Below, one piece after another: positions 1 through 64,000 of a stretch of DNA of 64,000 bases. Within the stretch, counting starts at the first letter, position 1, and the number at the start of each line of letters is the position of its first letter. The stretch lies in IMG/VR virus record IMGVR_UViG_3300012953_000017, positions 32,001-96,000 of that record. One strand, 5' to 3'. A program made the translations under genes and the position numbers. Source of the DNA: a virus. Below the pieces are notes generated by a model. The model was not told the DNA's origin and searched no databases. It worked only from the letters and a program-made list of their open reading frames with translations.

Positions 1-17
1 AAGCGTTTTCGACTCAC
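1..17 (-). CDS. 5' end of a gene running off the window edge (MSRKR...)
   Basis: Minus-strand GAGGAGG Shine-Dalgarno at 23-29 followed by GTG at 17; frame open to the edge. Confidence 0.5.
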
Positions 18-109
18 AAACACCTCCTCGTAAAGAGTTCACAAATTAATCCTATATTAAATAGTATACAGAGAAGTGTGAATGTGTAACGAAGCTTTGG
101 TTACAGAGG

Positions 110-1981
110 CTAGGGTTTTATTCTAGCTAGAGGCACGTCGTATCGAGAGAAGCGTCGGGCTTGTTGGAACTGTTCTTCAGCATAGACCTTCATCAGCTCT
201 TTCCATATTTTGCCCACTACCTTGTAGAAGTCATTATTCTGGTAAGCGTTCTTGACTTGCTTGTCGAGCATCGTCTGGACTTTCTTTTCTAACTCTTTCT
301 TCCACGCGGTATCGATTTCTTTGCGGGTTAACACACCAATTCTATCTTCATCTGTCTTGGTGAATGCTTCTGTCAACATCTCTCTAACATATTCTCTAAT
401 TAGCTTATGTTCTGAATTCTCTTTAGACACAATGCCCTCTCCAAGCGCAATAATTTCAGCCAAACCTGGCTTGCCATCGGCGCCACCAAACATAGGTCCT
501 CTGTGAATTTGAGGCCCTCTGTCAGTTCTAATCTCTAAGTTCATATACACATTATCTGGACTATTCTTGTCAACAATTTTATAGAGCTGACCAGTGGCTA
601 CTTTTCCTGACTTGCCCGGAGTTGTATTCAAAACGGCTTCAAGCTCTACATTATCAGGAATTGCCATCCTCTCGATCTCTAGCTTAAAATTATTTTCTCC
701 AGCATGATCAAATTTGAAATAATATGTATCCACACCTCGACGGCGACCACTAAATAAAAAGGGTTCTATGGCATCTGTAACTGCTGTAGAAAAATTATTA
801 CTTTCGAGTGAAGAAATAAACTTTTCTCTCAAGCCTCCTGGCTCCTGGTCATTGAGTATCTGTTGCTTTGCCTTTTTCAAATTTCCCTTAATAGGATAAT
901 CCATAGGGTTTGGTGACATTTCTTGAGCAAGTCTATGTACATCTGAAAATGCTTTATTTGCTATAGCAGCAGGAGTTCCTACTTCAACTGCCTTATCAAG
1001 CTTCTGATGTACATCATCAGGAGATACTTTTTTAGATCCTGACTTATCACCCGATTCTTTTGCAACAGGCTTTATAGACTTACGATCAGCGTTGATACCA
1101 CCCAGCCTATCTGATCCTAGCTTAACATGGATGTCAGCACTAGCCAGATTGATATCCACGGGTGCTGTATCTTCTGTTGCAACACTTGGAAGCAGGTAAT
1201 CAGGTATTTCTTCTCCGTCAGGCTCCAACACCCATTTGATTTCTGATTGTCTTACAGCATTGATTGCTGCTCTTACCATATTTCCATATGACTGTTTGAA
1301 ATCTTCAACAGCTTTAAAGTCATCTTCGCTTGCCCCACCGGCTTTGACCTTGTCATTTATTACTCGTAGTTTTTCATTGGCGCCTAAAACATCTGGCCAA
1401 ATATCTTCAGGGCTACTATTACCGGTGGCGATCAGAATTGCATGTTTGACTGCATATTCTGCTGCATATCCCAACTCTTTGTCGCTTGATAAAGACACAG
1501 CTGCATCTTCTCCAGCGGATGTATGTACCTGCTCAAAGGGTACATAACCGACATTAGATGTGCCCGGAGGAGAACCGTCTGGAAGATTTTGAATTTCAAC
1601 TTTCAAAACTTTCTTTCCATAGCCTGTGCCAAGAGCATCAAACGATCCGTTGTCAGACACCACTGTTTTGTAATCTTGTGCAAGTACTTTTATACTTGTT
1701 TGAGCAGGTAGCGGAATACTTCCTATCTTCTGATCTTTGCTAAAATTTTTAGGATAGAATTTGGTGTCACTTGCCACAAAAAACGTGCCCCATTGCTGTT
1801 GATCTGGTCCAGCGCGCAATGCATTTTCGGTGCCTTTCTTTCGTGATTGCCTTCTCTTACCAGAAGGATCAGACTGTGACCATCCAGGAAAGTGCTTGTT
1901 AGAGAGCTTTATCTCATTGACAGGTCCTTCTTCAAGCAACCTTCGAATGGTATTTCTTAGCAGTCTCTCGTTCATTATCAT
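110..1981 (-). CDS. Hypothetical protein, probable virion head/internal protein
   Basis: 623-aa ORF with helical tag at the N-terminus (LLRNTIRRLLEE) and near the C-terminus (LIREYVREMLTE); weak PD-(D/E)xK-like pattern. Confidence 0.6.
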   Translation of the reverse strand: MIMNERLLRNTIRRLLEEGPVNEIKLSNKHFPGWSQSDPSGKRRQSRKKGTENALRAGPDQQQWGTFFVASDTKFYPKNFSKDQKIGSIPLPAQTSIKVLAQDYKTVVSDNGSFDALGTGYGKKVLKVEIQNLPDGSPPGTSNVGYVPFEQVHTSAGEDAAVSLSSDKELGYAAEYAVKHAILIATGNSSPEDIWPDVLGANEKLRVINDKVKAGGASEDDFKAVEDFKQSYGNMVRAAINAVRQSEIKWVLEPDGEEIPDYLLPSVATEDTAPVDINLASADIHVKLGSDRLGGINADRKSIKPVAKESGDKSGSKKVSPDDVHQKLDKAVEVGTPAAIANKAFSDVHRLAQEMSPNPMDYPIKGNLKKAKQQILNDQEPGGLREKFISSLESNNFSTAVTDAIEPFLFSGRRRGVDTYYFKFDHAGENNFKLEIERMAIPDNVELEAVLNTTPGKSGKVATGQLYKIVDKNSPDNVYMNLEIRTDRGPQIHRGPMFGGADGKPGLAEIIALGEGIVSKENSEHKLIREYVREMLTEAFTKTDEDRIGVLTRKEIDTAWKKELEKKVQTMLDKQVKNAYQNNDFYKVVGKIWKELMKVYAEEQFQQARRFSRYDVPLARIKP

Positions 1982-3237
1982 CCCATCATGATCGGCATTA
2001 CGTATCTTACATATCTTCTTAGAAGAGCTTCTGACTGTGGAGAGGGCATTCTTCGTGCCCTGCCAACAATCTGGTTGAGCATGGCAAACGCACCTGTTAA
2101 TTTATACAGCGACTTGCTTCCAGGTGGGTATTCAAACACAATCCCTTCTAGCGAAGAGGACACATTTGCAACATCACCTAGCTTTTCCATCTGTGCAGCA
2201 ACAGTCGGCATCAATTCTTCACCACCTTGAGCCGATTCGATCTGCGAAAGGGCACCCTGGAGCATTTTTTGCATTCTGGCAGTTTCTTTGTCGTGATCTT
2301 CGACAAATGCTGACGCAAGTCCGTCTAGAACCTCAATAGCAAAGTCACTAATCACTCTTTCGAGCGGTTTTGTTGCTTTTTGGATGGTTTTCTTACTATT
2401 TACCTTTGTGGCCAGTGCAGAGACCTTTTTTTGCGTCTCTTTGTCCAAGCCTGCCTTCAAATCCCGAAGAGAAGGCGCATCTTCCTTGCCGAGGATCAAT
2501 TTTATGACTTGCTCCTGCTTTATAACAGGAATTGGAAGGTCAGAGACAATTTCAGTGCGCAATTTCTCTTCTACATAGTCTGCGATTGTGGAACTGTCAG
2601 ACATTCCAGTAATTGCGTCAATTTTTGATGCATATCCATCGCCTATCTTGCCAGAAGATAGATTCTTGAGCTTGATAATCTGTGGGCCTACCATTTTCCA
2701 GCCTTCCTGATCAACTTGTTGCTCTGCGGCCTCGACAGCTGACACTAATTGACCAAATTGGCCTCCTTTTAGCTGTGCGTCGACCTCTTTTCCTTCTTCG
2801 TCGTAAGATCTGAGGTTGTGCATGGCAATATAGCTACCATTGTAGTTAATCATGTTAGGATTTGCAGGATACATGATCTCTGCCATGACAAAATTTCTTC
2901 CATCAGGCCCAAAGACTTGTGTCAGAGTCTCTGCATCTAAAGAATCAAGCCCTCTTTGGATGGCCTTGAATCCACCTACAAACGCATCCTCTGCAGGATG
3001 ACCTGACCACCTTTCTAGCCACTTATCACCTGGCATGCCGCCGGAGCGCAGTTCGCCTTCGCTGTAAGACGCTCGAATTCCGCCGGACTTCGCGTCCCAA
3101 GTAAAAAAGATACTCTGACCATCAAACTTTTCAACTGCTTCCATCTCTCCAGCTTCTACAGCTGTTACGATTGATTTAAGCTCGCCGATTGTAAGGGATA
3201 GGTCTTCGTGAAGATGTCTAAGATGAATCATTCCCAT
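1978..3237 (-). CDS. ATP-dependent ligase/nucleotidyltransferase-fold protein (RNA-ligase-like)
   Basis: Motif I EKFDG, motif IV-like SLEGIVF, motif V-like YKLTG; AAGGAG RBS; C-terminal tag SEALLRRYVRYVM. Confidence 0.6.
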   Translation of the reverse strand: MGMIHLRHLHEDLSLTIGELKSIVTAVEAGEMEAVEKFDGQSIFFTWDAKSGGIRASYSEGELRSGGMPGDKWLERWSGHPAEDAFVGGFKAIQRGLDSLDAETLTQVFGPDGRNFVMAEIMYPANPNMINYNGSYIAMHNLRSYDEEGKEVDAQLKGGQFGQLVSAVEAAEQQVDQEGWKMVGPQIIKLKNLSSGKIGDGYASKIDAITGMSDSSTIADYVEEKLRTEIVSDLPIPVIKQEQVIKLILGKEDAPSLRDLKAGLDKETQKKVSALATKVNSKKTIQKATKPLERVISDFAIEVLDGLASAFVEDHDKETARMQKMLQGALSQIESAQGGEELMPTVAAQMEKLGDVANVSSSLEGIVFEYPPGSKSLYKLTGAFAMLNQIVGRARRMPSPQSEALLRRYVRYVMPIMMG

Positions 3238-3279
3238 ATGTGTTCGCTCCTTTAGCTAGGGTTTTCACGCCATGGGTGT

Positions 3280-3290
3280 ATTATATCACA
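3280..3290 (-). promoter_or_regulatory. Extended -10 sigma70-type promoter
   Basis: Minus strand TGTGATATAAT (TGn-TATAAT) about 45 nt upstream of the 3237 start. Confidence 0.55.
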
Positions 3291-3567
3291 GTTCTTCAAG
3301 ACTTACATTAATTACATCGTTTTGTTTTTTGGCAGAACGAAGGTTTCGTCGAAGAACGTTTAGAATTCCGTTATAGTGCTGCCTAGAATCAGTTCTTCCT
3401 GGGCAAGCGTCTCTAAAGTGAATAGCATCCTCAATTCTCATCTGCATATCAGCAACACACTCGTTAGATCCGAACGGCACCATTGCGCCGTCCATGCATC
3501 GATGACTCTCAGGATGTCCTAGACTCTCTTGGATAATCTTTCTAAGTTTTTCTCTGGAGATACTCAT
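3286..3567 (-). CDS. Small hypothetical protein with N-terminal tag
   Basis: MSISREKLRKIIQES; 93 aa with three Cys. Confidence 0.6.
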   Translation of the reverse strand: MSISREKLRKIIQESLGHPESHRCMDGAMVPFGSNECVADMQMRIEDAIHFRDACPGRTDSRQHYNGILNVLRRNLRSAKKQNDVINVSLEEL

Positions 3568-4223
3568 CTCATTAACTCCTTAACTCTTTTTAGGAGCTGC
3601 CTCTTGCTTATTGATTCTCCTACAATAATAGGAGCTTCCTCGGAACCTTTTTCGTCAGCTTTTTTCTGTTCATCTGACAGATCTTTTGCCGGTTCTTGTC
3701 GTTCTTCTTGATCTCTGGACTTCTTTTTTGCACTTATCTTAATGCCTACTGAAGAAGGGTCTGTCGCATCAGCACCAACTGCTCCGGCTGTCATTATTTG
3801 AGTGAGTCCTGTAAGATATGCAAAAAGAGACTGCTGCTCGCCTGGCTGCATTGTGTCCCAGTAGGCTGCAAGCTGGTCTCTTACTTCTTCGTCTTTAGTC
3901 GATTTTCCAGACCGAAGCATGTTAAGCTTGTCTACAATGTCATCCACAGTTGCTTCAACGACTTCTTCTTCTGTAGGGATTGCGGGTGTAGGTGTTTCGG
4001 GATCTTTTTTATCTGTCTCAGGTGCTTCAGCTGCAGCTTCTTCGCCTTCTTCTACTTCGTCCTTACTAGACTTTTTAGAACCGGATTTTAGCGCTGACAA
4101 TTCATCCTCTAATTTTTTCTGGCGCATCTTTTCTTCGTCTTCTGTGCCTAAGGCTTCTAGAAGACTGAGTCTTGTTGCAGTCTCGACAATCCTGTCTAAT
4201 TCTTTAAAAAAATCTTGAGACAT
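3564..4223 (-). CDS. Acidic hypothetical protein, probable head/scaffold-type
   Basis: 219 aa, E/K-rich; LSLLE near the N-terminus and ESISKRQLLKRVKELMR at the C-terminus. Confidence 0.6.
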   Translation of the reverse strand: MSQDFFKELDRIVETATRLSLLEALGTEDEEKMRQKKLEDELSALKSGSKKSSKDEVEEGEEAAAEAPETDKKDPETPTPAIPTEEEVVEATVDDIVDKLNMLRSGKSTKDEEVRDQLAAYWDTMQPGEQQSLFAYLTGLTQIMTAGAVGADATDPSSVGIKISAKKKSRDQEERQEPAKDLSDEQKKADEKGSEEAPIIVGESISKRQLLKRVKELMR

Positions 4224-4415
4224 TTATTTTCTCCAGCGTGTACTGTTTCGCCAGTCTTCCTGGTGTCTTCTAAAATATTCTAAATTTGGGTTTTCCTCAA
4301 TCAGCTCAGACCTTTCTCTCACTTTTTCTCTTTTTCCTGCGTCTTTCGTTTCAAAATCCTTCATAAACTTGTCGAATTGAAAGGTCTGTTCTTCTTTATT
4401 ATTGCTTTCGCTCAT
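4224..4415 (-). CDS. Small hypothetical protein
   Basis: 63 aa, AGGAG RBS, abuts the next gene. Confidence 0.55.
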   Translation of the reverse strand: MSESNNKEEQTFQFDKFMKDFETKDAGKREKVRERSELIEENPNLEYFRRHQEDWRNSTRWRK

Positions 4416-4436
4416 ATCGTGTTGACTCCTATATTA

Positions 4437-4937
4437 CTATTTATGTCTTTCTGTGTATGCTATCTTTCTTATGATTAGCGTGACAATTGCCTCAGAATTA
4501 TTTAAATCTACAGAAACAGTATCTTTTAATTTTGGAACTTCTTCAGCGCTCCAGAGCTCAGTATCTGCATGCTTAATTGTGACAGTATCAAACCTTTTTC
4601 CGTCAATAAACTGTATCGCTTCAGTCTTTTTTAGTTCAAAACAAAGAGTAGACTGACTATTCTGTAGTTCGAATGATATCAGCTTACCAACATAAGAATT
4701 GTTATCATGTGCTAAGCAGACTTGCGTCTCAAAATCATTACTAAGCTCAGAATTATTGTTGGAAAAAATATCCTCAGGTAAATACCCTCTAAGAGAGTCA
4801 CTTATGATAAAATTATCTTCTGTGGATGACATTGTGACTGTGTATCCGTAGTCCTTGTCATTTGTATCAGAACTCATAATCATTTTCCTCGCTGTAATAA
4901 GACACATCTTGTCTAATTTGATCTGCCTTTGTTGCAT
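4437..4937 (-). CDS. Hypothetical protein (true start probably downstream, 4877 or 4832)
   Basis: ORF fills the gap in the operon; its annotated 5' end overlaps the upstream gene. Confidence 0.5.
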   Translation of the reverse strand: MQQRQIKLDKMCLITARKMIMSSDTNDKDYGYTVTMSSTEDNFIISDSLRGYLPEDIFSNNNSELSNDFETQVCLAHDNNSYVGKLISFELQNSQSTLCFELKKTEAIQFIDGKRFDTVTIKHADTELWSAEEVPKLKDTVSVDLNNSEAIVTLIIRKIAYTERHK

Positions 4938-5268
4938 AGTCCGTGTCCAACTCTGTTATGGCATTGACATCGTGTGTATACACTTCAATCACAACCTTAG
5001 GGAAATCAATTGTCATTTTTGCATAGTGATTAAAGTCTTGCTCAAAAATTAGAAGCTCACCGACAAAATTTGATAACTCGATATGAGAATCAAATTCGTA
5101 TGCCTTCATAAGACGATCCGGGTCTGTCACACGCTCCCAAGTAAAACTCATAGGTGTAATAGGCGGCTTTTGTGCTATTCCTGTCCCGACAATAATGTCT
5201 AAAGGAGATCTTTCTTGACTTTTGTTAAAATAGTCGCTCATAACTTCAGTTAGCATTTGCCTTTTCAC
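4867..5268 (-). CDS. Pterin-4-alpha-carbinolamine dehydratase (PCD/PhhB)-fold protein
   Basis: W..., L.K.YEF..., NHY, VYTHD, ITELD...A...D pattern typical of PCD; N-terminal extension MKRQMLTE. Confidence 0.7.
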   Translation of the reverse strand: MKRQMLTEVMSDYFNKSQERSPLDIIVGTGIAQKPPITPMSFTWERVTDPDRLMKAYEFDSHIELSNFVGELLIFEQDFNHYAKMTIDFPKVVIEVYTHDVNAITELDTDYATKADQIRQDVSYYSEENDYEF

Positions 5269-5280
5269 GATCCTAGACCT

Positions 5281-6555
5281 TTAGTTTTGAAATTGTTGTT
5301 GAAAATCTGCTGTAGAATTTAAAGCTTGTCTTAAAAGATCTTCTTTCTTTTTTTGGTTAAAGCTGCTCCACTTGTCTAACCCTAATTTCACCATATCTTG
5401 ATCTAATTCTGCTAACTTGTGCAAAGAAGGGAATATTTTTGCAAGACGCTTAGAAAGAGCTAACTTTTCTTCTGTCGACATTCCTGTCTCGTTGGCAGCA
5501 GCAGAGAGCTTCCGAGAAATTGCGGATCTATCTCTAGCGGCTTTTCCAGTTACTTGATTTAAGACAGTTTGATGCATCTTTTCAGGAAGACCTATTGAAG
5601 AAAGCTCTGACTTGACTCTTTTTCCGGCGTCGCGGCCAAGTTGCTGGAAAGCTGGCAAAACAAAGCCACTCACAAAAAAGAATCTAAAAGAATCCAAATC
5701 TTTGACTATAGCTGGAGATTGCTGCAGCTCTACAGCATCCTCATCGTCAATTAACTCAGTAGAAATCATTAAATCAATATACTCATCCACAGCCCTGTCT
5801 TGTAACATTTGAATTTCCTTTGGATCAGTCTTTGAAACAAAATATTCCATTCTACTAGTTATTCTGTCTATATACTGCCTTACTCCGGGGACACCGCTAA
5901 AACCAAACTGTGATGCTAGCTCTTCAAATGTCATTCCTTCTTGAGTACTGGGAAGAGAAACAGCAGCATTGGCGGCTTCTTCAAATTCACCGTCATCGGC
6001 AGGCATCTCAGAACCGTACCTGTAAGAAGCTAGCTCTTCTGGGCTTTCTTCGAATTCTGGTTGCTCTAATATAGTTCTTATATTTTTTCGAATTGTGGAC
6101 TCGTTTTTTTCTTCTGACTTCTCAGCCTCGACCGGTGCAGAATCTTCTTCTTCGGTTTTAGAAATATTATTAGAAGATAAATTTGGATTATTTTCTTTAT
6201 CTGTTGATTTGTCTAGAAGACGATGAAGATTTTTATAGAAAAAATCAACTTGGCCGCCCGGCACTAATTGCGCTATAGCTCTAGCAGCACGAGAAAGCTC
6301 TTCGGGATTCGAAGGCGCATATTCATCGTCTTCAATCGGAGGGCGCTCATCAACAAGCTGGTTCGACATCATTTCTGTCGGTGTCAAAGGCACCTCAGCT
6401 TGAACCGTTATGTCTTCTTCCGGAACCTTGTCTCCGTCCCAAGAAGGTCCTGGCTGATCGTAAATCCCATAATTTGTATTGGCGAGAGAAGAAGATCCTA
6501 TCTCAAACAAGTAATTTCTAATTACTTCTCTTACAGCTTCTTTTTTTATGCGCAT
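5281..6555 (-). CDS. Hypothetical protein, probable virion protein
   Basis: 424 aa; tags MRIKKEAVREVIRNYLFE and NESTIRKNIRTILE; AGGAG RBS; late-type motif upstream. Confidence 0.6.
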   Translation of the reverse strand: MRIKKEAVREVIRNYLFEIGSSSLANTNYGIYDQPGPSWDGDKVPEEDITVQAEVPLTPTEMMSNQLVDERPPIEDDEYAPSNPEELSRAARAIAQLVPGGQVDFFYKNLHRLLDKSTDKENNPNLSSNNISKTEEEDSAPVEAEKSEEKNESTIRKNIRTILEQPEFEESPEELASYRYGSEMPADDGEFEEAANAAVSLPSTQEGMTFEELASQFGFSGVPGVRQYIDRITSRMEYFVSKTDPKEIQMLQDRAVDEYIDLMISTELIDDEDAVELQQSPAIVKDLDSFRFFFVSGFVLPAFQQLGRDAGKRVKSELSSIGLPEKMHQTVLNQVTGKAARDRSAISRKLSAAANETGMSTEEKLALSKRLAKIFPSLHKLAELDQDMVKLGLDKWSSFNQKKKEDLLRQALNSTADFQQQFQN

Positions 6556-6600
6556 GTTTAATAATCTCCTACTATATCCTTTTTGCTGGACTGCACTTCA

Positions 6601-6610
6601 TAAATATGCG
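6601..6610 (-). promoter_or_regulatory. Putative late promoter (ATAYTTA motif)
   Basis: Minus strand CGCATATTTA; the same motif recurs upstream of many structural genes. Confidence 0.5.
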
Positions 6611-6636
6611 GTCGTTGAGCAATGAAACCTCGGAGT

Positions 6637-7131
6637 TTATCTGTTAGTTTGTCCTAGAGCATATCCGGCGCCAATTGTAATTAATATACCGCCTACGACG
6701 CCCATGGCAAACCAAAACTCTCCGGACTCATACCACACCACAGGTTTAATTTGTTCTCCTAGAAAATCAATTTGTTCATCTTTTACTTTCATTAAACTTG
6801 TGTGTTTAGTCTGAAGAGAATCATAGCTTCCTTGCAGTATGTCGAGCTTAAGCTGCATATCTGCACGCAAAAGCCCTAGTCTCCTATCAATCTCCAGGTT
6901 GCAAGTCTCCTGAGTGAACTTTAAATCAACCATTAGCTTTGCAGCAGCCTTTGTACTAAAAAGTGTGCCGGCAAAAGGTGCGGGCTCACCTAGACGAAGT
7001 GTGGTTATTCTTTCTCGATCTTCGCTAGGAGGTGATGGGGTATCTGCATAGGCAACAGGCATTGAGAAAACTAGAGACTGCAGCAGAAAGCATAAAACGG
7101 TTACAGGTGTAGTGAGCTTGATCCAATTCAT
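6637..7131 (-). CDS. Exported membrane-anchored coiled-coil protein (possible spanin-like)
   Basis: Signal peptide ending AYA, central coiled coil, C-terminal TM helix FWFAMGVVGGILITIGAGYAL. Confidence 0.55.
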   Translation of the reverse strand: MNWIKLTTPVTVLCFLLQSLVFSMPVAYADTPSPPSEDRERITTLRLGEPAPFAGTLFSTKAAAKLMVDLKFTQETCNLEIDRRLGLLRADMQLKLDILQGSYDSLQTKHTSLMKVKDEQIDFLGEQIKPVVWYESGEFWFAMGVVGGILITIGAGYALGQTNR

Positions 7132-7154
7132 ACTTCAATTATAAGAAATATAGG

Positions 7155-8741
7155 TTAGTCGTTAAGGATACCAGCAAGTTTTTGCCATCGCTCTAGTATT
7201 AGATCATCTTCAGGCTTTTTAGATCTTGCTGACTCTTTCTTGACTGTGATTCTTTCTGTTGGAGAGCGTCCTGTGACTGTTGCGTCATCACCCTTAAAAT
7301 CATCACCGAAGAGTTCTGTCGACCACGGTAGTTTTCCATGCTTATCACCACCTCGAATTCGAGGTGGGCTGATTGTTTCTAGATACTCTTCCAAATCGCT
7401 TACAGATGAACTGAATCCCATGTCATTTAAAGCTTGGACAACCTTTTCCTTTTGCTCGTCATTCATCTGAGCGGCTGTAGGAAGACCCTCATCGTCGCTT
7501 ACATCCTCAACTCCGGCGGCTTTTGCTGCTTGCTTTTCCATTCCAGCGAGTGATTTAGCTGCAGTGCCTCCGTCACAGCCTTCTATGTCGAGAGAGCCTT
7601 TTCCAGGTCCGAGAGGATTGCAAATTTTATCTCCAAATTCTTTAGCATCTTCAGGAGTAAATGGATTGGGAGGATAGTAAACGTGAATTTGATCATATCC
7701 GGCGGATTCCATGGCCTCAAGTGCGGCACCTTTCTTTACAATCTTGCCGCCTTCTATCTCAGGTCCAGCGGCAAAGATTCTGTCAACTTCCTTCGAAGAA
7801 ACTCGGCGGCCGCCGGTGGCTGCTCTATGAAGATTTGCAATCTCTGTTCTTTCTTGAGGCTGATGGATATACACACCAATAATTGTAACAGAAGGAAAGT
7901 CTGGGTCTTCTCTTAGTTTGCCTAGTGCTTCAATTCTGCCGGTGTCTGCTGTTGACTCACCAGCTTGATCCATGAGATATACACTTGCAAATGTTGTATC
8001 GCCTACCTCTTTAGCACCCAACCCTTGAATTTCAGACTTGACATCATCCATGTATTTTCCAGCTGCCAATGCTCTCGTTCCTAGTGTCCTTCCTTCATCA
8101 TCAGTAGCACCTAAAACCATATTTAAATCATCAGGGGCACCATTGATCTGCTTTGAAAATCCTCGAGCCTGTGTGAAATAAGCATTCGTATTAGGAAAGT
8201 TTTTGAACTCTTCTGCAGCTGCTTCAACATCATCTTCGTTGTCAGCTAATATCTTTTCAAAAGAGGACTTAGAGAGAATATCTTCCAAGTCAAAATTCTT
8301 TCCAGTTTCGTTAATGTGGTAGTAGTCACCAATAACTTGATCAAACTCTTCACCGCCCTTAACTCGTCCGGTGATCTCCTTAAAAACTAGAGGAGGGAGA
8401 GTATCAGTCATGTACTTTACCATAACTGCATCTTCTTCCTGGAAGAAAGAGCTAGCTTCTTCTTTACCCATCGAATCAAGCCAGTCTTCATAATTTTTGT
8501 CAGCTCCGACTCCGGCAAACTCACCTACAGCACTTTTTGCGGCGCCTTTACCTGCTGCTGGTGGACCGTAAAGAGCTACAATTGTTACGGGCTTAGCATC
8601 TACTTGCTGTGCTATCTTTTCAACTTCTGACTCAAAAAGAATGCTTGCGAGGCTTGGCATTTTTTTAGAGACTGGTTGGTTGTGTCGACTAGCCTCTTTG
8701 ATAATAATTCTTCTTAGCTGTAATTCAGTTAGTCTCTTCAT
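7155..8741 (-). CDS. P-loop kinase, zeta-toxin/AAA_33-like, with terminal tags
   Basis: Walker A GPPAAGKG; lid-like ANLHRAATGGRRV; N-terminal MKRLTELQLRRIIIKE; C-terminal LILERWQKLAGI. Confidence 0.6.
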   Translation of the reverse strand: MKRLTELQLRRIIIKEASRHNQPVSKKMPSLASILFESEVEKIAQQVDAKPVTIVALYGPPAAGKGAAKSAVGEFAGVGADKNYEDWLDSMGKEEASSFFQEEDAVMVKYMTDTLPPLVFKEITGRVKGGEEFDQVIGDYYHINETGKNFDLEDILSKSSFEKILADNEDDVEAAAEEFKNFPNTNAYFTQARGFSKQINGAPDDLNMVLGATDDEGRTLGTRALAAGKYMDDVKSEIQGLGAKEVGDTTFASVYLMDQAGESTADTGRIEALGKLREDPDFPSVTIIGVYIHQPQERTEIANLHRAATGGRRVSSKEVDRIFAAGPEIEGGKIVKKGAALEAMESAGYDQIHVYYPPNPFTPEDAKEFGDKICNPLGPGKGSLDIEGCDGGTAAKSLAGMEKQAAKAAGVEDVSDDEGLPTAAQMNDEQKEKVVQALNDMGFSSSVSDLEEYLETISPPRIRGGDKHGKLPWSTELFGDDFKGDDATVTGRSPTERITVKKESARSKKPEDDLILERWQKLAGILND

Positions 8742-8791
8742 GGATAAAATGCTCCTGACTTTAACATGATTAAATATTTGAAAAAAAAAGT

Positions 8792-9235
8792 TTATTCCTC
8801 TTTCAGATCAAACCCAGTAATTTCAGCTAAACGGCGCGTAATTTCTTCAGGGTCATCTACATTTTTTTTAAGGACTTTCTCGACTTCTTTTCTTTTTTTA
8901 GTTGACAACTCTTTGTTTGCGTCTTTATATTTTTTCTCGACTTCAGAGAGAGTTTTCTCATAAGATCGGAGAGCTTCATCTCTCTTTTGTATTTCTTCTT
9001 GATGAGCCGCTTCTATTGCGTCAACTTCCTTTTTGTGTGCTTCCTTAGTTTTTTCTAGGACTTCATTTAACTTTCCAGAGTCTCTAGATAAAACCCATAT
9101 CACTAGTGGAATGGCCATTCCTACCAAAAGCTGCCAGTACTTCTTGCACCATGCCCATGCTTTTTTAACAAAAGCTTTAAATACCAACCATTTCATGCTA
9201 TTTGCTAGGTCCATGTTTCCAAAGTACAGCTGCAT
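8792..9235 (-). CDS. N-terminal TM plus coiled-coil protein (i-spanin-like); likely start 9196
   Basis: KKYWQLLVGMAIPLVIWVL TM helix, then a charged coiled coil; directly downstream of a holin-like gene. Confidence 0.5.
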   Translation of the reverse strand: MQLYFGNMDLANSMKWLVFKAFVKKAWAWCKKYWQLLVGMAIPLVIWVLSRDSGKLNEVLEKTKEAHKKEVDAIEAAHQEEIQKRDEALRSYEKTLSEVEKKYKDANKELSTKKRKEVEKVLKKNVDDPEEITRRLAEITGFDLKEE

Positions 9236-9398
9236 CTACTAGAGCCTGTGTCCCTATGTAAGCTAAAGTCACAGCTACCCAGTCATTGCTTGTCACACTA
9301 CCGGACAAACATAGGTAAGTAGCTGTCCCCCAAGCGAGAAACTTTCGACTGATAAATCTCTCAATGTGCTTATCAAAAAATGCTTTAACTTGTGCCAT
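9198..9398 (-). CDS. Putative holin
   Basis: 66 aa, SRKF followed by two hydrophobic helices; AGGAG RBS. Confidence 0.5.
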   Translation of the reverse strand: MAQVKAFFDKHIERFISRKFLAWGTATYLCLSGSVTSNDWVAVTLAYIGTQALVDAAVLWKHGPSK

Positions 9399-9406
9399 GA
9401 TTTCTC

Positions 9407-9715
9407 CTAATTTAGATAGCCCTTGTCATCGTCGTCTTTTTTAAATGAAAATATGTCATCTTCCATGGAAGATTGCTTTGTAGCAGTCTTAAGTGCAGTA
9501 TAAATAGCACTCACATCATTTCCTATTTGATACTGAGCTGCTGTCACTATACAAACTGTATCATGGAGCTGATTAACAACTGCCTCTAAGTCCTTCACTT
9601 TGTCTTTTAGAGTAGTCACTTCTTCTCTAAGCGCCTTCTTTTCTGCGTCGTCTTTTTTAAATAAACTTATCATTTTCTTGGTCACCCTTAATATTAAACT
9701 AATCAATAGTTCCAT
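9407..9715 (-). CDS. Coiled-coil hypothetical protein
   Basis: 102 aa with heptad pattern. Confidence 0.55.
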   Translation of the reverse strand: MELLISLILRVTKKMISLFKKDDAEKKALREEVTTLKDKVKDLEAVVNQLHDTVCIVTAAQYQIGNDVSAIYTALKTATKQSSMEDDIFSFKKDDDDKGYLN

Positions 9716-10007
9716 CTTTGTCGCTTAAAGTAAACGGATTGTCGTCTTCAATTGCACGAAATATTGATTCTGCGTCAGAAGAACGAAGTTTTCTTATCTG
9801 TTTGTTCTTTTTATCTTCTTCAATTCTATCTAAAATACCACAAAGATAGGGGTCTTTTTCAATTATTAAAACAGCAAGATTTTCAAAAACTTCTTGCATA
9901 GAAAGGTGCCTCTGAAATAGCTCTGTCCTAAATTCAGAGTGTGTTCCTCGAGTCAAATTTATATGGACTGACTTTTTTGTTTGAAAATCTGAGTAGCTTT
10001 TGGACAT
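9699..10007 (-). CDS. Putative ribbon-helix-helix DNA-binding protein
   Basis: KKSVHINL beta-strand followed by two helices (THSEFRTEL..., SMQEVFENLA); ATG at 10007 avoids overlap with the upstream gene. Confidence 0.45.
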   Translation of the reverse strand: MSKSYSDFQTKKSVHINLTRGTHSEFRTELFQRHLSMQEVFENLAVLIIEKDPYLCGILDRIEEDKKNKQIRKLRSSDAESIFRAIEDDNPFTLSDKDGTID

Positions 10008-10035
10008 TCTGTTCCTGTATCGACAGTAATAGTAT

Positions 10036-10755
10036 TTAAGCAGCCGGGGGCTGAGCACCGACAGCACGAGGTGGCCATGGGGTTTCCGGCTTACCTTCAT
10101 CTCCAAACGGCTCAGGGTGTTCTGGGCCTTTAAAGTCAATGCCGTGTTCGTTTGACATTATTTCTTCAAAGTCTTGCACATCGACATCTGTGTATTTAGA
10201 CATCAAGAAAACTTTCGCCTTATTGTAGATTAGCTGCTCCATGTCCAAAAGATCTGTATAATTGTTTATCAGTCTGGCAGTGTCGTTAGCAAACTGATGT
10301 ACGTCAATTTTAGGTGATTCACCTTCGCCTTCAAAAAGGTACCTTTTTAGTCTGTCGCCATAAGACTCCTGCGCCAAAGCTGAGTTTGCTTCGTCTTCAA
10401 CAGCAACACTGTGCAGTGCATTAGCCTCGAAGTCCATAAAAAGAGAATTTATTTCATCATCAACGGCTTTTGATAATTCGGTGCGCTCGGCAGGAGGCAA
10501 TTCTGATAAGTCTGGTTCAGGTATCGCTTTTGCCTCTTCTTCTTCTTCTTCAGGGGCGTCGCCTCCCTCCTCCGCGTCATCACCCTCTTCGGCTTCGGTG
10601 TCTTCAGCAGCTTCAGTGTCTTCACCCCCTTCATCAGCTGCCTCTTCTTCCTCATCGCCGCCGAATATGTCAGCCCCTTCGTCTTCGCCCTCCAGAAAAA
10701 GATTTATTTCTTCTAAAATAAGTCTGTTTAATTTTTCTCTTGTTAGCTTATTCAT
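10036..10755 (-). CDS. Acidic hypothetical protein, probable head/scaffold-type
   Basis: MNKLTREKLNRLILEEINLFLE tag, long E/D/A/G linker, internal RYLFE. Confidence 0.6.
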   Translation of the reverse strand: MNKLTREKLNRLILEEINLFLEGEDEGADIFGGDEEEEAADEGGEDTEAAEDTEAEEGDDAEEGGDAPEEEEEEAKAIPEPDLSELPPAERTELSKAVDDEINSLFMDFEANALHSVAVEDEANSALAQESYGDRLKRYLFEGEGESPKIDVHQFANDTARLINNYTDLLDMEQLIYNKAKVFLMSKYTDVDVQDFEEIMSNEHGIDFKGPEHPEPFGDEGKPETPWPPRAVGAQPPAA

Positions 10756-10758
10756 TGT

Positions 10759-11454
10759 CTAGTCTCTCTTCATGACTTTAGCGATCTTCTCAGTCTTCTT
10801 AATTCTTTCTTCAACTCTATCCCAGTTTATTTCTTTCATCATGGCAACAATGTAAGTCTTTCGATCTTCTAGGTAGTCTCTATAGTAAGCGCCCTCAGAC
10901 ACGTCTAGAACAATTATAGGAAAAGTCCCAATTGGAACATTAAGTGATTCAATGTCAACGACAAAATTCATATATCTACCTAACATGACATTATATGCAG
11001 TAACTGCATATCCACTTCTAGAGCTCATTCCACAAGCAATAAAGTCTTTTTGCCAATCATCAAAAGTTCCAAAGTCTCTCTCTAGGCGAAGAAAAGACAT
11101 CGTATCCATTGTAATTTGACTCTTTAAATCGCTAATATTTTCAAAATGGTATGCTCTGAAGAAGGCTGCATTTAAGAGGTGTGTTTCGTCAACTTTTAGC
11201 TGACGAAACTCTGACGAATATTTGTCAGCATCGTCTCTAGACGCTGTGTCAAGCTTTGCACTTATCTCATTTAAACCACTTACATGTTTCTCTAAATCTT
11301 CTTGACGTGCGCTTTTGTTTTTCGGGCTTAAAAACTCTGTATTTAGCTTGTACTTCTTTGCTTGTGTCACATATGACTCATTTACGGCTTTGTCAGGTAA
11401 GCCTAAAGATTCTCGAATGCTTTGAATTATATCATTTTCTTTGACTGTAGACAT
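10759..11454 (-). CDS. Fe/Mn superoxide dismutase-fold protein with degenerate metal ligands
   Basis: LERDFGTFDDW, PIIVLDVSEGAYY (canonical DxWEHAYY), INWDRVEER; N-terminal extension IIQSIRES...VNES. Confidence 0.7.
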   Translation of the reverse strand: MSTVKENDIIQSIRESLGLPDKAVNESYVTQAKKYKLNTEFLSPKNKSARQEDLEKHVSGLNEISAKLDTASRDDADKYSSEFRQLKVDETHLLNAAFFRAYHFENISDLKSQITMDTMSFLRLERDFGTFDDWQKDFIACGMSSRSGYAVTAYNVMLGRYMNFVVDIESLNVPIGTFPIIVLDVSEGAYYRDYLEDRKTYIVAMMKEINWDRVEERIKKTEKIAKVMKRD

Positions 11455-11879
11455 TATTTTACCTCATATTCTTTTTCAAATTCTTCTTGATCAATTACAA
11501 AAACGTCTTCGTCTTCATCTTCTGGAATTGTCTGCAATGGATCTGTAGGAGATGCTGGTGGTGGGTCTATCTCTTGGAGTACATTCTTCTTGCCACCAGA
11601 TATTACTTCTTCATCGCCTTTTTTGTCATCCGTCTTAAATCTCGGTTGATCCGGAGCTTTTAGTTTTACTATTACATCACCTGATTGGTCTTTTAACACA
11701 TCGTCAACTGTATATTCATATTGTGTATCCTTGTGCCGAACTTTTAAGCCCTTTCTAATTAACATATTGCCTCGATCGTCGAACATATCAGTTTCACTCA
11801 TAACTTCAAGTAAGCGTGACTTATATTCTTTTCGCATCATCTCTATAAGCATATTTTCTGTAAGTTTTTTAGTCATCAA
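11454..11879 (-). CDS. Hypothetical protein with N-terminal tag
   Basis: MTKKLTENMLIEMMRKEYKSRLLE, then a small beta domain. Confidence 0.6.
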   Translation of the reverse strand: MMTKKLTENMLIEMMRKEYKSRLLEVMSETDMFDDRGNMLIRKGLKVRHKDTQYEYTVDDVLKDQSGDVIVKLKAPDQPRFKTDDKKGDEEVISGGKKNVLQEIDPPPASPTDPLQTIPEDEDEDVFVIDQEEFEKEYEVK

Positions 11880-13449
11880 TGTTTTCCTCTAGTCCCGCTA
11901 TTCTCATCCACCGAGACTGAACTAACTCATCTTCTGTGTACTCGTATGATTCGTCAAAAGTTTCCGATTGGTCTGTGCTAGAACCTAATAAGTCATTTGC
12001 AGCAGGTAAAAATGCTTCTGTTAGCAGAGGCTGTCTGCTAAACTTCTTATTCAAAAACCGATAGACGGACTTTTTTACCATAGATTTAGTTAGTGTAACT
12101 CCAGCCTCATTAGTTTTTTTGAGTAGTTCTGCAGCTAGCTGAGGTATTAGGTCTTCTAGTGAATCAAAGTTCTTTTTTGCAAACCTTCTTGACTTTAACA
12201 AAGTTTCTTCATTTTCTCCTCTCCACTGTGATACTGCGTCACCCACTGAGCTAGACAAGGTATCAGATGCAGAGTCGACCGCAGTCTTTATACTTGTTTT
12301 GAGGCTTCCAATTCTATCATTTGAATCCATGGACTTTTTGCTGGAGTCAGAAAGACTATCATACCATCCGTCGATTGCTGACATTATCGCATCAGCAGGT
12401 GAGCCACCTTCCCCGGCAGCGGCTTGAACAGCACCTTCAAGTCCTGACTGAGCTGCATCGGCTTCTTCGGCGCCTTCTTCTTCACTAGCAGGGGAGGGTT
12501 CGCCGGCTTCTGTTTCTCCGCCGCCGCCGCCTTCTCCTGCTTGGGCTGCTGAGGCGCCTGCTTGCACAGCGGCCGAGTCGCCGGCGCTATCGGTGACAGC
12601 ACCCGTCATATCTTGTTCAAGACCTTCGACAGCCTTTGTGACAGCTCCTAGCTCTTCTAGAGTGCATTTCACAATCTCGTCGGCAAAAGTTGCTGGATCT
12701 ATGCCTTCAACGGCGCCGCCGCCGCCAAATAGGCCTTTAAAGAAAGCACCTACTTTGGACATGAAGTCGCCTGCTTCAGCTTTGGCAGAATCCATGCCTC
12801 CCTGAAAAGCTGTTTGGTACCACTTGGGTACTGTGACTGCTTTTGACGCTCCGCTCTTAAGTTTTGCTACTTCAGGAAATTTAATTTCTTTGCCGTCTGA
12901 TGACTTAAGATTGCCCTTTTTAGCTTCTTCTCCTAACTCTTCTAAAGTCTTTCCTGATTTCATTTCTTCAGGAACATCGGCGACTGCATCTTGAAGATTT
13001 GATGAAAATACCTTAATAGCCTCTATAATTGAAGCCGCTGCTGAGCCGGCATTTGAGATACCTTTGTTAATTTCTTCAGTAGCAGCTGCGAGAGCTTTAG
13101 GATCCGGATCAACTACCATGCCTGCTAAAGTGCCTGGGTCTGGAATTTCTCCACCTAAAGCTTGAACAGCTGATTTTGTTCCGTTCATTTTTCCGCCGGC
13201 GGCATCCAGCGCGCTTGATAAGTCAGAAATAACACTTTTAAGCTTTTCTACAGAAGCTTTTAGCTCATCAACATCGCTGTCTGAAAGAGATGCCTCTTCC
13301 TGCTCGTTTAGCAAGAAAGAAGACATACTCATGTCTGTAAGGCTTTTTTCCATTAGTCCGTGTGATCTATACTCAGATCTGAGAACCTTTGCGTGGACTT
13401 CAGTCATAATTTTTGCCATGACCGCAATGGAATTATTTGTTTTGTTCAT
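11869..13449 (-). CDS. Ala/Gly-rich helical protein, probable internal virion/ejection protein
   Basis: 526 aa; FLLNE near the N-terminus, PLLTE and SRWMRIAGL at the C-terminus. Confidence 0.55.
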   Translation of the reverse strand: MNKTNNSIAVMAKIMTEVHAKVLRSEYRSHGLMEKSLTDMSMSSFLLNEQEEASLSDSDVDELKASVEKLKSVISDLSSALDAAGGKMNGTKSAVQALGGEIPDPGTLAGMVVDPDPKALAAATEEINKGISNAGSAAASIIEAIKVFSSNLQDAVADVPEEMKSGKTLEELGEEAKKGNLKSSDGKEIKFPEVAKLKSGASKAVTVPKWYQTAFQGGMDSAKAEAGDFMSKVGAFFKGLFGGGGAVEGIDPATFADEIVKCTLEELGAVTKAVEGLEQDMTGAVTDSAGDSAAVQAGASAAQAGEGGGGGETEAGEPSPASEEEGAEEADAAQSGLEGAVQAAAGEGGSPADAIMSAIDGWYDSLSDSSKKSMDSNDRIGSLKTSIKTAVDSASDTLSSSVGDAVSQWRGENEETLLKSRRFAKKNFDSLEDLIPQLAAELLKKTNEAGVTLTKSMVKKSVYRFLNKKFSRQPLLTEAFLPAANDLLGSSTDQSETFDESYEYTEDELVQSRWMRIAGLEENIDD

Positions 13450-13496
13450 TAATCACACTCCAAGAGACTTTCAGGCTTACAGGTATACATATCTCG

Positions 13497-13919
13497 CTAC
13501 GACGTAAATTGGCAAACCTCTATACCACTCTCTTGAAGTATATCTAAGCCTGATGTGTCTCGATATTCGTCATAATACACGACTTTGCTTATTCCTGCAT
13601 TAACAATAGCTTTTGCACACATCTTGCACGGAGACAGTGTTACATAAAGAATCTTCTTTTTTGGGTTGTTGTAGTCAGTCTTAAGCAAAGCATTGATTTC
13701 TGCATGGAGCATCCCAGACTCACCGGGAACTGTGGATTCAACTTCATTAGGTCCGCCGGTGTGATTTCCGTTGTAACCTACTGCTAATACTTGTGTATTA
13801 TCTTCAGTCACAATGACAGCACCTACTTGATGCCTTGGATCATATGATCTTTTAGATATAAGGCATGCCATTTCCATCCACACTTCGTTCCATGTAGGTC
13901 TACTAACAGCTATACTCAT
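13497..13919 (-). CDS. dCMP deaminase
   Basis: RPTW...M, GYNG, HAEINAL and SPCKMC zinc motifs. Confidence 0.9.
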   Translation of the reverse strand: MSIAVSRPTWNEVWMEMACLISKRSYDPRHQVGAVIVTEDNTQVLAVGYNGNHTGGPNEVESTVPGESGMLHAEINALLKTDYNNPKKKILYVTLSPCKMCAKAIVNAGISKVVYYDEYRDTSGLDILQESGIEVCQFTS

Positions 13920-14755
13920 TTGTCAAATATATCCTCTATGTGGGTGGGTGAACAAAGTGTGAACCCGGCTGCCTTTTTGTGGCCGCCGCCGCCGAATTCT
14001 TTAGCAATTTCTGAGACATCAACATTATCATGAAAAGATCTCAGACTTACCTTAGTCTTTAACGATTCATGACAGTAATACCAAATCATCGCAAAGTCGC
14101 AATTAGGAGATAGACTGGATCCAATTTCAGACATCCAATGTGAAGAATTAACAACGAGCACATGCTTTTTCTTGAAACTTCTCGACTTAGCCTTTTGAGA
14201 TACTTTCTTAATGACCGTCTTTGAGTAGGCTAGTATATAAGAGCCGCGTTTAACAGCGTCATCAAAGACAGAGTCGTCTTCAAATTTCTCAAACTCTTCA
14301 AACTTAAACGGCACCATATCAAATGCTGCGCTAAACTCTTTTGAGTAAGGCAATTCCCACTTCCACAAGTCTCTGTCTTCAATGTAGTCTATAAACTTAG
14401 GAGGCTCTTTTCCGGGATGAAAAAAGTCCCACGCCAAACGTGCACCCGAATGGTTCATGTCAAAGTGTGTATTAGAGATGTCATGCAGCTCCACCATCGC
14501 TGATTTATGATGATCTATGATGATCAAGGCCTCAGCATCTTTAATCATTTTTTTAGTTGTTGAGTTGTCAAAGGAAAAGTCTAAAATTGCAACAACCTTT
14601 CCAGTAACGTCCGGCGGTGGAGTGCCATGCGCGCGTGCATAATATTGTGCCTTGTTGCCTAAGCACTTCCACGCCGCATAAGCAGCTCCAAAACCATCAG
14701 TACAGCTTGCGTGATAAATGACAGTGTCAACACTATTCGGATCAATTACATTCAT
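13916..14755 (-). CDS. DHH/DHHA1 phosphoesterase
   Basis: YH..C.DG, LDFS, IDHH, DRDLW, SLRS and GGGGH motifs. Confidence 0.9.
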   Translation of the reverse strand: MNVIDPNSVDTVIYHASCTDGFGAAYAAWKCLGNKAQYYARAHGTPPPDVTGKVVAILDFSFDNSTTKKMIKDAEALIIIDHHKSAMVELHDISNTHFDMNHSGARLAWDFFHPGKEPPKFIDYIEDRDLWKWELPYSKEFSAAFDMVPFKFEEFEKFEDDSVFDDAVKRGSYILAYSKTVIKKVSQKAKSRSFKKKHVLVVNSSHWMSEIGSSLSPNCDFAMIWYYCHESLKTKVSLRSFHDNVDVSEIAKEFGGGGHKKAAGFTLCSPTHIEDIFDK

Positions 14756-14759
14756 AGCA

Positions 14760-15317
14760 TTAGTCTCTCTGGTTCATGTAATTGTGGTGCTCCCAACATC
14801 TAGGTTCATATAGATCTGAGCCTCCCACAGCAATCTCGTCTAGTCCTTCTAGCTTTCTGTGTGTGTAAAAAGCGTCCCTTCCTGTAATAGGGCAGACAGC
14901 AGGGCACACTTCAATCTTGGTTGCCCATGGCATCATATCTCGGACTTCTTCAAAAACAACACCGCTGGCAGATAGCTGAAGCGAAGAAACAACGATCGTT
15001 TTGCCCGATCTAAATAGGCATAACAGAGCTTTCGATACACCTTCTATCATAAAAGCTTCGTCTACAGCAATGACGTCGACGCTATTTTCAGAATTCTGAA
15101 TGTGCTCCAGAACATCCTTACCGCAATTAACTCCAACTGCCTCAAGACTAGCGCCTGAATGTGTTCTGATTTCCACATCCGAATATCTGTCGTCCATTAT
15201 GGGCTTGAAAGCAATAATTTTTTTATTTTGATGCAAATATCTATCGACTACTGCCATCAGGCGTGTTGTCTTTGACCCAAACATTGGCCCAGTAAAAATA
15301 ATAAATTCAGGATCCAT
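14760..15317 (-). CDS. tdk: Thymidine kinase
   Basis: GPMFGSKTT P-loop, VDEA, VGG..LYEPRC. Confidence 0.9.
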   Translation of the reverse strand: MDPEFIIFTGPMFGSKTTRLMAVVDRYLHQNKKIIAFKPIMDDRYSDVEIRTHSGASLEAVGVNCGKDVLEHIQNSENSVDVIAVDEAFMIEGVSKALLCLFRSGKTIVVSSLQLSASGVVFEEVRDMMPWATKIEVCPAVCPITGRDAFYTHRKLEGLDEIAVGGSDLYEPRCWEHHNYMNQRD

Positions 15318-16335
15318 TTATACCTCTCTTGTTAAAATTCCACCAGTGCCAAGTTTGACGCAAACCTTCGTCCAAAGTTGTCTGAGCCTCAAACTTTAAT
15401 GCAAACTTTGCTGCGCCGCACCTGGCAGATGTGTGCATTACATCTCCCGATCGCCACTGTGCGTTCACGACTTCAACATCTACAAATCTTTCTTTAAATT
15501 TGTCTAGCACTTCATTGTTTGAATACGAGATTCCAGATGCTATGTTAAAACACTCGCCTTTAAAGTCAGAAGGGCAATTGGCAGCACATATGTTGGCAGT
15601 TGCTACATCATCAACAAAAATTAAGTCTCTTGTTTGGGTTCCGTCGCCGTCACTTCTTAAGGGGCTTTTAGAGTGCATCTTATTGCACCATGCAGATATT
15701 GCTGTCGAATATGGTGAATCTCCTGTTTGTCTAGGGCCGTACACATTAAAATATCTTAAGCAGACCACGTCTAAATCGTATAGATCAGCGAACATAGATG
15801 CGTACTGTTCACACTGAAGCTTCTGTAGGCCATAAGGCGAATTTGGACTTTTTGGTGCTTGCTCTGAAGTTGGCAAATCTTTTTGATCTCCGTACACAGC
15901 AGAAGAAGAAGAGAATACTATTCTATCTACAAACCCTACTGATGCAGCAAACAGTGCGACAGTCTTAAATAAATTAGTTTCAGTTGTCACTATAGGGTTT
16001 TGCACAGAATACTCTACCCTAGGGTTAGCAGCTAAATGAAATATGATATCATATTTTCCAGACCTGATGCTGTTTAGAATATTATCATGAACAAAGTCAC
16101 CTTGAATTAATAGTGTTCTTTCCTTAGGTCGTGTATTTTCCTTTTGATTCTGATATAAGTGCAGGGTGTCAGCCAAGACTGTTCTTACATCCAAACCTTC
16201 TAAAAATTCAAGATGCCCATTAGACATGTCGTCTATGATGTCTACTTGCCAGCCTTCACAAACTAATCTGTGCACTAAATTGCTTCCAATAAATCCACAC
16301 CCACCTGTCACCAGGGCTTTTTTAAAGCTCATCAT
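15307..16335 (-). CDS. NAD-dependent NDP-sugar epimerase/dehydratase
   Basis: TGGCGFIG, SSSAVYG, YGLQK (YxxxK), LRYFNVYGP, GDG.QTRD. Confidence 0.92.
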   Translation of the reverse strand: MMSFKKALVTGGCGFIGSNLVHRLVCEGWQVDIIDDMSNGHLEFLEGLDVRTVLADTLHLYQNQKENTRPKERTLLIQGDFVHDNILNSIRSGKYDIIFHLAANPRVEYSVQNPIVTTETNLFKTVALFAASVGFVDRIVFSSSSAVYGDQKDLPTSEQAPKSPNSPYGLQKLQCEQYASMFADLYDLDVVCLRYFNVYGPRQTGDSPYSTAISAWCNKMHSKSPLRSDGDGTQTRDLIFVDDVATANICAANCPSDFKGECFNIASGISYSNNEVLDKFKERFVDVEVVNAQWRSGDVMHTSARCGAAKFALKFEAQTTLDEGLRQTWHWWNFNKRGINGS

Positions 16336-16390
16336 ATTCTCCTAAAAATTCAACTAACAATAATATTCAAACGCACATATTAGTTTAAAA

Positions 16391-17299
16391 TTAATCAATG
16401 ATATGGGCAGAGTTCATAGCGCAGTTTAAAATCACTGTATTGTTTAAGTCTAATTCAGATCTTATTGAGGCTGCGATGTGAATTAAAAACTTGAGATCAT
16501 AAGGAAAAGTATTGACAACATCAGAAGACCTACAAACTACGTGTACATTTAGAACATTGTTGCGGAGCATTGTATGAATTAAAGATATGCAAGAATCTTG
16601 AGTGAATACAAACCTTCTTGTTGTCTTTGGATCTTGACTTCTGCCATATTCGTTGTCACCGGAAATCTCTTTTTTTATGTTTTTTAGAACACCGTTTTTT
16701 ATTGTAGCATAGTAATTCTTTTCAGGCGGATGATCCATAATCTTTGGGTCATTAAATAAATCAATCTTGTCAAACTGAAGCGACAAGTTTAATGGTGACA
16801 CTTCTTTTTTACCCGAACACGACACAAAATCAGAGATAATGCCTCCCATGTTTTCAATAGACTGATTTTCTAAATTATAAATTTGATCGACACAGCTTAA
16901 CGCTAGATCGTTTTCTGTTAAGAACCCATCTTCGACAACTATTACATTAGGCAGATGTTTAATTTTTTCTGTCTCTTCTGAAAAAATATCATACAGGCGA
17001 CGAAGTGAAGACAAATTCTGGATTTCGTCCCCTCTAAGATGATATCTGTATCTAATTACTTCCCATTCAGGCAGAAGTACTACTATCCTGTTATTGAGGT
17101 TGCACAAATCCTGCCAAAGACGGCGGCGATGGTCAACCACGTCTCGGCCGTAAAGACGAGAATAGCAAACCATGCTTAAATTAGATCTATCCTGTATGTT
17201 CCATTTGTACCCCGTCATCATATGAATCGAGTTGTACAGTGTCGTTTTTCCAGCCAGATCTGGCCCTTCTATCGTTATTGAGTTCGTTGACAATATCAT
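16391..17299 (-). CDS. Fusion of dNMP (thymidylate-type) kinase and a thymidylate-synthase-like domain with dCMP-type Asp
   Basis: N-terminal IEGPDLAGKTT and DRS; C-terminal TRR, catalytic Cys (DSCIS), RSSDVVNTFPYD, SAHII. Confidence 0.75.
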   Translation of the reverse strand: MILSTNSITIEGPDLAGKTTLYNSIHMMTGYKWNIQDRSNLSMVCYSRLYGRDVVDHRRRLWQDLCNLNNRIVVLLPEWEVIRYRYHLRGDEIQNLSSLRRLYDIFSEETEKIKHLPNVIVVEDGFLTENDLALSCVDQIYNLENQSIENMGGIISDFVSCSGKKEVSPLNLSLQFDKIDLFNDPKIMDHPPEKNYYATIKNGVLKNIKKEISGDNEYGRSQDPKTTRRFVFTQDSCISLIHTMLRNNVLNVHVVCRSSDVVNTFPYDLKFLIHIAASIRSELDLNNTVILNCAMNSAHIID

Positions 17300-17840
17300 A
17301 GTTGATATTATACACAGCTCTTGTGTGCTTTACAACACTTCGTTGTGACTCTTTAAGATCTTTTAGGTAATGCTTTCTCGTACCTAGTATGTGATCCCAC
17401 AGCGGAAATGTTACACACCAATTTGCATCTTGATTTTTCCCCATATGATGATCATAATGCCAAGGCGCATACTTTTTTGCCCAACTAGGATCTAAGTGCG
17501 ACTTTCTATGAATTAGAAAATATGCCAATGCCATGAGAATCATAGCACCCGAATACCAAGGAAAGAGAAAAAATGAAGGAATCTGAGCTACAGAGAGTAG
17601 AACTAGAGAAAGAATTTCTTTTGTTCCTTCATTCCACCCTTTGAACAGCTTAAGATAATCGTCGTCGAAGTATTCATTCTTGCGAGATTTTTTATGATGC
17701 ACTTTCCAGTGTGAAGACCAAAAACTGTTCTTTTTCTTTCCTAAACCATGAAGAACATATTTGTGTATGAGCCACTCATAAAGATTTGCTATGATGATAC
17801 CAAGTGCAATTTGTACTAAGGCACTCAGCACCATCATCAA
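17187..17840 (-). CDS. Fatty acid hydroxylase/sterol desaturase family membrane enzyme
   Basis: His boxes HKYVLH, HWKVHH, HRKSH, HYDHH; TM helices; PLWD..LGT. Confidence 0.85.
   Translation of the reverse strand: MMMVLSALVQIALGIIIANLYEWLIHKYVLHGLGKKKNSFWSSHWKVHHKKSRKNEYFDDDYLKLFKGWNEGTKEILSLVLLSVAQIPSFFLFPWYSGAMILMALAYFLIHRKSHLDPSWAKKYAPWHYDHHMGKNQDANWCVTFPLWDHILGTRKHYLKDLKESQRSVVKHTRAVYNINYDIVNELNNDRRARSGWKNDTVQLDSYDDGVQMEHTG
17307..17335 (-). promoter_or_regulatory. Sigma70-like promoter, probably giving a leaderless transcript
   Basis: TTGTAA-N17-TATAAT ending 7 nt before the ATG at 17299. Confidence 0.65.
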
Positions 17841-17917
17841 CCTCCGATTAGCCCGAAGGAGGTTCTAAACTGTGTCAAAAAGAAGGACATTGAGCGAGGC
17901 CTCCGCACCTCATTCTA

Positions 17918-17927
17918 TAAGTATGCA
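17918..17927 (-). promoter_or_regulatory. Putative late promoter (ATAYTTA motif)
   Basis: Minus strand TGCATACTTA in the intergenic gap. Confidence 0.45.
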
Positions 17928-17943
17928 TTTTTTTACCTCTTGC

Positions 17944-20900
17944 TCAATCAAAAGCAGTAATTTTTCTAACTTTTGCAGAAGATGTTGACATTCCCCAGTT
18001 TGCATCGTTGTGGACGTCAGCCATCCACAGTGTGTACAGCTCTGGCGGCTCACTAAAAGAACCCCAAACTCGAAGCCATCCTGTATTGTTATCCAAGTCC
18101 ATTACTTTAAACCGATAGAAAGGTTTTCCGTTCTTGGTTTTTTTAGAAATGACATCGGTTATGCAGAACCAACCTACACCCCGGGTGCCCGGGGAGACCT
18201 CAAAAATTGAATCAACATTCTTGGATTCGATTCTTCTTACAAACTCATCTGGAAAAACTAAATTGTTGCTTACACCTGATGTGAGATCGATATAATTAAG
18301 AATCTTTTCCGTACGATTCCAGTCAGGAAGGCTTGCATAGTCTTTCTTTAACATAGAAAGGATTGGCGTCAAAGTTTCGCCATTCTTTTCTGCACGCTTT
18401 ACTTGCGTCTTGGTTTTGCCATACCTCCCTTTGCGCAAAAGGTCATAGTTCTTGCCATCGGTAATGACCGCCAAAAGCTGTTTGTGATTAATCACTTCTC
18501 CAGTTTGCATCTCTGTAAGAGAGCCAAATGCTTCGATTTTGCACAAAGATGTAAAACAAGTCTTATTGAGTTTTGAATGCTTCCAAGAACCGTCTTCATT
18601 CCAAAACAAGTCGTCTAAAGATTTGTAAGGTCTCCGAATCATGATTTCTTCCATGGCTACATTTCCTACACCTTTTACAGCACTTAGAGGAGGAACGAAA
18701 GCACCTACCTCTTCAGAATAGGACCACTCATCGCCTGAATAGTTTACGTCTGAAGCAGCTATCTTGTACCCATATTGCTTGATCTCAGACATTGCCTTTG
18801 CAAGACCTTTTGGGCTGTTATTTTCAGACTGAAGAATTGTTGCTAGCCACTCATGCTCGTAGTGTGTGTGGAGCCACGCTGCGTAATAAGAATCGATGGC
18901 GTAAGACACTGCGTGTGATTTATTAAAGCCATATACAGAGAACGCTTCAATAGTCTTCCAGAGAGCTTCTGTGATACTTCTGTCGATGCCATGGAGGGAG
19001 TGCGCGCCTTCGACAAACTTCTTACGTGCTGCCTCTCGTTCACCGCCTTTTTTGCCCATCGTGTCTAGCGACTTCTTAACCAATGTCTTTCGAAGTTTAT
19101 CAGATTCACCGGGGGAGAAGCCAGCTAGTTCCACAGCAAGTGTCATAAACTGCTCTTGAAAAACAACAAAGTTAAATGTTGGACCTAGAACTTTTTCAAT
19201 CACAGGATGATCATACTTGATCTCTGATGCATTCTTTTTAGCTTTTACATATTTCCTATGGACATTTGCTTTTAAAGGTCCTGGGCGGTAAATAGCTGTT
19301 AATGCAGCCAACTCTGTGATGGTTGTCGGCTTGGCGGCTAGACAGAAGCGCCTTGCTCCGACAGCTGTAAATTGAAATACGCCTGTGAATCGAGCATTGT
19401 GGTAAACATGTTCCCACACATCAGGATCATCTTGTTGATTATATCTACAATTTAAGTGCTTGTCAAAGAATGCCTTAATGTCGGCAAAAGAAGGACTTGG
19501 GCTTCCTTGCTTTTTTAGAATACGCCCAATACAGTTTTCAACATCCTTTAGCAGGGTGAGTCCTAGAAAGTCGAACTTTAGAAAACCATTGTCTTCTAGA
19601 TTCCGGAAGTTCATACCTTCTGTCCATGGAGTTTGCAAGTCGCCACGTACTCCAATGATTGGCATTGTTTTTGCAAGATCATCTGGAGGTGCAATGATTA
19701 CGCCGCCGGCGTGTCTTCCGATGGATCGATTTTCCATGAAAAGTGTTTCAACGTGCCTACCAACTTCAGGATACTTTTCCATGAATTCACGATAACCCTT
19801 AGAGTACTTAAGGCAGTCTTCATGTTTTAGGACAAACACAGACTTTTCTTGATTCTCATCCTTCGCAAACTTCATAACCTCGTCTTGCAAAGGTCCGGTC
19901 ATCTTGTTCACTTCTGCAAAGTCGATACCGTAAAACTTAGCAATGTCCTTAATCAGTGACTTTAGCTTGAGTGTGTTAAAGTTAGAGACAGGAATAACAG
20001 CATCATCACCAAACAACTCCCGGGAAGCATCAATAAGCGCATCTCGATCGCCGGCGTCGGTGTCAATGTCAGGCCATGAAGTTCTATGGCGCCCTAGGAA
20101 CCGCGACCAGAGCAAACCATGCGGAAGTGGATCGATCTGAGTGATTCCTAGTAAATAGTTTACCAGTGAGCCGGCTCCGGAGCCTCTTCCTGGGCCGAAA
20201 AGCGTGCGTTTTTCAGCAAGATGAAATATCTTGTACATGGCCAAGAAGTAAGCTTCATATCCGAGGTACTTAATGTCAGACATTTCTTCTTTCATGCGTT
20301 CGACATATTCAGGCTTTGAAGCCAAGTCCTCTCTAATCATCGCCTCTTTAACAAGGTCCGCCAGCATTTTAAAAGCCGGCTTTTCTGGAGATCCAAACTT
20401 TGGAAGTTTTACACTAGTGTCAATCCACGTGTCTTCGCACTTTTGCCACGCAATATCATGAGTGCGCTCAATAGCATCACGAACTGTTTCCTCGTACCCT
20501 TTGTAGAAATCATATTCCGCATATCCTTGGTGGAACTCTTCCCACATCTGCTGTGCATTTTTAGGGTACAGCTTACATTTTAAGTCTTCTTCTTTTGGAA
20601 GCATGCTTTGGTCAAGCTTAGCACCCATCCATCCGAGCTTTTTATAAAGCTCGCGTGCTTGCCACTTTTGTGGATCGGGAAAGTGTGAGTCAGCTGTGGC
20701 GATAAGAGGAATATTGGTCTTTTTAGAAAGCTCTAAGAGACACCGATTTGTCAGGTGCTGTGCAGGAAGGTCGTTAAACTGCATTTCTAGGAAAAAGTTA
20801 TCCGGCCCCACACAATCGACAAACCGGTCTGTCATATTTTCTAACCTAGACATGATTGGATTGTAGTCGCCGGGACTATTCATCAAGTCAGGATGTAGTT

Positions 20901-21582
20901 CATCAAACATCATTCCGCCGAACTGTCTGTAAATCAGACCGGAAGCTAAGCCACCTACACAAGCTGTAGAAACCACTAAGCCTTCACCATGCTCTTTAAG
21001 CATCTTGTAATCAATTCTAGGAAAGCGATAAAAACCGTGCTTATACGACTTTTTAACAAGTGTAAAGAGGTTGCCTAGACCTACCTGATTTTTGGCGACA
21101 ACGACAAGATGGTAATAACGCTTCCATTCAGGCTTGTTCCCTCTGGACCGTTTGGTCTCTTCTTCGTCTTCAATTACGTGACCGCCCTGCTCGACTTCCT
21201 GGTCGGCGATGATTACGGTTTTTTCAGTCGAGAGCTTTTCTTTTTGCTTTGCACTCTTTGCGTCTTTGATAGCTTGACGGTGCGCTTCGTAAGACACTTT
21301 CCAGTCTTCCAAAGAAGGTACAAAGTAAAACTCAACACCATACAGTTGTCGATATTTCCGGCCAGCTTTCTGCATTTTAACAGTATGTGATCTAGCATGT
21401 GCAAGACCAGATCCGTTTCCATGATCAGTTAAGGCCCAAGCATCCATTCCTTGTGCATCACTTAGCACAAAATCGATATGCTCTTTAGGATATCCTAGGC
21501 CATCAAATGTGCTAAAAGATGAATGTGCATGAAGACCCACAAATCTTGTGGGTGGCCTGATATCTGTGATAATGTTTGACAT
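17944..21582 (-). CDS. dnaE: DNA polymerase III alpha subunit (family C)
   Basis: PHP motifs LHAHS, TDHG, ADSH; GRGSGAGSL; catalytic PDIDTD; GRHAGG; KFDFLGL; YGFNKSH; C-terminal OB fold. GGAGG RBS favours ATG 21582 over 21615. Confidence 0.95.
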   Translation of the reverse strand: MSNIITDIRPPTRFVGLHAHSSFSTFDGLGYPKEHIDFVLSDAQGMDAWALTDHGNGSGLAHARSHTVKMQKAGRKYRQLYGVEFYFVPSLEDWKVSYEAHRQAIKDAKSAKQKEKLSTEKTVIIADQEVEQGGHVIEDEEETKRSRGNKPEWKRYYHLVVVAKNQVGLGNLFTLVKKSYKHGFYRFPRIDYKMLKEHGEGLVVSTACVGGLASGLIYRQFGGMMFDELHPDLMNSPGDYNPIMSRLENMTDRFVDCVGPDNFFLEMQFNDLPAQHLTNRCLLELSKKTNIPLIATADSHFPDPQKWQARELYKKLGWMGAKLDQSMLPKEEDLKCKLYPKNAQQMWEEFHQGYAEYDFYKGYEETVRDAIERTHDIAWQKCEDTWIDTSVKLPKFGSPEKPAFKMLADLVKEAMIREDLASKPEYVERMKEEMSDIKYLGYEAYFLAMYKIFHLAEKRTLFGPGRGSGAGSLVNYLLGITQIDPLPHGLLWSRFLGRHRTSWPDIDTDAGDRDALIDASRELFGDDAVIPVSNFNTLKLKSLIKDIAKFYGIDFAEVNKMTGPLQDEVMKFAKDENQEKSVFVLKHEDCLKYSKGYREFMEKYPEVGRHVETLFMENRSIGRHAGGVIIAPPDDLAKTMPIIGVRGDLQTPWTEGMNFRNLEDNGFLKFDFLGLTLLKDVENCIGRILKKQGSPSPSFADIKAFFDKHLNCRYNQQDDPDVWEHVYHNARFTGVFQFTAVGARRFCLAAKPTTITELAALTAIYRPGPLKANVHRKYVKAKKNASEIKYDHPVIEKVLGPTFNFVVFQEQFMTLAVELAGFSPGESDKLRKTLVKKSLDTMGKKGGEREAARKKFVEGAHSLHGIDRSITEALWKTIEAFSVYGFNKSHAVSYAIDSYYAAWLHTHYEHEWLATILQSENNSPKGLAKAMSEIKQYGYKIAASDVNYSGDEWSYSEEVGAFVPPLSAVKGVGNVAMEEIMIRRPYKSLDDLFWNEDGSWKHSKLNKTCFTSLCKIEAFGSLTEMQTGEVINHKQLLAVITDGKNYDLLRKGRYGKTKTQVKRAEKNGETLTPILSMLKKDYASLPDWNRTEKILNYIDLTSGVSNNLVFPDEFVRRIESKNVDSIFEVSPGTRGVGWFCITDVISKKTKNGKPFYRFKVMDLDNNTGWLRVWGSFSEPPELYTLWMADVHNDANWGMSTSSAKVRKITAFD

Positions 21583-21600
21583 GTAGCCTCCGGAAGACAT

Positions 21601-21634
21601 AAAAAAACCTGGCATAGATATTCTATACCAGGTT
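21601..21634 (-). terminator. Intrinsic terminator hairpin overlapping a promoter
   Basis: AACCTGGTATAG-AATAT-CTATGCCAGGTT followed by a T run; GTGTAA-N17-TAGAAT overlaps it (21648-21620). Confidence 0.6.
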
Positions 21635-21656
21635 CGTAAGAATTACACTTTTTCTT

Positions 21657-22628
21657 CTAAAAGAATTGTGTAAGATCGATATTTTTTCTCTCGGCTTCCT
21701 GAAGATGTTTGAGCGGATTATAATCTTTACCTTCATTATTCAGAATGCTTTCCCAAGAAGACATTATTCCTTCTCTGAGAGAATAGCTAGGCTTCCAAGC
21801 TGTAATATTTCTAAACTTATCACAGCTAAGAAGGTGATTCCCTAGATAGTCAGTTTGAGGATGCCACTTAATTTTCTTCTGAATATCTAGGCCGGAGACT
21901 TCGGACATCATGTCGACTATTTTTCCAACCTCAACAGGTGTTTCTGCAGCAATGTTAAAATCGTACCCCCACAACCCTAAGTGACAGGCAAGTGCAACGG
22001 AATCACAAAAATCTTCTACGTGCAAATAATCTTTTGTTTTGGCTGGATCTAAAAACATGTCTATGCTGTCAACGCTGTCATCTAGAGCAGCGAAGAAAGA
22101 TTTCGCTATGAGTGAGTTCATATCTCCAACGCCGCCGTAAGCAAATAAGGGACGCATGATAAGCCATCGGTCGCAATGAGACTTGACAACAAACTCAGAG
22201 GCTAGCTTATGTGCGCCATAGAGAGTATTAGGGCCTAAAGTTGAGGCTTCAACAATTTGTCGATCTTGATACAGACTTGTATCGTATATGACAGTAGTGC
22301 CCATGTAGCACACAGGAATCCCTAGACTATTTGCTGCTCTACAAATTGTGTAAGTTCCTGTCACGTTTGAATTAGTAGCTTCATGTGGATTTAGAGCTAC
22401 AACATCTGTGCCTACCATAGCTGCATTGTGTACAACTAGCCCAATTTCGTTCTCTGAAAGCGCTTTTGACCAAGCTGCCTCAGAGTTTCTCCAGACGCAC
22501 AATTCACCAGAAGGCGTTTTTTCTAGGCTGTCTGAAGTTAGAGTAACTGCCTCTTCGCCTACTTTAGCAAAAGACTTTACTAGATTTCTTGCGATAAAAC
22601 CGTTTTCACCCGTGACAAGAACTTTCAC
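21657..22628 (-). CDS. Second NAD-dependent NDP-sugar epimerase/dehydratase (divergent)
   Basis: VLVTGENGFIA, HNAA, YGAHK (YxxxK), KDYLHVED. Confidence 0.85.
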   Translation of the reverse strand: MKVLVTGENGFIARNLVKSFAKVGEEAVTLTSDSLEKTPSGELCVWRNSEAAWSKALSENEIGLVVHNAAMVGTDVVALNPHEATNSNVTGTYTICRAANSLGIPVCYMGTTVIYDTSLYQDRQIVEASTLGPNTLYGAHKLASEFVVKSHCDRWLIMRPLFAYGGVGDMNSLIAKSFFAALDDSVDSIDMFLDPAKTKDYLHVEDFCDSVALACHLGLWGYDFNIAAETPVEVGKIVDMMSEVSGLDIQKKIKWHPQTDYLGNHLLSCDKFRNITAWKPSYSLREGIMSSWESILNNEGKDYNPLKHLQEAERKNIDLTQFF

Positions 22629-22640
22629 TTTTGCTCCTTA

Positions 22641-23087
22641 TTACTCGATGTCTAGATCGTATGGTTCCTCAATAAGAGTACCCGCTTGTTTACATCTGTC
22701 CAAGTAATCCTCAAGCTGCTCAAAAGATGTGCATACTTTGACACCACTACGTGCTAGCATTAGGTTGAACTTTGCTCCTTCAGGTAGACCTTGGCAGAAA
22801 TAAACAATTGGCACATTATTTGCATGAGCATAACCTGCCTCCCAAATTGTGCCGATATCCTTATCACGTGTGTTGACAATAAGAAAATCTGCTGTTTTAA
22901 TGTGGTGAAGGTTACCTGAGAAGACCTCATCCTGTACGCTCTTCGGTGCGTCAGGTGGACACACAAAAATTCTGCGTGGTGAGGCGAGGTCGATCCAGTC
23001 ACGATCGTCGCAAATCTTCTCTAGACTTGTTAGTTCTTCTGCTTGTACTGGATTAAACCAGCCTGATGCTAAATAAATCTTTTTCAT
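22641..23087 (-). CDS. Nucleoside 2-deoxyribosyltransferase / nucleotide N-glycosidase family protein
   Basis: KIYLASGWF, D.GT.WEAGYA, FNLML motifs. Confidence 0.85.
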   Translation of the reverse strand: MKKIYLASGWFNPVQAEELTSLEKICDDRDWIDLASPRRIFVCPPDAPKSVQDEVFSGNLHHIKTADFLIVNTRDKDIGTIWEAGYAHANNVPIVYFCQGLPEGAKFNLMLARSGVKVCTSFEQLEDYLDRCKQAGTLIEEPYDLDIE

Positions 23088-23099
23088 TATTGCCTCTTT

Positions 23100-24071
23100 C
23101 TAAAACTTGTTGTTATAGTCATCTTTGAGTTGGGCGAACTCCGACATGAGATCTCGCCACATAGTTGTAAATACTTTCTCTCCAGTGCCGTGAGTACCAT
23201 TAAGTTCTTCGCGGCGGCACTGGTAGATCGTGTCGTCCGGGTGGAAGTCAAAAGTATCATTCTTAGGTTCTGGCCAGTAAAGATTTGTGCCACGACTGAT
23301 CCACTTGTCGCCCTCTTTCACCCTAAAGGTCTTGATATAGTGCATATCAGGTGTATCAAACTTGAACACGTTTGTTAGCTCTGGAATTGCCTTGCATGCC
23401 TCAATTGCCATTCTTGCGGCCAAAATGTTATCAGCTGCTGGCTGAATCTGAACATCTTGGCGTTGACGAACAAATCCAATGAGATCTTTTAGATTAAGGC
23501 GCATGTAATAAAAAGAAGTTAATGCTTTTGGCAAAATCATACGAGCATCCATCATGGAAACAACTTTAGAATCCGTCATGTCAGCATAAAGATCCTTAGC
23601 TTCTAAGACTAGCTTTTTATATCGCTCTAAAAACGCCGGAGAATTTTCTACAGACTCAGGAATTACTGCTGCATCATCGCGTAGATCTCGATCGCCGGTG
23701 CATTGAGCTGCGAAAGAGCCGGCTCGATGGCGAATGATATGGGTCACCTCTTGAAAAGAAAGACCGGAGAGACGAAAGGTAAATCCTAGACACTCCATTG
23801 GAGTTGGTAGTGCTCGGAACTGAAGAACGTCAAGCAAGTTTTTGCTTTTTAAACTGTCTTCTGCAGTGTCCGGATTAATTTCGTCAGGGGTGTCGGCCCA
23901 AGTTGCCTTAACATAATGCCAAGCAACGTTTCTGGCCTGCTCAGTAGAAGGTGCATCTACCAATTCTACCTTTAAAGCTTCTAGGTTATTTTCGAACTTG
24001 GTCGTAGGTTCCTGACCAAACTTGAGATCCATGGGGAGAACGATAGGTTCTAGATCTGTATTTTGTGGCAT
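23100..24071 (-). CDS. Divergent ThyX-fold flavoprotein (second ThyX paralogue)
   Basis: P.E...FTF...GLS...THIIRHR..SF, DARMILP, N.KDL..F..QR; signature altered to RHRAGSFAAQCTGDR. Confidence 0.75.
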   Translation of the reverse strand: MPQNTDLEPIVLPMDLKFGQEPTTKFENNLEALKVELVDAPSTEQARNVAWHYVKATWADTPDEINPDTAEDSLKSKNLLDVLQFRALPTPMECLGFTFRLSGLSFQEVTHIIRHRAGSFAAQCTGDRDLRDDAAVIPESVENSPAFLERYKKLVLEAKDLYADMTDSKVVSMMDARMILPKALTSFYYMRLNLKDLIGFVRQRQDVQIQPAADNILAARMAIEACKAIPELTNVFKFDTPDMHYIKTFRVKEGDKWISRGTNLYWPEPKNDTFDFHPDDTIYQCRREELNGTHGTGEKVFTTMWRDLMSEFAQLKDDYNNKF

Positions 24072-24101
24072 TGCTTTCCTCCTTTGTGCCAGGTCAATGC
24101 A

Positions 24102-24407
24102 CTAAAAATACCACGATTCATCCCAGTGTTCAACACTAGATGTCTTATTTTTGTCATCTTTTTTGCCTATAATTTCATTCCAAAAGATCGACAATGAATT
24201 GGTATATCCTGATCGATTGAGCGCGGTGTCACCCATATGCAACCAAAGATTCATGCACACATCATGGTAAGCTTCATCTATTTTATCTCGATTTGACTCA
24301 AGTTTCCACTCGTCCGGGACACAATCTTTAGGTGCAGTGCCTGAGTGGATTAAATCGATAGCACGGCGAACACTTTTATGAATTTTTAATAAGTTCATAC
24401 AGATCAT
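24102..24407 (-). CDS. Hypothetical protein
   Basis: About 100-aa ORF within the operon. Confidence 0.5.
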   Translation of the reverse strand: MICMNLLKIHKSVRRAIDLIHSGTAPKDCVPDEWKLESNRDKIDEAYHDVCMNLWLHMGDTALNRSGYTNSLSIFWNEIIGKKDDKNKTSSVEHWDESWYF

Positions 24408-25314
24408 CCTTATCAGAAAATAAAGTCACTAAATCAACGTTTTTAAGCTCTGTGTTGTAAGGCAAAGCGGGAGAGAAAACTTGCACACCATGCTTCGCGT
24501 ATTCGGTTGAGTGCTTTGGAGAATCATCAACTGCACAGATCACTTTCCCTTCTTTGTAGAACTCTTGATCGGATAACCACCTAAATTTTTCTCCGGAAAA
24601 GTCAAGTGCGTCAAATTGTAACTCTGACTCTGAAAGCCACATGTAAGTATCGTGATAGCATTTAAGATTGTCAGAAGGGCGTGCTGTTAGTAGATGAATC
24701 CAGTAGCCTTCACTCTTGAGCTTGTTGACGACACGTACCAGCTTTTCATTCTGCTCTAATATTAAAAACCCGCTCTCATTAATGAAATCTCTAAAAACTT
24801 GTTCCGGAGCTAGGCCGGCATTGAGAACGTCAGATACGTTATAGTATTCCGGGCAAGACACCGGAGTATCGACGCCCTTTGTCACTCTTAGCCAGTCAAA
24901 AAAAGACTTTCTAAAATGCGCTAAAACATCATCAATATCAAATATGACTACCGGTTGTCCTTGCCATGCATTCCTTTCTAGAGAATGTCTCATGTGAAGG
25001 AATACATCTTTTGACTCACACGCAGTTTCAAAATCTTCCGGTTTAATATCCCAGAGATTCAAGATAGCCAAAACATATCTGAAAGCATCGACAGACTTAT
25101 ATAAAATCTTGTGGTGGTCTACCTGATTTTTAACTTGTCTGTGGTCTTTAAAATTAATTGCTGAACCTATTCCGGAGGCTTCAGAATGAAGTGCGAGAAC
25201 AAAAGTTTTTGTAATCTCTTCCTTTTCCTTTGTAGACAGTTTTTCACTATTAAAAAACAGACTTGAAAATTCTTTTTGTCTAATTAAAGACTTTGCCAGA
25301 GTTTCAAAATTCAA
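24376..25314 (-). CDS. Fusion of an all-alpha NTP-pyrophosphatase-like domain and a HAD 5'(3')-deoxynucleotidase
   Basis: N-terminal LHSEA...INFKDH...SVDAFRY; C-terminal FDIDDVL, LTARP, VDDSP; GGAG RBS. Confidence 0.7.
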   Translation of the reverse strand: MNFETLAKSLIRQKEFSSLFFNSEKLSTKEKEEITKTFVLALHSEASGIGSAINFKDHRQVKNQVDHHKILYKSVDAFRYVLAILNLWDIKPEDFETACESKDVFLHMRHSLERNAWQGQPVVIFDIDDVLAHFRKSFFDWLRVTKGVDTPVSCPEYYNVSDVLNAGLAPEQVFRDFINESGFLILEQNEKLVRVVNKLKSEGYWIHLLTARPSDNLKCYHDTYMWLSESELQFDALDFSGEKFRWLSDQEFYKEGKVICAVDDSPKHSTEYAKHGVQVFSPALPYNTELKNVDLVTLFSDKDDLYELIKNS

Positions 25315-25325
25315 GAGAATTCTCC

Positions 25326-25535
25326 TTATACAGACACATTATCTAGATCGACAGGGTCAACGTTGAACACAACTTCACCGTGCAAAAGCACTTCACATAA
25401 ATTTTCGGAAGTGTAGTTGAGCATTATTCCTACAGCGTCCTCTTCTATAATTACTTGCTGAGAACCATACATGGACGCATAGTTTCCTACGCTGTGTGAA
25501 TTGAACTTCACCAAAGTACCTCTTTCGCTACACAT
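25326..25535 (-). CDS. Small hypothetical protein
   Basis: 69 aa immediately downstream of a promoter. Confidence 0.5.
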   Translation of the reverse strand: MCSERGTLVKFNSHSVGNYASMYGSQQVIIEEDAVGIMLNYTSENLCEVLLHGEVVFNVDPVDLDNVSV

Positions 25536-25541
25536 AAGTAA

Positions 25542-25570
25542 AATATAGCCGCCTTTAAAAAAAAGTACAT
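25542..25570 (-). promoter_or_regulatory. Sigma70-like promoter heading the nucleotide-modification operon
   Basis: ATGTAC-N17-TATATT ending 6 nt before ATG 25535. Confidence 0.5.
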
Positions 25571-25669
25571 TTAAACAGCATTGGGTAGTTTTTTTCCATA
25601 GTTATTAAATGTGCCTAAAGTCATAAAGATTATTGGCTCTCGTAAGGCAACAAATATTATTATGAGAAC

Positions 25670-26311
25670 TTGATAGTGCAAGAAAATCGTCCTGACAACG
25701 AAGAAGTCTTTAACGCTCTGACACATGGGGTTGGCGCGATTTTGGCTTTGGTTGGCGGAGTTTTTTTAATTGGACAATCTTGGGAAATAGGGCCCTGGCA
25801 CTTTGCTGGGGCTTTTTTGTATTCAGTTTCTCTTTTTTCAACTTTTTGTGCGTCAGCTTTTTACCATATCTCAACAGATCCTTTAATAAAGCATAGGTAC
25901 AGAGTTCTGGACCATTCATCCATTTACTTGGCAATAGCAGGGAGTTACTCTCCTATACTTCTAGTAAGTCTAATGGACAATTGGGGACTGCTATATTGTG
26001 TTGTAGTGTGGGTGTTGGCAATTGCAGGAATTCTGTACAAGTCTAAATACACAGGAAAGCATGAGGAATATTCACTCGGAACTTATCTAATGATGGGGTG
26101 GATAGGGCTCTTGATTGTGCATGACATTATAGAAACAATACCTAGCGCAGGATTATATTGGCTTTTAGCAGGCGGCATTATCTACACATCCGGGGCTTAT
26201 TTTTATTACAAAGACGATAAAAGATGGTACCACACCATATGGCATTTTTTTGTACTAGGCGGCAGTATGTGTCACTATATTTTGGTCTCTAAGTACATTA
26301 TACAACCTTAG
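25670..26311 (+). CDS. Hemolysin III / PAQR family membrane protein
   Basis: EE.FNALTHG, SAFYH, LDHSSIYLAIAGSYSP, YLMMGW, HTIWHFFVLGGS..H; seven TM helices. Confidence 0.92.
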   Translation: MIVQENRPDNEEVFNALTHGVGAILALVGGVFLIGQSWEIGPWHFAGAFLYSVSLFSTFCASAFYHISTDPLIKHRYRVLDHSSIYLAIAGSYSPILLVSLMDNWGLLYCVVVWVLAIAGILYKSKYTGKHEEYSLGTYLMMGWIGLLIVHDIIETIPSAGLYWLLAGGIIYTSGAYFYYKDDKRWYHTIWHFFVLGGSMCHYILVSKYIIQP

Positions 26312-27089
26312 TCAGTCCCATTTTTTCAATGTATCTGGAAGTGTGAGAATCCATCATTCTCGACTTATACACACCTAATTCCTCTTCAGTAGCGTCTAAG
26401 GCGTTCCTGGCAAGATATTTTTCAACATAAACAGAAAGTGTATTTATAAATTTTTCCAGATTGTCTTCATTAACATTGTCTTCGAGGTATGCGATATTTT
26501 CTTCCACTCGAGCGTCTATTTCCATTGGACTACTCATGTGTGTATAAAGATCCGCATTAGTCACATCATCAAGTGGGTACCCGTATATCACACGCTGAAT
26601 AGAATGTTGCATTTCATGAGCTAGTGCTGCTCTTATCTCCATGGGGAGTGTCGTCAAAAACGGCTTAAGATCTCTTAAATCTTTCGGCATATGCAGAATT
26701 ATTTCTATTATTCCCTCATCTTCAAAATCATCGCTGTGAAGATATCCTGCATCAACGTCAGAATGATCAGCACTTTTGATTAAAAAATGAAACTCTACGT
26801 CTGGTAGAGCGTCAAAGTACTCGCCTTTGGGCTCCGGTAATTTTTGATTATTTTCTGAAGAAATTAAGTCTGTATAGATAAAATCAATTGTGTCATAAAC
26901 AGCTTGTGAGTCAATTGAGCCTTTATTTAAATTAATCGAATTAACAATGGCACTCACAATGGGGTATGCGATTTGAGATGCTGCAGACCTCAGATCAAAT
27001 CTTTGCTGAATCTGACTAGAAGAAGACTCATAAATTAGCCTTTCTTCTGTTTGATCGCTGTCGTTACTGTTTAAAATTGTGTCATTCAT
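26298..27089 (-). CDS. Putative zinc metallopeptidase-like protein
   Basis: LAHEMQHSIQ (HExxH) and downstream EIDAR; N-terminal RLIYES. Confidence 0.6.
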   Translation of the reverse strand: MNDTILNSNDSDQTEERLIYESSSSQIQQRFDLRSAASQIAYPIVSAIVNSINLNKGSIDSQAVYDTIDFIYTDLISSENNQKLPEPKGEYFDALPDVEFHFLIKSADHSDVDAGYLHSDDFEDEGIIEIILHMPKDLRDLKPFLTTLPMEIRAALAHEMQHSIQRVIYGYPLDDVTNADLYTHMSSPMEIDARVEENIAYLEDNVNEDNLEKFINTLSVYVEKYLARNALDATEEELGVYKSRMMDSHTSRYIEKMGLTKVV

Positions 27090-27097
27090 AACACATA

Positions 27098-27107
27098 TAA
27101 ATATGCG
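27098..27107 (-). promoter_or_regulatory. Putative late promoter (ATAYTTA motif)
   Basis: CGCATATTTA 8 nt upstream of ATG 27089. Confidence 0.5.
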
Positions 27108-27509
27108 CTAGTAGCCTGTGTTAAGACGGTCGTGAATAACTTCATCCTTTTTGCGATATGCGTCAAAAAGCTCATCAGCTGTAACGCCAGTAAGAACTAA
27201 TAAGGACAAAAAATAGTTAAAAGCGTCAACAATTTCTTCTAGAAACTCTTCTCTATCAAATTCGTCTACTTCGGTCTTCTTGTGGGGTTTCCAGTTTTTT
27301 AAATGCTGAAGTGCTTCAAACATTTCTTCGACACCTTTCAAAGCAGTATCTCTTAACACTTGCTGAGACTTCTTTTGTGTCAAAGAGACAGGCCATTCTG
27401 GGTATATGTCTGGGTTTGCCTTACTAATTTCTACCATAAATGATTCACGCAGGCGAAACATTTCAGACAGCTTATCTTTATTACTCAGACTCATTTGTCT
27501 CCTCAACAA
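27108..27509 (-). CDS. All-alpha (dimeric-type) dUTPase/dCTPase
   Basis: EEMFEA...NWKPHK...LEEIVDAFNY...K......R motifs. Confidence 0.8.
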   Translation of the reverse strand: MLRRQMSLSNKDKLSEMFRLRESFMVEISKANPDIYPEWPVSLTQKKSQQVLRDTALKGVEEMFEALQHLKNWKPHKKTEVDEFDREEFLEEIVDAFNYFLSLLVLTGVTADELFDAYRKKDEVIHDRLNTGY

Positions 27510-27756
27510 GTTCTTGTACCTCAGAAATCATAGCTTCTAAATTGTTATTAAAAGTCTTTTCATACTCTGATTCTAGGTCAAGAACACCTTCATTACTTAC
27601 AAACTTAATAAGTCGTAAGTTATCAGTGATGTCTGTCCCAGTTAATATTGCAACTTGTAATACTTTGGCAATTTGTGCAATTGCAGAATCTGATAGCTTG
27701 TAGCAGTCAAACATATTATTCTCCTTTTTTTTTATTTCTGAATTTTTGGTACCCAA
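27481..27756 (-). CDS. Hypothetical protein (likely start 27714)
   Basis: AAGGAG RBS before the internal ATG; LQVAILTGTDI core. Confidence 0.55.
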   Translation of the reverse strand: MGTKNSEIKKKENNMFDCYKLSDSAIAQIAKVLQVAILTGTDITDNLRLIKFVSNEGVLDLESEYEKTFNNNLEAMISEVQELVEETNESE

Positions 27757-28538
27757 TGTGTTGTCCTTCCATCAGGTGTCTTTTCTTTAACAACCTCATT
27801 ACCTTCAGGGTCGTTCTTTTGATTATATACCAGGAACCTCTGTGCGTATTGGCCCAATGTTCCGTTAAAATTTTCGTATGTTCTTATTGTAGCACCGCCT
27901 GACCGAAAGCTTTCTCTCAATATTTTTTTAATTGCTGAGTTAAGTGATGACAAATCTTTGTCAGAAAGAGAGTCAACTGTCCTGTGTGGTGATATCTTGG
28001 ACAGCCACAAAGAGTCTGCTTTTACATAGTTTCCGACGCCAGCCACCACTGACTGGTTCATTATAGCTTTAGTGATAGGCCACTTAGACTTCTTTCTAAT
28101 GGCTTGAAAAAACACTTCATCTTTTACATCAGTGGCTAGCATATCCGGCCCTAATGCCTTGAGTTTTTCTAACAAATAATGTTTTCCTCTGACTATTTTA
28201 ACAGTGCCAAAATTTCTTTGATCGTTGAAGTACACCTTACTTTTATCGTCAAAACAAAACTCGACTCTAGAATGCTTTTTTTTATTAGGTGACCAATGGC
28301 CGGTCATTCCTAGCGTGTTCCAAATATAGTGATCATTTTTTAGCATCCAGTATAAAAACTTGCCATGCACACCTACACCGGTGACTTTTGCCGGCAGCGT
28401 ACCTACAGATTCTAGAAGTCCTGGAATTGGCTTTTTCGTATATCTGCCGCTTAGCACATTTATGCTTTTTAAAGTCTTTGCGGAGACAAATTCAGACAAG
28501 TCTAATCCGTATCTTCTTACTTCAGGTCCTTCAGGCAC
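27732..28538 (-). CDS. Fpg/Nei family DNA glycosylase lacking the Cys4 zinc finger
   Basis: MPEGPEV, HGK, LGMTG, D.RNFG, LGPD, H2TH GVGNY; C-terminal GRTTHWVP with no cysteines. Confidence 0.9.
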   Translation of the reverse strand: MPEGPEVRRYGLDLSEFVSAKTLKSINVLSGRYTKKPIPGLLESVGTLPAKVTGVGVHGKFLYWMLKNDHYIWNTLGMTGHWSPNKKKHSRVEFCFDDKSKVYFNDQRNFGTVKIVRGKHYLLEKLKALGPDMLATDVKDEVFFQAIRKKSKWPITKAIMNQSVVAGVGNYVKADSLWLSKISPHRTVDSLSDKDLSSLNSAIKKILRESFRSGGATIRTYENFNGTLGQYAQRFLVYNQKNDPEGNEVVKEKTPDGRTTHWVPKIQK

Positions 28539-28950
28539 AGTTTTCCTCCAGCCAGTCTCGATATTTATTCAAGGCATGATCGTTAGGGCGTACATTTTTC
28601 CAGTCACCTACACAGAAAACTCTCCACGCATCCTCAGCGTACTTTCCGCATCCGTAAAGCTCTTTAGGCGATGACCACTCCTTCTCAACGTATTCTCTAG
28701 AGAATCTCCGAAGGGTCTCTGTACGTCTCTTCCACATTCCTAATGGTTTTATAAGGCTTTGCAAATCGTTAACATCTGCGTCCTTCATAGAATCTGCTGT
28801 GGGATACTTACGAAAAAGCTTCTCGTACACTTTGTCAACTTGTTTTCTAGAAGTTTGATTATGAAGAAGACACGCCACTAGTATTTTCCACTCATTAGGC
28901 CACAAATCTTCTTGCAGCATTCCGACTGGTGATCGAGGTGGTCTCCACAT
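28531..28950 (-). CDS. MBD4-like HhH mismatch (T/U:G) DNA glycosylase
   Basis: W.PPRSP..LQE.L....WK.L...L.NQT, GCGKYAEDA.R.FC, DHAL..Y.DWL match my recollection of the MBD4 glycosylase domain. Confidence 0.85.
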   Translation of the reverse strand: MWRPPRSPVGMLQEDLWPNEWKILVACLLHNQTSRKQVDKVYEKLFRKYPTADSMKDADVNDLQSLIKPLGMWKRRTETLRRFSREYVEKEWSSPKELYGCGKYAEDAWRVFCVGDWKNVRPNDHALNKYRDWLEENCA

Positions 28951-29004
28951 GCAGAGTCTCCTTTTATAAACTTGTTATATTATAAAAAGAGATCTTAAGA
29001 TGTA

Positions 29005-29307
29005 TTACTTGAAAACTCGCTCTTTGGCAGTGTCAAAAAGCTCTTTCATAAAAGATTTCTTTAGTTTGAGTAACCTATCAAATTTGACTTTATTTCTAGC
29101 GTCTGTGTAGAGTGCAGTGGGCTTTTTAATCTGGCCATCAATAAGCTGATCGCTAAAGTCATAAAATTTAGACTTAGGGCTTCGAGGTGGCTTAGCTTCG
29201 GCATCTGTTGGTGCCGCACACATTCCTATGCAAAATGCTATAATGCACGACATTATCATGGTCATGATTGATGAGTGTCTTATAAATCTTCTTACACCAG
29301 GAAGCAT
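29005..29307 (-). CDS. Secreted CglF/GltF-like gliding motility protein
   Basis: Signal peptide ending AEA; YDFSDQLIDGQIKKP...KFDRLLKLKKSF..EL resembles myxobacterial CglF (from memory). Confidence 0.55.
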   Translation of the reverse strand: MLPGVRRFIRHSSIMTMIMSCIIAFCIGMCAAPTDAEAKPPRSPKSKFYDFSDQLIDGQIKKPTALYTDARNKVKFDRLLKLKKSFMKELFDTAKERVFK

Positions 29308-29313
29308 ACTGTC

Positions 29314-29323
29314 TAAGTATGCA
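29314..29323 (-). promoter_or_regulatory. Putative late promoter (ATAYTTA motif)
   Basis: TGCATACTTA, identical to the copy at 17918. Confidence 0.45.
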
Positions 29324-29650
29324 CTAAGCTTGTCCTGGTTTCATCGCGGCAAGAATTTTAATCTCAGCCAGTTTCCTGTCCATCATTTGACGAAACTCTT
29401 CAGAATGATTTGCAATTTCAGCTGATCGAATTTCTTCAATCATGTCCCAAACAGAATCGTTTTCATCTGTTAGTTCTCTTATTTCTTTTATGCAAAACTT
29501 TAATGATTCTTCAAGCATAGCCAATCGAAAGTTAGCATCGTGCTCTGGCGAAGGTTTTTCTAAGACTGACTCTATTAGAACAAGTTGCTCTTCTACAAGT
29601 TGTGATCTAGTAAGTTTTTTTGTCATGTTATTTATTATATTCGACGACAC
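29324..29650 (-). CDS. Hypothetical coiled-coil protein
   Basis: MTKKLTRSQLVEE...; about 100 aa. Confidence 0.55.
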   Translation of the reverse strand: MSSNIINNMTKKLTRSQLVEEQLVLIESVLEKPSPEHDANFRLAMLEESLKFCIKEIRELTDENDSVWDMIEEIRSAEIANHSEEFRQMMDRKLAEIKILAAMKPGQA

Positions 29651-30437
29651 GAACTCTTATAACTGGAATATGATCATCAGGCGTCTTATCCATAACGCCG
29701 ACAAATTTGCATTCTTCAGGAACTACATACACTACAAACTCTAGATCGTCTAAATGCATTAAGCACTGAGAAGTTGAACGCATATTGTCTGTTGTGCGCA
29801 TCATGTTGTAGTTGCTTCCTTTATCAAAATTTTGCTTTGTTAAAGTTGGCATTATTTTGTTATGGTCATCAATATCAGAAAGCTCCATTTCTGCTGTAGC
29901 TTTTCTTATTTTTGATGATAGGTAATCATCAGGTTTTCTGTCTGGAGTATAACCCGCACCATCATGGTCTTGACCATGATTTGTCCTTACATCAAACCCT
30001 GTAGAAGGGTCTAGCTTTTTTATAATTGGGTTGTGTTTACTAGTCATCTCAATGCTGTACATTGACTTATTGTTTCCCGCGAAGGTGTGCCCTTTAATTC
30101 CATCTCTATAGGAAACTAATGATTTTATACAGTCTGAAAGTGTTTCTTGTTCGAGTGCATGAATCATTCTAGGACCATCGTCTGACTGAAGCTTTCCTTT
30201 TACAGCCTTTTCGTCTTCACCCACGAGTAATGCAGCGTTTATCACTCCAATTCCCTTCTCGTTCATGCCTTCCATGTAGTTAGTATACAGATCGTGTAGG
30301 TATACAACTTCCATTCCATTTCTTATCTCTCTTACTAGTCTGAGCTTTGGAACATAGTTTCTGTCTCTAGTTTTACCTAGAACATTGCCTCCTGAAATTT
30401 GGCCACCTACAATTATACATTCGCGCAAAGGTTTCAA
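29628..30437 (-). CDS. Cys-nucleophile Ntn hydrolase (C45/C59-like)
   Basis: C7 followed by a beta-strand and GKTRD; EGMNEKG; RTNHG; GGAG RBS before the TTG start. Confidence 0.75.
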   Translation of the reverse strand: MKPLRECIIVGGQISGGNVLGKTRDRNYVPKLRLVREIRNGMEVVYLHDLYTNYMEGMNEKGIGVINAALLVGEDEKAVKGKLQSDDGPRMIHALEQETLSDCIKSLVSYRDGIKGHTFAGNNKSMYSIEMTSKHNPIIKKLDPSTGFDVRTNHGQDHDGAGYTPDRKPDDYLSSKIRKATAEMELSDIDDHNKIMPTLTKQNFDKGSNYNMMRTTDNMRSTSQCLMHLDDLEFVVYVVPEECKFVGVMDKTPDDHIPVIRVRVVEYNK

Positions 30438-30449
30438 TTTTTTCTCCAG

Positions 30450-32405
30450 CTATGACATTAGGTAAATATAATTTTGATTTACGGTACACGCAACTCTAAA
30501 ACCACAGATCATGTCATGAAACTCGACTAAAGCATTAATATCTCTTCTGGTTGGTTCATACATGTGATAAACGAGCGACTCGTTTTTAGAAAACTTCTTC
30601 TTAAACCACCCTACTAATTTTTTACCTGCATCAATTCCTTTTTCCCACACAGCTTTTATTCCGGTCCAGAAAAAGCCTAGTGCTTTTTTAGCCATAGTGC
30701 TTATTAGACCTACAGTGTATTTAAAGAATTTGTCTTTTTGCTGTGCTTGCCACTCTTCATCCTTGTCTAAAAATTTAGAAGCGGCCCAAATACACCCTTT
30801 TGCTACACAATAGGCAACTACTAAAGCTAACAGAACTTTACCTATGGCAAGCCACATACCTGCACTCACACCCATCAAAGTTCCGCCAGCCCAAGTGCTT
30901 TGGACGCCGGTTGCACTGGCCATCATGTGTGTCATGGCACCTCCGACGCCGCTGACAGAAGTTGAGGCAGGCATGCCCATTGTCGCGAGCAAAGAAGGTG
31001 TAGTTATCGTTGCAGATGCGCCGGCGCCGAACAAATGAGCATATGCTGCAGCCCCAAAAGAACCAATAGTTCCGGCTCCAACTGCAAACATGCCTATTGT
31101 TCTAGAAAGTCTATCCTTTATGCTTCCTTTACCTCCAGAAAGATCTTCAATCGCAGCTTCTAGTTTATCTTGATCTGACTCCAGCTCGGCTATTTTTTCC
31201 TGATTTTCAGCTATTTCTTTAATAGCATCATCAAAATTATCTGCTTGTATGCCGATTCCTTTTAAGCCTGCCATAGCTGTTTCGGCGGCGCCGTCAGCAT
31301 TGGAGACTTTGCCCTGTATTTCTTCAGCGCCGCTTTTTATTTCGCCTTCAGCAGAGGCCATGCCTTCTTCTGTAGGCATGAATTCATCATCAAATATACT
31401 CTTGTCAGACTGCTGCGCGTCGATACCATCGCCTTCTAAAGTTTCAGTCTCTATGCCTACATCAGCAAGGTCAATCTGATTAGGCTTCTGATTACCACCT
31501 TTTTCTGATGCACCTTTTGCTGCTTTGCCAATGTCACCTTTTTGCTCACTAGAAGGAAGATAGCCTACATTTCCTGATTGTAGACTAAAACCGTTTTTTT
31601 GTGCGTATGCAGAGCAAAAGTCTAGAACCTGAGCCGGCTCTCCTTCTACACCTGCGTCAGATAATTTTTGTGCTATGGCAGACGCTAACTGCGCTACATC
31701 TCCTGGTGTGACTGGTTTTGCAGTGTTTTCTACGTCTTCGAACTCTGGAATGACATTCTTTAGGCTCATGGCAAAACCTTTCATCATCCCTACACCCTCG
31801 AGCGCAGAATTAACTTGAGGTTGATATTTTTCCATTTCTTCTGCCATAGCTTGTGTCGCTGCTGCATCTTTAGCAGCGGAGGCGTCTTCCATTAATAATT
31901 TCCACACTGCATCGGATTTGCATCGTTCATTTACATTTTTCTGTGACGGGAAAGCAGGCACGCCTTCAAGCTCTTGAATTTTAGCTGCAGCACCGGACAA
32001 AATTTCTTTGGAAGTTTTGACAGCAACTTTCTTGACATATTCTCTGCCCTTATCAGTCTGTGGCTTTATTGCAGTCCATTTTATTTTTTCATCTTTGGTG
32101 TCTTTAGAAAGCCCTAGGTCTTTGCGAGAGACTTGCCCTCCAGATACGTCTCGCTCTACTTCATTTGAAATAAAATCAGTCGTTTGTGTTTCGTAAGTTT
32201 GTGTTGCGTTATCTAGTTCTACACCGAAGAGAGATAAAACTGAAGTGAAAAGACCTTTGATAAAATCAAGTATTCCTTCATCTACTTTTTTAATAGAGGA
32301 TCGGGATCGAGCATTAAAGCTCGATTTTAGAATAGTCTCTATAATTACCTGTTCTTTTGAAAGGCCATAGACTGAATTAAATTTTCTCGTTCTTTGTTTT
32401 CTCAT
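30450..32405 (-). CDS. Large Ala/Gly-rich protein with C-terminal membrane segments (possible ejection protein)
   Basis: 651 aa; VDE, VNE, LME, KNE sites; hydrophobic Gly-rich region about aa 435-545. Confidence 0.55.
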   Translation of the reverse strand: MRKQRTRKFNSVYGLSKEQVIIETILKSSFNARSRSSIKKVDEGILDFIKGLFTSVLSLFGVELDNATQTYETQTTDFISNEVERDVSGGQVSRKDLGLSKDTKDEKIKWTAIKPQTDKGREYVKKVAVKTSKEILSGAAAKIQELEGVPAFPSQKNVNERCKSDAVWKLLMEDASAAKDAAATQAMAEEMEKYQPQVNSALEGVGMMKGFAMSLKNVIPEFEDVENTAKPVTPGDVAQLASAIAQKLSDAGVEGEPAQVLDFCSAYAQKNGFSLQSGNVGYLPSSEQKGDIGKAAKGASEKGGNQKPNQIDLADVGIETETLEGDGIDAQQSDKSIFDDEFMPTEEGMASAEGEIKSGAEEIQGKVSNADGAAETAMAGLKGIGIQADNFDDAIKEIAENQEKIAELESDQDKLEAAIEDLSGGKGSIKDRLSRTIGMFAVGAGTIGSFGAAAYAHLFGAGASATITTPSLLATMGMPASTSVSGVGGAMTHMMASATGVQSTWAGGTLMGVSAGMWLAIGKVLLALVVAYCVAKGCIWAASKFLDKDEEWQAQQKDKFFKYTVGLISTMAKKALGFFWTGIKAVWEKGIDAGKKLVGWFKKKFSKNESLVYHMYEPTRRDINALVEFHDMICGFRVACTVNQNYIYLMS

Positions 32406-32422
32406 AAGTTTCTTTTACTTCT

Positions 32423-33247
32423 TTAAAGACTAGTCTTTATATGTATGTTAAGTATCTTCTTCGGAGTAGCAATGTACTCATTCCATAAACTAGTCTTTAC
32501 ACTTCCGTTACAAGACTCTAACTCATAACATATGTTTGAATTATCGCCGCCTGGGTAACCTAGTCTGTGTAAATTAAGTGCCCTTCTCTTGTTGTCGACT
32601 GCCATTGATTTTATATCGCTTCGAAAACCCGCTCGGACATTACCTAGAAGGTGCACTATAATATTAGATTCAGGCCTAAAAAAAGGCCTGACTGCTACAG
32701 TAAAAGTAGATATATCAAAAGGATTACCTGTTTCCATTGAAGCTTCGAGTCTATCTAAGCCTTCTTTCGACGTGTAATGAAGCAACTCTTTTGGATTATT
32801 TGTAGACCCATAAAGCTGTGTGGTAAATTCTTCGTCTATCAACACATACGGTTCCATGTCACCTCTGGAATAAAAATATGCAAATCTTAGACTTCGAATA
32901 TCTGAAAAATAAGAAGCAAACTGCCTCTCAAATGACCACAATCTGTGGTTTACGAAGTCTTCAATAAAGTCCAGAACATTCTTTCTAGTTAATAGATCCC
33001 ACCTGTCAACTTCCGTGGATAGCTGGTACCCAAAAAACTCAGAAAGCTGCCCAACAAATCTTTCAAAGTCTTCTATTCTGCAAAAAGACGTGTGCTTACA
33101 ACTAATTTCTCCGCCACGGGTGTCCATTCCTATGGTCTGAAGGTCTAAGAGATAAGTTGCCATCTCTTCCCACTCATTAAGTGTTTTGAACGCAGACTCA
33201 GGCTTAATGTAGCCTCTTACTTTTGGGTGATCAGTGAGATTTTTCAT
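32423..33247 (-). CDS. Hypothetical protein, possible ADP-ribosyltransferase-like C-terminal domain
   Basis: LLHYTS, DISTFT, WNEYI pattern. Confidence 0.45.
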   Translation of the reverse strand: MKNLTDHPKVRGYIKPESAFKTLNEWEEMATYLLDLQTIGMDTRGGEISCKHTSFCRIEDFERFVGQLSEFFGYQLSTEVDRWDLLTRKNVLDFIEDFVNHRLWSFERQFASYFSDIRSLRFAYFYSRGDMEPYVLIDEEFTTQLYGSTNNPKELLHYTSKEGLDRLEASMETGNPFDISTFTVAVRPFFRPESNIIVHLLGNVRAGFRSDIKSMAVDNKRRALNLHRLGYPGGDNSNICYELESCNGSVKTSLWNEYIATPKKILNIHIKTSL

Positions 33248-33502
33248 CTATATCGGCCCTAGTTGATCCATTGTCTTTGTAAGGACGTCACCAGGATCCC
33301 AAGTAGGGCCGTCATTTGTACATTCATAACTTACAGACTTTCCCATATCTTTAGGTAAACTTTTAACCAGAACAACAACACCTTCGCTGCCATAATGTGT
33401 GCAGTTAGGGTTTGTATTCACCACGCTGTCTCCGCTGACAGGTTCGTATGTGTGACTTACAAAACTCTCCAACAACACTCTTCTTACAAATTCTCTCAGC
33501 AT
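33248..33502 (-). CDS. Small protein with N-terminal tag and SH3/KOW-like domain
   Basis: MLREFVRRVLLES, then GDSV.N.N..C.HYGSEG.V. Confidence 0.55.
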   Translation of the reverse strand: MLREFVRRVLLESFVSHTYEPVSGDSVVNTNPNCTHYGSEGVVVLVKSLPKDMGKSVSYECTNDGPTWDPGDVLTKTMDQLGPI

Positions 33503-33880
33503 TTATTTTCTCACGTAGTGGCGCCAATTATACCATGGGCGTATGCTTAAGTAATTAGGATACTTGTCATGTGTATACGCTTCTCGCTCAAAAGGATTTT
33601 CATAATACGCTTTTTTTCCGCTTCTGCATCTTATTAATCCTATTAACCAGAACACCCCGTAAAGAATCCATTGCCCTACAAAAAGAAGCTCAATTTGTTG
33701 TTGGTAATGAATTGTTTCGTGCCTTCTAGTTTTTTCGGACAGCTCTCCTCTACACCACACCCAAAATGCAAAACTTAAAGCCCAAATCTCTATTGGTGAT
33801 ATTTTTGAAAGCCACACTGGAATCTTGCTATTTTCAAACTCCCATGGCTTTCGAGACTTTAACCATTTAGAAACTCTCAT
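33503..33880 (-). CDS. HExxH-containing small protein
   Basis: RHETIHYQQ, hydrophobic stretch, AY..NPFEREAY. Confidence 0.6.
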   Translation of the reverse strand: MRVSKWLKSRKPWEFENSKIPVWLSKISPIEIWALSFAFWVWCRGELSEKTRRHETIHYQQQIELLFVGQWILYGVFWLIGLIRCRSGKKAYYENPFEREAYTHDKYPNYLSIRPWYNWRHYVRK

Positions 33881-33881
33881 T

Positions 33882-34160
33882 TTACCTCCCGTACTTGGCT
33901 TCGTACCTCTCTCGACCTGCCTTTGAAAATGCCGGATTTACAAATACAGCATATATTCTCGGACTGCCAGGGAAAGTCGATACTATTTCTACTTTTCTCT
34001 CTACTTCCCAGCCGGCGGCTCTATATTTTTCAACTAGTGTTTTCATGTAAGGACCCCATGTTGGATCGATGTCAACTATTTTTCCATTTACACATTCATT
34101 GTCAGTCCATGTAGACTCCAAAATGTCATTGATTATATCAACAATATCTTTACGTTTCAA
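33882..34160 (-). CDS. Hypothetical protein
   Basis: 92 aa; MKRKDIVDIINDILES. Confidence 0.55.
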   Translation of the reverse strand: MKRKDIVDIINDILESTWTDNECVNGKIVDIDPTWGPYMKTLVEKYRAAGWEVERKVEIVSTFPGSPRIYAVFVNPAFSKAGRERYEAKYGR

Positions 34161-34873
34161 TTTAATTCCTCGCTGTCTTTATTAATTAGGTGCACTAACT
34201 CTTTCCAATGTGCTGGATTAATACCGGGTGGAGGACCACCAAGACTTAAAGTGTCTAGAGCATCCTTGTACTTCTGCTTTTGTTTTGGGCTAGGGGCACT
34301 TTGTAGATTATGCAACATATCTGATAGTTTTATTTTTAGCACGTCTGGTTTGTTTGCTATTGATGCAACATAATCAGAATAATCAGTACCTTTGGTATGT
34401 GTAAGTGACCTTACAATATCCAGTGCTCTTAAACCTATGTCCGGCTGTCCAAAAGATCCTGCGATCAAAGATTCCATTTCTTCGCTGGATTTAACATTTC
34501 CTTGCGAAAGTGCATCTTCTAGAGCATCATGGAGCAAAGCAGCTGCGCACAAAACAGGCTCATCAGGATAGTATGCGTAGACAATATTTGCCACTTCAAC
34601 TGGATGCACAAGATACGGCTCGCCTGTTCTTCTTTTTTGTCCTAAGTGTGCCATTTGAGCAGTGGCCAGAGCGTCAGCTACATCGTCATTTACATCGCCA
34701 CAGACTTCATTAATGTGTTGTAAAATTATGGATCTTACATAGTTTCTAAGGATGTTTTCAGATGTGCCTTGAGAATTCTTTAGTTTCTTAATTTGGCAAG
34801 AGATATCATTTTCTCGAACTTGTCTTAACGAACCAGAAATATAATATCTTATGTATTCCTTGAGCACCTTCAT
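34157..34873 (-). CDS. Stand-alone RelA/SpoT-type HD hydrolase (small alarmone hydrolase / Mesh1-like)
   Basis: AH.GQKRRTGEPY..HP..VA, AALLHDALED, IKLSD.LHN; two N-terminal tags (LKEYIRYYI, LRNYVRSIILQHINE). Confidence 0.85.
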   Translation of the reverse strand: MKVLKEYIRYYISGSLRQVRENDISCQIKKLKNSQGTSENILRNYVRSIILQHINEVCGDVNDDVADALATAQMAHLGQKRRTGEPYLVHPVEVANIVYAYYPDEPVLCAAALLHDALEDALSQGNVKSSEEMESLIAGSFGQPDIGLRALDIVRSLTHTKGTDYSDYVASIANKPDVLKIKLSDMLHNLQSAPSPKQKQKYKDALDTLSLGGPPPGINPAHWKELVHLINKDSEELN

Positions 34874-34912
34874 AGGGACAACACCACCCTATGTTAAGTA
34901 TTTTCTAGTCGT

Positions 34913-35626
34913 CTAGAAATCTTTGTTATCTCTAAACGCTTTAACTGTTATAGGCCAAACTTCTTCTGCTATCGTCAATAAAGCTTGAGCTACTTGTTGA
35001 ATTTCCCACTGAGCGCCCTCGTGAATCCTAAGCTCTATGAATTTCATTAAGTTGCTAAGGTTGCAAGTACCATAGTACTCAGTGTAGAGGTTCTGGGGCA
35101 GGACTCCTCGAGCTTGCTCTCTGCAGACACCTGATTCTAATAGATTTTCATAAAGGTTTAGTGAAGATTTGTGGTGTGATCGAACAGCAGCGCTAGCGCT
35201 GAGAACGCCTCCATCTTCGTACCGGTACAAAACAGGATCATCGGTCTTGTTAGTGCTGGCCTGTCGATTTGATTGATGCTGAGATCTAAAAACACTTGGT
35301 TCATAGAATCTTAAGTCTACTTCAGTGTATCTTCGACTTATCTCATTATAAGCCCAAGTTCTATGGCGATGGTGCTGACTACGAATGAAAAGAGGCACCA
35401 CGAAACGACAAGTGAGAACGTTGTGCTCCAAAGTGGAAGTGTGGCGATGCTTAATAAGATAATCAATAAGTCTTTCATCTTTGTCATCTAGAATATCCTT
35501 TTGCTTTCCAAAACTAACTCTGGCTGCATTAACAACAGTTAAGTCATGCCCCATATGACTAACATAATCAACGCGACCGATGCCGTCTGAATAGAGGTCT
35601 ATAGACTTTATCTTAGTTTCTGTCAT
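34913..35626 (-). CDS. thyX: Flavin-dependent thymidylate synthase
   Basis: VNAARVSF, HTSTLEH, RHRTWAYNEISRRY, EQARGVLP, AQWEI. Confidence 0.95.
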   Translation of the reverse strand: MTETKIKSIDLYSDGIGRVDYVSHMGHDLTVVNAARVSFGKQKDILDDKDERLIDYLIKHRHTSTLEHNVLTCRFVVPLFIRSQHHRHRTWAYNEISRRYTEVDLRFYEPSVFRSQHQSNRQASTNKTDDPVLYRYEDGGVLSASAAVRSHHKSSLNLYENLLESGVCREQARGVLPQNLYTEYYGTCNLSNLMKFIELRIHEGAQWEIQQVAQALLTIAEEVWPITVKAFRDNKDF

Positions 35627-36020
35627 CCTTTACACCCTTACCATACCACCGGGCGTTTCTTCCTCGCACATCGTAATGAGTAAATGTTGTGTAAAGCCCA
35701 ACGCCGCCTTTCATCATCTTACCTTCTTTAATAAGATCAACAATAACAGCTTTTACTTCAGCAGGTGTCATTCCTTTGACTTTAATGTCGGCAGCATTTG
35801 CGGTCATATGCTGACTTCTTCTGGCACCTCCGATTCTGCGATTATACTTTGGGGAGCGGTATCCGCTAATGACTCTAATAGGTTTTCCTATTTCATCTCT
35901 TAGTACTTGAAGATTTTCGCATAGAAGAGATACGTTATCCATTAACTCTTCAGGAACGTCAGTACCGTCTTTACACCTGAACTCTGATAAAGAGAAGTTT
36001 TGTGTTATTTTATAACTCAT
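35613..36020 (-). CDS. Peptidase M15 family endolysin
   Basis: NFSLSEF.C, ISGYRS..YN..IGGA..SQH...AADI, HYDVRG. Confidence 0.88.
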   Translation of the reverse strand: MSYKITQNFSLSEFRCKDGTDVPEELMDNVSLLCENLQVLRDEIGKPIRVISGYRSPKYNRRIGGARRSQHMTANAADIKVKGMTPAEVKAVIVDLIKEGKMMKGGVGLYTTFTHYDVRGRNARWYGKGVKDDRN

Positions 36021-36282
36021 CTTTTGGCTCCGCTGGAGAGCTTTCTTCGTCAGACTGATTAACTACACCAAAAGAAATTGTTGCAAATCTTTCTGGGCTA
36101 TCCCACTTATTAACATGCCAGTTAATCCACGCGACGGACTTTTGGTCTTTTAAAAGTTCGGATAATTTATCATCTTGGGACACAAAGCTAACTAGTGCCT
36201 CATTTACTTGCTTTTCAGTTAAGTTTGCAGTAGCCACTATTCTAGCTGTGCTTGATGATTTTTCTTGATTGCTTTCGCTCAT
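36010..36282 (-). CDS. Hypothetical protein
   Basis: 90 aa, AGGAG RBS. Confidence 0.55.
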   Translation of the reverse strand: MSESNQEKSSSTARIVATANLTEKQVNEALVSFVSQDDKLSELLKDQKSVAWINWHVNKWDSPERFATISFGVVNQSDEESSPAEPKDEL

Positions 36283-36306
36283 ATTTTTCTCCTATAATTT
36301 TATATT

Positions 36307-36909
36307 CTATTCAAAACCAATACTAACATCTATATCAATCGTTAATTTTGGCACTCTTAAATGGTTTGCAAGATTGTGTTTTTTTGCATCTTCAGCATCC
36401 AAATACCAATCTGCATGCTTTTTCTTGTCCATTAACTTGATAAAATAATTATCAGCCTTGCCACAGTTTTGTGCCATCATCTTATAGACAATATCGTTAA
36501 GTCTTTCGGCTTCTTTCACATCTGCCTTTAGCTCTTCTATTTTACCGTGAGCCCAAGAAGATACATCATGAATCATAACTGTCGCATTAGGATCCATAAA
36601 TCTTCTCCCTTCTTCTCCAAAAGAGAACAGTATAGCTCCGCAGGACATTGCCTTTCCCTCTACTATCGTCGCGACAGGAAGCTCGGACGATTTAATAGAT
36701 GATATCATTGACATAAGTGAGTATACTTGCCCACCGTATGAATCAATTACTACAGGAATTACACTTTGACCTGTATTATGTGCTTGTGCGACAGAATCGT
36801 TGAATTTTTTTGCAGACTCTTCATCAAATTTATTAACCCTAACAATTACAGGATTTTTTCTAAGTTCGTACTCTTTTAATAGCGCTGAAGTTTTAACTGT
36901 CCATTTCAT
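36307..36909 (-). CDS. clpP: ClpP-like serine protease
   Basis: IDSYGG.V, AMSCG (Ser), MIHD (His), DWYL.A.DA (Asp). Confidence 0.88.
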   Translation of the reverse strand: MKWTVKTSALLKEYELRKNPVIVRVNKFDEESAKKFNDSVAQAHNTGQSVIPVVIDSYGGQVYSLMSMISSIKSSELPVATIVEGKAMSCGAILFSFGEEGRRFMDPNATVMIHDVSSWAHGKIEELKADVKEAERLNDIVYKMMAQNCGKADNYFIKLMDKKKHADWYLDAEDAKKHNLANHLRVPKLTIDIDVSIGFE

Positions 36910-36943
36910 TGACTTACCTCTTCCTTATTCCTTTTGTTTATTG

Positions 36944-39403
36944 TTAACCACATTTGCTGCTTCCACAAGCAGTACAAGTCACACAACCTTCCTGATATAC
37001 AAGTGTATCTTCTGCACCACAATTTTCACATGTAGTCTTTCCCGGTACTGTTCCATCCTTAATGTAGTACTTCAAAACTCTAGCAATGACTTTTGAAAAT
37101 GAAAACATATCCATCTCTCTGTCTTTTTGAAGCTGCTCAACAACATAATTTATTTTTGCACCATGCCTAAGTGCCAATGATATCGTCCTAGTAAACCCTG
37201 CGTGATTAGGATTATCAAACACATCAACAATATCTTTTATTAAAATAGAGTCACCGTTCTTACCAATCCTTAAGTCATATCTAGAGTTCTTGGTCTTGTA
37301 ATGATGTTTAATGATTGTTCCTTTCTTGTATCTCTTAGGTATCTCTATGTACTTCTGAAGACCTCCCATTACCTCATAAGGTCTACCATCCATTAGACCT
37401 ACAAGAATTGTCCAGGCTTCACCCTTGATGGTCGCATGATGAATGTGGCATTTAAGCTCAAATGGCCTGTCCGGGGCGTGATGTGTCTTAAACTTTATGT
37501 CCTCATTTTCCTTTGACACGAGAACACCAGCTCTTGATCCATCTCTGTATACAGTTACACCTTTACATCCTGACTGCCACCCGGCCATGTAAACATCTTT
37601 AACAGTGTCAATAGAGACATCTGAGGGCAAGTTTGTTGTGTTTGATATTGCGTGGCACACCCATTTTTGAGCTGCAGCTTGCATTTTAACTTTTGAAACC
37701 CAGTCAATTTCAGTTGCAGTTGCTCCTGAATATGGGGAGTCTTTTACTTCTTCTAGGCCTGACGCCTCCATCCATTTCTTAAAACCTTGATGGTAAACTG
37801 GATATTCCTGCCATCTGTCTCCGGAGTCATCAACAAAGTCAACTCTTCCATCTAAATCATTTTCAGTCAACTTCTTTCGTCGTGTATAAGAGAGCATGTA
37901 AGCCGGCTCAATTCCTGAAGTTGTCTGTGTTAATACACTTACTGATCCTGCAGGGGCTGTTGTCACGAGAGCAATATTTCTTCTACCAAATTTTTGTGAC
38001 ATTTCTCGAACTTCAGGTGCCTCTTTCCAAATTCTCTCTAAAAATTCATTTCCTCGTTCTAGATCATGATTGTGTATAGGAAACGCGCCTCGCTCTTTAG
38101 CCAAGAAACAAGAAGACTTATATGCGTTAACAGTTAGAGTCTTGTAGAGGCTTTCCACAATTTCAATGGACTTGTCAGAGCCGTATCTAACACCTAGCGC
38201 TGCCACTGTATCGCCAACTGCAGTAACGCCTAATCCTGTGCGTCGGCCTTGAAGCGCTTGATTACGAATTTTTGTCCAAAGATTTTTTTCTATTTGTTTG
38301 ACTTCAGGTGGCTCTGGGTCTTGTTTAATTTTTGCAAGAATTTTGTCTACCTGCTCTATCTCTAAGTCGATCATATCATCCATAAGTCTCTGTGCTTTTT
38401 GAACCACAGAAGATAACTCTTCATAATCGAGGTAGGCTTCTTCTGAAAAAGCATTTTTGACAAAAGAAGAAAGATTTACAAGCATAAGGCGGCAACTATC
38501 ATAAGGGCTTAATATTATCTCGCCGCATGGATTAGTTGAAGTCGATCCAAAGCCCTGGTCTGAATAAACGTCGGCAGGAGTTAATTTCTTAGCAGTGTCC
38601 CAAAACAGTAACCCGGGTTCGGCTGCAGCGTGTGCGCTTTCGATAATTTCGTCCCAAAGATTTTTGGCATCCACAAGTTGAGAAACTTTTCTCTTTTTAT
38701 TTTTTTCAACTGGAAACCTTAGTTCGAAGTCTTTCTCTTCTCGGACTGCCTGTAAAAATTCATCAGACAATCTCACAGAAATATTTGCGCCGGTTACTCT
38801 TGTTAAGTCTCGTTTAATTTTTATAAAGTCACGGACTTGTGGGTGATGCACAGAGATTGTCAACATTAGGGCACCTCTTCGGCCTCCTTGTGCTACTTCA
38901 CGGCAAGAGTTACTAAACCTGTCCATAAAAACTTCAATTCCGTCCGTTGTTCTGGCGCAGTTTCCAGTAGATAAGCCTTTTGGGCGAATTGAAGATATGT
39001 CAAATCCGACTCCGCCGCGGCGCTTCGCGATCTGCACTAACTCTTGATCTGTCTTAAGGATACCTCCGTAAGAGTCATGAGGTGATTCAATAACAAAACA
39101 GTTCGAAAGTGACTGTATTTGATATGGATTGCCGATACCAGACATTGGTGAACCTTGTGGGACAATATACTTAAAGTCTTTTAAAAGGCCGTATATCTCT
39201 TCTTCTGACATGGAATTAGGATATTTTTCTTCTATTCGTGAAAACTCCTTCGACATTCTTCGATGCATGTCGTCTGGTGTCATTTCATGAATATTGCCTT
39301 CTTTGTCTGTCAGGGCATATTTTGTAATAAATACATTGGCAGCTAGCTCATCGCCATCGAAGTACGCTAAGCTCTGTTGATACGCTTCATTATAATTCGC
39401 CAT
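36944..39403 (-). CDS. nrdJ: Class II (adenosylcobalamin-dependent) ribonucleotide reductase
   Basis: SNCFV, GGVG, QGGRRGA, TNPCGE, APAGS, KGVTVYRDGSR; C-terminal CxxC...EGC..CxxCG; no beta-subunit gene nearby. Confidence 0.92.
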   Translation of the reverse strand: MANYNEAYQQSLAYFDGDELAANVFITKYALTDKEGNIHEMTPDDMHRRMSKEFSRIEEKYPNSMSEEEIYGLLKDFKYIVPQGSPMSGIGNPYQIQSLSNCFVIESPHDSYGGILKTDQELVQIAKRRGGVGFDISSIRPKGLSTGNCARTTDGIEVFMDRFSNSCREVAQGGRRGALMLTISVHHPQVRDFIKIKRDLTRVTGANISVRLSDEFLQAVREEKDFELRFPVEKNKKRKVSQLVDAKNLWDEIIESAHAAAEPGLLFWDTAKKLTPADVYSDQGFGSTSTNPCGEIILSPYDSCRLMLVNLSSFVKNAFSEEAYLDYEELSSVVQKAQRLMDDMIDLEIEQVDKILAKIKQDPEPPEVKQIEKNLWTKIRNQALQGRRTGLGVTAVGDTVAALGVRYGSDKSIEIVESLYKTLTVNAYKSSCFLAKERGAFPIHNHDLERGNEFLERIWKEAPEVREMSQKFGRRNIALVTTAPAGSVSVLTQTTSGIEPAYMLSYTRRKKLTENDLDGRVDFVDDSGDRWQEYPVYHQGFKKWMEASGLEEVKDSPYSGATATEIDWVSKVKMQAAAQKWVCHAISNTTNLPSDVSIDTVKDVYMAGWQSGCKGVTVYRDGSRAGVLVSKENEDIKFKTHHAPDRPFELKCHIHHATIKGEAWTILVGLMDGRPYEVMGGLQKYIEIPKRYKKGTIIKHHYKTKNSRYDLRIGKNGDSILIKDIVDVFDNPNHAGFTRTISLALRHGAKINYVVEQLQKDREMDMFSFSKVIARVLKYYIKDGTVPGKTTCENCGAEDTLVYQEGCVTCTACGSSKCG

Positions 39404-39428
39404 TAATTCTTTACCTCAACAATTTCAT

Positions 39429-40850
39429 CTAGTCTTCGTGATTGCTGACTTCTCGCCACTTTTTCTTGAGAAGATCTTTCATAGAATTTTCATCTTGTTT
39501 GACAGCTTCATCTAGAGTTAACTGATTTTCATCTAGTATTGTAATCTTAGACATTGCTGTGTCAATGTGAATAGGAAATACCAGACCATCCTTTCCGGCT
39601 CTATTTTTTGCAACAAAAAGCCTCCCAGATCCGGTAGACTTTTCCATTGCCTTCCTGGAAAGAGAAATAACCACGTCTGCAACCATGGCTTTTCCATAAG
39701 CTTCTGACATATTCTCCAAGCCTACAATATCTGATTTAGCAGAATCTCTATTAGCCTGCGACGCTGTCCATATAGGCACGTTCATGTCCATAGAAAGATT
39801 TCTTAGCTCCTCGTATATTAGTTTAAGCTCATGACGCAAAGAGTCATAGGCTCTTGTCGAACGCATAATATCTGCGTAATCAATAATAATGAGGCTCGGG
39901 ATAAAACCTTTCAACATTAACTTTTCAATATGATTTCTAATAGTAATAACTGAAGCAGATCCAGTTGGATACTCTTTAATGATAAGCCTTCCTAACTCTC
40001 CATCTTTGTACCTCTCCAAGACCTTCTTTTTGTTATCTTGGACATCGTTACTGGCAATGTCACATAAATTTGAGTCGTATCTAAGACCTACAGCATGCTC
40101 GGAAAGCTCAAATGTGTAATGAATTACGTTTTTTCCGGCCTTCATCGCATTGGCGCCCATTTGTACCAAATAATGACTCTTTCCTACACCTGTATTTGCT
40201 GTAACAACACCAATTTCTCCTCTTCCGAGCCCTCCTCGCAAGATGTCTTTTTCATCTAGGCGAGGAATTCCTGTAGGGCATGCAACCCTGGAGACTTTGA
40301 CAAAGCGAGCGTCAGCATCTTCAAAAAAGTCGTGTCCTGTTGAGTTAGGCATGCCTACTGCTACAGCCTGCTTCATAAGCGTCACAACACTTTCAAATTT
40401 GTCTGTTTGAATTAAGTCTACAGCACTCTCTAGTGCTTCTTTAAATGCTTGACGTTTACAAAAATCAAGTGACTTGTCTTTGACATAGTTGATGTCGCCC
40501 ATATTAGGGTTTGATTTGACTCGATGCAAAAATTCAACGATCTGATCTCTAAGAATTATGTCGTTGCCTTCAGAAAGGTCATCCTTAATAATTGAGACAA
40601 GCAAAGGTAGCGTGGGGAAACATTTGTATTTCTTAAAATAGTTAAAATATTTTTCAGACAAATAAGACAAATACCTTACATCAAAAAATGTAGGATCCAT
40701 TACTTCAATCATCTGTGATCCCCAGTCGTGGTCTGTCAACAGTCCTTGAAATATCTTTTCCTGAAACGTCTTTCCATATTTCCGGAAGTGTGCGTCTCCG
40801 ACGGAGGGCGCAAATTTAATATCGTCTGGCACTCTATTTACTCCTAACAC
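39429..40850 (-). CDS. Replicative DnaB-like helicase (T4 gp41-like)
   Basis: ANTGVGKS Walker A, IIDYAD, WTASQANR, KNRAG.DG. Confidence 0.92.
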   Translation of the reverse strand: MLGVNRVPDDIKFAPSVGDAHFRKYGKTFQEKIFQGLLTDHDWGSQMIEVMDPTFFDVRYLSYLSEKYFNYFKKYKCFPTLPLLVSIIKDDLSEGNDIILRDQIVEFLHRVKSNPNMGDINYVKDKSLDFCKRQAFKEALESAVDLIQTDKFESVVTLMKQAVAVGMPNSTGHDFFEDADARFVKVSRVACPTGIPRLDEKDILRGGLGRGEIGVVTANTGVGKSHYLVQMGANAMKAGKNVIHYTFELSEHAVGLRYDSNLCDIASNDVQDNKKKVLERYKDGELGRLIIKEYPTGSASVITIRNHIEKLMLKGFIPSLIIIDYADIMRSTRAYDSLRHELKLIYEELRNLSMDMNVPIWTASQANRDSAKSDIVGLENMSEAYGKAMVADVVISLSRKAMEKSTGSGRLFVAKNRAGKDGLVFPIHIDTAMSKITILDENQLTLDEAVKQDENSMKDLLKKKWREVSNHED

Positions 40851-41797
40851 TTAATTGTGCACATTGACATAAAAAATGAATCAACATCAAAGTTTTTTAC
40901 ACCTTCACGGTGTAACACTCTCATTAATGCTATTTTATTACGTGTAGGCTCAAAAGTATTGACCCCACCTATGATTTTTTTAATTTGACTCGCAGACAAA
41001 ACAGAAAGTCCTAAATTCATAACCTTCCAATTTATTCTTGCACGTTCTGCGGACTCGATTATATTAGAATAGACTTTTACTTTTGACTGACTTGCCATTT
41101 TTAAAGATGTCTCAATAATATCTTCAACTGTTATTTCTTCGTCCGAAGCTAGCGAAGGAAACCTTTTAGACATTGTTTTAAAACCTGCACCCTTAATTCC
41201 CGGAAGCCCATCAGAAGGGTCACCAGTAAAACATCTTGTTACGCAAAAATTATGACACTTTACACCAAATTTTCTCATTACATGCTCTTTATTAACAAAA
41301 GCTTTTTGGCCAGGGGACCACTGTATTACTTTGTCAGACAAAAGCTGATATAAGTCTTTATCTGAAGAGACTATTACACACCTTTCCTTTTCGTAAACGT
41401 ACTTGCAAAGATATGCTATTACATCATCCGCTTCGCAGTCGGACACGTAGATTTGATTGACAGGCACTTGCTTTAAGCATTCTATTAAAAGAGAAAGCTG
41501 AACGTCTCTGTTTTCAACAGTGTCAGGAATTTCATCTGCATAGAATCTATTTAGCCTTTGAGGTCTCCTACCTTGCTTATATTCCGGAAAGATTGCTCTC
41601 CTTCTAGAAGAACCTCCTCCTTCCCATGCGACGACTACGTGTTTAGGTTGAATTCTCTCACACAGAAGTCGGACACCTTTTAGAAAGCCTACAAGGCCGC
41701 CTACGTGATCGCCAGACTCATTCATTGTAGGATTAACAACGAAGTGACGCATAAACAAATTTAACCCATCAATTAAGAGTATGGGTCGCTCTTTCAT
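40844..41797 (-). CDS. 5'-3' exonuclease/flap endonuclease (T4 RNase H-like)
   Basis: LIDGLNLF, YKQGR, EADDVIA, SSDKDL.QL, GDPSDGLPGIKG.G. Confidence 0.92.
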   Translation of the reverse strand: MKERPILLIDGLNLFMRHFVVNPTMNESGDHVGGLVGFLKGVRLLCERIQPKHVVVAWEGGGSSRRRAIFPEYKQGRRPQRLNRFYADEIPDTVENRDVQLSLLIECLKQVPVNQIYVSDCEADDVIAYLCKYVYEKERCVIVSSDKDLYQLLSDKVIQWSPGQKAFVNKEHVMRKFGVKCHNFCVTRCFTGDPSDGLPGIKGAGFKTMSKRFPSLASDEEITVEDIIETSLKMASQSKVKVYSNIIESAERARINWKVMNLGLSVLSASQIKKIIGGVNTFEPTRNKIALMRVLHREGVKNFDVDSFFMSMCTIKC

Positions 41798-41798
41798 T

Positions 41799-42986
41799 TT
41801 ATGCCTCCGGGTCGATCACTAGGTCTTCTTCAATCTCCATTGCGACAGATCTTACTTCTTCATAAGAGTCTGTGTCGATGTCCATTCCTTCTGCTGAAGA
41901 CATCTTTCTAACGAGTGCTCTTTCTAAAAGATCTGAAATATAGTCAGAGTACTCTGGGTTGGCGATAACTTCATTAAATTCTGCTTTGTAGAATTTTTTC
42001 TCTGCAAACACCTCACCGGTTTTTCCATCCGAAACTGTGAGTGTCTTCCAAGAACCCGACCCTGCTACTTCGACCTGCTTGCCGCCAATCACTTCAGGTC
42101 CGTGTTTTCTAAGAAGGTCAAATATTTGCTCGTGTTCTACAATTCCTTTGCCGAAATGAATTTCAAAATTACAAGATCTGAAAGGAGGCGCTACTTTGCA
42201 CTTTACTGTCTTGGCGGAAACATTAATGCCCACCACTTCCTTTTCTTTGTTTGTGATTTTTTGTCCTGCTCCCAGCTTGATTCGTACAGATGAGTGAAAA
42301 GGGATTGCCTTACCGCCGGGAGTAGTATCAGGATCTCCATACATGACTCCAATTTTTGTTCTAATCTGGTTAAGTATTACAAACAGAACGTTCTGTTCGC
42401 CTATTACTCCTGTTATCTTGCGCATGCCTTTTGAGATAGCGCGGGCTTGAAGACCAATAGAGTCTTTGTCGTAGTCTCCTATGAGTTCTGCTTTTGGAGA
42501 AGATGCTGCGACAGAGTCCCACACAATCGTAATTGGGACATCTTTATCCATTGCTTTGGCTTTCATAATAGTAGCTTCTGCAATAGAAAGCACTTCTTCT
42601 GTACAGTGTGTATCAACGTACACAAACCGCTTCTCAATGTCAACACCTAGCAAACCTAAATTTTCAACAGAAGTTGCGTTTTCAGTATCAATATAGACTA
42701 CAATTCCGCCTAGCTGCTGAGTAGAGCGGGCGATTTGAATAGCAATATGAGACTTTCCAATAGAGGGTGGCCCAAAGATTTCTATGATTCTTCCTTCTGG
42801 CAATCCACCGTCTCGTCGATTTGAAATAATATAATCAAGTTGCTTAGACCCTGTAGAGATCCATCGCTTTACATGTGTTGGTGCGGTATCGTACGCAAGG
42901 TTGTAAGCTACCCTGCTTCCGTGTTCTTTGTTGAGTGATTTAATCAAGTCATTTGTAAAATCGCTCGGCGCTTTTGTTCGAGACAC
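41799..42986 (-). CDS. recA: RecA/UvsX recombinase
   Basis: GGLPEGRIIEIFGPPSIGKS, YIDTE, WDSVAA, NQIR.KIGVMYG.P.TTPGG. Confidence 0.95.
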   Translation of the reverse strand: MSRTKAPSDFTNDLIKSLNKEHGSRVAYNLAYDTAPTHVKRWISTGSKQLDYIISNRRDGGLPEGRIIEIFGPPSIGKSHIAIQIARSTQQLGGIVVYIDTENATSVENLGLLGVDIEKRFVYVDTHCTEEVLSIAEATIMKAKAMDKDVPITIVWDSVAASSPKAELIGDYDKDSIGLQARAISKGMRKITGVIGEQNVLFVILNQIRTKIGVMYGDPDTTPGGKAIPFHSSVRIKLGAGQKITNKEKEVVGINVSAKTVKCKVAPPFRSCNFEIHFGKGIVEHEQIFDLLRKHGPEVIGGKQVEVAGSGSWKTLTVSDGKTGEVFAEKKFYKAEFNEVIANPEYSDYISDLLERALVRKMSSAEGMDIDTDSYEEVRSVAMEIEEDLVIDPEA

Positions 42987-43023
42987 TCTAGACCTCCTGG
43001 GACTGGATAGTAATATAATAAAG

Positions 43024-43059
43024 AGGTTTGCTCAGGAAGTACAATTCCTGAGCAAACCT
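43024..43059 (-). terminator. 15-bp hairpin downstream of ssb, overlapping a probable recA promoter
   Basis: AGGTTTGCTCAGGAA / TTCCTGAGCAAACCT perfect inverted repeat; loop reads TTGTAC, with TATTAT 18 nt downstream. Confidence 0.6.
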
Positions 43060-43070
43060 TATTTAGAGGC

Positions 43071-43877
43071 TTATAGATCTTCTAGATCTGCAAAAGCGGC
43101 ATCCAAACTCTTGTACTTGGTGCTTTCACTCGACTTACTTTTTCCTGCGGAAGTCTCTTCGGAAAGAGAATCGGCAGGAGAATCGAACTTTGCGCCGCCT
43201 CGAGGACTATCGTCGGTCTCTTCATCTGATGTTAGCCAATCATTTACGATTTTTTCAAGCTCTTCATACGTCTTGAGTGTGTATAGATCATCTAAGTCAG
43301 GAATGCTATCAGACCACTGCTGTGACTGGTCTTCAGTCTTAGCAAGAGATGTACTTTTTCCTCGCGGGCGGACCTCTGTGGTTGCCCACATTCGACCAGG
43401 CGCCTTGGTGCAAACCACTTTGACATCTCGACCGTCTTCTGGATCAGTGATATCTCCGTAATCTTCGTCGAGCATAATATTAAGCAAAGACTGGTATACT
43501 GTCTTACCAAATGCCCAAATTCTTACACCCTTGTCTTCTTCTCCACGAACTACAACAGGAGCATAGCTTCTCATCTTAGGGTAAAGCTTCTTAGCGAGCT
43601 CGTATGACTCTTTAGAGCCATCGTCGCGGAGCTTGTTAATTAATTCTTGAATAGGATCAGGCTTCCCGAACTGATATGGGGCTAACAAGCCCGGGTTGTT
43701 TCCTACGTTATAATAAAACCAGCGCTCCTTAAAAGGCTGGCCGTCGTTGTCTGGAAATGAAAGAAGGCGAACAGTGTGCTCTTCTCCTTCTTGTGGGCGC
43801 CACGTAACATTTCGGCGGCTATTATTGCCAGAAAGTTGTCCTAGCTTCTTTCGAATTGCGTCAAAGTCAATTGCCAT
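43071..43877 (-). CDS. Single-stranded DNA-binding protein (T4 gp32-like)
   Basis: MAIDFDAIRKKL, W.P..G...VRLL, DITDPEDGRD, acidic tail DAAFADLEDL; next to recA. Confidence 0.85.
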   Translation of the reverse strand: MAIDFDAIRKKLGQLSGNNSRRNVTWRPQEGEEHTVRLLSFPDNDGQPFKERWFYYNVGNNPGLLAPYQFGKPDPIQELINKLRDDGSKESYELAKKLYPKMRSYAPVVVRGEEDKGVRIWAFGKTVYQSLLNIMLDEDYGDITDPEDGRDVKVVCTKAPGRMWATTEVRPRGKSTSLAKTEDQSQQWSDSIPDLDDLYTLKTYEELEKIVNDWLTSDEETDDSPRGGAKFDSPADSLSEETSAGKSKSSESTKYKSLDAAFADLEDL

Positions 43878-43902
43878 TTTTTAACTCCTTAATTTTTAAT
43901 GG

Positions 43903-43969
43903 TCAAATGTGATCTTTAATATAAAGTCAACATGTAAGTCTAAATTTAAATGTTCAAATGTTCAAATGT
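43903..43969. repeat. Short direct repeats TCAAATGT in the ssb leader
   Basis: TCAAATGT at 43903, 43954, 43962; variants TTAAATGT at 43946 and TCAACATGT at 43927. Confidence 0.6.
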
Positions 43970-43982
43970 ATGTGTGTATCAG

Positions 43983-44285
43983 CTATTTTTTTGGAAGGTA
44001 CCAGCTGGCACCGCCAGAAGGGGCTGAAGCCTTTCTTTTCTTTTTTCTCTTCTTTGCTGGGTAGGTTGCGTCTCGTCCTAAAGGTGCTGTAGAGCCGGCT
44101 AGCTTTCCGGAAGGAGCTCCAGCAGCTCCTATAGCAGAAGCTTCTTTCTGGTCTTCTTCTTCGTTAGGCATGTCAGGCTCGATTAACAAGTTCTCAGGAG
44201 GCTGCTCTTTTTTGTCTTCAGGGTCATCAATTTGGTCAACCTCTTCTAGAAGAACAGCTCTAATATATTTTCTTAAAAACTTCAT
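43983..44285 (-). CDS. Small tagged protein with basic tail
   Basis: MKFLRKYIRAVLLEE; acidic middle; KKRKKKRK near the C-terminus. Confidence 0.6.
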   Translation of the reverse strand: MKFLRKYIRAVLLEEVDQIDDPEDKKEQPPENLLIEPDMPNEEEDQKEASAIGAAGAPSGKLAGSTAPLGRDATYPAKKRKKKRKASAPSGGASWYLPKK

Positions 44286-44300
44286 AAAATCTCCTACCTT

Positions 44301-44310
44301 TAAATATGTC
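44301..44310 (-). promoter_or_regulatory. Putative late promoter (ATAYTTA motif)
   Basis: GACATATTTA just upstream of the AGGAG RBS. Confidence 0.5.
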
Positions 44311-44325
44311 TAGAGAAGGAGATTG

Positions 44326-44913
44326 TTAGACGTCTAATTTATCCTTATGATGGACCATTTGTTTTGCTTGCTGTAAAATCAGTGCTAGCGTAGGCTCTGA
44401 CCCTACATAGAACCTATTTTCTTCAAAATGGCTTCCTTGGGCTAGCTGTACAGCAACCCATTCTTCTTGTGTTAAGCTCACTCCAAAGTGCTGCAGTAGA
44501 AAAAGAGTCCTGTGTGACACTGACATCTTTTCTAGACTCTCGTTGTACTTATACATCTGGCCTAGCTTTTCTCGGTGCCACTCAGAGTCTTGTTCGACAA
44601 ACAAGTCATTCTCTAGGTCACCTACTTTTCCTATATCGTGAAGCAGGCCTACCTTTAAAATAGAAGTTACCGGGACTTTTAAGTTTTGAGACTTGTTGAT
44701 GGTACGCATACAAGCTGTTACAGCAAGCGCGTGTTCGACCATACCACCAGGATAGGCTCCGCTTTGATCTAGTTTTGGAGCAGAAGGTGTCATCACTAGT
44801 CTTTCTCCTAGTGATTCTAACAGATCTCCAACACCATACTTGGCAGCCTTATTACACAAGTTTTCATAAGTCTCCCAATTAGACTTTACTTTTTCAAAAT
44901 CAACAGATGACAA
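44326..44913 (-). CDS. HD-domain phosphohydrolase
   Basis: AYPGG.VEH.L.V, LLHDIGK.G. Confidence 0.8.
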   Translation of the reverse strand: MSSVDFEKVKSNWETYENLCNKAAKYGVGDLLESLGERLVMTPSAPKLDQSGAYPGGMVEHALAVTACMRTINKSQNLKVPVTSILKVGLLHDIGKVGDLENDLFVEQDSEWHREKLGQMYKYNESLEKMSVSHRTLFLLQHFGVSLTQEEWVAVQLAQGSHFEENRFYVGSEPTLALILQQAKQMVHHKDKLDV

Positions 44914-44916
44914 TTT

Positions 44917-45351
44917 CTACTCCTGTGGTTTATCTTCTTTCTTTGGTGGTGGCACCTCAGATAATTCATAAAATGCAGCATGCAAATCGTTTGCAGCATT
45001 AGAACTGTACTTTATAAAAGTCGTTCTAATGTCATGATCATTATTATCATTCTCGGATTTTACGTATAAGATCGTCAAGACCTTTGCAATTGATTGTTCT
45101 AGCTCCGTATTCTCTCCAGGCCAGGCAACAAACCACATGTCATTGACTCCTGCGCAGTTTTTTGTGCGTGAAGGCATCGCGTACATGCCAAAAACTGGGA
45201 AAGAATATTGCTCGTCAGGTACGCAGTTAGCTTTTACAAAATCTACGTTGACATTTAAGTAAGGATCTACGGGGATGTTTGATGTCTGTGTTTTACACCC
45301 TGAAACTGTGAACAACACTGCTGCAAAAAGAATTACTTTAATATACTTCAT
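44917..45351 (-). CDS. Putative lipoprotein
   Basis: GGAGG RBS then MKYIKVILFAAVLFTVSGC (lipobox VSG-C). Confidence 0.65.
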   Translation of the reverse strand: MKYIKVILFAAVLFTVSGCKTQTSNIPVDPYLNVNVDFVKANCVPDEQYSFPVFGMYAMPSRTKNCAGVNDMWFVAWPGENTELEQSIAKVLTILYVKSENDNNDHDIRTTFIKYSSNAANDLHAAFYELSEVPPPKKEDKPQE

Positions 45352-45399
45352 GAAACCTCCAGTACAAGTATACCTTATTGAGGTTGCCATGTACACTAA

Positions 45400-45921
45400 T
45401 TAACCGAACCTTATTGACAGGCCTCCGCCTCCGGTTTCTAGAGTTACATCTTGTGTCAAATCTGAAAGCTTTCCAGTGTTTTGTGCAGCCACCAAAACAT
45501 GTTCCATAAAGTATACACCGTCTCTTGGTTTAAGTGCCTTAACTGATATGTTTATTTGTTTTGATCCGTCCTGTCGTGTTATTAAACTAGCACCTACATA
45601 AGCAGCTGCCATCACATCAGTTCCGTATATCGCGCTTCTAACAAGACCTAGAATTTTTTCGACATCTGTATCTGCATCAGGTACTTCAGCACCGAGATCA
45701 CCTAATAGGCCTCCTGGATCGGATTCTACTCGGGCTTTCGATCCCGCGATAGCTGCACTGTGTCGTCCTTTTCCGTACTTTGCGATGACTTTGCCTGATA
45801 TCTTTTTCTTTTTTGGCTTCTGTTGAGTTTTTGAGGCGGGCTTTTCAGAGCTCTCCCCTTCAAAAAGAATTCTTTGAATTTGCTTTCTTATATAATTTTC
45901 AGCATTCATTAAGCTCTCCAT
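45400..45921 (-). CDS. Hypothetical protein with N-terminal tag
   Basis: ENYIRKQIQRILFE; ATATTTA motif upstream at 45927-45933. Confidence 0.6.
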   Translation of the reverse strand: MESLMNAENYIRKQIQRILFEGESSEKPASKTQQKPKKKKISGKVIAKYGKGRHSAAIAGSKARVESDPGGLLGDLGAEVPDADTDVEKILGLVRSAIYGTDVMAAAYVGASLITRQDGSKQINISVKALKPRDGVYFMEHVLVAAQNTGKLSDLTQDVTLETGGGGLSIRFG

Positions 45922-45925
45922 ACAA

Positions 45926-47152
45926 TTAAATATTATCTTGAGAAGAGATGATCTCTAGAGATGTTGGAAAATGACCCATATCTAAGTCGATGCCTTGTTC
46001 TGCAACATTTTTTATGTATTCAAAACCTTCTGCATCTACATCAAAAATAATTGCATCATGTATTAGAAACAAGGGTTTAATATTTTTTGTCCTGGTTTTA
46101 CTAATGATAACTTCAAAACCTGACATTGCAACATCAACCGAGGTACTCTGTATAAAATGACTTACTAGGACATGTGATTCAAAAGCATCGGTTTGTAATG
46201 GTCTTCCAAAATAATTTGATATTTTTTTATGAGTCAACAGCTGCCCTTTTAAGTTTCTTTCCAACTCAGCAACAGAAAAGTATTTTCTAACTTCTCTGAC
46301 AATTCTTCTAGATTCAGACTCACTACCTAAAAGATTAGCTAGACGCTTAATAGAAACTCCGTAAATAGCGCAGAGAACAGCCAGCTTTACAGTTTTTCTT
46401 TCTTGTTCTCCGGAAAAAATAAAATTTGCGACATCATTATAAATGTCACTTTTGGCTGTGCCTCCTGCGACAAATCTACAAACTCTAGGCTCCAATGAGA
46501 CAAAGTCTACTTGAACTATTTTTCCATCTTGGTAACGAGACTTTAAAATATCTCTATATTTTGAAGACAGAGTTAAAATACTAGGGCCTGTATCTACGAT
46601 CATCCTTCCAGTAACCGTTTTAGAAAGAGAATATTTTGCTAGTTTGCAAAAGCCATCTTTTTCTGGGATAAAAGATTTTAGTGCAGAAACTACAGAAGGG
46701 CCTGAGCTTGACTCTTGAATGTATCTCTTAATTTTATTTTCATCTACGATACTTCTTGTTAACGCTAGAAGGACTTTCTGATTTGCCATTAGGGTTTGTA
46801 TATAGCCTGTGCTTTCTAATGATTCTAGAGCACTCTGGGACCTTCTAAGAAACTCCTGTATAGAAGATTTAAAAACATGTGTGGGCATACACATGTGCAT
46901 GGGTATTAACAGATCTTTTGTATCTATTTGTAATTCACTAAAAGACACGGCAAATCGATCGGGAAATATTTCTTTAATATCATCGCCTGATATTCTTAAG
47001 GCTTCTTTAATCGAAGAAGCTCTTTCGGACGAAAATACCCATGCATTTAATGGGATTTCATCGCTCCAGGATAGGCCACTAGTGTCAGTACAATATACTA
47101 GGTGCTTTTTGGTTCCTGTCGCTCGTTTGTCGATGCATATAAACACGTACAA
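45926..47152 (-). CDS. Truncated family A DNA polymerase (polymerase domain only; likely GTG start 47146)
   Basis: TVTGR; motif A DFVSLEPR; motif B RKTVKLAVLCAIYG; IQST; motif C IHDA. Confidence 0.8.
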   Translation of the reverse strand: MYVFICIDKRATGTKKHLVYCTDTSGLSWSDEIPLNAWVFSSERASSIKEALRISGDDIKEIFPDRFAVSFSELQIDTKDLLIPMHMCMPTHVFKSSIQEFLRRSQSALESLESTGYIQTLMANQKVLLALTRSIVDENKIKRYIQESSSGPSVVSALKSFIPEKDGFCKLAKYSLSKTVTGRMIVDTGPSILTLSSKYRDILKSRYQDGKIVQVDFVSLEPRVCRFVAGGTAKSDIYNDVANFIFSGEQERKTVKLAVLCAIYGVSIKRLANLLGSESESRRIVREVRKYFSVAELERNLKGQLLTHKKISNYFGRPLQTDAFESHVLVSHFIQSTSVDVAMSGFEVIISKTRTKNIKPLFLIHDAIIFDVDAEGFEYIKNVAEQGIDLDMGHFPTSLEIISSQDNI

Positions 47153-47180
47153 TCATATACTAACATGAATTTGTGTACAT
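47152..47180 (-). promoter_or_regulatory. Sigma70-like promoter at the tail/replication boundary
   Basis: ATGTAC-N17-TATGAT ending 5 nt before GTG 47146. Confidence 0.5.
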
Positions 47181-50100
47181 TATTCTTGTGATCCTGCATC
47201 ATGATCAGCGATGACCGTAAGAGCTTTCTGCACGTTGCCTATTAACCCTTCGTACTTACCGTACGTGTCTAACTGAATCATTTTTACATTTGTAGTAAAT
47301 GTTCCTTGCCCTATGGAGTGATCTATACCTGTCACTGCGTATACGTTGTCAGCACTAGTTCCTGTTCCAAAATCAACAAAAAATTGTTGTCCAAAGTTAA
47401 ATAGTGGACACCCAAATGTCTCCAGGGTCATTTCTGTCGGTGATATTCTCATTGGTACGCCTGCATCTCTAGAGCCTTGTGGATCTTGCGGGCTTCCAAA
47501 ACCTTGACGCTGCATATTAATTGTTGCCAACTGAGGATTGTTTATAGATTGAACAGAAGCTTTAATAACACCTGAAGCAGAGCCTCCGTATATTATTGTT
47601 GGCATTGTTGTAGAAACCCATTTTTTAAGTGCCGGGAACCCTCCTTTTATGCGAAAGTTAGGTTGTGGGAACTCTTCTACAGACAATTCATTTGCAGTTG
47701 CACCGGTATTTATCGGCAGTGCCTCTAAAAGACCATCGGAAACTGCAGACTTTAGATGTTCTTTAAACATTTTTTGATGCTCAGAGTTTGCTGAGCCTTC
47801 TCTTGCTACTTTGGCTGCATCCTTTGATATTACACCAATAGAATCTTTTGTAGCAGCTTCGAGCATCTGGCCTACGGTCTCATACGACGTTGCTTGACTG
47901 TCATATATGTGCATTCTTAAAATGGATCTCTCTCCTCCTGATGGTTGTGAGCCCGGGTCACCTTGGTCTCCAGATTCAGCCTGTGTTGGGTCTGGCCTTT
48001 GAGGAACACATTCCACCCTAACTTGAATTTGAGGTTTTTTAAACTGCTGAGTTCCAGCCTCACCGTAAGCATGCGCCAAAATTTCTTGCTTCTTGTTAAA
48101 AAGCTTAGTTTCGTCTTCAAACTTTTTTGAGACTTTTGCTTTCTTTAAATCTTCCTTATCTCTTTTGGAGTAGATTTTAGTCATTCCGTAGCCCGGGGCA
48201 CCAGGATAGCTTAAAAAAGCAGAATTCATAAAACTCATAAACTTTCTAATGGGTAAGTTCGCTGTCGTTTTAGTTTCTTCTTTAAACATAGTTTCAAAGT
48301 CGTCAATAGCAATTGGAAACTGTGCGATATTATAGTCTTTCATATAAGAAGCTTTGGCATTAAAGCAATAGAAAATAAATTGCATTTCATCATACTTTCC
48401 AGTAGAAGATATTGGGAGACCTAAAAACACAGAGAAAATTTTTCCTAAGGACACGTATTTTCTTTTCTTTTTTTCCTTGTCAATTTTTAAATCTTTTGTG
48501 TCCAAATTACAAAGCCACGGGTCTTCAGTTTCTTTTAGCAACTTCATCTTACGTTGAACTTCTTGCTGAATAGTGTCTTTAAGTGATGCCATAGCACCAC
48601 CTTTGCCGTCGGCTTTAGGACCATAAAGAGTTGTCAAGCTATCTCTAAGCTGGCCCATATCAGAACCTGAATCCTTTCCTCTATTTGTTTGTATAAATTT
48701 TTTAATTTTTTTCATCGTCTCCTTGTCTAAAGAGACTGCTCTAGAAGTTGAAGAAGCTGCTCCTAAAAAGTCAAATCCTTTAGTTTGAGCAGATCCACCT
48801 CCAGCTCCTGAAACTTTTCTTCTAAGTAGAGATATCGCACTTGTTAGCTTGTTAATGACATCGACTTGCTCTTCAACTTTGCCGCCGCGGCCTATGTTGA
48901 CAGTATGCATGTCATTTCCGCCCATCATTGCAAGCTTTAAATCTATTTCTACTTGTCCTTCCTCTGTAAAAGAAAAAGAAGAATTTACAACTTGATACTT
49001 TTCTTTGCACCTTAAGTTTCCTAGGAACCATCCGAACGGGCTTCCGTGTATTCGAATGCCTTCTGCGTGTATTGCATTATCAGGATGAGACCACCCGTAC
49101 TCTATCAGTAACTGGACCATACCAAACATGTCAGGTTTTACCAAGGGAGCAATCTCAGCAAGTCTAGACCTATCATGTAAGGTTATTTTAAGACTGGCAG
49201 ATTTATATGCCATCATTCCTGTAGAAGGTGCAACATTAATCGAGAGATCACCTAGTGTCATAAAAGGACGAAACCTATCAACAATTGGTGCTGCTCTTTT
49301 TCCTCCTGAAGTTAGCTTTAGGCCGTCATCAGGTTCTCCTTCAATCTTTGTATTGACATCCTGCCAAGCTGGGTCATCGTACTCATAGTGTATTTCATCG
49401 CCCGGGACAAGAGTCTGGGGCGAAGTAAACAATTCCATTCCAGCACTAGCAATTCCTGGAGCAACAGCTTTGGCCTTTGCATCCGCATTTTGTGCGTCAG
49501 TTGCAGACGGATCAGCCTGAGCCTGCCCACTTTGATAGTCTTTTAAAATTTCTGAATCTACTGCGCCGGCGAGAGTGTAATTTGCAGACCCCATCTTCAC
49601 AGCTGCATTTCCTAAAATAAACTGCCCTAGAGACAAAGCTTGAATTCTTCCGTATTTATTTTCTGCATCTGCTGCCAGAGGTGCTACTTTACTTATGACA
49701 CTTATATCAATGACAGGAACACATCTAGACATCTCTATAGACGGAATGCAATTTAAAAATAAAGTTATCGCTCCAGTGTCCCTAGACGATATATTGAAAT
49801 TCACAGGAAAAACCTGATAGCAAGAGATTGCAGGTGCATGAGGTGCCCTAGGACTCGTAGGTTTTGAGTTAACGGGTGCTTCGTTGTCTTCAGAAGCATC
49901 CGGGGATGCGATGCCTAACATCCTGTTCATTGAATATACATTCTGACCTTCAGGAAGACCTGTGCCTTGATCGTCCATTTTTGACTTATCGTGAATAATA
50001 GGCGCCTTGTCATCAGAAGAGAAGTCGTCATGGCCGTCGTATACGACTCGCAACATTTTTCTTGCGTCTTCCGCAGTCATTCCATCATCTGTTTCTTGGC

Positions 50101-50344
50101 CTGATGCCCAAGTCTCATATTGCCGTATAAGATCACAGGTTAAAGTGCCGCCTTCAGTTATTTCCATTAAAGATTGAACAACTGGATTTTTTTCATGAAA
50201 AGTTAAAGGAATATTTTTTGCAGCAACAGGCAGACCTTCAAATTGCTTTTGAGCTAACATTGCGGCTGCATTTGCTGTAGATGAGACTGCTCCGAAGAAT
50301 CTTCCTAGTTGTTCTGTAGCTTCTTCCAATTTTGTCTTAATCAT
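47180..50344 (-). CDS. Baseplate hub-like protein (gp27/gpD-type)
   Basis: 1054 aa following the LysM gene; LLIEYGWS; C-terminal G.P...FGQ.FF.DF.TGT...N.Y.V.GIDH.I..G.F.T.V. Confidence 0.65.
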   Translation of the reverse strand: MIKTKLEEATEQLGRFFGAVSSTANAAAMLAQKQFEGLPVAAKNIPLTFHEKNPVVQSLMEITEGGTLTCDLIRQYETWASGQETDDGMTAEDARKMLRVVYDGHDDFSSDDKAPIIHDKSKMDDQGTGLPEGQNVYSMNRMLGIASPDASEDNEAPVNSKPTSPRAPHAPAISCYQVFPVNFNISSRDTGAITLFLNCIPSIEMSRCVPVIDISVISKVAPLAADAENKYGRIQALSLGQFILGNAAVKMGSANYTLAGAVDSEILKDYQSGQAQADPSATDAQNADAKAKAVAPGIASAGMELFTSPQTLVPGDEIHYEYDDPAWQDVNTKIEGEPDDGLKLTSGGKRAAPIVDRFRPFMTLGDLSINVAPSTGMMAYKSASLKITLHDRSRLAEIAPLVKPDMFGMVQLLIEYGWSHPDNAIHAEGIRIHGSPFGWFLGNLRCKEKYQVVNSSFSFTEEGQVEIDLKLAMMGGNDMHTVNIGRGGKVEEQVDVINKLTSAISLLRRKVSGAGGGSAQTKGFDFLGAASSTSRAVSLDKETMKKIKKFIQTNRGKDSGSDMGQLRDSLTTLYGPKADGKGGAMASLKDTIQQEVQRKMKLLKETEDPWLCNLDTKDLKIDKEKKKRKYVSLGKIFSVFLGLPISSTGKYDEMQFIFYCFNAKASYMKDYNIAQFPIAIDDFETMFKEETKTTANLPIRKFMSFMNSAFLSYPGAPGYGMTKIYSKRDKEDLKKAKVSKKFEDETKLFNKKQEILAHAYGEAGTQQFKKPQIQVRVECVPQRPDPTQAESGDQGDPGSQPSGGERSILRMHIYDSQATSYETVGQMLEAATKDSIGVISKDAAKVAREGSANSEHQKMFKEHLKSAVSDGLLEALPINTGATANELSVEEFPQPNFRIKGGFPALKKWVSTTMPTIIYGGSASGVIKASVQSINNPQLATINMQRQGFGSPQDPQGSRDAGVPMRISPTEMTLETFGCPLFNFGQQFFVDFGTGTSADNVYAVTGIDHSIGQGTFTTNVKMIQLDTYGKYEGLIGNVQKALTVIADHDAGSQE

Positions 50345-50643
50345 TATCCCACCAGTGCTTCTATTTGTCCTATATGCGTAGGAATCTTAACTAATGTGCC
50401 GGGAGGAGACTGAAGAGCCCAGCCGATTCCGCTGGCAGCTGCAATAACCCACCACAATTCTGCACTTCCTAAAAATTTTCCAGCTAACACATCTAACCGC
50501 TCGCCTTCTTTTAATACGTGCTCTCTGTAAGAAATTCTATTAAGCTGAATGGCTCTGCGAATTGCATAGCACACACGTGAAGTTCCAATTTTTCTTCCTC
50601 CTGCAATAAGAGGAACTCTTCTATACCTGTCTATTCTTGACAT
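50344..50643 (-). CDS. LysM-domain baseplate wedge protein (gp53/gpX-like)
   Basis: LKEGERLDVLAGKFLGSAELWWVIAAAS...PGTLVKIP. Confidence 0.8.
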   Translation of the reverse strand: MSRIDRYRRVPLIAGGRKIGTSRVCYAIRRAIQLNRISYREHVLKEGERLDVLAGKFLGSAELWWVIAAASGIGWALQSPPGTLVKIPTHIGQIEALVG

Positions 50644-50649
50644 AATGTA

Positions 50650-53600
50650 TTATCCTAACCCTGGTATGTTTACTCCGCCACTTGATCCTTTGTCTTCTGT
50701 TTCTGGTTCGATTGAAGGATCTTTTGTCTTCTTGTCTTCGCTAGCAAAGTATGTGTTGTGTCTTGCAGATTCGTTTCTAGCATTATCGTGATAAGGATCT
50801 CCTCCAATCTCTTCAACAATCCTTCCAACATTATACGCCGGTGCGCGCATGGCCCCTTGGTGGTCTAGGCCTAGTGGTATATCGTGTATTGGGTCAAAGC
50901 TAATTGAAACTTTGCACCACTGAGGTGCTCTTCTTCCTTGTTCTATATCCCATGTAGATTCTCCCCAGTCAAAAGAAAGTGCAGTTATTACACCTGCCAT
51001 TCCTCTTCCTCTTGTAGACTCAAATGCTTTGACTATAAAGTTTTCCTTAGGAGTAAAAAAATTATTTGTCTTGTTAATGGTGTCATTATCGCTAGGGTCA
51101 GCTGAGCCTGCTCCGGTCGGAGGTCCTCCTGGCTCTTGCCCGGCCGATTGCATCTCGTTGGACCAAGTCTTGTTCATTGTTTCTTTATGCAATGTCTCTA
51201 TTTGATCATGATATAAAACGAGATGCTTGTATTTCTTCGTGTATTTATCAGGCAACCACTTTGTTGCTTCAGGGTCAGTTAGCTCGCATATATATTTTAC
51301 CTTTCTTCTTTTTTTGGAAGTTGGCTCCCCCTTATTAGATAAGGCAAATTTTTGCTTTTCAGATTTTGATATTCTAACTTTTTTATCATGCCACAAAAAC
51401 CCGGTTACTTTAAGCTTTAGGAGTGTGGTTTTTAGACTCTTTTTCCATGGAGTTTTTTTAACTCTAGTTCCGTCGGAATCTCTTACTTTAACTTTTATTC
51501 CTGGCTTGCTGACAACTATATCTCCTTTTTGATAGCCGATTTCCGGAAAAGAAGAGTTGCCTTCAAAGCCCATCCCAAATGCGTCGCCGACGTTGAAGCC
51601 TATGCCTCCTGTATTTCCTCCTGCGTCAGGATCAAGAGGTTCTGTATTTGCTCTTTTTGTATAGTCCTGCATTATTTTTTTTGATTTGTTAGAAGCCTTA
51701 AGCCATGCGGCAACATTCTCTGATGTTTTGTCGTCAGCAGCTACTTTAAAAGCCTCAGTACCTACACCAAAAAGTCTTGCAAGAGAAAACTTAGAGTAAT
51801 TCGATTTAATTAAGTCACCAAATCGAAGTCGTATTAAAGGTGAGGCAGTAGGTATTTGCGAAAACGGTTGTATAAAACCTGAGTCACCTTGAGTCCTCAT
51901 TTTGCCTCTAGACCACTGTGGATATACCATTGTTACTAGCTTATTAATGTCCCACCACATTCTATCAAAATCTTCTGAAGAAGTTGCAACCACAGTAAAG
52001 TCAATCCCTATGGACCTTTCAGTTTTGTTGTAAATCTTAACACTATCCATTCTTCCATAACCGCTTACTTTTGTGTATTCCGGAGAAAAAGAATCAGATA
52101 GAGAGTTTAAGAAAGCATGAAAAGAAATAATTTCATTTGTTCTTAAATCATGAAAATAAAAAGGCATATATTCTGCCTCTAGAGCGTCTTCTATATACTC
52201 AACGTACTCGTTAGAAAGGCGAGAAGGCATCGCTTTTTCGGTGTCTGCTTTATCAAACTTCATGTGGACATCACCTTGTCCATCTTTGTCAAGCTCAACA
52301 TGCTTTCCGTCACCTTGAGCTACTTTGCCAGCCATATGAGCTGTCAACAAAGCACTAGCTGGTGCTCTTCCGGTGGCGTAGTAAGCTGCGTCAAGAGACG
52401 CAGGTAATATATACCTACTTACATTTGATCGATGATTCCACGCTAAGCTATTTGCCCTTAGATAATTTGATTCGTTGGCACCACCAGCAATCCTACTTTT
52501 CATTGCTCTAGTTCTAGGACTCACAGGCAGTTCGTCCACATCAATGTCTTCTAATCTTGGGTGGCCATGGCGAGCATTTAACACAACATTTCCTATTTTT
52601 ACCATGGTCATTAAGAATGTCCATGTCGCAGAAGTAGTTATTGCTTCTACTATTACAAATATTTGTTGTATGCCACCAGTAATTCCTAAAGTAGGTAGCT
52701 TAGTAATCAAGTCTGACACAGCTTTTGTTATCTGCTCGATATCACGTATCACCTGTCTAAAGATTATTGCGTAATATCCGGGGGCCATGGCTAAATTTAA
52801 AGCAGAATCAAGAATTTTCTGTGGCATGGCAGTTGTCGGATCAAAATTAAAACCACAAAAGCTCATAATTCCATACAACATGCAATTTGAAAAATGGTGA
52901 TCTATTCTAGGGATTCCAAATAGCTCTGCCATGTCTCCGCCGAAATCATCTTTTCTATGAAATCCTTTTGAAAGATTGTTAGGATCGACAGGCTCTTCTT
53001 CGTCAGTACCGCTCCAGAAGCCAGCTGTAATTAAATTGACTAGTGATGAAAACACTAGTAGACCTATTATTCCTGCAACAGCTTGCGTTAACATACCCAT
53101 AGGCATGGGCCCATTAAAAGGTTCAAGATAAGAGTTTAAATTTCCGTAAGAAGTAGTAGATAAACCGCCTGAGCCCATAATGCCATGCTCTACTTCATCT
53201 AACTCAGAAAGCAATTCTGCTCTTACTTTAGTTATTTTTTCTGCACCATACGCGTTTTGAGCCCTCATCTCAACAACGCTTTGTTTTACAGCTCCGAGCT
53301 GCAGTGTGCTTGGAAGCACTACCTGATCAACAGACACACTATCTGGGTTGTCCGATTCAAACCCCAAGCCTATCCCTCCACCGTGACCGGTGGCTCTTAT
53401 CATTAGAGAAGCCGCTATCTTTCTAAGGTCGCTCATGTGGACGTCTGGAGCTGTGGGTGAATATTTTCCCATGTCTTTCTGCACAGAATAACCAAACCTG
53501 CCGCCTGTTTTTTCAAAATTTGTTAAATACGGACTTGACCCTTGCTTAGGGTTGAATCTGTTATTTAGCAGGACATTTGAAATTCTTTTTTGAATTGACG

Positions 53601-54210
53601 GAGCATTTTTTGGAAGATCGTCAACTTTGGCATTGCCGACTTCTTTTGTTGACCCTACTGGTTTTACATTAGGGAGAAGTGTGTGTCCTTTTTTTCTTTC
53701 GTTTGCTTTATAAAGCACCTCACCGGACTCGTCTAAATCATGAAACGGATTTTCTGATGATCCATACTCTCCTTTGCTTGTTACCTTAAATTTAGCTGCG
53801 GCGTCGGTGTCATATCCTTCTACAAGGTCCAAAAAAGCGCCTAGTGTGGTTCCGGCACTCTCAAATTGTTTTACAGCAGCGGATGGTGCAGACTTTCCAG
53901 CCACTACCAGTTCTGTAGGTACACCTGTCTGTCTATTGTATAGCTGCATCTCAGAAGAGTCACCTTCTAAGGAGAAAGCATTAGCAGAAGGCGAGTTTGG
54001 AAGATTTCCTTTACTCATTTCAGACAGAAAGTTTCCTAAGGTTTTACGTGCTTCTAGGGAAAGATCTCTACTGTTCTGGACCAAAAGATATTCATCGCGA
54101 GGGCCTTCTTTGTCACCTGGTGGAAACCCGGGCACATAACTAGTCTTTGGTTCAAACCCTAGTTTAGATTCCTGAGTTGTTCCTGCACCTTTTCCGTTTT
54201 CAGAGGCCAT
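50650..54210 (-). CDS. Large baseplate/tail-tube initiator-like protein
   Basis: PFYF.DLRT...F.AFL.SLSDSFSP.Y....YGR.D....Y..T.RSI...F, VYPQ, PL.RLR.GDL; located between tape measure and LysM genes. Confidence 0.6.
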   Translation of the reverse strand: MASENGKGAGTTQESKLGFEPKTSYVPGFPPGDKEGPRDEYLLVQNSRDLSLEARKTLGNFLSEMSKGNLPNSPSANAFSLEGDSSEMQLYNRQTGVPTELVVAGKSAPSAAVKQFESAGTTLGAFLDLVEGYDTDAAAKFKVTSKGEYGSSENPFHDLDESGEVLYKANERKKGHTLLPNVKPVGSTKEVGNAKVDDLPKNAPSIQKRISNVLLNNRFNPKQGSSPYLTNFEKTGGRFGYSVQKDMGKYSPTAPDVHMSDLRKIAASLMIRATGHGGGIGLGFESDNPDSVSVDQVVLPSTLQLGAVKQSVVEMRAQNAYGAEKITKVRAELLSELDEVEHGIMGSGGLSTTSYGNLNSYLEPFNGPMPMGMLTQAVAGIIGLLVFSSLVNLITAGFWSGTDEEEPVDPNNLSKGFHRKDDFGGDMAELFGIPRIDHHFSNCMLYGIMSFCGFNFDPTTAMPQKILDSALNLAMAPGYYAIIFRQVIRDIEQITKAVSDLITKLPTLGITGGIQQIFVIVEAITTSATWTFLMTMVKIGNVVLNARHGHPRLEDIDVDELPVSPRTRAMKSRIAGGANESNYLRANSLAWNHRSNVSRYILPASLDAAYYATGRAPASALLTAHMAGKVAQGDGKHVELDKDGQGDVHMKFDKADTEKAMPSRLSNEYVEYIEDALEAEYMPFYFHDLRTNEIISFHAFLNSLSDSFSPEYTKVSGYGRMDSVKIYNKTERSIGIDFTVVATSSEDFDRMWWDINKLVTMVYPQWSRGKMRTQGDSGFIQPFSQIPTASPLIRLRFGDLIKSNYSKFSLARLFGVGTEAFKVAADDKTSENVAAWLKASNKSKKIMQDYTKRANTEPLDPDAGGNTGGIGFNVGDAFGMGFEGNSSFPEIGYQKGDIVVSKPGIKVKVRDSDGTRVKKTPWKKSLKTTLLKLKVTGFLWHDKKVRISKSEKQKFALSNKGEPTSKKRRKVKYICELTDPEATKWLPDKYTKKYKHLVLYHDQIETLHKETMNKTWSNEMQSAGQEPGGPPTGAGSADPSDNDTINKTNNFFTPKENFIVKAFESTRGRGMAGVITALSFDWGESTWDIEQGRRAPQWCKVSISFDPIHDIPLGLDHQGAMRAPAYNVGRIVEEIGGDPYHDNARNESARHNTYFASEDKKTKDPSIEPETEDKGSSGGVNIPGLG

Positions 54211-54223
54211 ATCTTCTCCTTAG

Positions 54224-54556
54224 CTATTCTGTTGCTAAACCAGCTTTTTGAAGTCTTTTGTTAAGCTCATTTTTAACTGCTGACGCTGCTTCTTTGTCTG
54301 TTTCGGCCATTTTTAGCATATGTGATACTAAGTCTGCAGGAGCTAAAGTCTTGGATATTAAATCTTCAGCTTCTTCTTTTTGATCTTCTTTAAAATTTGA
54401 CATTAGCTGATACACAAGAAAAGCAGGCGTCCCAGGAGTCAATTTTTCAGAAACAAAACTTTTGTATGTTTTACCTAGGTCAGGTGACAAACATTCTTGG
54501 TCAGATTTCTCAGAGTCTTTATTAAGCTCATTTAGTGTTTTATTGTTATTTTCCAT
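54224..54556 (-). CDS. Hypothetical protein in tail module
   Basis: 110-aa ORF. Confidence 0.55.
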   Translation of the reverse strand: MENNNKTLNELNKDSEKSDQECLSPDLGKTYKSFVSEKLTPGTPAFLVYQLMSNFKEDQKEEAEDLISKTLAPADLVSHMLKMAETDKEAASAVKNELNKRLQKAGLATE

Positions 54557-54566
54557 TTATAAATAC

Positions 54567-57500
54567 CTATGTGCTAACAACCAGCTTACCTGTTTTAGCT
54601 AGTTTTGTAGCTAGTTGATCTGCATTTAACTTCACATCAATATGAAGCTCAATTTTGTCAGGAATTCCTGTAACCTTTACAGTTCCGGCCTTTCCAATTT
54701 TGTCTACAACTTGCACAGCGCTAGACAAAGTTCTTGAATTACCTACACCCTTTAAAGTGTCTTTAAGTTTATCAAAGTCTGCCTGTAATGTCGCTAGCTT
54801 TGACTCGACCATGTCAGGCATACTGTTAAGTGCCATAATAAATGGTGTCAACCCTTGATTGATAAAGTCGCCAAAGTTCTTAAACGCATCTTTAGGAAAT
54901 TTACCTCTAGACTTAAGTCCACCAAAGTCTGTGACTATTGACTGAATCTTTTCTTTGTTGTTTGTAATGATTCCCGATATTCTTTCCAGAAGCGGTCCTA
55001 CTCCGCCGGCGGCGCCTGCTGAAGCCTCAAAACTTTTTAGCTTTTTCATTGCTTCAACAAAGTGTCCTACTGACTCAAAAACACCTGATAAAGCTTTGAT
55101 GTCTCTACGATATTTGCCTATCCCTCTTAAGTCTCCGCCACGCTTAAACATTCCGACAATGGCTCCAGCCAGAGCGGGCAAGAAAATTGCAATTGGAACT
55201 ACTAGGTCTGCGATAGTCCCGAACACATCGGGTTTTACATCTGGTGCAGTTTTCGGCATTATTCCTTGAATAGAAGCAAGCGCTGAGGCGAAAGAAGCAA
55301 CAGCCTCCATTACTTTTCCTACAACTTCCATCTTTCTGCCTGCGTTTTTTGGATTTTTTATCTCTATAGCTAAAATTTTATTGACTAGCATTGGAAGTTT
55401 ATCAGCTACAGCATTTGCAATTCTCTGAACAGAAGCTATTATCGAAGACAACCGACTTTCGGAAACATATTCAGCGTCTTTGGCAGCAGGCGAAAGGTTC
55501 ATAATGCTTCCGATAGCAGTTGCAAAGTCTGCGACTGCACCCATTGCCAGAGAGACTATCTTCATCTGTGCTTCAGCTTGCGCTGGATTGGATATCTTCT
55601 TAGCACCTTCTACGATTGCTGCTACCAGATCAGGTATTCCATATTTTCCGCCGCCGCCCATAAGCCTCTCGATTATAAGATACATCACGCCGCCGCCGCC
55701 GAACATTGTTTCTGCGTTTTTCTTGACTTCTGCCATGTCGTTAGCTTTTGGCATTAAACTCATCATATCTTTGATTGCCTTGCTAAAGTCACCAATAACT
55801 TTCATGACTGTAGATATCACTTTGAGCCGGGCCTCAGTCGACTGGGGGTCTCCTACATCAATGTTTATAATTGAGCTAACTAGATAAGGTATTGCGGCGC
55901 CTATCACTAAGGTCAAAGAAACAATTACGTCGAGGATTTCACCTAGCCTCTTTGTCATGTTTGTTGCTTGAGAGGGTTCTGGCATCATTCCCATAATGTC
56001 AGTCATTGCCTTGACAAAGTCACCAGCTATTTTAATGGCCATGGACGCAACTTTCATCTTAGGTCCTAGACCTTTCGGATCTGGTATTTTATTTAGCTCA
56101 GTTATGATTGCAACTATGCCTTTTCCTATACCTTCTGCTATAGCGTACACCACAGCTCGATCCATCCATGGACCTCCGTCAACAAATAACCATTGGATGT
56201 TTTCGGTCAAGGACTCGCCAGACTTTTGATATTTTTCAACCATTTCCATAGCATCAGATATGGCCTTTAGTGAGTCGCCTACAACTTGTATGACTTTTGC
56301 GACCACATTCATCTTTTTGCCAAAAGCAGCTGGATCTTTAACAGCAGAATCGACAGCCGTAATCATAGCCTTGACAATTTTAGGTACGGCAGTAGACAAG
56401 GCAGTTCCAAGCATGTCCATGACATCACCCATTTGGTTCATGACAGTATTAAAATCTGCACCGCCTTTTCCTCTTAATTTGTCCCAGAAGCTTCTGTTCT
56501 CTTCTTGAGCAGCCATAGACTCAACTATCTTCTTAACCATATCTCCGGCTATTTTTGAGAACACTGCCATCGCATCCATGACTGCTTTAATAACTTTTAC
56601 TTTTCCTAGCAAGGCGCTTGTAGCGCCCTCCGGAATCGGTGTGCTGAGAATGGCTGTAACAATCTTAGTGATGCTTCCGGACATGGCAGTCATCACAGCG
56701 GTTATAAATTCAGACACTGCTTTCATTGTCTGCCCGAAGCCTTTGTTGTCCATGTTCGAGAACCAGCTAGACGACCCATTTGCCTCCATTGCCATTTCAA
56801 CAACACCTACTAAAGGCTCCATAATGTTGCCAATTAACGTTCCGATCGCTGAAAGGACATCAGCTATTGCAGAAGCAACCTTAGCTTGTTTTGGATCTAT
56901 TGTCTTCATGGCGCCAATAATGACGTCGACTAGGCCACCAATATGTGTGAACAACACGTTCATAAATTCTGACACTGGGCCTAAGACAGAGGCATTTGCT
57001 CCGGCTTCTTCGATGGCACCTAGTTCAACTTCTGCGAGGTCGGCAGCAACTTGACCTATGGTTCCTACTGTCTCCATTAGGCCTGCGAGGCCTTCCATCG
57101 TCGCCTTGAAAGCCTTCGGGTCAGCTACTTTCATTTGAGCAAATTTTTCAGCTTCAGGTATTATGTGTTCTGCCATCATCGACAAGAACTTTGCAACAAG
57201 CTTTATACCTTTTTTCATAAGCCAACCGCCAATAAACGGTAAAGCAAACGGGAGCATTAATATCGCCGCAAGAGCAACTTGACCCATCACTCTCATGATC
57301 ACACCCAAAGCTTCAAACCCAGCTTTTGCAGGGGCTAGGGATGAAAATCCTTCCGCACTAACAAATTCTGAGATTTTAGGAAGAAGATGTTCTGCTATCA
57401 TTCCTACAAAGGCAGCTGCAGGATACATCCCGATCATACCCAAGACAGCCAACATACCTGCCACAGCAATAAGAGGCGCTGCAATCATTATGCCTATAGC

Positions 57501-60500
57501 TATTGGTATTAAGGCTAAGAATGCGAGACCTAGTGCCTTCCATGGAATGTCTATGCCGGCGACTTCCTGAAGTGCTGGAAGAAACACATGTGCCATCACC
57601 AAGACAAAACCTGCTGCTAGAACCATTCCTATCATTGCAGGAACCACTACACCCATTAGCGAAGCAGCCGAAGTTGCAATGATAAACATCGACGCTGCAA
57701 CTGTTGCCATCATCAGGAAGGCCATTGCAATTTTTTTGAATCCAATGCCTTCCATTACAGCACCAACGGCACCTAATGCTAGTGTAAATGCTATTCCACC
57801 CACTGTTATGAGAAGTGCTGCACCTAGTAAGCCTAACATTGCAGGAACTAATATACCTGGTTGGAGCGGCAGAGTCGCAGCGATCATTACTAGTAAGGCA
57901 ACTGAAATGATGGCCATGGCAATAAATGCCAGTGATATCCCTAGGGCATCGGAAGGAGACATCTCTGATGCCAGCGGAGACACCAACAACAGAGCTAACA
58001 ACATTGGAATAGATGCTAGGATAAGTGCTGCTGCAGCCACAAGACCCACAGCAGCTTTTATAGCAGCAGATGGGTCAATTTGTTGAGCTGCTTTGGCCAT
58101 TATTGCCGCAGAAACAGCCGCTAGTGCCATGGAAGCTAGGCCAACTATAACATCTTTAACGCTTAAGCCTGACATTGAGCTCGCAGCTAGCTTAAGTGCT
58201 GTGGAGAATGCAACTATGCCTACGCCTACCATCAATGCCATGGCTACCATCTTTGGAATGGCTTTTAAGATGCCACCTATAGTGATATATTGCATGGCTT
58301 CAACGAAGAACCTTATTGCACTTAAACCTGTGGCCATGCCGTACATGTATCCCACAAACTTAAGCACATTGACGCCAGAAAGGGCTTTATACACGCCTAG
58401 CAACACAACTTGGACAAACATGATGAATGCAGGTGCAAACAGTGCATTCATTAGCATAAGTTTACCAGCTGCTTTTGCAATGTCACCTGCAGGGAGTGCA
58501 CCCAACCCCTTAAAGAATCCGCCTAAAGATTTTGTAAGTCCAGGCCCAGGGAGTTTTGGAGATTTAAGAGCAGCACCTTTAAAGACTGTCCCGAAAAATC
58601 CCGCCACTGCTTTAATAAGAAGTGTTACTAAGCCACCTTTGAGCGCGCTCATAAACGCTGTGATTAATAGCTTAGTAAGCATTACCTTTAATATGACTTT
58701 ACTTACTTTTGTAACAATAGGTTTTGCTTTTTCCCATACTGCTGTAAAGAAAGTTTTTAGTGCTTCAATTACAGGCGGCAGTACTTTTTCTTTAAGTACC
58801 GTGAATAGCTCAATGAAGGCTGCTTTTAGTTTATCACGGGCGTCTTTCATACCCTGGGACATCTCAGGAGGATTTCTAATTTTTTCAGCGATCTTTTTAA
58901 AGAGCTTGGCGAAACCCTTAACAGCCATCATGCCTATGACTTTGAGTACGGCTCCCATTGTCTTAAGAAATGTGCCTAAGCCTTTCTTGAACTCACCTGC
59001 TGCACCTTTTCTGTCGCTAAAGAACTCTCCGAACGCTTTCTTGAGCCCTTCTATGAACTTTTCTGTGCCGGCCTTAGGGTCAGTCTTAATATCAGTAAAG
59101 AATTGCTTAAACAGATCCTTGACTTTACCCATCAGCTTCTTAAAGTGCTTAGGATCGAACAGGCCTTGAAGGCCTTTCATCATCTGCTTCACACCCGGAA
59201 ACATCTCAACAAACATTTTACCAATCTCTTTACCTGCCTTGTAGACAACTTTAAGAGATTTTCGAATGTTTCTCATGACCTTTCGGAAATCTTTTGACTT
59301 TTTAATTCCTTTGGTGAAGCCTTGCACAAATGCATCAAAAAAGCTTTTGAAAGTTTTTCCGCCGCCGCCGCCGCCGAAAGTCTTAGCAATATTATCAGAA
59401 AGCTCTTTCATGGCTTCAGCTTGAGTTAGCTGTTTTTCTTCATTTTCTCCAGCTGCTGCTGAAAGTTCTTCATAAGATAGGCCTTGCTTATCTGCAGCGA
59501 AAGCGGCATCGAGAGCTGCACCGTTGAGGCCGGTTTGAGTTTCAAGAAGTTTTCTCTCAGCGGCGGACATATCCTTAATTGATTTGCCCGCGTTGTGGAA
59601 TCCTTTTCTTAACTCATCAATTGCTGAAGCTCCTCCCTTCATGAGTTCCATGGAGTCGACGGTCATTCCGAACGCTTGCTGTAGCTGTGCAGCACCTTGG
59701 GCGGCGTCTTCGAAGTTTAAGAATTTATCTGTTACAGCACCTAGATCTTTAATTTCAATGCCGAGCTTGGCAGCATATGTTGCTGTGGCTGCCAGTTCCT
59801 TCTTGGAAAGGTGACCAAACTGAGATACAGCTTTCACCATCTCAGACATGTTCTTGCCGATAACCTTAGAAGACACTCCGAATTGCTTGCCCATCAATAC
59901 AGCTTGTGACGCCATTGCGTCCATGGCTTTGACTGGGTCATCTCCCATCGCCTTGAAGTGTTTCATCATGGCGGCAGTACCCTCAGCAGAACCTGTGAGG
60001 CCTTTGGTGTACATTGCTAGTGCAACAGCATTTTCTTTAAAGGCGCCGGTCATGCTATTAAGCGCCGGACCGAGAGCTGTGGCTACTTCATGGACAGCTT
60101 TCATCGCTTCAGCGACTCCGCCCTTTCCTGCACCAAAGACCTGCCGAACTGAAAGGCCTGTACCGGCAAGATCTTTCATCTGGCCTTTGATCTGCCCTAA
60201 AGAAGATGCTACTGCCTGTCCTTCATTTGACGCTAACGAGCCGAACTCGCCTCTGATGGCTTCTAACTCGACTTTAATGGGACTAGGCCCACCACCGCCG
60301 CCGGATTGTGCCATTCCTATCAGGCCACTCATCATCTTAAATGGGATTGAAACAACAGCTTTACCTACATTGAAAAGAGACTTTGTCACATTTCCAATGC
60401 TTTTTGCTAAACCTTTTATTTGTTTGACTGCGCTTCTAACGCCTGAAACGATACCTACGCCAAAACCTACAGCGGCTACCTTTGCAGCATTTAAGCCGTC

Positions 60501-60815
60501 TACGACACCTTTTTGTACTGACTTACCTGCTTTTTCAGCTTCTTTGGCGCCTTTAGCCATCCCGTCACTTGTTGAAGTTCCGGCTTTGTCTGCTTCGTCA
60601 GCAACTTGTGAGAGACTTTGCTGTATCTCTCCTAGGCGATCATTCATACCTTCGAGTTCATTACACTCTAATGCATTACACAGCTCAGCTGCTAGCTGGA
60701 TCTGTGCGCTTATCTCTTTTGTGTTTTTAGATAACAGACCCGCGCGCTGCTGCAGGGCTTTATTAATGTCCTGCTGCATTTTTAATTGTGCGCCTAGATC
60801 TTCATTTGTCGCCAT
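54567..60815 (-). CDS. Tape measure protein
   Basis: 2082 aa, helical and Ala/Gly/Met-rich with a long hydrophobic central region; downstream of tube and chaperone genes. Confidence 0.88.
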   Translation of the reverse strand: MATNEDLGAQLKMQQDINKALQQRAGLLSKNTKEISAQIQLAAELCNALECNELEGMNDRLGEIQQSLSQVADEADKAGTSTSDGMAKGAKEAEKAGKSVQKGVVDGLNAAKVAAVGFGVGIVSGVRSAVKQIKGLAKSIGNVTKSLFNVGKAVVSIPFKMMSGLIGMAQSGGGGGPSPIKVELEAIRGEFGSLASNEGQAVASSLGQIKGQMKDLAGTGLSVRQVFGAGKGGVAEAMKAVHEVATALGPALNSMTGAFKENAVALAMYTKGLTGSAEGTAAMMKHFKAMGDDPVKAMDAMASQAVLMGKQFGVSSKVIGKNMSEMVKAVSQFGHLSKKELAATATYAAKLGIEIKDLGAVTDKFLNFEDAAQGAAQLQQAFGMTVDSMELMKGGASAIDELRKGFHNAGKSIKDMSAAERKLLETQTGLNGAALDAAFAADKQGLSYEELSAAAGENEEKQLTQAEAMKELSDNIAKTFGGGGGGKTFKSFFDAFVQGFTKGIKKSKDFRKVMRNIRKSLKVVYKAGKEIGKMFVEMFPGVKQMMKGLQGLFDPKHFKKLMGKVKDLFKQFFTDIKTDPKAGTEKFIEGLKKAFGEFFSDRKGAAGEFKKGLGTFLKTMGAVLKVIGMMAVKGFAKLFKKIAEKIRNPPEMSQGMKDARDKLKAAFIELFTVLKEKVLPPVIEALKTFFTAVWEKAKPIVTKVSKVILKVMLTKLLITAFMSALKGGLVTLLIKAVAGFFGTVFKGAALKSPKLPGPGLTKSLGGFFKGLGALPAGDIAKAAGKLMLMNALFAPAFIMFVQVVLLGVYKALSGVNVLKFVGYMYGMATGLSAIRFFVEAMQYITIGGILKAIPKMVAMALMVGVGIVAFSTALKLAASSMSGLSVKDVIVGLASMALAAVSAAIMAKAAQQIDPSAAIKAAVGLVAAAALILASIPMLLALLLVSPLASEMSPSDALGISLAFIAMAIISVALLVMIAATLPLQPGILVPAMLGLLGAALLITVGGIAFTLALGAVGAVMEGIGFKKIAMAFLMMATVAASMFIIATSAASLMGVVVPAMIGMVLAAGFVLVMAHVFLPALQEVAGIDIPWKALGLAFLALIPIAIGIMIAAPLIAVAGMLAVLGMIGMYPAAAFVGMIAEHLLPKISEFVSAEGFSSLAPAKAGFEALGVIMRVMGQVALAAILMLPFALPFIGGWLMKKGIKLVAKFLSMMAEHIIPEAEKFAQMKVADPKAFKATMEGLAGLMETVGTIGQVAADLAEVELGAIEEAGANASVLGPVSEFMNVLFTHIGGLVDVIIGAMKTIDPKQAKVASAIADVLSAIGTLIGNIMEPLVGVVEMAMEANGSSSWFSNMDNKGFGQTMKAVSEFITAVMTAMSGSITKIVTAILSTPIPEGATSALLGKVKVIKAVMDAMAVFSKIAGDMVKKIVESMAAQEENRSFWDKLRGKGGADFNTVMNQMGDVMDMLGTALSTAVPKIVKAMITAVDSAVKDPAAFGKKMNVVAKVIQVVGDSLKAISDAMEMVEKYQKSGESLTENIQWLFVDGGPWMDRAVVYAIAEGIGKGIVAIITELNKIPDPKGLGPKMKVASMAIKIAGDFVKAMTDIMGMMPEPSQATNMTKRLGEILDVIVSLTLVIGAAIPYLVSSIINIDVGDPQSTEARLKVISTVMKVIGDFSKAIKDMMSLMPKANDMAEVKKNAETMFGGGGVMYLIIERLMGGGGKYGIPDLVAAIVEGAKKISNPAQAEAQMKIVSLAMGAVADFATAIGSIMNLSPAAKDAEYVSESRLSSIIASVQRIANAVADKLPMLVNKILAIEIKNPKNAGRKMEVVGKVMEAVASFASALASIQGIMPKTAPDVKPDVFGTIADLVVPIAIFLPALAGAIVGMFKRGGDLRGIGKYRRDIKALSGVFESVGHFVEAMKKLKSFEASAGAAGGVGPLLERISGIITNNKEKIQSIVTDFGGLKSRGKFPKDAFKNFGDFINQGLTPFIMALNSMPDMVESKLATLQADFDKLKDTLKGVGNSRTLSSAVQVVDKIGKAGTVKVTGIPDKIELHIDVKLNADQLATKLAKTGKLVVST

Positions 60816-60844
60816 GACTGTTACCTACACTTTTCTATATAACC

Positions 60845-60854
60845 TAAATATGGC
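60845..60854 (-). promoter_or_regulatory. Putative late promoter (ATAYTTA motif)
   Basis: GCCATATTTA upstream of the tape measure gene. Confidence 0.5.
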
Positions 60855-60873
60855 TATAATCAATTTTCGTAGG

Positions 60874-61137
60874 TTATATAGTCCAACGTAAACCGGTCTT
60901 GTTCTCAAATATTTCAGCCTTTGCCTTCTTTTCTTCAACTAGCCTAAAAATATTTTCTATTTGTGGTTTAGATAGGTTCAACTCTTCATAAAGTTTTTTT
61001 GAAGCGATGATAACATTTTTAGTAGCTGAAACTTTATCTGGGCTTCCGGTAATCTTGAGTCCGGTTGCTTCTCCCAAAATATGCTTTGCTATGGCTGACA
61101 TTAATTGAGTTTGATTCTGTATAGAGATGTCGCTCAT
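60874..61137 (-). CDS. Hypothetical protein in tail module
   Basis: AGGAG RBS before ATG 61137; TGCATATTTA motif at 61154-61163. Confidence 0.6.
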   Translation of the reverse strand: MSDISIQNQTQLMSAIAKHILGEATGLKITGSPDKVSATKNVIIASKKLYEELNLSKPQIENIFRLVEEKKAKAEIFENKTGLRWTI

Positions 61138-61175
61138 TATCTTCTCCTGACAATAAATATGCACTAAATGTACAT

Positions 61176-61442
61176 TTAAGTAAATCTTCTAAGTCTCGCT
61201 GGGACTTGTGATCTATGCTTATTCATTAGTGCTCTGGCATCTGGAGAATTGGCATGAGCTGCCCGAGACTGACCATCTGACTTTTTCATTTCTTTGTTTA
61301 GCCGCTCTATGAACCATATGCGCTGCCAAACAGGAATGCTGTATGCTTCGTTATAAGTGAAACCCATGTAGTACATCAGTAAAAAGATGTGCTCCAGGTA
61401 TATTGTCTTATCAGTCGGTGTCAGGCCAAAAAAAGCTGGCAC
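61176..61442 (-). CDS. gp51-like baseplate/tail assembly protein, possibly a frameshift extension of the upstream gene
   Basis: IF.LMYYMGF.Y.EAY.IP.W.R.WFI.RL; overlaps the upstream gene across a T7 run; no clear RBS. Confidence 0.65.
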   Translation of the reverse strand: MPAFFGLTPTDKTIYLEHIFLLMYYMGFTYNEAYSIPVWQRIWFIERLNKEMKKSDGQSRAAHANSPDARALMNKHRSQVPARLRRFT

Positions 61443-62286
61443 CCATAGGGAGCCGTACCTCCGAATGTTCGAGGCAGTGTGGGCATGTCATCCAGGACTT
61501 CATGTCGACACCAGGTTCTGCTTTGTCAATGTGTCTCCGAAGCGCGAGTGAGTCTCTGGCAGGCATGCTTCTGATAAACATGTTAATTTTATTTCTGTCA
61601 TTGACACCGTCAATTGCGACAATTGAATGTTGGAGTCTGGATGTTACAAGGCTATCTGCTTGCATTCCTTGCTTCTTTCTACGCTCCATAGCCACAGTAA
61701 TTTCTGCTTCATCAGCGCCTGTAAGAAACTTAAACCTTACTTTCTTCGCGGTCATCGGGAGTTTAAATTCAAATAAATTAGCACCTTGAGCGACAGGATT
61801 TGCATCAAGACGCTTAATTGGCAGGTCTGTCAAGCTAAACTCTTGCTTTGATCTTTCACCGCATGCAGGACAATCAACTTCCACAGTATACTCGGCACCA
61901 TAGCCTGTAATACGAAGTGCAGTCATTATTGCATTTCTATCACCTACAAGCATTGAGTCAACATCGACCTGCTTATTTACCAAGCAGTTCTTAATGAGCT
62001 GAGTGATTACAGTCCCCTTTTTAATCAAAGCCTTAGAAGTTAGAATATCTTCATCCTTTGCGGTCATTGCTTTAATTTCAATAGTTTCTTGACCATAAAG
62101 TGGCCCGTCGACATCATAAACTGTACCGCCGGAAGGCAGTGGAACATTTTCAACAGGTATTTCGTAACCAAAGTCATCTCGCATTACGTTGCTTACTTGA
62201 TGACCGCCTGCTACTTGTTGAGCTGTTTTGGCTTGTGAGGCTGCAAAAACCTCGTTTTTTGCTTCTCTAGTTGTTTCTTCAGACAC
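61411..62286 (-). CDS. gp26-like baseplate hub assembly / tail chaperone protein
   Basis: LPSGG..Y, MTAKDEDIL, GDRNA....LRI.GYG..Y, two CxxC motifs, C-terminal FFWP. Confidence 0.75.
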   Translation of the reverse strand: MSEETTREAKNEVFAASQAKTAQQVAGGHQVSNVMRDDFGYEIPVENVPLPSGGTVYDVDGPLYGQETIEIKAMTAKDEDILTSKALIKKGTVITQLIKNCLVNKQVDVDSMLVGDRNAIMTALRITGYGAEYTVEVDCPACGERSKQEFSLTDLPIKRLDANPVAQGANLFEFKLPMTAKKVRFKFLTGADEAEITVAMERRKKQGMQADSLVTSRLQHSIVAIDGVNDRNKINMFIRSMPARDSLALRRHIDKAEPGVDMKSWMTCPHCLEHSEVRLPMGASFFWPDTD

Positions 62287-62472
62287 AGTTAAACTCCAGT
62301 ACGATTGTCATGTAATGATTCACTTATAAGTATTGCTAGATTGATTCTACCTGTAAACTTGTTTTTAAACGCATAGAACGTACTTTCTAGACATCTTTTA
62401 CTTAATCATATAGGAAAACTCATTATAGTAAAACAAGATCATCAGACAGTACTCGGTGATACTCTGGGAAAT

Positions 62473-62506
62473 AAAAAAGGCACGTCACAGGTGTGACGTG
62501 CCTTTT
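62473..62506 (-). terminator. Intrinsic (possibly bidirectional) terminator after the tail tube gene
   Basis: AAAAGGCACGTCAC-N4-GTGACGTGCCTTTT hairpin; T6 tail on the minus strand. Confidence 0.85.
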
Positions 62507-62532
62507 AGATTAGTGAGACAAAAATTTATAAA

Positions 62533-63021
62533 TTAGTACTGGAGTACGCAATTATCGAATCTAATCGTTAGGGCTACTTCAGCTGGATCTTCTGCACCGT
62601 AGTCCAAGTCGCCGAAAGCAGCTGACTCTAGAAAGCATCCTTTGAGATCCCAAAGCTCAACAACAGTTCCTACTGGATCAAGAAGTTTAAGCTGGCAGTC
62701 TCGCTTGTAAAAATCAGCATATCCGGAACGACCTGAAACAGACTCAAAGTGTGTTCTTACCCACTCCATAACCTGCTGTGCTCCAGACGGAGCGATCGGA
62801 TCATGAAGTGTACAACTAATTGCATCAAACTTAGTTTTTCCTGCAATAAATCTTGTTGAATTCATGTAGGAAATTTCCTGTGCTGCAGTGTTGATTGTTG
62901 GTCTTGCAGCTGTCTTCATTAAAAATGCATCTATTCCCTCTATGGCAAAAACCCATCTAAACTTTCTTTTGGGTTCAAACTTATTGGGAAGCATATCGGT
63001 TACTGAAAGTGTCTCAGCCAT
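62533..63021 (-). CDS. Tail tube protein (T4 gp19-like)
   Basis: FEPKRKFRW, L.DPI.PSGAQ.VMEW.R, LLDPVG.VVE.W.LKG.F, FG.LDY, RFDNC; directly after the sheath gene. Confidence 0.9.
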   Translation of the reverse strand: MAETLSVTDMLPNKFEPKRKFRWVFAIEGIDAFLMKTAARPTINTAAQEISYMNSTRFIAGKTKFDAISCTLHDPIAPSGAQQVMEWVRTHFESVSGRSGYADFYKRDCQLKLLDPVGTVVELWDLKGCFLESAAFGDLDYGAEDPAEVALTIRFDNCVLQY

Positions 63022-63056
63022 TTTTTAAGTCTCCTAATTCGCTTATACGCGTTTCT

Positions 63057-63066
63057 TAAGTATTAT
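63057..63066 (-). promoter_or_regulatory. Putative late promoter (ATAYTTA motif)
   Basis: ATAATACTTA between sheath and tube genes. Confidence 0.45.
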
Positions 63067-63079
63067 CGTCAAAGAGTTT

Positions 63080-64000
63080 TTATATCTCTGTACCTTGATT
63101 AGTAACAACAAAGTCTAGGGAAACAAATTCCACAGACCTTGTTGGTTGGAGGAATATTTTTCCTCTAATCGTGTTGTTCTCAACATCAGCTTGAGTTGTA
63201 GTTGTTGTGTCGATCTGAACTCTAAATCTATCAAGGCCCTGCTGTTGCTGAATTCTCTGAAGTACTGGATTGACTTCAGCTGAGAATCTTGAAAGAGTTT
63301 CTTCTCTGTTCGGCTCAAAAAGTAGATTTTCACCTATTCTTCTAACTCTTCTTCTAATTTCAATTAATAGACGCCTTACGTTCACACGGTCAAGAGCACT
63401 TTGTGCAGCCTGGAGTGTCTTCTGTCCGAAAACAACGACGCCGGGTGTGTGAGCGAAAGCAGTCAAAGGGTTAATGTCAGCGTCATAAAGCGCGTCTAGA
63501 TTATCTCTGTTAAGCTTAACTTGAGATTCTACGACAGTGCTTAGTGCACCTCGAGTAAATCCGGCAGGTGCAAACCACGGATGAGCCACTGCATCGTTTA
63601 GAGAAAAAGCACCAATCACAGCGACTGAAGGTGGGCACTGAACATTTGTGTTCGTTGCCGGGTCTGTTATTACAACATCAGGAAAATAGGCAGCGGCAAA
63701 AGAAGTATCTAGATTTCGGCCTTCGAATGAACTTACTGTGTTTGCAACATGTATCCTAGAATCAGAACCTGTAACAACAGTATTTAATTCATCACGCTCC
63801 TCGATGTCCATAACATACAACGCATCAAATCTATCTTCCACAGCCTCTATACCGTAGTCTGTAATTGTGCTATGACGCAGTCCTGGTATGCATAACAGCT
63901 GTATGTTAGAGTCAGATCTTTCCTTGAGCACATCAATTGCCTTTCTATAAGAAGCAATTGTTGGCCCTTTAACCCCGCCCTGATTAGAACTGTCATCATA
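63080..64000 (-). CDS. Tail sheath protein, C-terminal part (5' end outside the window)
   Basis: PWFAPAGFTRG, INP, FGQKTL, SALDRVNVRRLL, FEPN, LQPTRSVEF; frame stays open upstream of 63931 to the edge. Confidence 0.95.
   Translation of the reverse strand, partial: YDDSSNQGGVKGPTIASYRKAIDVLKERSDSNIQLLCIPGLRHSTITDYGIEAVEDRFDALYVMDIEERDELNTVVTGSDSRIHVANTVSSFEGRNLDTSFAAAYFPDVVITDPATNTNVQCPPSVAVIGAFSLNDAVAHPWFAPAGFTRGALSTVVESQVKLNRDNLDALYDADINPLTAFAHTPGVVVFGQKTLQAAQSALDRVNVRRLLIEIRRRVRRIGENLLFEPNREETLSRFSAEVNPVLQRIQQQQGLDRFRVQIDTTTTTQADVENNTIRGKIFLQPTRSVEFVSLDFVVTNQGTEI

What the first reader, a model, noticed from the sequence alone, without database searches (positions are those of the whole stretch)
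13497..28950. Candidate novel pyrimidine (cytosine) DNA-modification pathway wrapped around DnaE
Seen: one co-oriented block contains a kinase/TS-like fusion with the dCMP-type Asp, a divergent second ThyX, an NDT-family N-glycosidase, two NDP-sugar epimerases, a dUTPase/dCTPase, a pyrophosphatase-HAD fusion, dCMP deaminase, thymidine kinase and two glycosylases, with the replicative polymerase in the middle. A canonical ThyX at 34.9 kb can already supply dTMP, so the two extra synthase folds are free for other chemistry. Established: T-even phages combine a TS-fold dCMP modifier, dNMP kinase, dCTPase and sugar transfer to replace C. TS-fold plus NDT-fold enzymes (MilA/MilB) also act together in mildiomycin synthesis. 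Inference: nucleotide-level synthesis of a modified, possibly sugar-bearing, cytosine. No glycosyltransferase was recognised in this window, so the sugar may be attached by an unconventional enzyme or by a gene elsewhere.
Basis: partly seen in the sequence, partly recalled or inferred. Interest (0 to 1): 0.88.

Follow-up and report, generated by a model that had tools for sequence, protein, structure and literature searches.

The report
Phage pyrimidine-modification module around DnaE
An uncultured marine giant phage keeps beside its DNA polymerase gene a conserved set of unusual nucleotide enzymes that probably make an altered cytosine or uracil building block for its DNA, though no chemistry has been measured and the proposed sugar step is not supported.

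Summary
This scan had already flagged the same kinase/mini-TS fusion and rewired ThyX on other DNA; my tests agree with those notes.

The block is not one pathway.
- **Conserved core:** a YorR-like kinase fused to a 152-aa minimal thymidylate-synthase (TS) fold with catalytic Cys and dCMP-type Asp (16391-17299); a rewired ThyX paralogue (23100-24071); an NDT-family gene (22641-23087); a MazG-type pyrophosphatase (27108-27509); and DnaE.
- **Ordinary genes:** dCMP deaminase, thymidine kinase, canonical ThyX and the two glycosylases.
- **Accessory genes:** both SDR "epimerases", the MazG-like/HAD fusion and DHH are absent from a complete 239.5-kb relative. That relative also lacks GT1, GT2 and NDP-sugar pyrophosphorylase matches. 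FA hydroxylase (1 of 80 related loci) and HlyIII (7 of 80) are sporadic.

New here: cultured Geobacillus phage GR1 and 8 viral loci carry the split form. In it a stand-alone mini-TS gene starts within 19 nt of the ThyX-paralogue stop codon, next to DnaE. Elsewhere the kinase is fused to NDT instead. Fusion and adjacency therefore link kinase, mini-TS, ThyX paralogue and NDT.

The closest solved structures include the flavin-dependent dCMP 5-hydroxylases. This window has Asp, not their diagnostic Asn. Best reading: nucleotide-level C5 modification of a pyrimidine, probably dCMP (about 0.5). The sugar part is unsupported.

The parts
16391..17299 (-). Kinase/mini-TS fusion (302 aa). Residues 1-150 form a YorR-like P-loop nucleoside/nucleotide kinase. 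Residues 151-302 form a minimal thymidylate-synthase fold with Arg-Arg, catalytic Cys237, Arg-Ser, Asp268 (ThyA Asn177 position) and His299.
   Evidence: 310 homologues; profile hits YorR and T4 dCMP hydroxymethylase; Z 13.8 to YorR 3kb2; Z 8.9-11.1 to all 7 TS-family representatives, next unrelated 6.1
23100..24071 (-). Rewired ThyX paralogue (323 aa). RHR, and the Arg residues aligned to T. maritima R147 and R174, are kept. The signature Ser is Cys. The His-rich motif is lost. It has conserved N- and C-terminal extensions.
   Evidence: 1010 homologues; below TIGR02170 cut-off
22641..23087 (-). NDT-family protein (148 aa), catalytic Glu motif GTIWEAG, directly downstream of the ThyX paralogue
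   Evidence: 6evs E 4e-8; 76 of 77 loci
27108..27509 (-). MazG-type all-alpha NTP pyrophosphatase with conserved EExFE and EExxD acid clusters. Candidate dNTP-excluding or dNMP-supplying enzyme.
   Evidence: phrog_12184 E 1.4e-19; 74 of 80
27481..27756 (-). Small conserved protein of unknown function, upstream of MazG
   Evidence: 65 of 80; only hypothetical viral clusters
24376..25314 (-). Fusion of a degenerate MazG-like N-domain with a HAD phosphatase carrying DxDDV, T-A-R-P and DD motifs. It resembles 5'-nucleotidases (resemblance recalled). Frequent but not universal.
   Evidence: 70 of 80; absent from G005
17944..21615 (-). DnaE-type replicative polymerase, always next to the kinase/mini-TS gene
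   Evidence: (79 of 79)
13497..13919 (-). dCMP deaminase (ordinary dUMP supply)
   Evidence: 63 of 65
14760..15317 (-). Thymidine kinase
   Evidence: 58 of 65
13916..14755 (-). DHH/DHHA1 phosphoesterase (accessory)
   Evidence: 45 of 65
15307..16335 (-). Extended SDR, GalE-like (accessory; no proven link to DNA)
   Evidence: 50 of 65
21657..22628 (-). Extended SDR, RmlD/dTDP-glucose-dehydratase-like (accessory)
   Evidence: (55 of 80)
27732..28538 (-). Fpg/Nei-family DNA glycosylase (N-terminus PEGPEV)
   Evidence: (49 of 80)
28531..28950 (-). MBD4-type HhH-GPD mismatch glycosylase
   Evidence: (20 of 80)
34913..35626 (-). Canonical ThyX (ordinary dTMP synthesis)

Best explanation
The finding covers a replication and nucleotide-supply region that contains one unusual conserved module. 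The module's four signature proteins work together: a YorR-like kinase, a minimal TS-fold domain, a rewired ThyX paralogue and an NDT-family protein. A MazG-type pyrophosphatase supports them.

Proposed mechanism (inferred, not shown):
1. MazG, and where present the MazG-like/HAD nucleotidase, returns a canonical pyrimidine dNTP to the monophosphate or nucleoside level.
2. In the mini-TS domain, Cys237 attacks C6 of dCMP. Asp268 selects and protonates cytosine. C5 is thereby activated for substitution.
3. The substituent is a hydroxyl, by analogy with the flavin/O2-dependent 5-hydroxy-dCMP synthases, or a one-carbon group.
4. The flavoprotein ThyX paralogue either supplies the flavin-borne reactive species or modifies a second (uracil) nucleotide.
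5. The fused kinase phosphorylates the product.
6. The phage DnaE incorporates it.
7. NDT either removes competing nucleotides or nucleosides, or swaps bases on salvaged deoxyribose.

dCMP deaminase, TK, canonical ThyX, DHH, Nei and the MBD4-like glycosylase are ordinary supply and repair genes. The two SDRs, FA hydroxylase and HlyIII are accessory genes. They are not a demonstrated sugar arm.
For: Fold and residues:
- The C-domain model (pLDDT 95.1) aligns 134-137 of 152 residues to all seven TS-family representatives at Z 8.9-11.1. The top hit is the flavin-dependent dCMP monooxygenase 9iqc. The next unrelated chain scores 6.1.
- Foldseek ranks 9iqu and 9iqc first.
- Arg228, Arg229, Cys237, Arg257, Ser258 and His299 are invariant in 35 of 35 sequences.
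- Asp occupies the Asn177 position in 114 of 116.

Kinase:
- Its best match is YorR (Z 13.8; E 2.3e-7).
- YorR is also the Foldseek match reported for the 'nucleotide kinase' encoded two genes from the 5hodCMP synthase in phage DLP3 (PMC13326640, Table 1; section 25 read).

Linkage:
- The fusion follows DnaE in 21 of 22 loci with enough flank, and DnaE is present in 79 of 79 kinase-centred loci.
- NDT follows the ThyX paralogue in 76 of 77 loci.
- Both ThyX types occur in 5 of 5 large relatives, and none has ThyA.
- In Geobacillus phage GR1 the ThyX-paralogue homologue (46% identity) is followed directly by a 151-aa stand-alone mini-TS (hhalign 93.8%, E 1.8e-7) and then DnaE. A separate kinase (97%, E 1.1e-10), an NDT gene and a nitroreductase lie nearby.
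- Eight viral loci have a stand-alone mini-TS ORF starting 19 to 0 nt before the ThyX-paralogue stop.
- In locus L205 the kinase, ThyX paralogue and mini-TS are contiguous.
- In L190 and L220 the kinase is fused to NDT instead.
- Of five distant loci (four MAG contigs plus phage GR1), the four MAG loci have NDT directly upstream of the ThyX paralogue. In GR1 NDT lies about 4.4 kb upstream.

Other:
- The MazG acid clusters are conserved.
- The MBD4-type glycosylase removes T or 5hmU opposite G (recalled). That would suit a 5-substituted cytosine genome.
Against: - No chemistry or DNA composition was measured.
- Pfam Thymidylat_synt does not recognise the window's protein, and only 2 of 35 family members gave weak hits (best E 0.027).
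- The domain is 152 aa against 217-264 aa for active TS-family enzymes. Cofactor-binding parts may be missing.
- The Asp169-to-Asn change that PMC13326640 proposes as diagnostic of 5-hydroxy-dCMP synthases is not met in this window (Asp260). The family is mixed: D 69, N 35, E 12 of 116.
- Structural Z-scores to the hydroxylase and to ordinary ThyA are tied (11.1 against 10.8).
- The ThyX paralogue keeps the Arg residues aligned to those that bind dUMP in T. maritima ThyX.
- It is the only thymidylate synthase of phage GR1. It may therefore simply make dTMP.
- A Nei-family glycosylase is conserved in the module. That family excises 5-hydroxycytosine (recalled), which argues against unprotected 5hoC in DNA.
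- SPbeta carries YorR and a DnaE-type polymerase without known base replacement (recalled).
- No glycosyltransferase, C5-methyltransferase or NDP-sugar pyrophosphorylase is found in the window's record or in complete relative G005.
Confidence: 0.5

Rival explanations
1. Ordinary dNTP-supply kit. The ThyX paralogue is just the phage-lineage form of flavin-dependent thymidylate synthase. The fusion is a dTMP/dNMP (or deoxynucleoside) kinase whose TS-derived domain only binds nucleotide or mediates assembly. NDT, HAD, MazG, TK and dCMP deaminase re-balance salvaged deoxyribose towards an A+T-rich genome. Virion DNA is canonical.
For: - GR1 has only the paralogue type of ThyX and no ThyA.
- RHR and the Arg residues aligned to T. 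maritima R147 and R174 are retained.
- The best PDB hit is the T. maritima Ser88Cys variant (3g4c). Such variants retain activity (recalled).
- The nearest solved NDT relative is a true transferase.
- The genomes are 29-42% G+C.
- Neighbours are standard salvage genes.
Against: - Both ThyX types are kept in 5 of 5 large relatives across 60-86% divergence.
- The paralogue fails the ThyX equivalog cut-off (41.9 against 87.9 bits).
- It has strongly conserved extra N- and C-terminal segments.
- The mini-TS keeps every catalytic-type residue invariant, with Asp rather than Asn. That is unexpected for a mere binding domain and wrong for dUMP/dTMP.
Confidence: 0.28
2. The whole block, including both SDR enzymes and the HAD fusion, makes a sugar-bearing cytosine. 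The sugar is attached by an unrecognised transferase.
For: - SDR1 is in 50 of 65 and SDR2 in 36 of 67 kinase-centred loci.
- SDR2 sits directly next to the ThyX paralogue in several loci.
- Known 5hoC clusters combine a TS homologue, a YorR-like kinase, a HAD phosphatase, a dCTPase and glycosyltransferases (PMC13326640, sections 25 and 27).
- GR1 has a gene annotated as glycosyltransferase in its cluster.
- One ThyX-paralogue-type protein (P0261) carries an N-terminal region with a weak GT2 hit (E 1.6e-4, below cut-off).
Against: - Complete relative G005 lacks SDR1, SDR2 and the HAD fusion.
- G005 has no GT1, GT2 or NTP_transferase match. The window's record has none either.
- GT clusters in G001 and G004 lie about 100 kb from the module, next to further SDR genes, like surface-polysaccharide genes.
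- The GR1 'glycosyltransferase' has no Pfam hit at E 0.001.
Confidence: 0.1
3. The module makes a free modified base or nucleoside rather than a DNA precursor, following MilA/MilB or BcmA/BcmB logic (C5-modifying enzyme plus NDT-fold N-glycosidase). Alternatively, NDT loads an unusual base onto deoxyribose, and the kinase then phosphorylates it.
For: - NDT is adjacent to the ThyX paralogue in 76 of 77 loci and in the four MAG loci.
- The kinase is fused to NDT in L190 and L220.
- Structural neighbours of the kinase include deoxynucleoside kinases (Z 12.0-12.7).
- The MilA/MilB precedent is recalled. MilA is cited in PMC13326640 section 24.
Against: - The module is tightly linked to DnaE (79 of 79) and to dNTP genes. 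That points to a DNA precursor.
- No exporter or further tailoring genes were recognised.
Confidence: 0.1

Closest known systems
Flavin/O2-dependent 5-hydroxy-dCMP synthases (dCMP 5-hydroxylases) of phages: HY126 AfhB (PDB 9iqu, 9iqc), RB69 gp48, DLP3 gp80, with their cluster partners
   Same: - TS fold with catalytic Cys and Asp at the Asn177 position.
- Short chains.
- Top Foldseek and VIA matches of the mini-TS domain.
- The known clusters also hold a YorR-like kinase, a HAD phosphatase and an all-alpha dCTPase (PMC13326640).
- A flavoprotein (the ThyX paralogue) is genetically linked here.
   Different: - The domain here has 152 aa and is fused to the kinase.
- No sequence-level match to 9iqu or 9iqc was found.
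- This window has Asp, not the diagnostic Asn, at the 169 position. Asn occurs in 35 of 116 relatives and in the six GR1-like stand-alone forms whose sequences were printed.
- No glycosyltransferase or arabinose genes are present.
- The link to a ThyX paralogue and to NDT is not described for those systems.
Phage T4 pre-replicative hydroxymethylcytosine pathway (gp56 dCTPase, gp42 dCMP hydroxymethylase, gp1 dNMP kinase, glucosyltransferases)
   Same: - Same logic of pyrophosphatase plus TS-fold dCMP enzyme plus kinase.
- The family profile hits gp42 residues 147-217 (E 0.029).
- Asp169 and Asp179 equivalents are both present in this window.
   Different: - The fold is minimal (152 aa against 246 aa).
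- The kinase is YorR-like, not gp1-like.
- No DNA glucosyltransferase is present.
- The polymerase is DnaE-type.
- There are two extra partners, the ThyX paralogue and NDT.
Flavin-dependent thymidylate synthase ThyX (T. maritima TM0449; TIGR02170)
   Same: - Thy1 domain at 68 bits.
- The RHR motif and the Arg residues aligned to R147 and R174 are kept.
   Different: - Scores 41.9 bits against the 87.9-bit equivalog cut-off.
- Ser88 is Cys.
- The R90-Y91 segment is rewired (CTGDR).
- The His-rich motif is lost.
- It has conserved extensions of about 40 aa (N-terminal) and 90 aa (C-terminal).
- It co-exists with a canonical ThyX.
MilA/MilB and BcmA/BcmB pairs (TS-fold CMP hydroxymethylase plus NDT-fold N-glycosidase) of nucleoside-antibiotic pathways (recalled)
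   Same: A C5-pyrimidine-modifying enzyme is genetically paired with an NDT-fold protein. MilA is among the structural matches of the mini-TS (Z 8.9).
   Different: - Here NDT's partner is a ThyX-fold enzyme.
- The context is phage replication.
- The NDT gene is closest to a true deoxyribosyltransferase (6evs).
Bacillus prophage SPbeta YorR (PDB 2axp, 3kb2)
   Same: Best sequence and structure match of the kinase domain.
   Different: YorR stands alone and its substrate is not known to me. Here the domain is fused to mini-TS or, in other lineages, to NDT.

Membership tests
Thymidylate synthase / dCMP hydroxymethylase superfamily (C-domain of 16391-17299) | TS alpha/beta fold | tested here: met
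   Z 8.9-11.1, 134-137 of 152 residues aligned, rmsd 2.8-3.2, to all 7 TS-family representatives. The next unrelated chain has Z 6.1.
Thymidylate synthase / dCMP hydroxymethylase superfamily (C-domain of 16391-17299) | Catalytic Cys plus Arg-Arg, Arg-Ser and His motifs | tested here: met
   R228, R229, C237, R257, S258 and H299 are invariant in 35 of 35. The Cys aligns with the T4 gp42 active-site stretch.
Thymidylate synthase / dCMP hydroxymethylase superfamily (C-domain of 16391-17299) | Recognition by Pfam PF00303 | tested here: not met
   No PF00303 hit for the window's protein at E 1. Two of 35 relatives hit weakly, best E 0.027. No PF00303 match in the whole record.
Thymidylate synthase / dCMP hydroxymethylase superfamily (C-domain of 16391-17299) | Full-length cofactor (folate) binding elements | tested here: inconclusive
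   The domain is 152 aa. Aligned chain ranges span about 210 residues of the targets, so about 70 residues are deleted. Which elements are lost could not be mapped without coordinates.
Flavin-dependent 5-hydroxy-dCMP synthase | Asp at the ThyA Asn177 position (dCMP selection) | tested here: met
   Asp268. D in 114 of 116 parsed homologues.
Flavin-dependent 5-hydroxy-dCMP synthase | Asn at the ThyA Asp169 position (diagnostic proposed in PMC13326640, section 28) | tested here: not met
   The window has Asp260 (RSSD). The family has D 69, N 35, E 12 of 116. Asn is present in the GR1-like stand-alone forms printed (RS[SA]N) and in L190 (RSCN).
Flavin-dependent 5-hydroxy-dCMP synthase | Flavin binding and O2-dependent hydroxylation | not testable with these tools
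   Needs protein and assay.
ThyX / FDTS (23100-24071) | Thy1 domain and RHR motif | tested here: met
   PF02511 at 68 bits against a 24.8 cut-off. R114-H115-R116 are aligned to the T. maritima RHR.
ThyX / FDTS (23100-24071) | Equivalog-level score (TIGR02170) | tested here: not met
   41.9 bits against a cut-off of 87.9. The canonical copy at 34913-35626 scores 165.8.
ThyX / FDTS (23100-24071) | Signature RHRx7SxRY and the His-containing motif | tested here: not met
   It reads RHRAGSFAAQCTGDR. LPTPMEC replaces the His-rich motif.
Nucleoside 2-deoxyribosyltransferase family (22641-23087) | PF05014 domain with catalytic Glu | tested here: met
   47.4 bits against a 28.8 cut-off. GTIWEAG aligns with GTAWELG of 6evs.
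Nucleoside 2-deoxyribosyltransferase family (22641-23087) | Transferase versus nucleotide N-glycosidase activity | not testable with these tools
   Sequence does not decide this.
T-even-type cytosine-replacement pathway | DNA glycosyltransferase | tested here: not met
   No PF00534 or PF00535 match in the window's 119.9-kb record or in complete relative G005. Other GT families were not searched.
T-even-type cytosine-replacement pathway | Non-canonical cytosine in virion DNA | not testable with these tools
   Only assembled contigs of public runs are held.

The most novel reading that the evidence does not exclude
The rewired ThyX paralogue and the minimal TS domain form a previously unknown two-part enzyme system. 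A ThyX-derived flavin module and a TS-derived, Cys-dependent dCMP-activating module together install a C5 substituent. An NDT-family partner and a dedicated kinase complete the route to a new DNA base. That base would be used by hundreds of abundant marine jumbo phages and by a culturable Geobacillus phage.
Probability: 0.2. Interest if true: 0.9.

Novelty: new variant of a known kind. Interest (0 to 1): 0.74.

Why it matters
If the module makes a modified pyrimidine, a large and widespread group of ocean giant phages would carry non-canonical DNA. Near-identical sequence occurs in marine metagenomes from 2014 to 2024.

Consequences if true:
- It would affect how these phages evade restriction and CRISPR.
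- It would affect how well they are recovered by sequencing.
- It would affect what nucleotide pools they draw on.
- It would add a minimal TS fold and a ThyX-derived enzyme to the toolkit of base-modifying chemistry.

The split form in cultured Geobacillus phage GR1 makes the question testable at the bench with an existing phage-host pair.

Tried and rejected
- **Near-identity search of the block in cultured phages:** no match. tblastn of the fusion in cultured phages: no match.
- **First single-protein viral scan with the fusion:** nothing found. The alignment-based scan worked.
- **Complex prediction, ThyX paralogue plus mini-TS domain:** no verdict (score 0.00, controls not run). It is neither for nor against binding.
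- **Public runs:** all 24 rows are assembled contigs without library details. A look for systematic base-calling errors in native long reads was therefore impossible, and read laying was not used.
- **Palindrome statistics on three genomes:**
  - No C-containing 4-mer palindrome is below O/E 0.76.
  - CCGG is over-represented (1.44, 1.44, 1.73).
  - The most depleted words are A/T-only (TAATTA; TTAA 0.60 in G001).
  - This is compatible with protected cytosines but far too weak to count.
- **Search for short stand-alone forms by shared words:** only 6 fragments at contig ends. The real stand-alone forms were found by profile instead.
- **PDB sequence search:** nothing for the HAD fusion and only noise for MazG.
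- **Atlas search of the small conserved protein:** only hypothetical viral clusters.
- **Literature:**
  - Searches for ThyX+phage+hypermodified, dCMP hydroxylase, AfhB/HY126, Geobacillus phage GR1, ThyX+deoxyribosyltransferase+phage and 5hodCMP terms found no description of the kinase/mini-TS fusion or of a ThyX-paralogue/NDT module. This covers the held library only.
  - Of PMC13326640 I read the outline, sections 24, 25, 27 and 28, and passages. Its supplementary figures were not seen and may bear on kinase and flavin claims.
  - He et al. 2026 (doi 10.1038/s41589-026-02150-z) was seen only as a reference entry and as described in that paper.
- **An error of mine:** an early label placed the canonical ThyX at 34157-34873. 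That ORF is an HD-domain protein. The canonical ThyX is 34913-35626.
- **Rows dropped:**
  - In one search, 4 of 120 homologues did not fit the motif pattern. One is truncated. By eye, three have D or E at the 169 position and D at the 177 position.
  - In one search, partial and duplicate sequences were removed before alignment. The numbers kept were 68, 66, 63, 51 and 30.
- **Non-independence:** the three IMG/VR locus sets share many contigs and are not independent samples.

Full report
**Setting.** The window is bases 32001-96000 of a 119,919-base IMG/VR viral record that CheckV rates 42% complete. Relatives reach 284 kb, and two of them are rated complete. Near-identical sequence occurs in marine metagenome assemblies dated 2014 to 2024. 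No cultured phage matches at the DNA level. The DnaE is at most 29% identical to those of cultured phages.

**Observation.**
- dCMP deaminase, thymidine kinase, two extended SDRs, DnaE and an NDT-family protein are all present.
- A ThyX-domain protein passes Pfam but fails the ThyX equivalog cut-off (41.9 against 87.9 bits).
- A MazG-type pyrophosphatase is present.
- There is a fusion of a MazG-like N-domain (BLASTP E 8e-7 to the MazG gene) with a HAD phosphatase.
- An Fpg/Nei glycosylase is present, and an HhH-GPD glycosylase that is a close MBD4 homologue (E 2.6e-43).
- A canonical ThyX lies at 34913-35626 (165.8 bits).
HlyIII lies on the opposite strand.

**The fusion protein.** The 302-aa ORF at 16391-17299 has no Pfam hit, but it has 310 homologues of the same length.
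- In 35 aligned members, the P-loop and the C-terminal motifs Arg-Arg, Cys-Ile-Ser, Arg-Ser and Ser-Ala-His are invariant or nearly so.
- The family profile finds SPbeta YorR (E 2.3e-7) and residues 147-217 of T4 dCMP hydroxymethylase (E 0.029).
- The AlphaFold model is confident (pLDDT 94.7).
- The N-domain matches YorR best (Z 13.8), followed by deoxynucleoside and thymidylate kinases.
- The C-domain was modelled alone (pLDDT 95.1). It aligns 134-137 of its 152 residues to all seven TS-family representatives in a library of 48,161 chains, at Z 8.9-11.1. The next unrelated chain scores 6.1.
- The best-ranked structures are the recently solved flavin-dependent dCMP hydroxylases 9iqu and 9iqc. 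Ordinary ThyA is within one Z unit of them.

**What is known.** PMC13326640 (sections 24, 25, 27 and 28 read) shows the following.
- TS homologues of RB69, DLP3 and others make 5-hydroxy-dCMP with a loosely bound flavin and O2.
- These enzymes carry Asp at the Asn177 position and Asn at the Asp169 position.
- Their clusters also encode a YorR-like nucleotide kinase, a HAD phosphatase, an all-alpha dCTPase and glycosyltransferases.

In the present family, Asp at the 177 position is nearly universal (114 of 116). The 169 position is mixed: D 69, N 35, E 12. This window has Asp. So the window meets the cytosine-selecting feature but not the proposed hydroxylase diagnostic.

**Conservation.**
- Eighty loci were found with the ThyX paralogue as query. 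Within 10 kb, the counts were NDT 77, MazG 74, the HAD fusion 70, the small upstream protein 65, SDR2 55, DnaE 51 and Fpg 49, always in the same order.
- With flank limits taken into account, NDT follows the paralogue in 76 of 77 loci, and the fusion follows DnaE in 21 of 22.
- Seventy-nine loci were found with the fusion as query. All have DnaE. Of the 65 with 5 kb downstream, 63 have dCMP deaminase, 58 TK, 50 SDR1 and 45 DHH.
- These sets share contigs and are not independent.
- All five large relatives have both ThyX types and no ThyA.

**Core and accessory.** The complete 239.5-kb relative G005 (29% G+C) keeps dCMP deaminase, TK, the fusion, DnaE, Fpg, NDT, the ThyX paralogue, MazG, the small protein and the canonical ThyX.
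- It has no SDR1, SDR2, HAD fusion, DHH or HhH gene by tblastn.
- It has no GT1, GT2, NTP_transferase or C5-methyltransferase match. The window's own record has none either.
- Glycosyltransferase clusters in G001 and G004 lie about 100 kb away, beside further SDR genes.

**New linkage evidence.** The ThyX-paralogue type is a wide family: 520 clusters at E 0.001 and 45 at E 1e-30.
- Its only strong match among cultured phages is Geobacillus phage GR1, at 46% identity.
- The GR1 gene order is DHH, NDT, thioredoxin, HD, a gene annotated glycosyltransferase, a hypothetical gene, a P-loop protein, RNase H, nitroreductase, the ThyX paralogue, a 151-aa hypothetical protein, another hypothetical gene, then DnaE.
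- The 151-aa protein is a stand-alone mini-TS (hhalign 93.8%, E 1.8e-7).
- The P-loop protein matches the kinase domain (97%, E 1.1e-10).
- GR1 has no other ThyX and no ThyA.
- A further viral scan gave 8 loci with a stand-alone mini-TS ORF starting 19 to 0 nt before the paralogue's stop codon. It also gave 18 loci with the fused form after DnaE. Only 1 locus had enough flank and no mini-TS.
- In locus L205 the kinase, paralogue and mini-TS are contiguous.
- The GR1-like stand-alone forms printed carry RS[SA]N and Asp, which is the hydroxylase signature.
- Four MAG contigs (labelled Clostridia, Bacillales, Methanobrevibacter and Methanobacteriota) have NDT directly upstream of the paralogue.
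- In L190 and L220 the kinase domain is fused to NDT rather than to mini-TS.
- Fusion and adjacency thus tie the kinase, mini-TS, ThyX paralogue and NDT into one functional unit next to DnaE.

**Interpretation.** The evidence best fits a nucleotide-level pathway that modifies C5 of a pyrimidine, most likely dCMP, and phosphorylates the product for the phage polymerase.
- Hydroxylation is the leading candidate for lineages with Asn at the 169 position.
- For this window (Asp) a one-carbon substituent is equally open.
- The role of the ThyX paralogue is unresolved. It retains the Arg residues aligned to the dUMP-binding ones of T. maritima ThyX.
- It may therefore still act on a uracil nucleotide, or it may serve as the flavin partner of the mini-TS.

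Several points count against the modification reading.
- GR1 relies on this ThyX type alone.
- The mini-TS is much shorter than any proven enzyme of the family.
- A Nei-type glycosylase sits in the module.
- There is a complete lack of chemical data.

I put the modification reading at about 0.5, an ordinary supply kit at about 0.28, and the sugar-bearing version and a free-base/nucleoside product at about 0.1 each.

**Novelty.** The held literature shows no description of this fusion or of the ThyX-paralogue/NDT/mini-TS unit. Earlier notes of this scan reached the same reading of the fusion and of the ThyX paralogue on other genomes. They are leads, and my own calls reproduced them independently.

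Noticed in passing
window 28531-28950 (-): A 139-aa phage protein aligns over 136 residues with the glycosylase domain of mammalian MBD4 (E 2.6e-43). It is a strikingly close homologue of a eukaryotic T:G/U:G mismatch glycosylase in a marine phage. It is present in 20 of 80 related loci.
   Followed up: partly
window 34157-34873 (-): HD-domain protein similar to the hydrolase domain of RelA/SpoT (p)ppGpp enzymes (PDB hits E 4e-13; Pfam HD_4). It lies next to the canonical ThyX and is a possible alarmone hydrolase.
   Followed up: partly
window 17187-17840 (-): Fatty-acid-hydroxylase-family membrane protein between DnaE and the kinase/mini-TS gene. Its 3' end overlaps the fusion's start by 113 nt, and gene callers then shorten the fusion to 260 aa. 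It is found in only 1 of 80 related loci.
   Followed up: partly
window 25670-26311 (+): Haemolysin-III-family membrane protein, the only plus-strand gene in the block. It is present in 7 of 80 related loci.
   Followed up: no
window 26298-27089 (-): A 263-aa protein without family hits that contains an HExxH-like motif (AHEMQH). It is present in 3 of 80 related loci.
   Followed up: no
G005 (L086): 46235-47197 and 48568-51258: DnaE of the complete relative matches in two pieces separated by about 1.4 kb. Several other loci also have stretched DnaE regions. This suggests intein or homing-endonuclease insertions.
   Followed up: no
protein P0261 (551 aa): A ThyX-paralogue-type domain is preceded by about 265 residues with a weak Glycos_transf_2 hit (E 1.6e-4, below cut-off).
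   Followed up: partly
G000, G001, G005 whole records: CCGG is over-represented in all three genomes (O/E 1.44, 1.44, 1.73). TTAA is depleted to 0.60 in G001 only. TAATTA is the most depleted 6-mer palindrome in G001 and G005 and the second most in G000.
   Followed up: partly
L190:8467-9486 and L220:6504-7445: In these distant loci the P-loop kinase domain is fused to the NDT domain (AAA_18 plus Nuc_deoxyrib_tr). It is not fused to the mini-TS.
   Followed up: partly

What the first reader, a model, noticed from the sequence alone, without database searches (positions are those of the whole stretch)
16391..17299. dNMP kinase fused to a minimal thymidylate-synthase domain with dCMP specificity residue
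The C-terminal part aligns by eye with E. coli ThyA: DPKTTRR to DPDSRR, Cys to C146, RSSDVVNTFPYD to RSCDVFLGLPFN, SAHI to DTHL. Asp replaces Asn177, the known switch to dCMP seen in T4 dCMP hydroxymethylase. The loop before the Cys is shortened and much of the N-terminal folate-binding region seems missing, so the C5 substituent may not come from methylene-THF. Fusion to a kinase suggests channelling of the modified dNMP to the diphosphate. The next gene downstream is an NDP-sugar epimerase.
Basis: partly seen in the sequence, partly recalled or inferred. Interest (0 to 1): 0.78.

Follow-up and report, generated by a model that had tools for sequence, protein, structure and literature searches.

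The report
Phage kinase fused to mini thymidylate-synthase
An uncultured marine giant phage encodes one protein that joins a small nucleotide kinase to a stripped-down thymidylate-synthase-type domain built to bind dCMP, so it probably makes and phosphorylates an altered cytosine nucleotide for phage DNA, though the chemistry is untested.

Summary
ORF 16391..17299 (-) encodes 302 aa. Residues 1-145 are a YorR/thymidylate-kinase-like P-loop kinase. Residues 146-302 are a pared-down thymidylate-synthase (TS) fold. The catalytic Cys237, Arg228/Arg229, Arg257/Ser258 and His299 are invariant in 174 of 174 relatives, and Asp268 at the dUMP/dCMP switch position in 173 of 174.

The closest structures are the flavin/O2 dCMP 5-hydroxylase (9iqc/9iqu), ThyA, MilA and T4 dCMP hydroxymethylase (Z 9.0-11.4; next unrelated 5.9). 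A homodimer is predicted, with Arg228 reaching the partner's Arg257/Ser258 as in TS.

- The published "D169N" marker of 5-hydroxylases flips at least 19 times within this family. This protein has Asp.
- The two halves also occur as separate, adjacent, translationally coupled genes.
- The kinase half is elsewhere fused to a dUTPase_2-type pyrophosphatase.
- Stand-alone mini-TS proteins of 164-218 aa exist.

The link to the neighbouring sugar epimerase is not supported.

Best reading: a bifunctional enzyme that makes a C5-modified dCMP and its diphosphate, with the C5 group unresolved.

This scan met the same family earlier in four other genomes. My four literature searches found no description of it.

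The parts
16391..17299 (-). Whole ORF, 302 aa plus stop (P0001): kinase fused to a mini-TS domain
   Evidence: full-length AlphaFold2 model pLDDT 94.7, pTM 0.89
16865..17299 (-). N-terminal P-loop nucleotide-kinase domain, residues 1-145
   Evidence: YorR 3kb2 Z 13.8 and 2axp Z 13.5, thymidylate kinases Z about 11.9; profile against PDB gives YorR E 3.7e-7; phrog_761 'thymidylate kinase' 6.8e-7
17240..17266 (-). P-loop, G12-T20 (GPDLAGKTT)
   Evidence: G12, G17 and K18 in 174 of 174 relatives
17183..17191 (-). DRS motif, D37-S39 (counterpart of the DRY/DRF motif of thymidylate kinases and YorR)
   Evidence: D37 and R38 in 174 of 174; aligned to YorR's DRF
17027..17047 (-). Lid-like Arg-rich segment, R85-D91 (RxxxRGD)
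   Evidence: R85, R89 and D91 in 174 of 174; aligned to YorR's RxxxRGDE
16394..16864 (-). C-terminal pared-down thymidylate-synthase-fold domain, residues 146-302
16613..16618 (-). Arg228-Arg229, counterpart of the TS Arg pair that is given to the partner subunit's phosphate site
   Evidence: 174 of 174; in the dimer model R228 touches R257 and S258 of the other chain
16589..16591 (-). Cys237, counterpart of the TS catalytic nucleophile (E. coli C146, T4 C148)
   Evidence: 174 of 174; aligned
16520..16531 (-). R257-S258-S259-D260. D260 is the counterpart of E. coli D169, the published hydroxylase-marker position
   Evidence: R257 and S258 in 174 of 174; position 260 is D in 84, N in 70 and E in 20, with 19 changes on the tree
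16496..16498 (-). Asp268, counterpart of E. coli N177 and T4 D179 (cytosine versus uracil switch)
   Evidence: 173 of 174, the remaining row has a gap; aligned to T4 D179
16403..16411 (-). S297-A298-H299 motif, three residues before the C-terminus
   Evidence: H299 in 174 of 174; RB69 gp48 and 9iqu carry SAH at the aligned place, T4 gp42 carries SLH
17187..17299 (-). 113-nt overlap of the gene's 5' end with the 3' end of the upstream fatty-acid-hydroxylase-family ORF (17187..17840)
   Evidence: reproduced with no differences in an independent contig spanning 17161..17727
17944..21615 (-). Context: DnaE-type DNA polymerase III alpha, upstream neighbour in all related loci
   Evidence: 67 of 67 loci; annotated DnaE-like in the phage hits
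15307..16335 (-). Context: NAD-dependent NDP-sugar epimerase/dehydratase, next gene downstream
   Evidence: Pfam 5.1e-48; present in 41 of 67 loci
14760..15317 (-). Context: thymidine kinase
   Evidence: Pfam TK 1.5e-32; 52 of 67 loci
13497..13919 (-). Context: zinc dCMP deaminase
   Evidence: Pfam 2.2e-24; 55 of 67 loci
27108..27509 (-). Context: all-alpha NTP pyrophosphatase (dUTPase_2/MazG type), candidate dCTPase/dUTPase
   Evidence: Pfam dUTPase_2 3.1e-5; homologues beside stand-alone mini-TS genes

Best explanation
A bifunctional, homodimeric enzyme of the phage's deoxypyrimidine supply.

The C-terminal domain is a catalytically competent but heavily pared-down member of the thymidylate-synthase superfamily.
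- It binds dCMP. Asp268 reads the cytosine. Arg257/Ser258, together with Arg228/Arg229 from the partner subunit, hold the phosphate.
- Cys237 attacks C6.
- A group is then installed at C5.

The N-terminal YorR/thymidylate-kinase-like domain phosphorylates the product to the diphosphate, so that it reaches the adjacent DnaE-type replicase as a triphosphate.

Shown here: the two folds, the conserved residues, the predicted dimer, and the gene linkage.

Inferred: the substrate, the order of the two reactions, and the product.

The C5 group is open. Within this reading my odds are about 45% flavin/O2 5-hydroxylation (AfhB/RB69 gp48-like), about 30% one-carbon transfer (hydroxymethyl or methyl, T4 gp42-like), and about 25% something else.
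For: TS fold:
- C-domain model against 48,161 chains: 9iqc_A Z 11.4 (rmsd 3.0, 142 aligned), Brucella ThyA 11.2, MilA 10.0, T4 dCH 9.0. The next unrelated chain is at 5.9.
- Foldseek top hits are 9iqu at 1.4e-7 and 9iqc at 5.1e-7, with at least 392 hits at E<=1e-3.
- ESM Atlas: 28 of 30 feature hits are Thymidylat_synt clusters.

Conserved residues among 174 relatives:
- C237, R228, R229, R257, S258 and H299 in 174 of 174.
- D268 and E193 in 173 of 174.
- Kinase residues G12, G17, K18, D37, R38, R85, R89 and D91 in 174 of 174.

Asp268 aligns to T4 D179, and the D179N mutant chain scores lower.

Dimer:
- ipSAE 0.87 in 3 of 3 runs; best of 3 controls 0.00.
- The mark was reached by 20 of 30 proteins solved as pairs of one chain and by 1 of 23 solved as single chains.
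- The runs agree in at least 98% of contacts, and the partner's pLDDT is at least 92.
- R228 touches R257 and S258 of the other chain.
- TS dimers are solved many times, so this pass may reflect likeness only.

Linkage of the two halves:
- In L074 a 155-aa kinase gene (family kinase HMM 3.9e-18) overlaps by 13 nt a 215-aa mini-TS gene.
- In L075 the two are separated by a HAD/NT5C gene.
- In L076 the kinase is fused to dUTPase_2 instead.

Precedent: Table 1 of PMC13326640 lists a YorR/TMPK-like 'nucleotide kinase' two to three genes from the proven 5hodCMP synthase in DLP3, RB69 and RL38J1.

A dTMP route already exists here (two ThyX, no ThyA), so the domain is not needed for dTMP.

Context: the gene lies next to DnaE in 67 of 67 loci, with dCMP deaminase in 55 and TK in 52.
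Against: - No biochemistry exists for any member.
- Pfam and NCBIfam do not place the domain in a TS family above threshold: PF00303 in 0 of 47 members, and TIGR03283 at 20.6 bits against a cut-off of 174.55.
- About 40% of a normal TS is missing, including everything after the His motif. A cofactor site may therefore not exist.
- The kinase may not be a dNMP kinase. Its best matches are YorR (function unknown) and deoxynucleoside kinases as much as thymidylate kinases. Pfam gives AAA_28 in 19, Thymidylate_kin in 13 and dNK in 1 of 47 members.
- In RB69 the step 5hodCMP to 5hodCDP was shown for gp159, not for the cluster kinase gp45.
- The published hydroxylase marker (D169N) is not met by this protein (D260).
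- Loci with stand-alone mini-TS genes also carry a second, Pfam-detectable cytosine-type TS homologue. There the mini-TS may not be the primary C5-modifying enzyme.
- No glycosyltransferase, DHFR or flavin reductase is in the held 42% of the genome.
Confidence: 0.55

Rival explanations
1. The kinase is the real enzyme, a phage dTMP or general dNMP kinase, or a deoxycytidine kinase that feeds dCMP forward. The mini-TS domain is then a dCMP- or nucleotide-binding regulatory or dimerisation module with no C5 chemistry.
For: - The module (TK, dCMP deaminase, two ThyX) otherwise lacks a dTMP kinase.
- The mini-TS has lost about 40% of the TS fold, including the C-terminal segment.
- In the dimer model both domains sit on the twofold axis, so the TS sheet could serve only to dimerise.
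- The kinase half occurs with other partners, such as dUTPase_2 in L076.
Against: - A binding-only module would not keep the nucleophilic Cys in 174 of 174 members, together with E193, the RS motif, D268 and H299.
- Stand-alone mini-TS proteins keep the same residues without any kinase.
Confidence: 0.15
2. The mini-TS acts on an already modified pyrimidine nucleotide rather than on dCMP. For example, it could re-activate a 5-hydroxymethyl nucleotide through the C6 adduct so that another nucleophile replaces the hydroxyl. Another enzyme, such as the divergent second ThyX or a separate TS homologue, would make the first modification.
For: - Loci with stand-alone mini-TS genes also encode a Pfam-detectable TS homologue with Asp at the N177 position (L074 2039..2785 at 8e-8; L075 4471..5115 at 1.4e-7).
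- A divergent ThyX (68 bits against 163 for the other copy) lies 6 kb from the gene here and in 32 of 67 loci.
- The domain lacks the TS parts that close over folate.
Against: - No second TS homologue is in the 67 fused loci or in this record, and PF00303 is found in 0 of 4 larger related records.
- No such enzyme chemistry is known for the TS fold on nucleotides (recalled, not searched).
- The presence of the second ThyX is not universal.
Confidence: 0.1
3. It is an ordinary thymidylate synthase (dUMP to dTMP) of unusually small size, fused to thymidylate kinase.
For: - There is a weak NCBIfam hit to the short archaeal TS model TIGR03283 (2.5e-4 full length, 5.1e-5 C-domain; 6 of 55 members).
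- The kinase resembles thymidylate kinase.
Against: - Asp rather than Asn sits at the N177 position in 173 of 174 members. According to PMC13326640, Asp there confers preference for dCMP.
- The phage has two ThyX genes.
- The TIGR03283 score of 20.6 bits is far below its cut-off of 174.55.
Confidence: 0.05

Closest known systems
Flavin/O2-dependent dCMP 5-hydroxylases, also called 5hodCMP synthases: phage HY126 AfhB (PDB 9iqu, 9iqc), RB69 gp48, DLP3 gp80, RL38J1 gp216
   Same: - TS fold. It is the best structural match (Z 11.4; Foldseek 1.4e-7).
- Cys, the Arg pair, the RS motif and Asp at the N177 position.
- An SAH motif close to a short C-terminus.
- A YorR/TMPK-like kinase encoded two to three genes away in the three characterised clusters.
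   Different: - This domain has 157 aa against 217-238. It has internal deletions, including 16 residues before the Cys.
- It carries Asp, not the diagnostic Asn, at the D169 position.
- It is fused to the kinase.
- No arabinose or sugar-activation genes or glycosyltransferases are nearby.
- hhalign probability is only 86.5%.
T4 gp42 dCMP hydroxymethylase (PDB 1b49/1b5d) and MilA CMP hydroxymethylase (5jnh)
   Same: - It is the best sequence-profile match (PDB search E 8.5e-4; hhalign 94%, E 1.4e-7).
- Asp at both the D169 and the N177 positions.
- Found in a gene set that also has a dCMP deaminase and a MazG-type pyrophosphatase, as T4 has cd and gp56. The T4 roles are recalled; the annotation of gp56 in RB69 was seen.
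   Different: - Structural Z is 9.0 (T4) and 10.0 (MilA), no better than ThyA.
- The domain ends 3 residues after the His, whereas T4 gp42 continues for about 29 more.
- It has Gln, not Asp or Glu, three residues before the Cys.
- Folate dependence is unknown.
Bacillus subtilis SPbeta YorR (PDB 2axp, 3kb2) and thymidylate kinases
   Same: N-terminal domain:
- Profile E 3.7e-7 and Z 13.8 to YorR.
- P-loop, DR motif and RxxxRGD segment aligned.
- SPbeta-type and these phages both use a DnaE-type polymerase. The SPbeta part is recalled.
   Different: - YorR is a stand-alone protein of unknown function.
- This domain is below Pfam's thymidylate-kinase threshold (12.3 bits against 27).
Stand-alone mini-TS proteins of uncultured viruses (P0229-P0266; loci L074-L078)
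   Same: - The same pared-down domain, with the same invariant E, E, Y, R, C, S, R, RS, D and H.
- The same neighbours: kinase, MazG-type pyrophosphatase, dCMP deaminase, and DnaE or PolB.
   Different: - They are not fused (164-218 aa).
- They lack the ExxGxNxY loop of the fused family.
- They are accompanied by a second TS homologue.

Membership tests
Thymidylate synthase superfamily (fold level) | TS alpha/beta fold | tested here: met
   The top seven of 48,161 chains are all TS-superfamily, Z 9.0-11.4 with 132-142 of 157 residues aligned; the next is at Z 5.9. At least 392 Foldseek hits at E<=1e-3.
Thymidylate synthase superfamily (fold level) | Catalytic Cys, RS motif and Arg pair at the aligned positions | tested here: met
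   C237, R257, S258, R228 and R229 in 174 of 174; aligned to T4 gp42 and RB69 gp48.
Thymidylate synthase superfamily (fold level) | Homodimer through the beta-sheet, with the Arg pair donated across the interface | tested here: met
   Prediction only. ipSAE 0.87 in 3 of 3 runs, best of 3 controls 0.00. The mark was reached by 20 of 30 proteins solved as pairs and 1 of 23 solved as single chains. R228 touches R257 and S258 of the other chain. The pass may reflect likeness to solved TS dimers.
Thymidylate synthase, Pfam PF00303 / NCBIfam TIGR03283 | Score above the curated cut-off | tested here: not met
   PF00303 in 0 of 47 members at E<=0.01. TIGR03283 at 20.6 bits against a cut-off of 174.55; 6 of 55 C-domains at E<=0.01.
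Thymidylate synthase ThyA (dUMP to dTMP) | Asn at the E. coli N177 position, and the C-terminal segment after the His motif | tested here: not met
   Asp in 173 of 174. The domain maps only up to residue 210 of Brucella ThyA and ends 3 residues after H299.
5hodCMP synthase (AfhB / RB69 gp48 type) | Asp at the N177 position (dCMP substrate) | tested here: met
   D268; the rule is taken from PMC13326640.
5hodCMP synthase (AfhB / RB69 gp48 type) | Asn at the E. coli D169 position, the diagnostic proposed in PMC13326640 | tested here: not met
   D260 in this protein. In the family it is D in 84, N in 70 and E in 20 of 174, with 19 changes on the tree, so the marker may not transfer to this family.
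5hodCMP synthase (AfhB / RB69 gp48 type) | Flavin cofactor and O2-derived 5-hydroxyl | not testable with these tools
   Needs biochemistry. He et al. (Nat Chem Biol 2026) is not held.
5hodCMP synthase (AfhB / RB69 gp48 type) | Cluster with sugar-activation genes and DNA glycosyltransferases | tested here: not met
   No glycosyltransferase among the 50 ORFs scanned with Pfam. GT1, GT2 and GT1_4 are absent from the 120-kb record, but the record is only 42% complete. Two SDR sugar enzymes are present.
dCMP hydroxymethylase (T4 gp42 type) | Asp at both the D169 and the N177 positions | tested here: met
   D260 and D268.
dCMP hydroxymethylase (T4 gp42 type) | Acidic residue at the E. coli L143 position (three residues before the Cys) | tested here: inconclusive
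   Q234 here. In the family: D 57, Q 49, S 25, N 18, E 12, G 7 of 174. The position is polar, but not acidic in this protein.
dCMP hydroxymethylase (T4 gp42 type) | Methylene-tetrahydrofolate as one-carbon donor | not testable with these tools
   Needs biochemistry. The TS segments after the His motif are absent.
dNMP / thymidylate kinase (N-terminal domain) | P-loop, DR motif, Arg-rich lid, NMP-kinase fold | tested here: met
   The motifs are invariant in 174 of 174. Fold Z 13.8 to YorR and about 11.9 to thymidylate kinases.
dNMP / thymidylate kinase (N-terminal domain) | Pfam PF02223 above cut-off; phosphorylation of a dNMP | tested here: not met
   12.3 bits against a cut-off of 27. 13 of 47 members match at E<=0.01, while 19 match AAA_28 and 1 matches dNK. 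The substrate is not testable here.

The most novel reading that the evidence does not exclude
The mini-TS is a new catalytic branch of the TS superfamily that has shed the folate-closing parts. It would install, or exchange, a C5 group on a cytosine nucleotide by chemistry that is neither the known folate route nor the known flavin route. With its own kinase, it would supply a so-far undescribed cytosine derivative to the DNA of a widespread lineage of marine and freshwater jumbo phages.
Probability: 0.15. Interest if true: 0.85.

Novelty: new variant of a known kind. Interest (0 to 1): 0.6.

Why it matters
TS-superfamily enzymes are the entry points to nearly all known pyrimidine hypermodifications of phage DNA.

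This family is large:
- at least 310 proteins at 90% clustering;
- 422 clusters at 50% identity for the C-domain.

It is virus-restricted. Only 1 locus was found among the representative genomes of 185,579 species. It sits beside the replicase in every locus examined.

If it is active, many uncultured aquatic jumbo phages carry non-canonical cytosine. That would affect their resistance to restriction and CRISPR, and how well metagenomic sequencing recovers them.

It would therefore define the minimal catalytic core of the fold.

The lability of the D169 position within one orthologous family is a caution for using D169N alone to predict 5-hydroxycytosine synthases.

Tried and rejected
Searches that gave nothing useful:
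- Single-sequence phmmer against PDB gave only a chance GST hit, E 0.77.
- tblastn of the protein against 50,697 phage records gave no match. The polymerase's best cultured relative is 29% identical, so no cultured relative is available.

Epimerase link. I considered it and rejected it as unsupported:
- The epimerase is in 41 of 67 loci.
- It does not track the D/N/E state of position 260: D 15 of 22, E 7 of 7, N 18 of 35.

Families sought in the own record, none found: GT1, GT2, GT1_4, DHFR and flavin reductase. The record is 42% complete, so this is weak.

Related records:
- GT1 and GT2 were found in 1 of 4 (G002, more than 95 kb from the gene) and not in the 87%-complete G001.
- PF00303 was found in 0 of 4.
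- The record holding L034 is not held and was not searched.

Similarity of RB69 gp45 to the kinase domain is confined to the P-loop and DR motif (hhalign 24 columns; 16 bits). It is not enough to call them orthologues.

Sequencing runs:
- No RNA holder is listed.
- All runs are kept as contigs, so neither expression, nor the start codon, nor base-modification signatures could be examined.

Start codon:
- No Shine-Dalgarno-like sequence stands before the ATG at 17299.
- Gene callers elsewhere chose internal starts: the 260-278-aa entries, and the Atlas record that starts at residue 27.
- I keep the 302-aa reading because the P-loop is intact and matches the family consensus.

Literature:
- Searches found no description of a kinase-TS fusion or a minimal TS domain.
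- Of PMC13326640 I read the outline, sections 24, 25, 27, 28 and 29, and passages found by term search. Its supplements are closed and may hold the IMG/VR homologues that were tested.
- He et al. (Nat Chem Biol 2026) was seen only as a reference.
Full report
THE OBJECT

The window is part of an IMG/VR virus record of 119,919 bp, estimated 42% complete. Nearly all genes lie on the minus strand.

ORF 16391..17299 (-) encodes 302 aa. Contigs of four other runs from three studies match it, with no differences in the long pieces. One 567-nt contig spans the 113-nt overlap between the gene's 5' end and the upstream fatty-acid-hydroxylase-family ORF, so the overlap is not an assembly slip.

No close cultured relative exists. 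The protein has no tblastn match in 50,697 phage records. The DnaE-type polymerase next door is at most 29% identical to any of them.

TWO DOMAINS

Standard libraries barely see the protein:
- Pfam gives only sub-threshold P-loop hits and no TS domain.
- PHROGs gives 'thymidylate kinase' at 6.8e-7 and TS at 0.012.
- NCBIfam gives the short archaeal TS model TIGR03283 at 2.5e-4, far below its cut-off.

A profile of 47 homologues is clearer. It hits YorR of SPbeta (E 3.7e-7) with residues 16-110. It hits T4 dCMP hydroxymethylase (E 0.016) with residues 235-288. That alignment puts Cys237 on the T4 catalytic Cys, RSSD on RSND, and Asp268 on T4 Asp179. The D179N mutant chain scores lower.

With the C-domain alone (alignment A2, 55 sequences):
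- T4 scores 8.5e-4.
- The AfhB-type chains 9iqu and 9iqc score 0.1, including a shared SAH motif.
- hhalign gives 94% against T4 gp42 and 86.5% against RB69 gp48.

Both hhalign alignments show 14-16 residues missing before the Cys in this family.

STRUCTURE

The full-length AlphaFold2 model is confident (pLDDT 94.7, pTM 0.89). Residues 2-155 match YorR (Z 13.8 and 13.5), deoxyadenosine kinases (12.0-12.8) and thymidylate kinases (about 11.9).

The C-domain modelled alone (pLDDT 93.5) was aligned to 48,161 PDB representatives. The seven best are all TS-superfamily chains:
- 9iqc_A, Z 11.4, aligned to chain residues 13..227 of 234;
- Brucella ThyA, Z 11.2, up to residue 210;
- two further bacterial ThyA chains (Z 10.4 and 10.1) and the TS half of a plant DHFR-TS (Z 10.1);
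- MilA, Z 10.0;
- T4 dCH, Z 9.0.
The eighth chain is unrelated, at Z 5.9.

Foldseek ranks the dCMP hydroxylase AfhB first (1.4e-7).

The domain is therefore a TS fold reduced to 157 residues. It spans an AfhB-type chain end to end with internal deletions, and it lacks everything that ThyA has after the His motif.

CONSERVATION

I aligned 174 sequences: P0001, 64 complete ORFs from viral loci, and 109 database proteins of at least 290 aa. I left out 3 incomplete loci and 11 shorter database proteins. In this set:
- C237, R228, R229, R257, S258 and H299 are invariant.
- D268 and E193 are present in 173 of 174.
- The kinase residues G12, G17, K18, D37, R38, R85, R89 and D91 are invariant.

This is the pattern of two working active sites, not of a decayed domain.

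DIMER

Two copies of the full-length protein are predicted to pair:
- ipSAE is 0.87 in 3 of 3 runs. The best of 3 controls is 0.00.
- The mark was reached by 20 of 30 proteins solved as pairs of one chain and by 1 of 23 solved as single chains.
- The runs agree in at least 98% of contacts, and pLDDT is at least 92.

The interface is the TS beta-sheet (228-258, 294-299). R228 of one chain touches R257 and S258 of the other. That is the TS arrangement of a shared phosphate site. The kinase domains also touch each other (residues 6-63).

TS dimers are textbook structures, so this pass may reflect likeness rather than independent evidence.

WHICH CHEMISTRY

PMC13326640 (sections 24 and 28 read) states three rules:
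- Asp at the E. coli N177 position confers dCMP preference.
- A polar or acidic residue at L143 goes with non-methyl products.
- Asn at D169 marks the flavin/O2 5-hydroxy-dCMP synthases.

This protein has Asp268, Gln234 and Asp260. It is cytosine-type but lacks the hydroxylase marker.

Across the family the D169 position is D in 84, N in 70 and E in 20 sequences. On a FastTree of the 174 sequences, with that column left out, it changes state 19 times. At least 13 changes are forced by well-supported branches, and the shuffled mean is 69.7. This protein sits in a clade of 68 rows (56 D, 12 N).

An orthologous family in one conserved gene context is unlikely to switch cofactor that often. So either the marker does not apply here, or D and N are interchangeable in this pared-down site.

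Structure slightly favours the hydroxylase type (short C-terminus, SAH motif, top rank). Sequence profiles slightly favour the hydroxymethylase type. I leave the product open.

GENE CONTEXT

67 related viral loci were fetched. Counts of neighbours among the 67:

| Neighbour | Loci |
|---|---|
| DnaE-type polymerase, upstream | 67 |
| dCMP deaminase | 55 |
| Thymidine kinase | 52 |
| Epimerase | 41 |
| DHH phosphoesterase | 37 |
| Nucleoside 2-deoxyribosyltransferase-family protein | 36 |
| Divergent second ThyX | 32 |
| dUTPase_2/MazG-type pyrophosphatase | 23 |
| Fatty-acid hydroxylase | 1 |

In the 64 of these loci with a complete ORF, distances to the neighbours were measured, and the polymerase often lies within 60 nt of the gene.

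The record has two ThyX genes and no ThyA, so dTMP synthesis is covered without this gene.

The set resembles the gene sets with which T4 (recalled) and, per PMC13326640, RB69 replace a pyrimidine: a pyrophosphatase, a deaminase, a TS homologue and a kinase.

- The epimerase is optional and does not follow the D/N/E state.
- No glycosyltransferase was found in the record (50 ORFs by Pfam; three GT families).
- An 87%-complete relative has neither GT1 nor GT2.

SPLIT AND ALTERNATIVE FORMS (NEW HERE)

The C-domain profile against 1.84 billion representatives finds 422 proteins at E<=1e-3 (180 at <=1e-10, 75 at <=1e-30). Of the best 150, 92 have both domains (median length 302 aa) and 58 have the TS part only. 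Many of the 58 are fragments. About two dozen, of 164-218 aa, start with Met and form a distinct stand-alone group with the same invariant residues.

Five viral loci for these were fetched:
- In L074 a 155-aa kinase gene (family kinase HMM 3.9e-18) ends 13 nt inside the start of a 215-aa mini-TS gene, with a GAGG before the ATG. They are two genes, translationally coupled, in the same order as the fusion.
- In L075 the order is mini-TS, HAD/NT5C phosphatase, kinase, MazG-type pyrophosphatase, DnaE.
- In L076 the kinase is fused to a dUTPase_2 domain instead.
- L077 and L078 are near-identical copies of one locus. They show no kinase at E<=1.

So the kinase and the mini-TS are linked by fusion, by adjacency, and by shared partners. 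This is the strongest evidence that they act in one pathway.

Table 1 of PMC13326640 gives an independent parallel. In DLP3, RB69 and RL38J1, a YorR/TMPK-like 'nucleotide kinase' lies two to three genes from the proven 5hodCMP synthase. Its function is not shown there, and in RB69 the 5hodCMP kinase activity was shown for gp159.

A COMPLICATION

The stand-alone loci also carry a second, Pfam-detectable TS homologue with Asp at the N177 position. In those phages the mini-TS may therefore do something other than the first C5 modification.

No such second homologue is in the 67 fused loci or in this record, nor in four larger related records.

STANDING

This scan has met the family before, in four other genomes, and follow-up agents reached the same general reading. 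My results agree and add the points above.

Four literature searches found no published description.

I class it as a new variant of a known kind: a TS-superfamily dCMP-modifying enzyme, minimal and fused to its kinase. Biochemistry is needed to name the product.

Noticed in passing
window 23100..24071 (-): A second, divergent ThyX homologue: 323 aa, 68 bits against 163 bits for the copy at 34913..35626. It lies next to a nucleoside 2-deoxyribosyltransferase-family gene (22641..23087). It is present in 32 of 67 related loci, and beside a cytosine-type TS homologue in L074. It could be a modifying enzyme rather than a dTMP synthase.
   Followed up: partly
window 17187..17840 (-): A fatty-acid-hydroxylase-family ORF is inserted between DnaE and the fusion gene, and its last 113 nt overlap the fusion gene. 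It is found in only 1 of 67 related loci. The overlap is reproduced in an independent contig.
   Followed up: partly
L076 7230..8210 (+): The same small kinase is fused to a dUTPase_2/MazG-type pyrophosphatase domain (326 aa) in another uncultured virus.
   Followed up: partly
L074 2039..2785 and L075 4471..5115 (+): Short TS homologues (248 and 214 aa) that Pfam detects, with Asp at the N177 position. They lie in the same clusters as stand-alone mini-TS genes, giving two cytosine-type TS-fold proteins per cluster.
   Followed up: partly
window 27732..28950 (-): Two DNA glycosylase genes lie side by side, Fpg/Nei type and HhH-GPD type, downstream of a dUTPase_2/MazG-type pyrophosphatase gene (27108..27509).
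   Followed up: no
window 21657..22628 (-): A second SDR sugar-nucleotide enzyme (RmlD/epimerase type) lies just upstream of DnaE. It is present in 29 of 67 related loci.
   Followed up: no
window 25670..26311 (+): A haemolysin-III-family membrane protein gene. It is one of only three plus-strand ORFs that survived my overlap filter (120 aa or more) across the 120-kb record, and the only one inside the window.
   Followed up: no
window 10759..11454 (-): An ORF with an Fe/Mn superoxide dismutase C-terminal domain (1.4e-16), conserved in 42 of 67 related loci.
   Followed up: no
L071 and L072 (own record, bases 1-32100): Cell-like genes in the left part of the record: GroEL-type chaperonin, sigma-70, peptide deformylase, GMP reductase/IMPDH, a PLP-dependent enzyme, a PP-loop ATPase, an ATP-dependent DNA ligase and a GH25 lysozyme.
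   Followed up: no
L079 5001..5888: The only hit among the representative genomes of 185,579 species is a 26-kb contig of a MAG labelled as a Methanobacteriota archaeon. It is probably a viral contig binned with the MAG.
   Followed up: no
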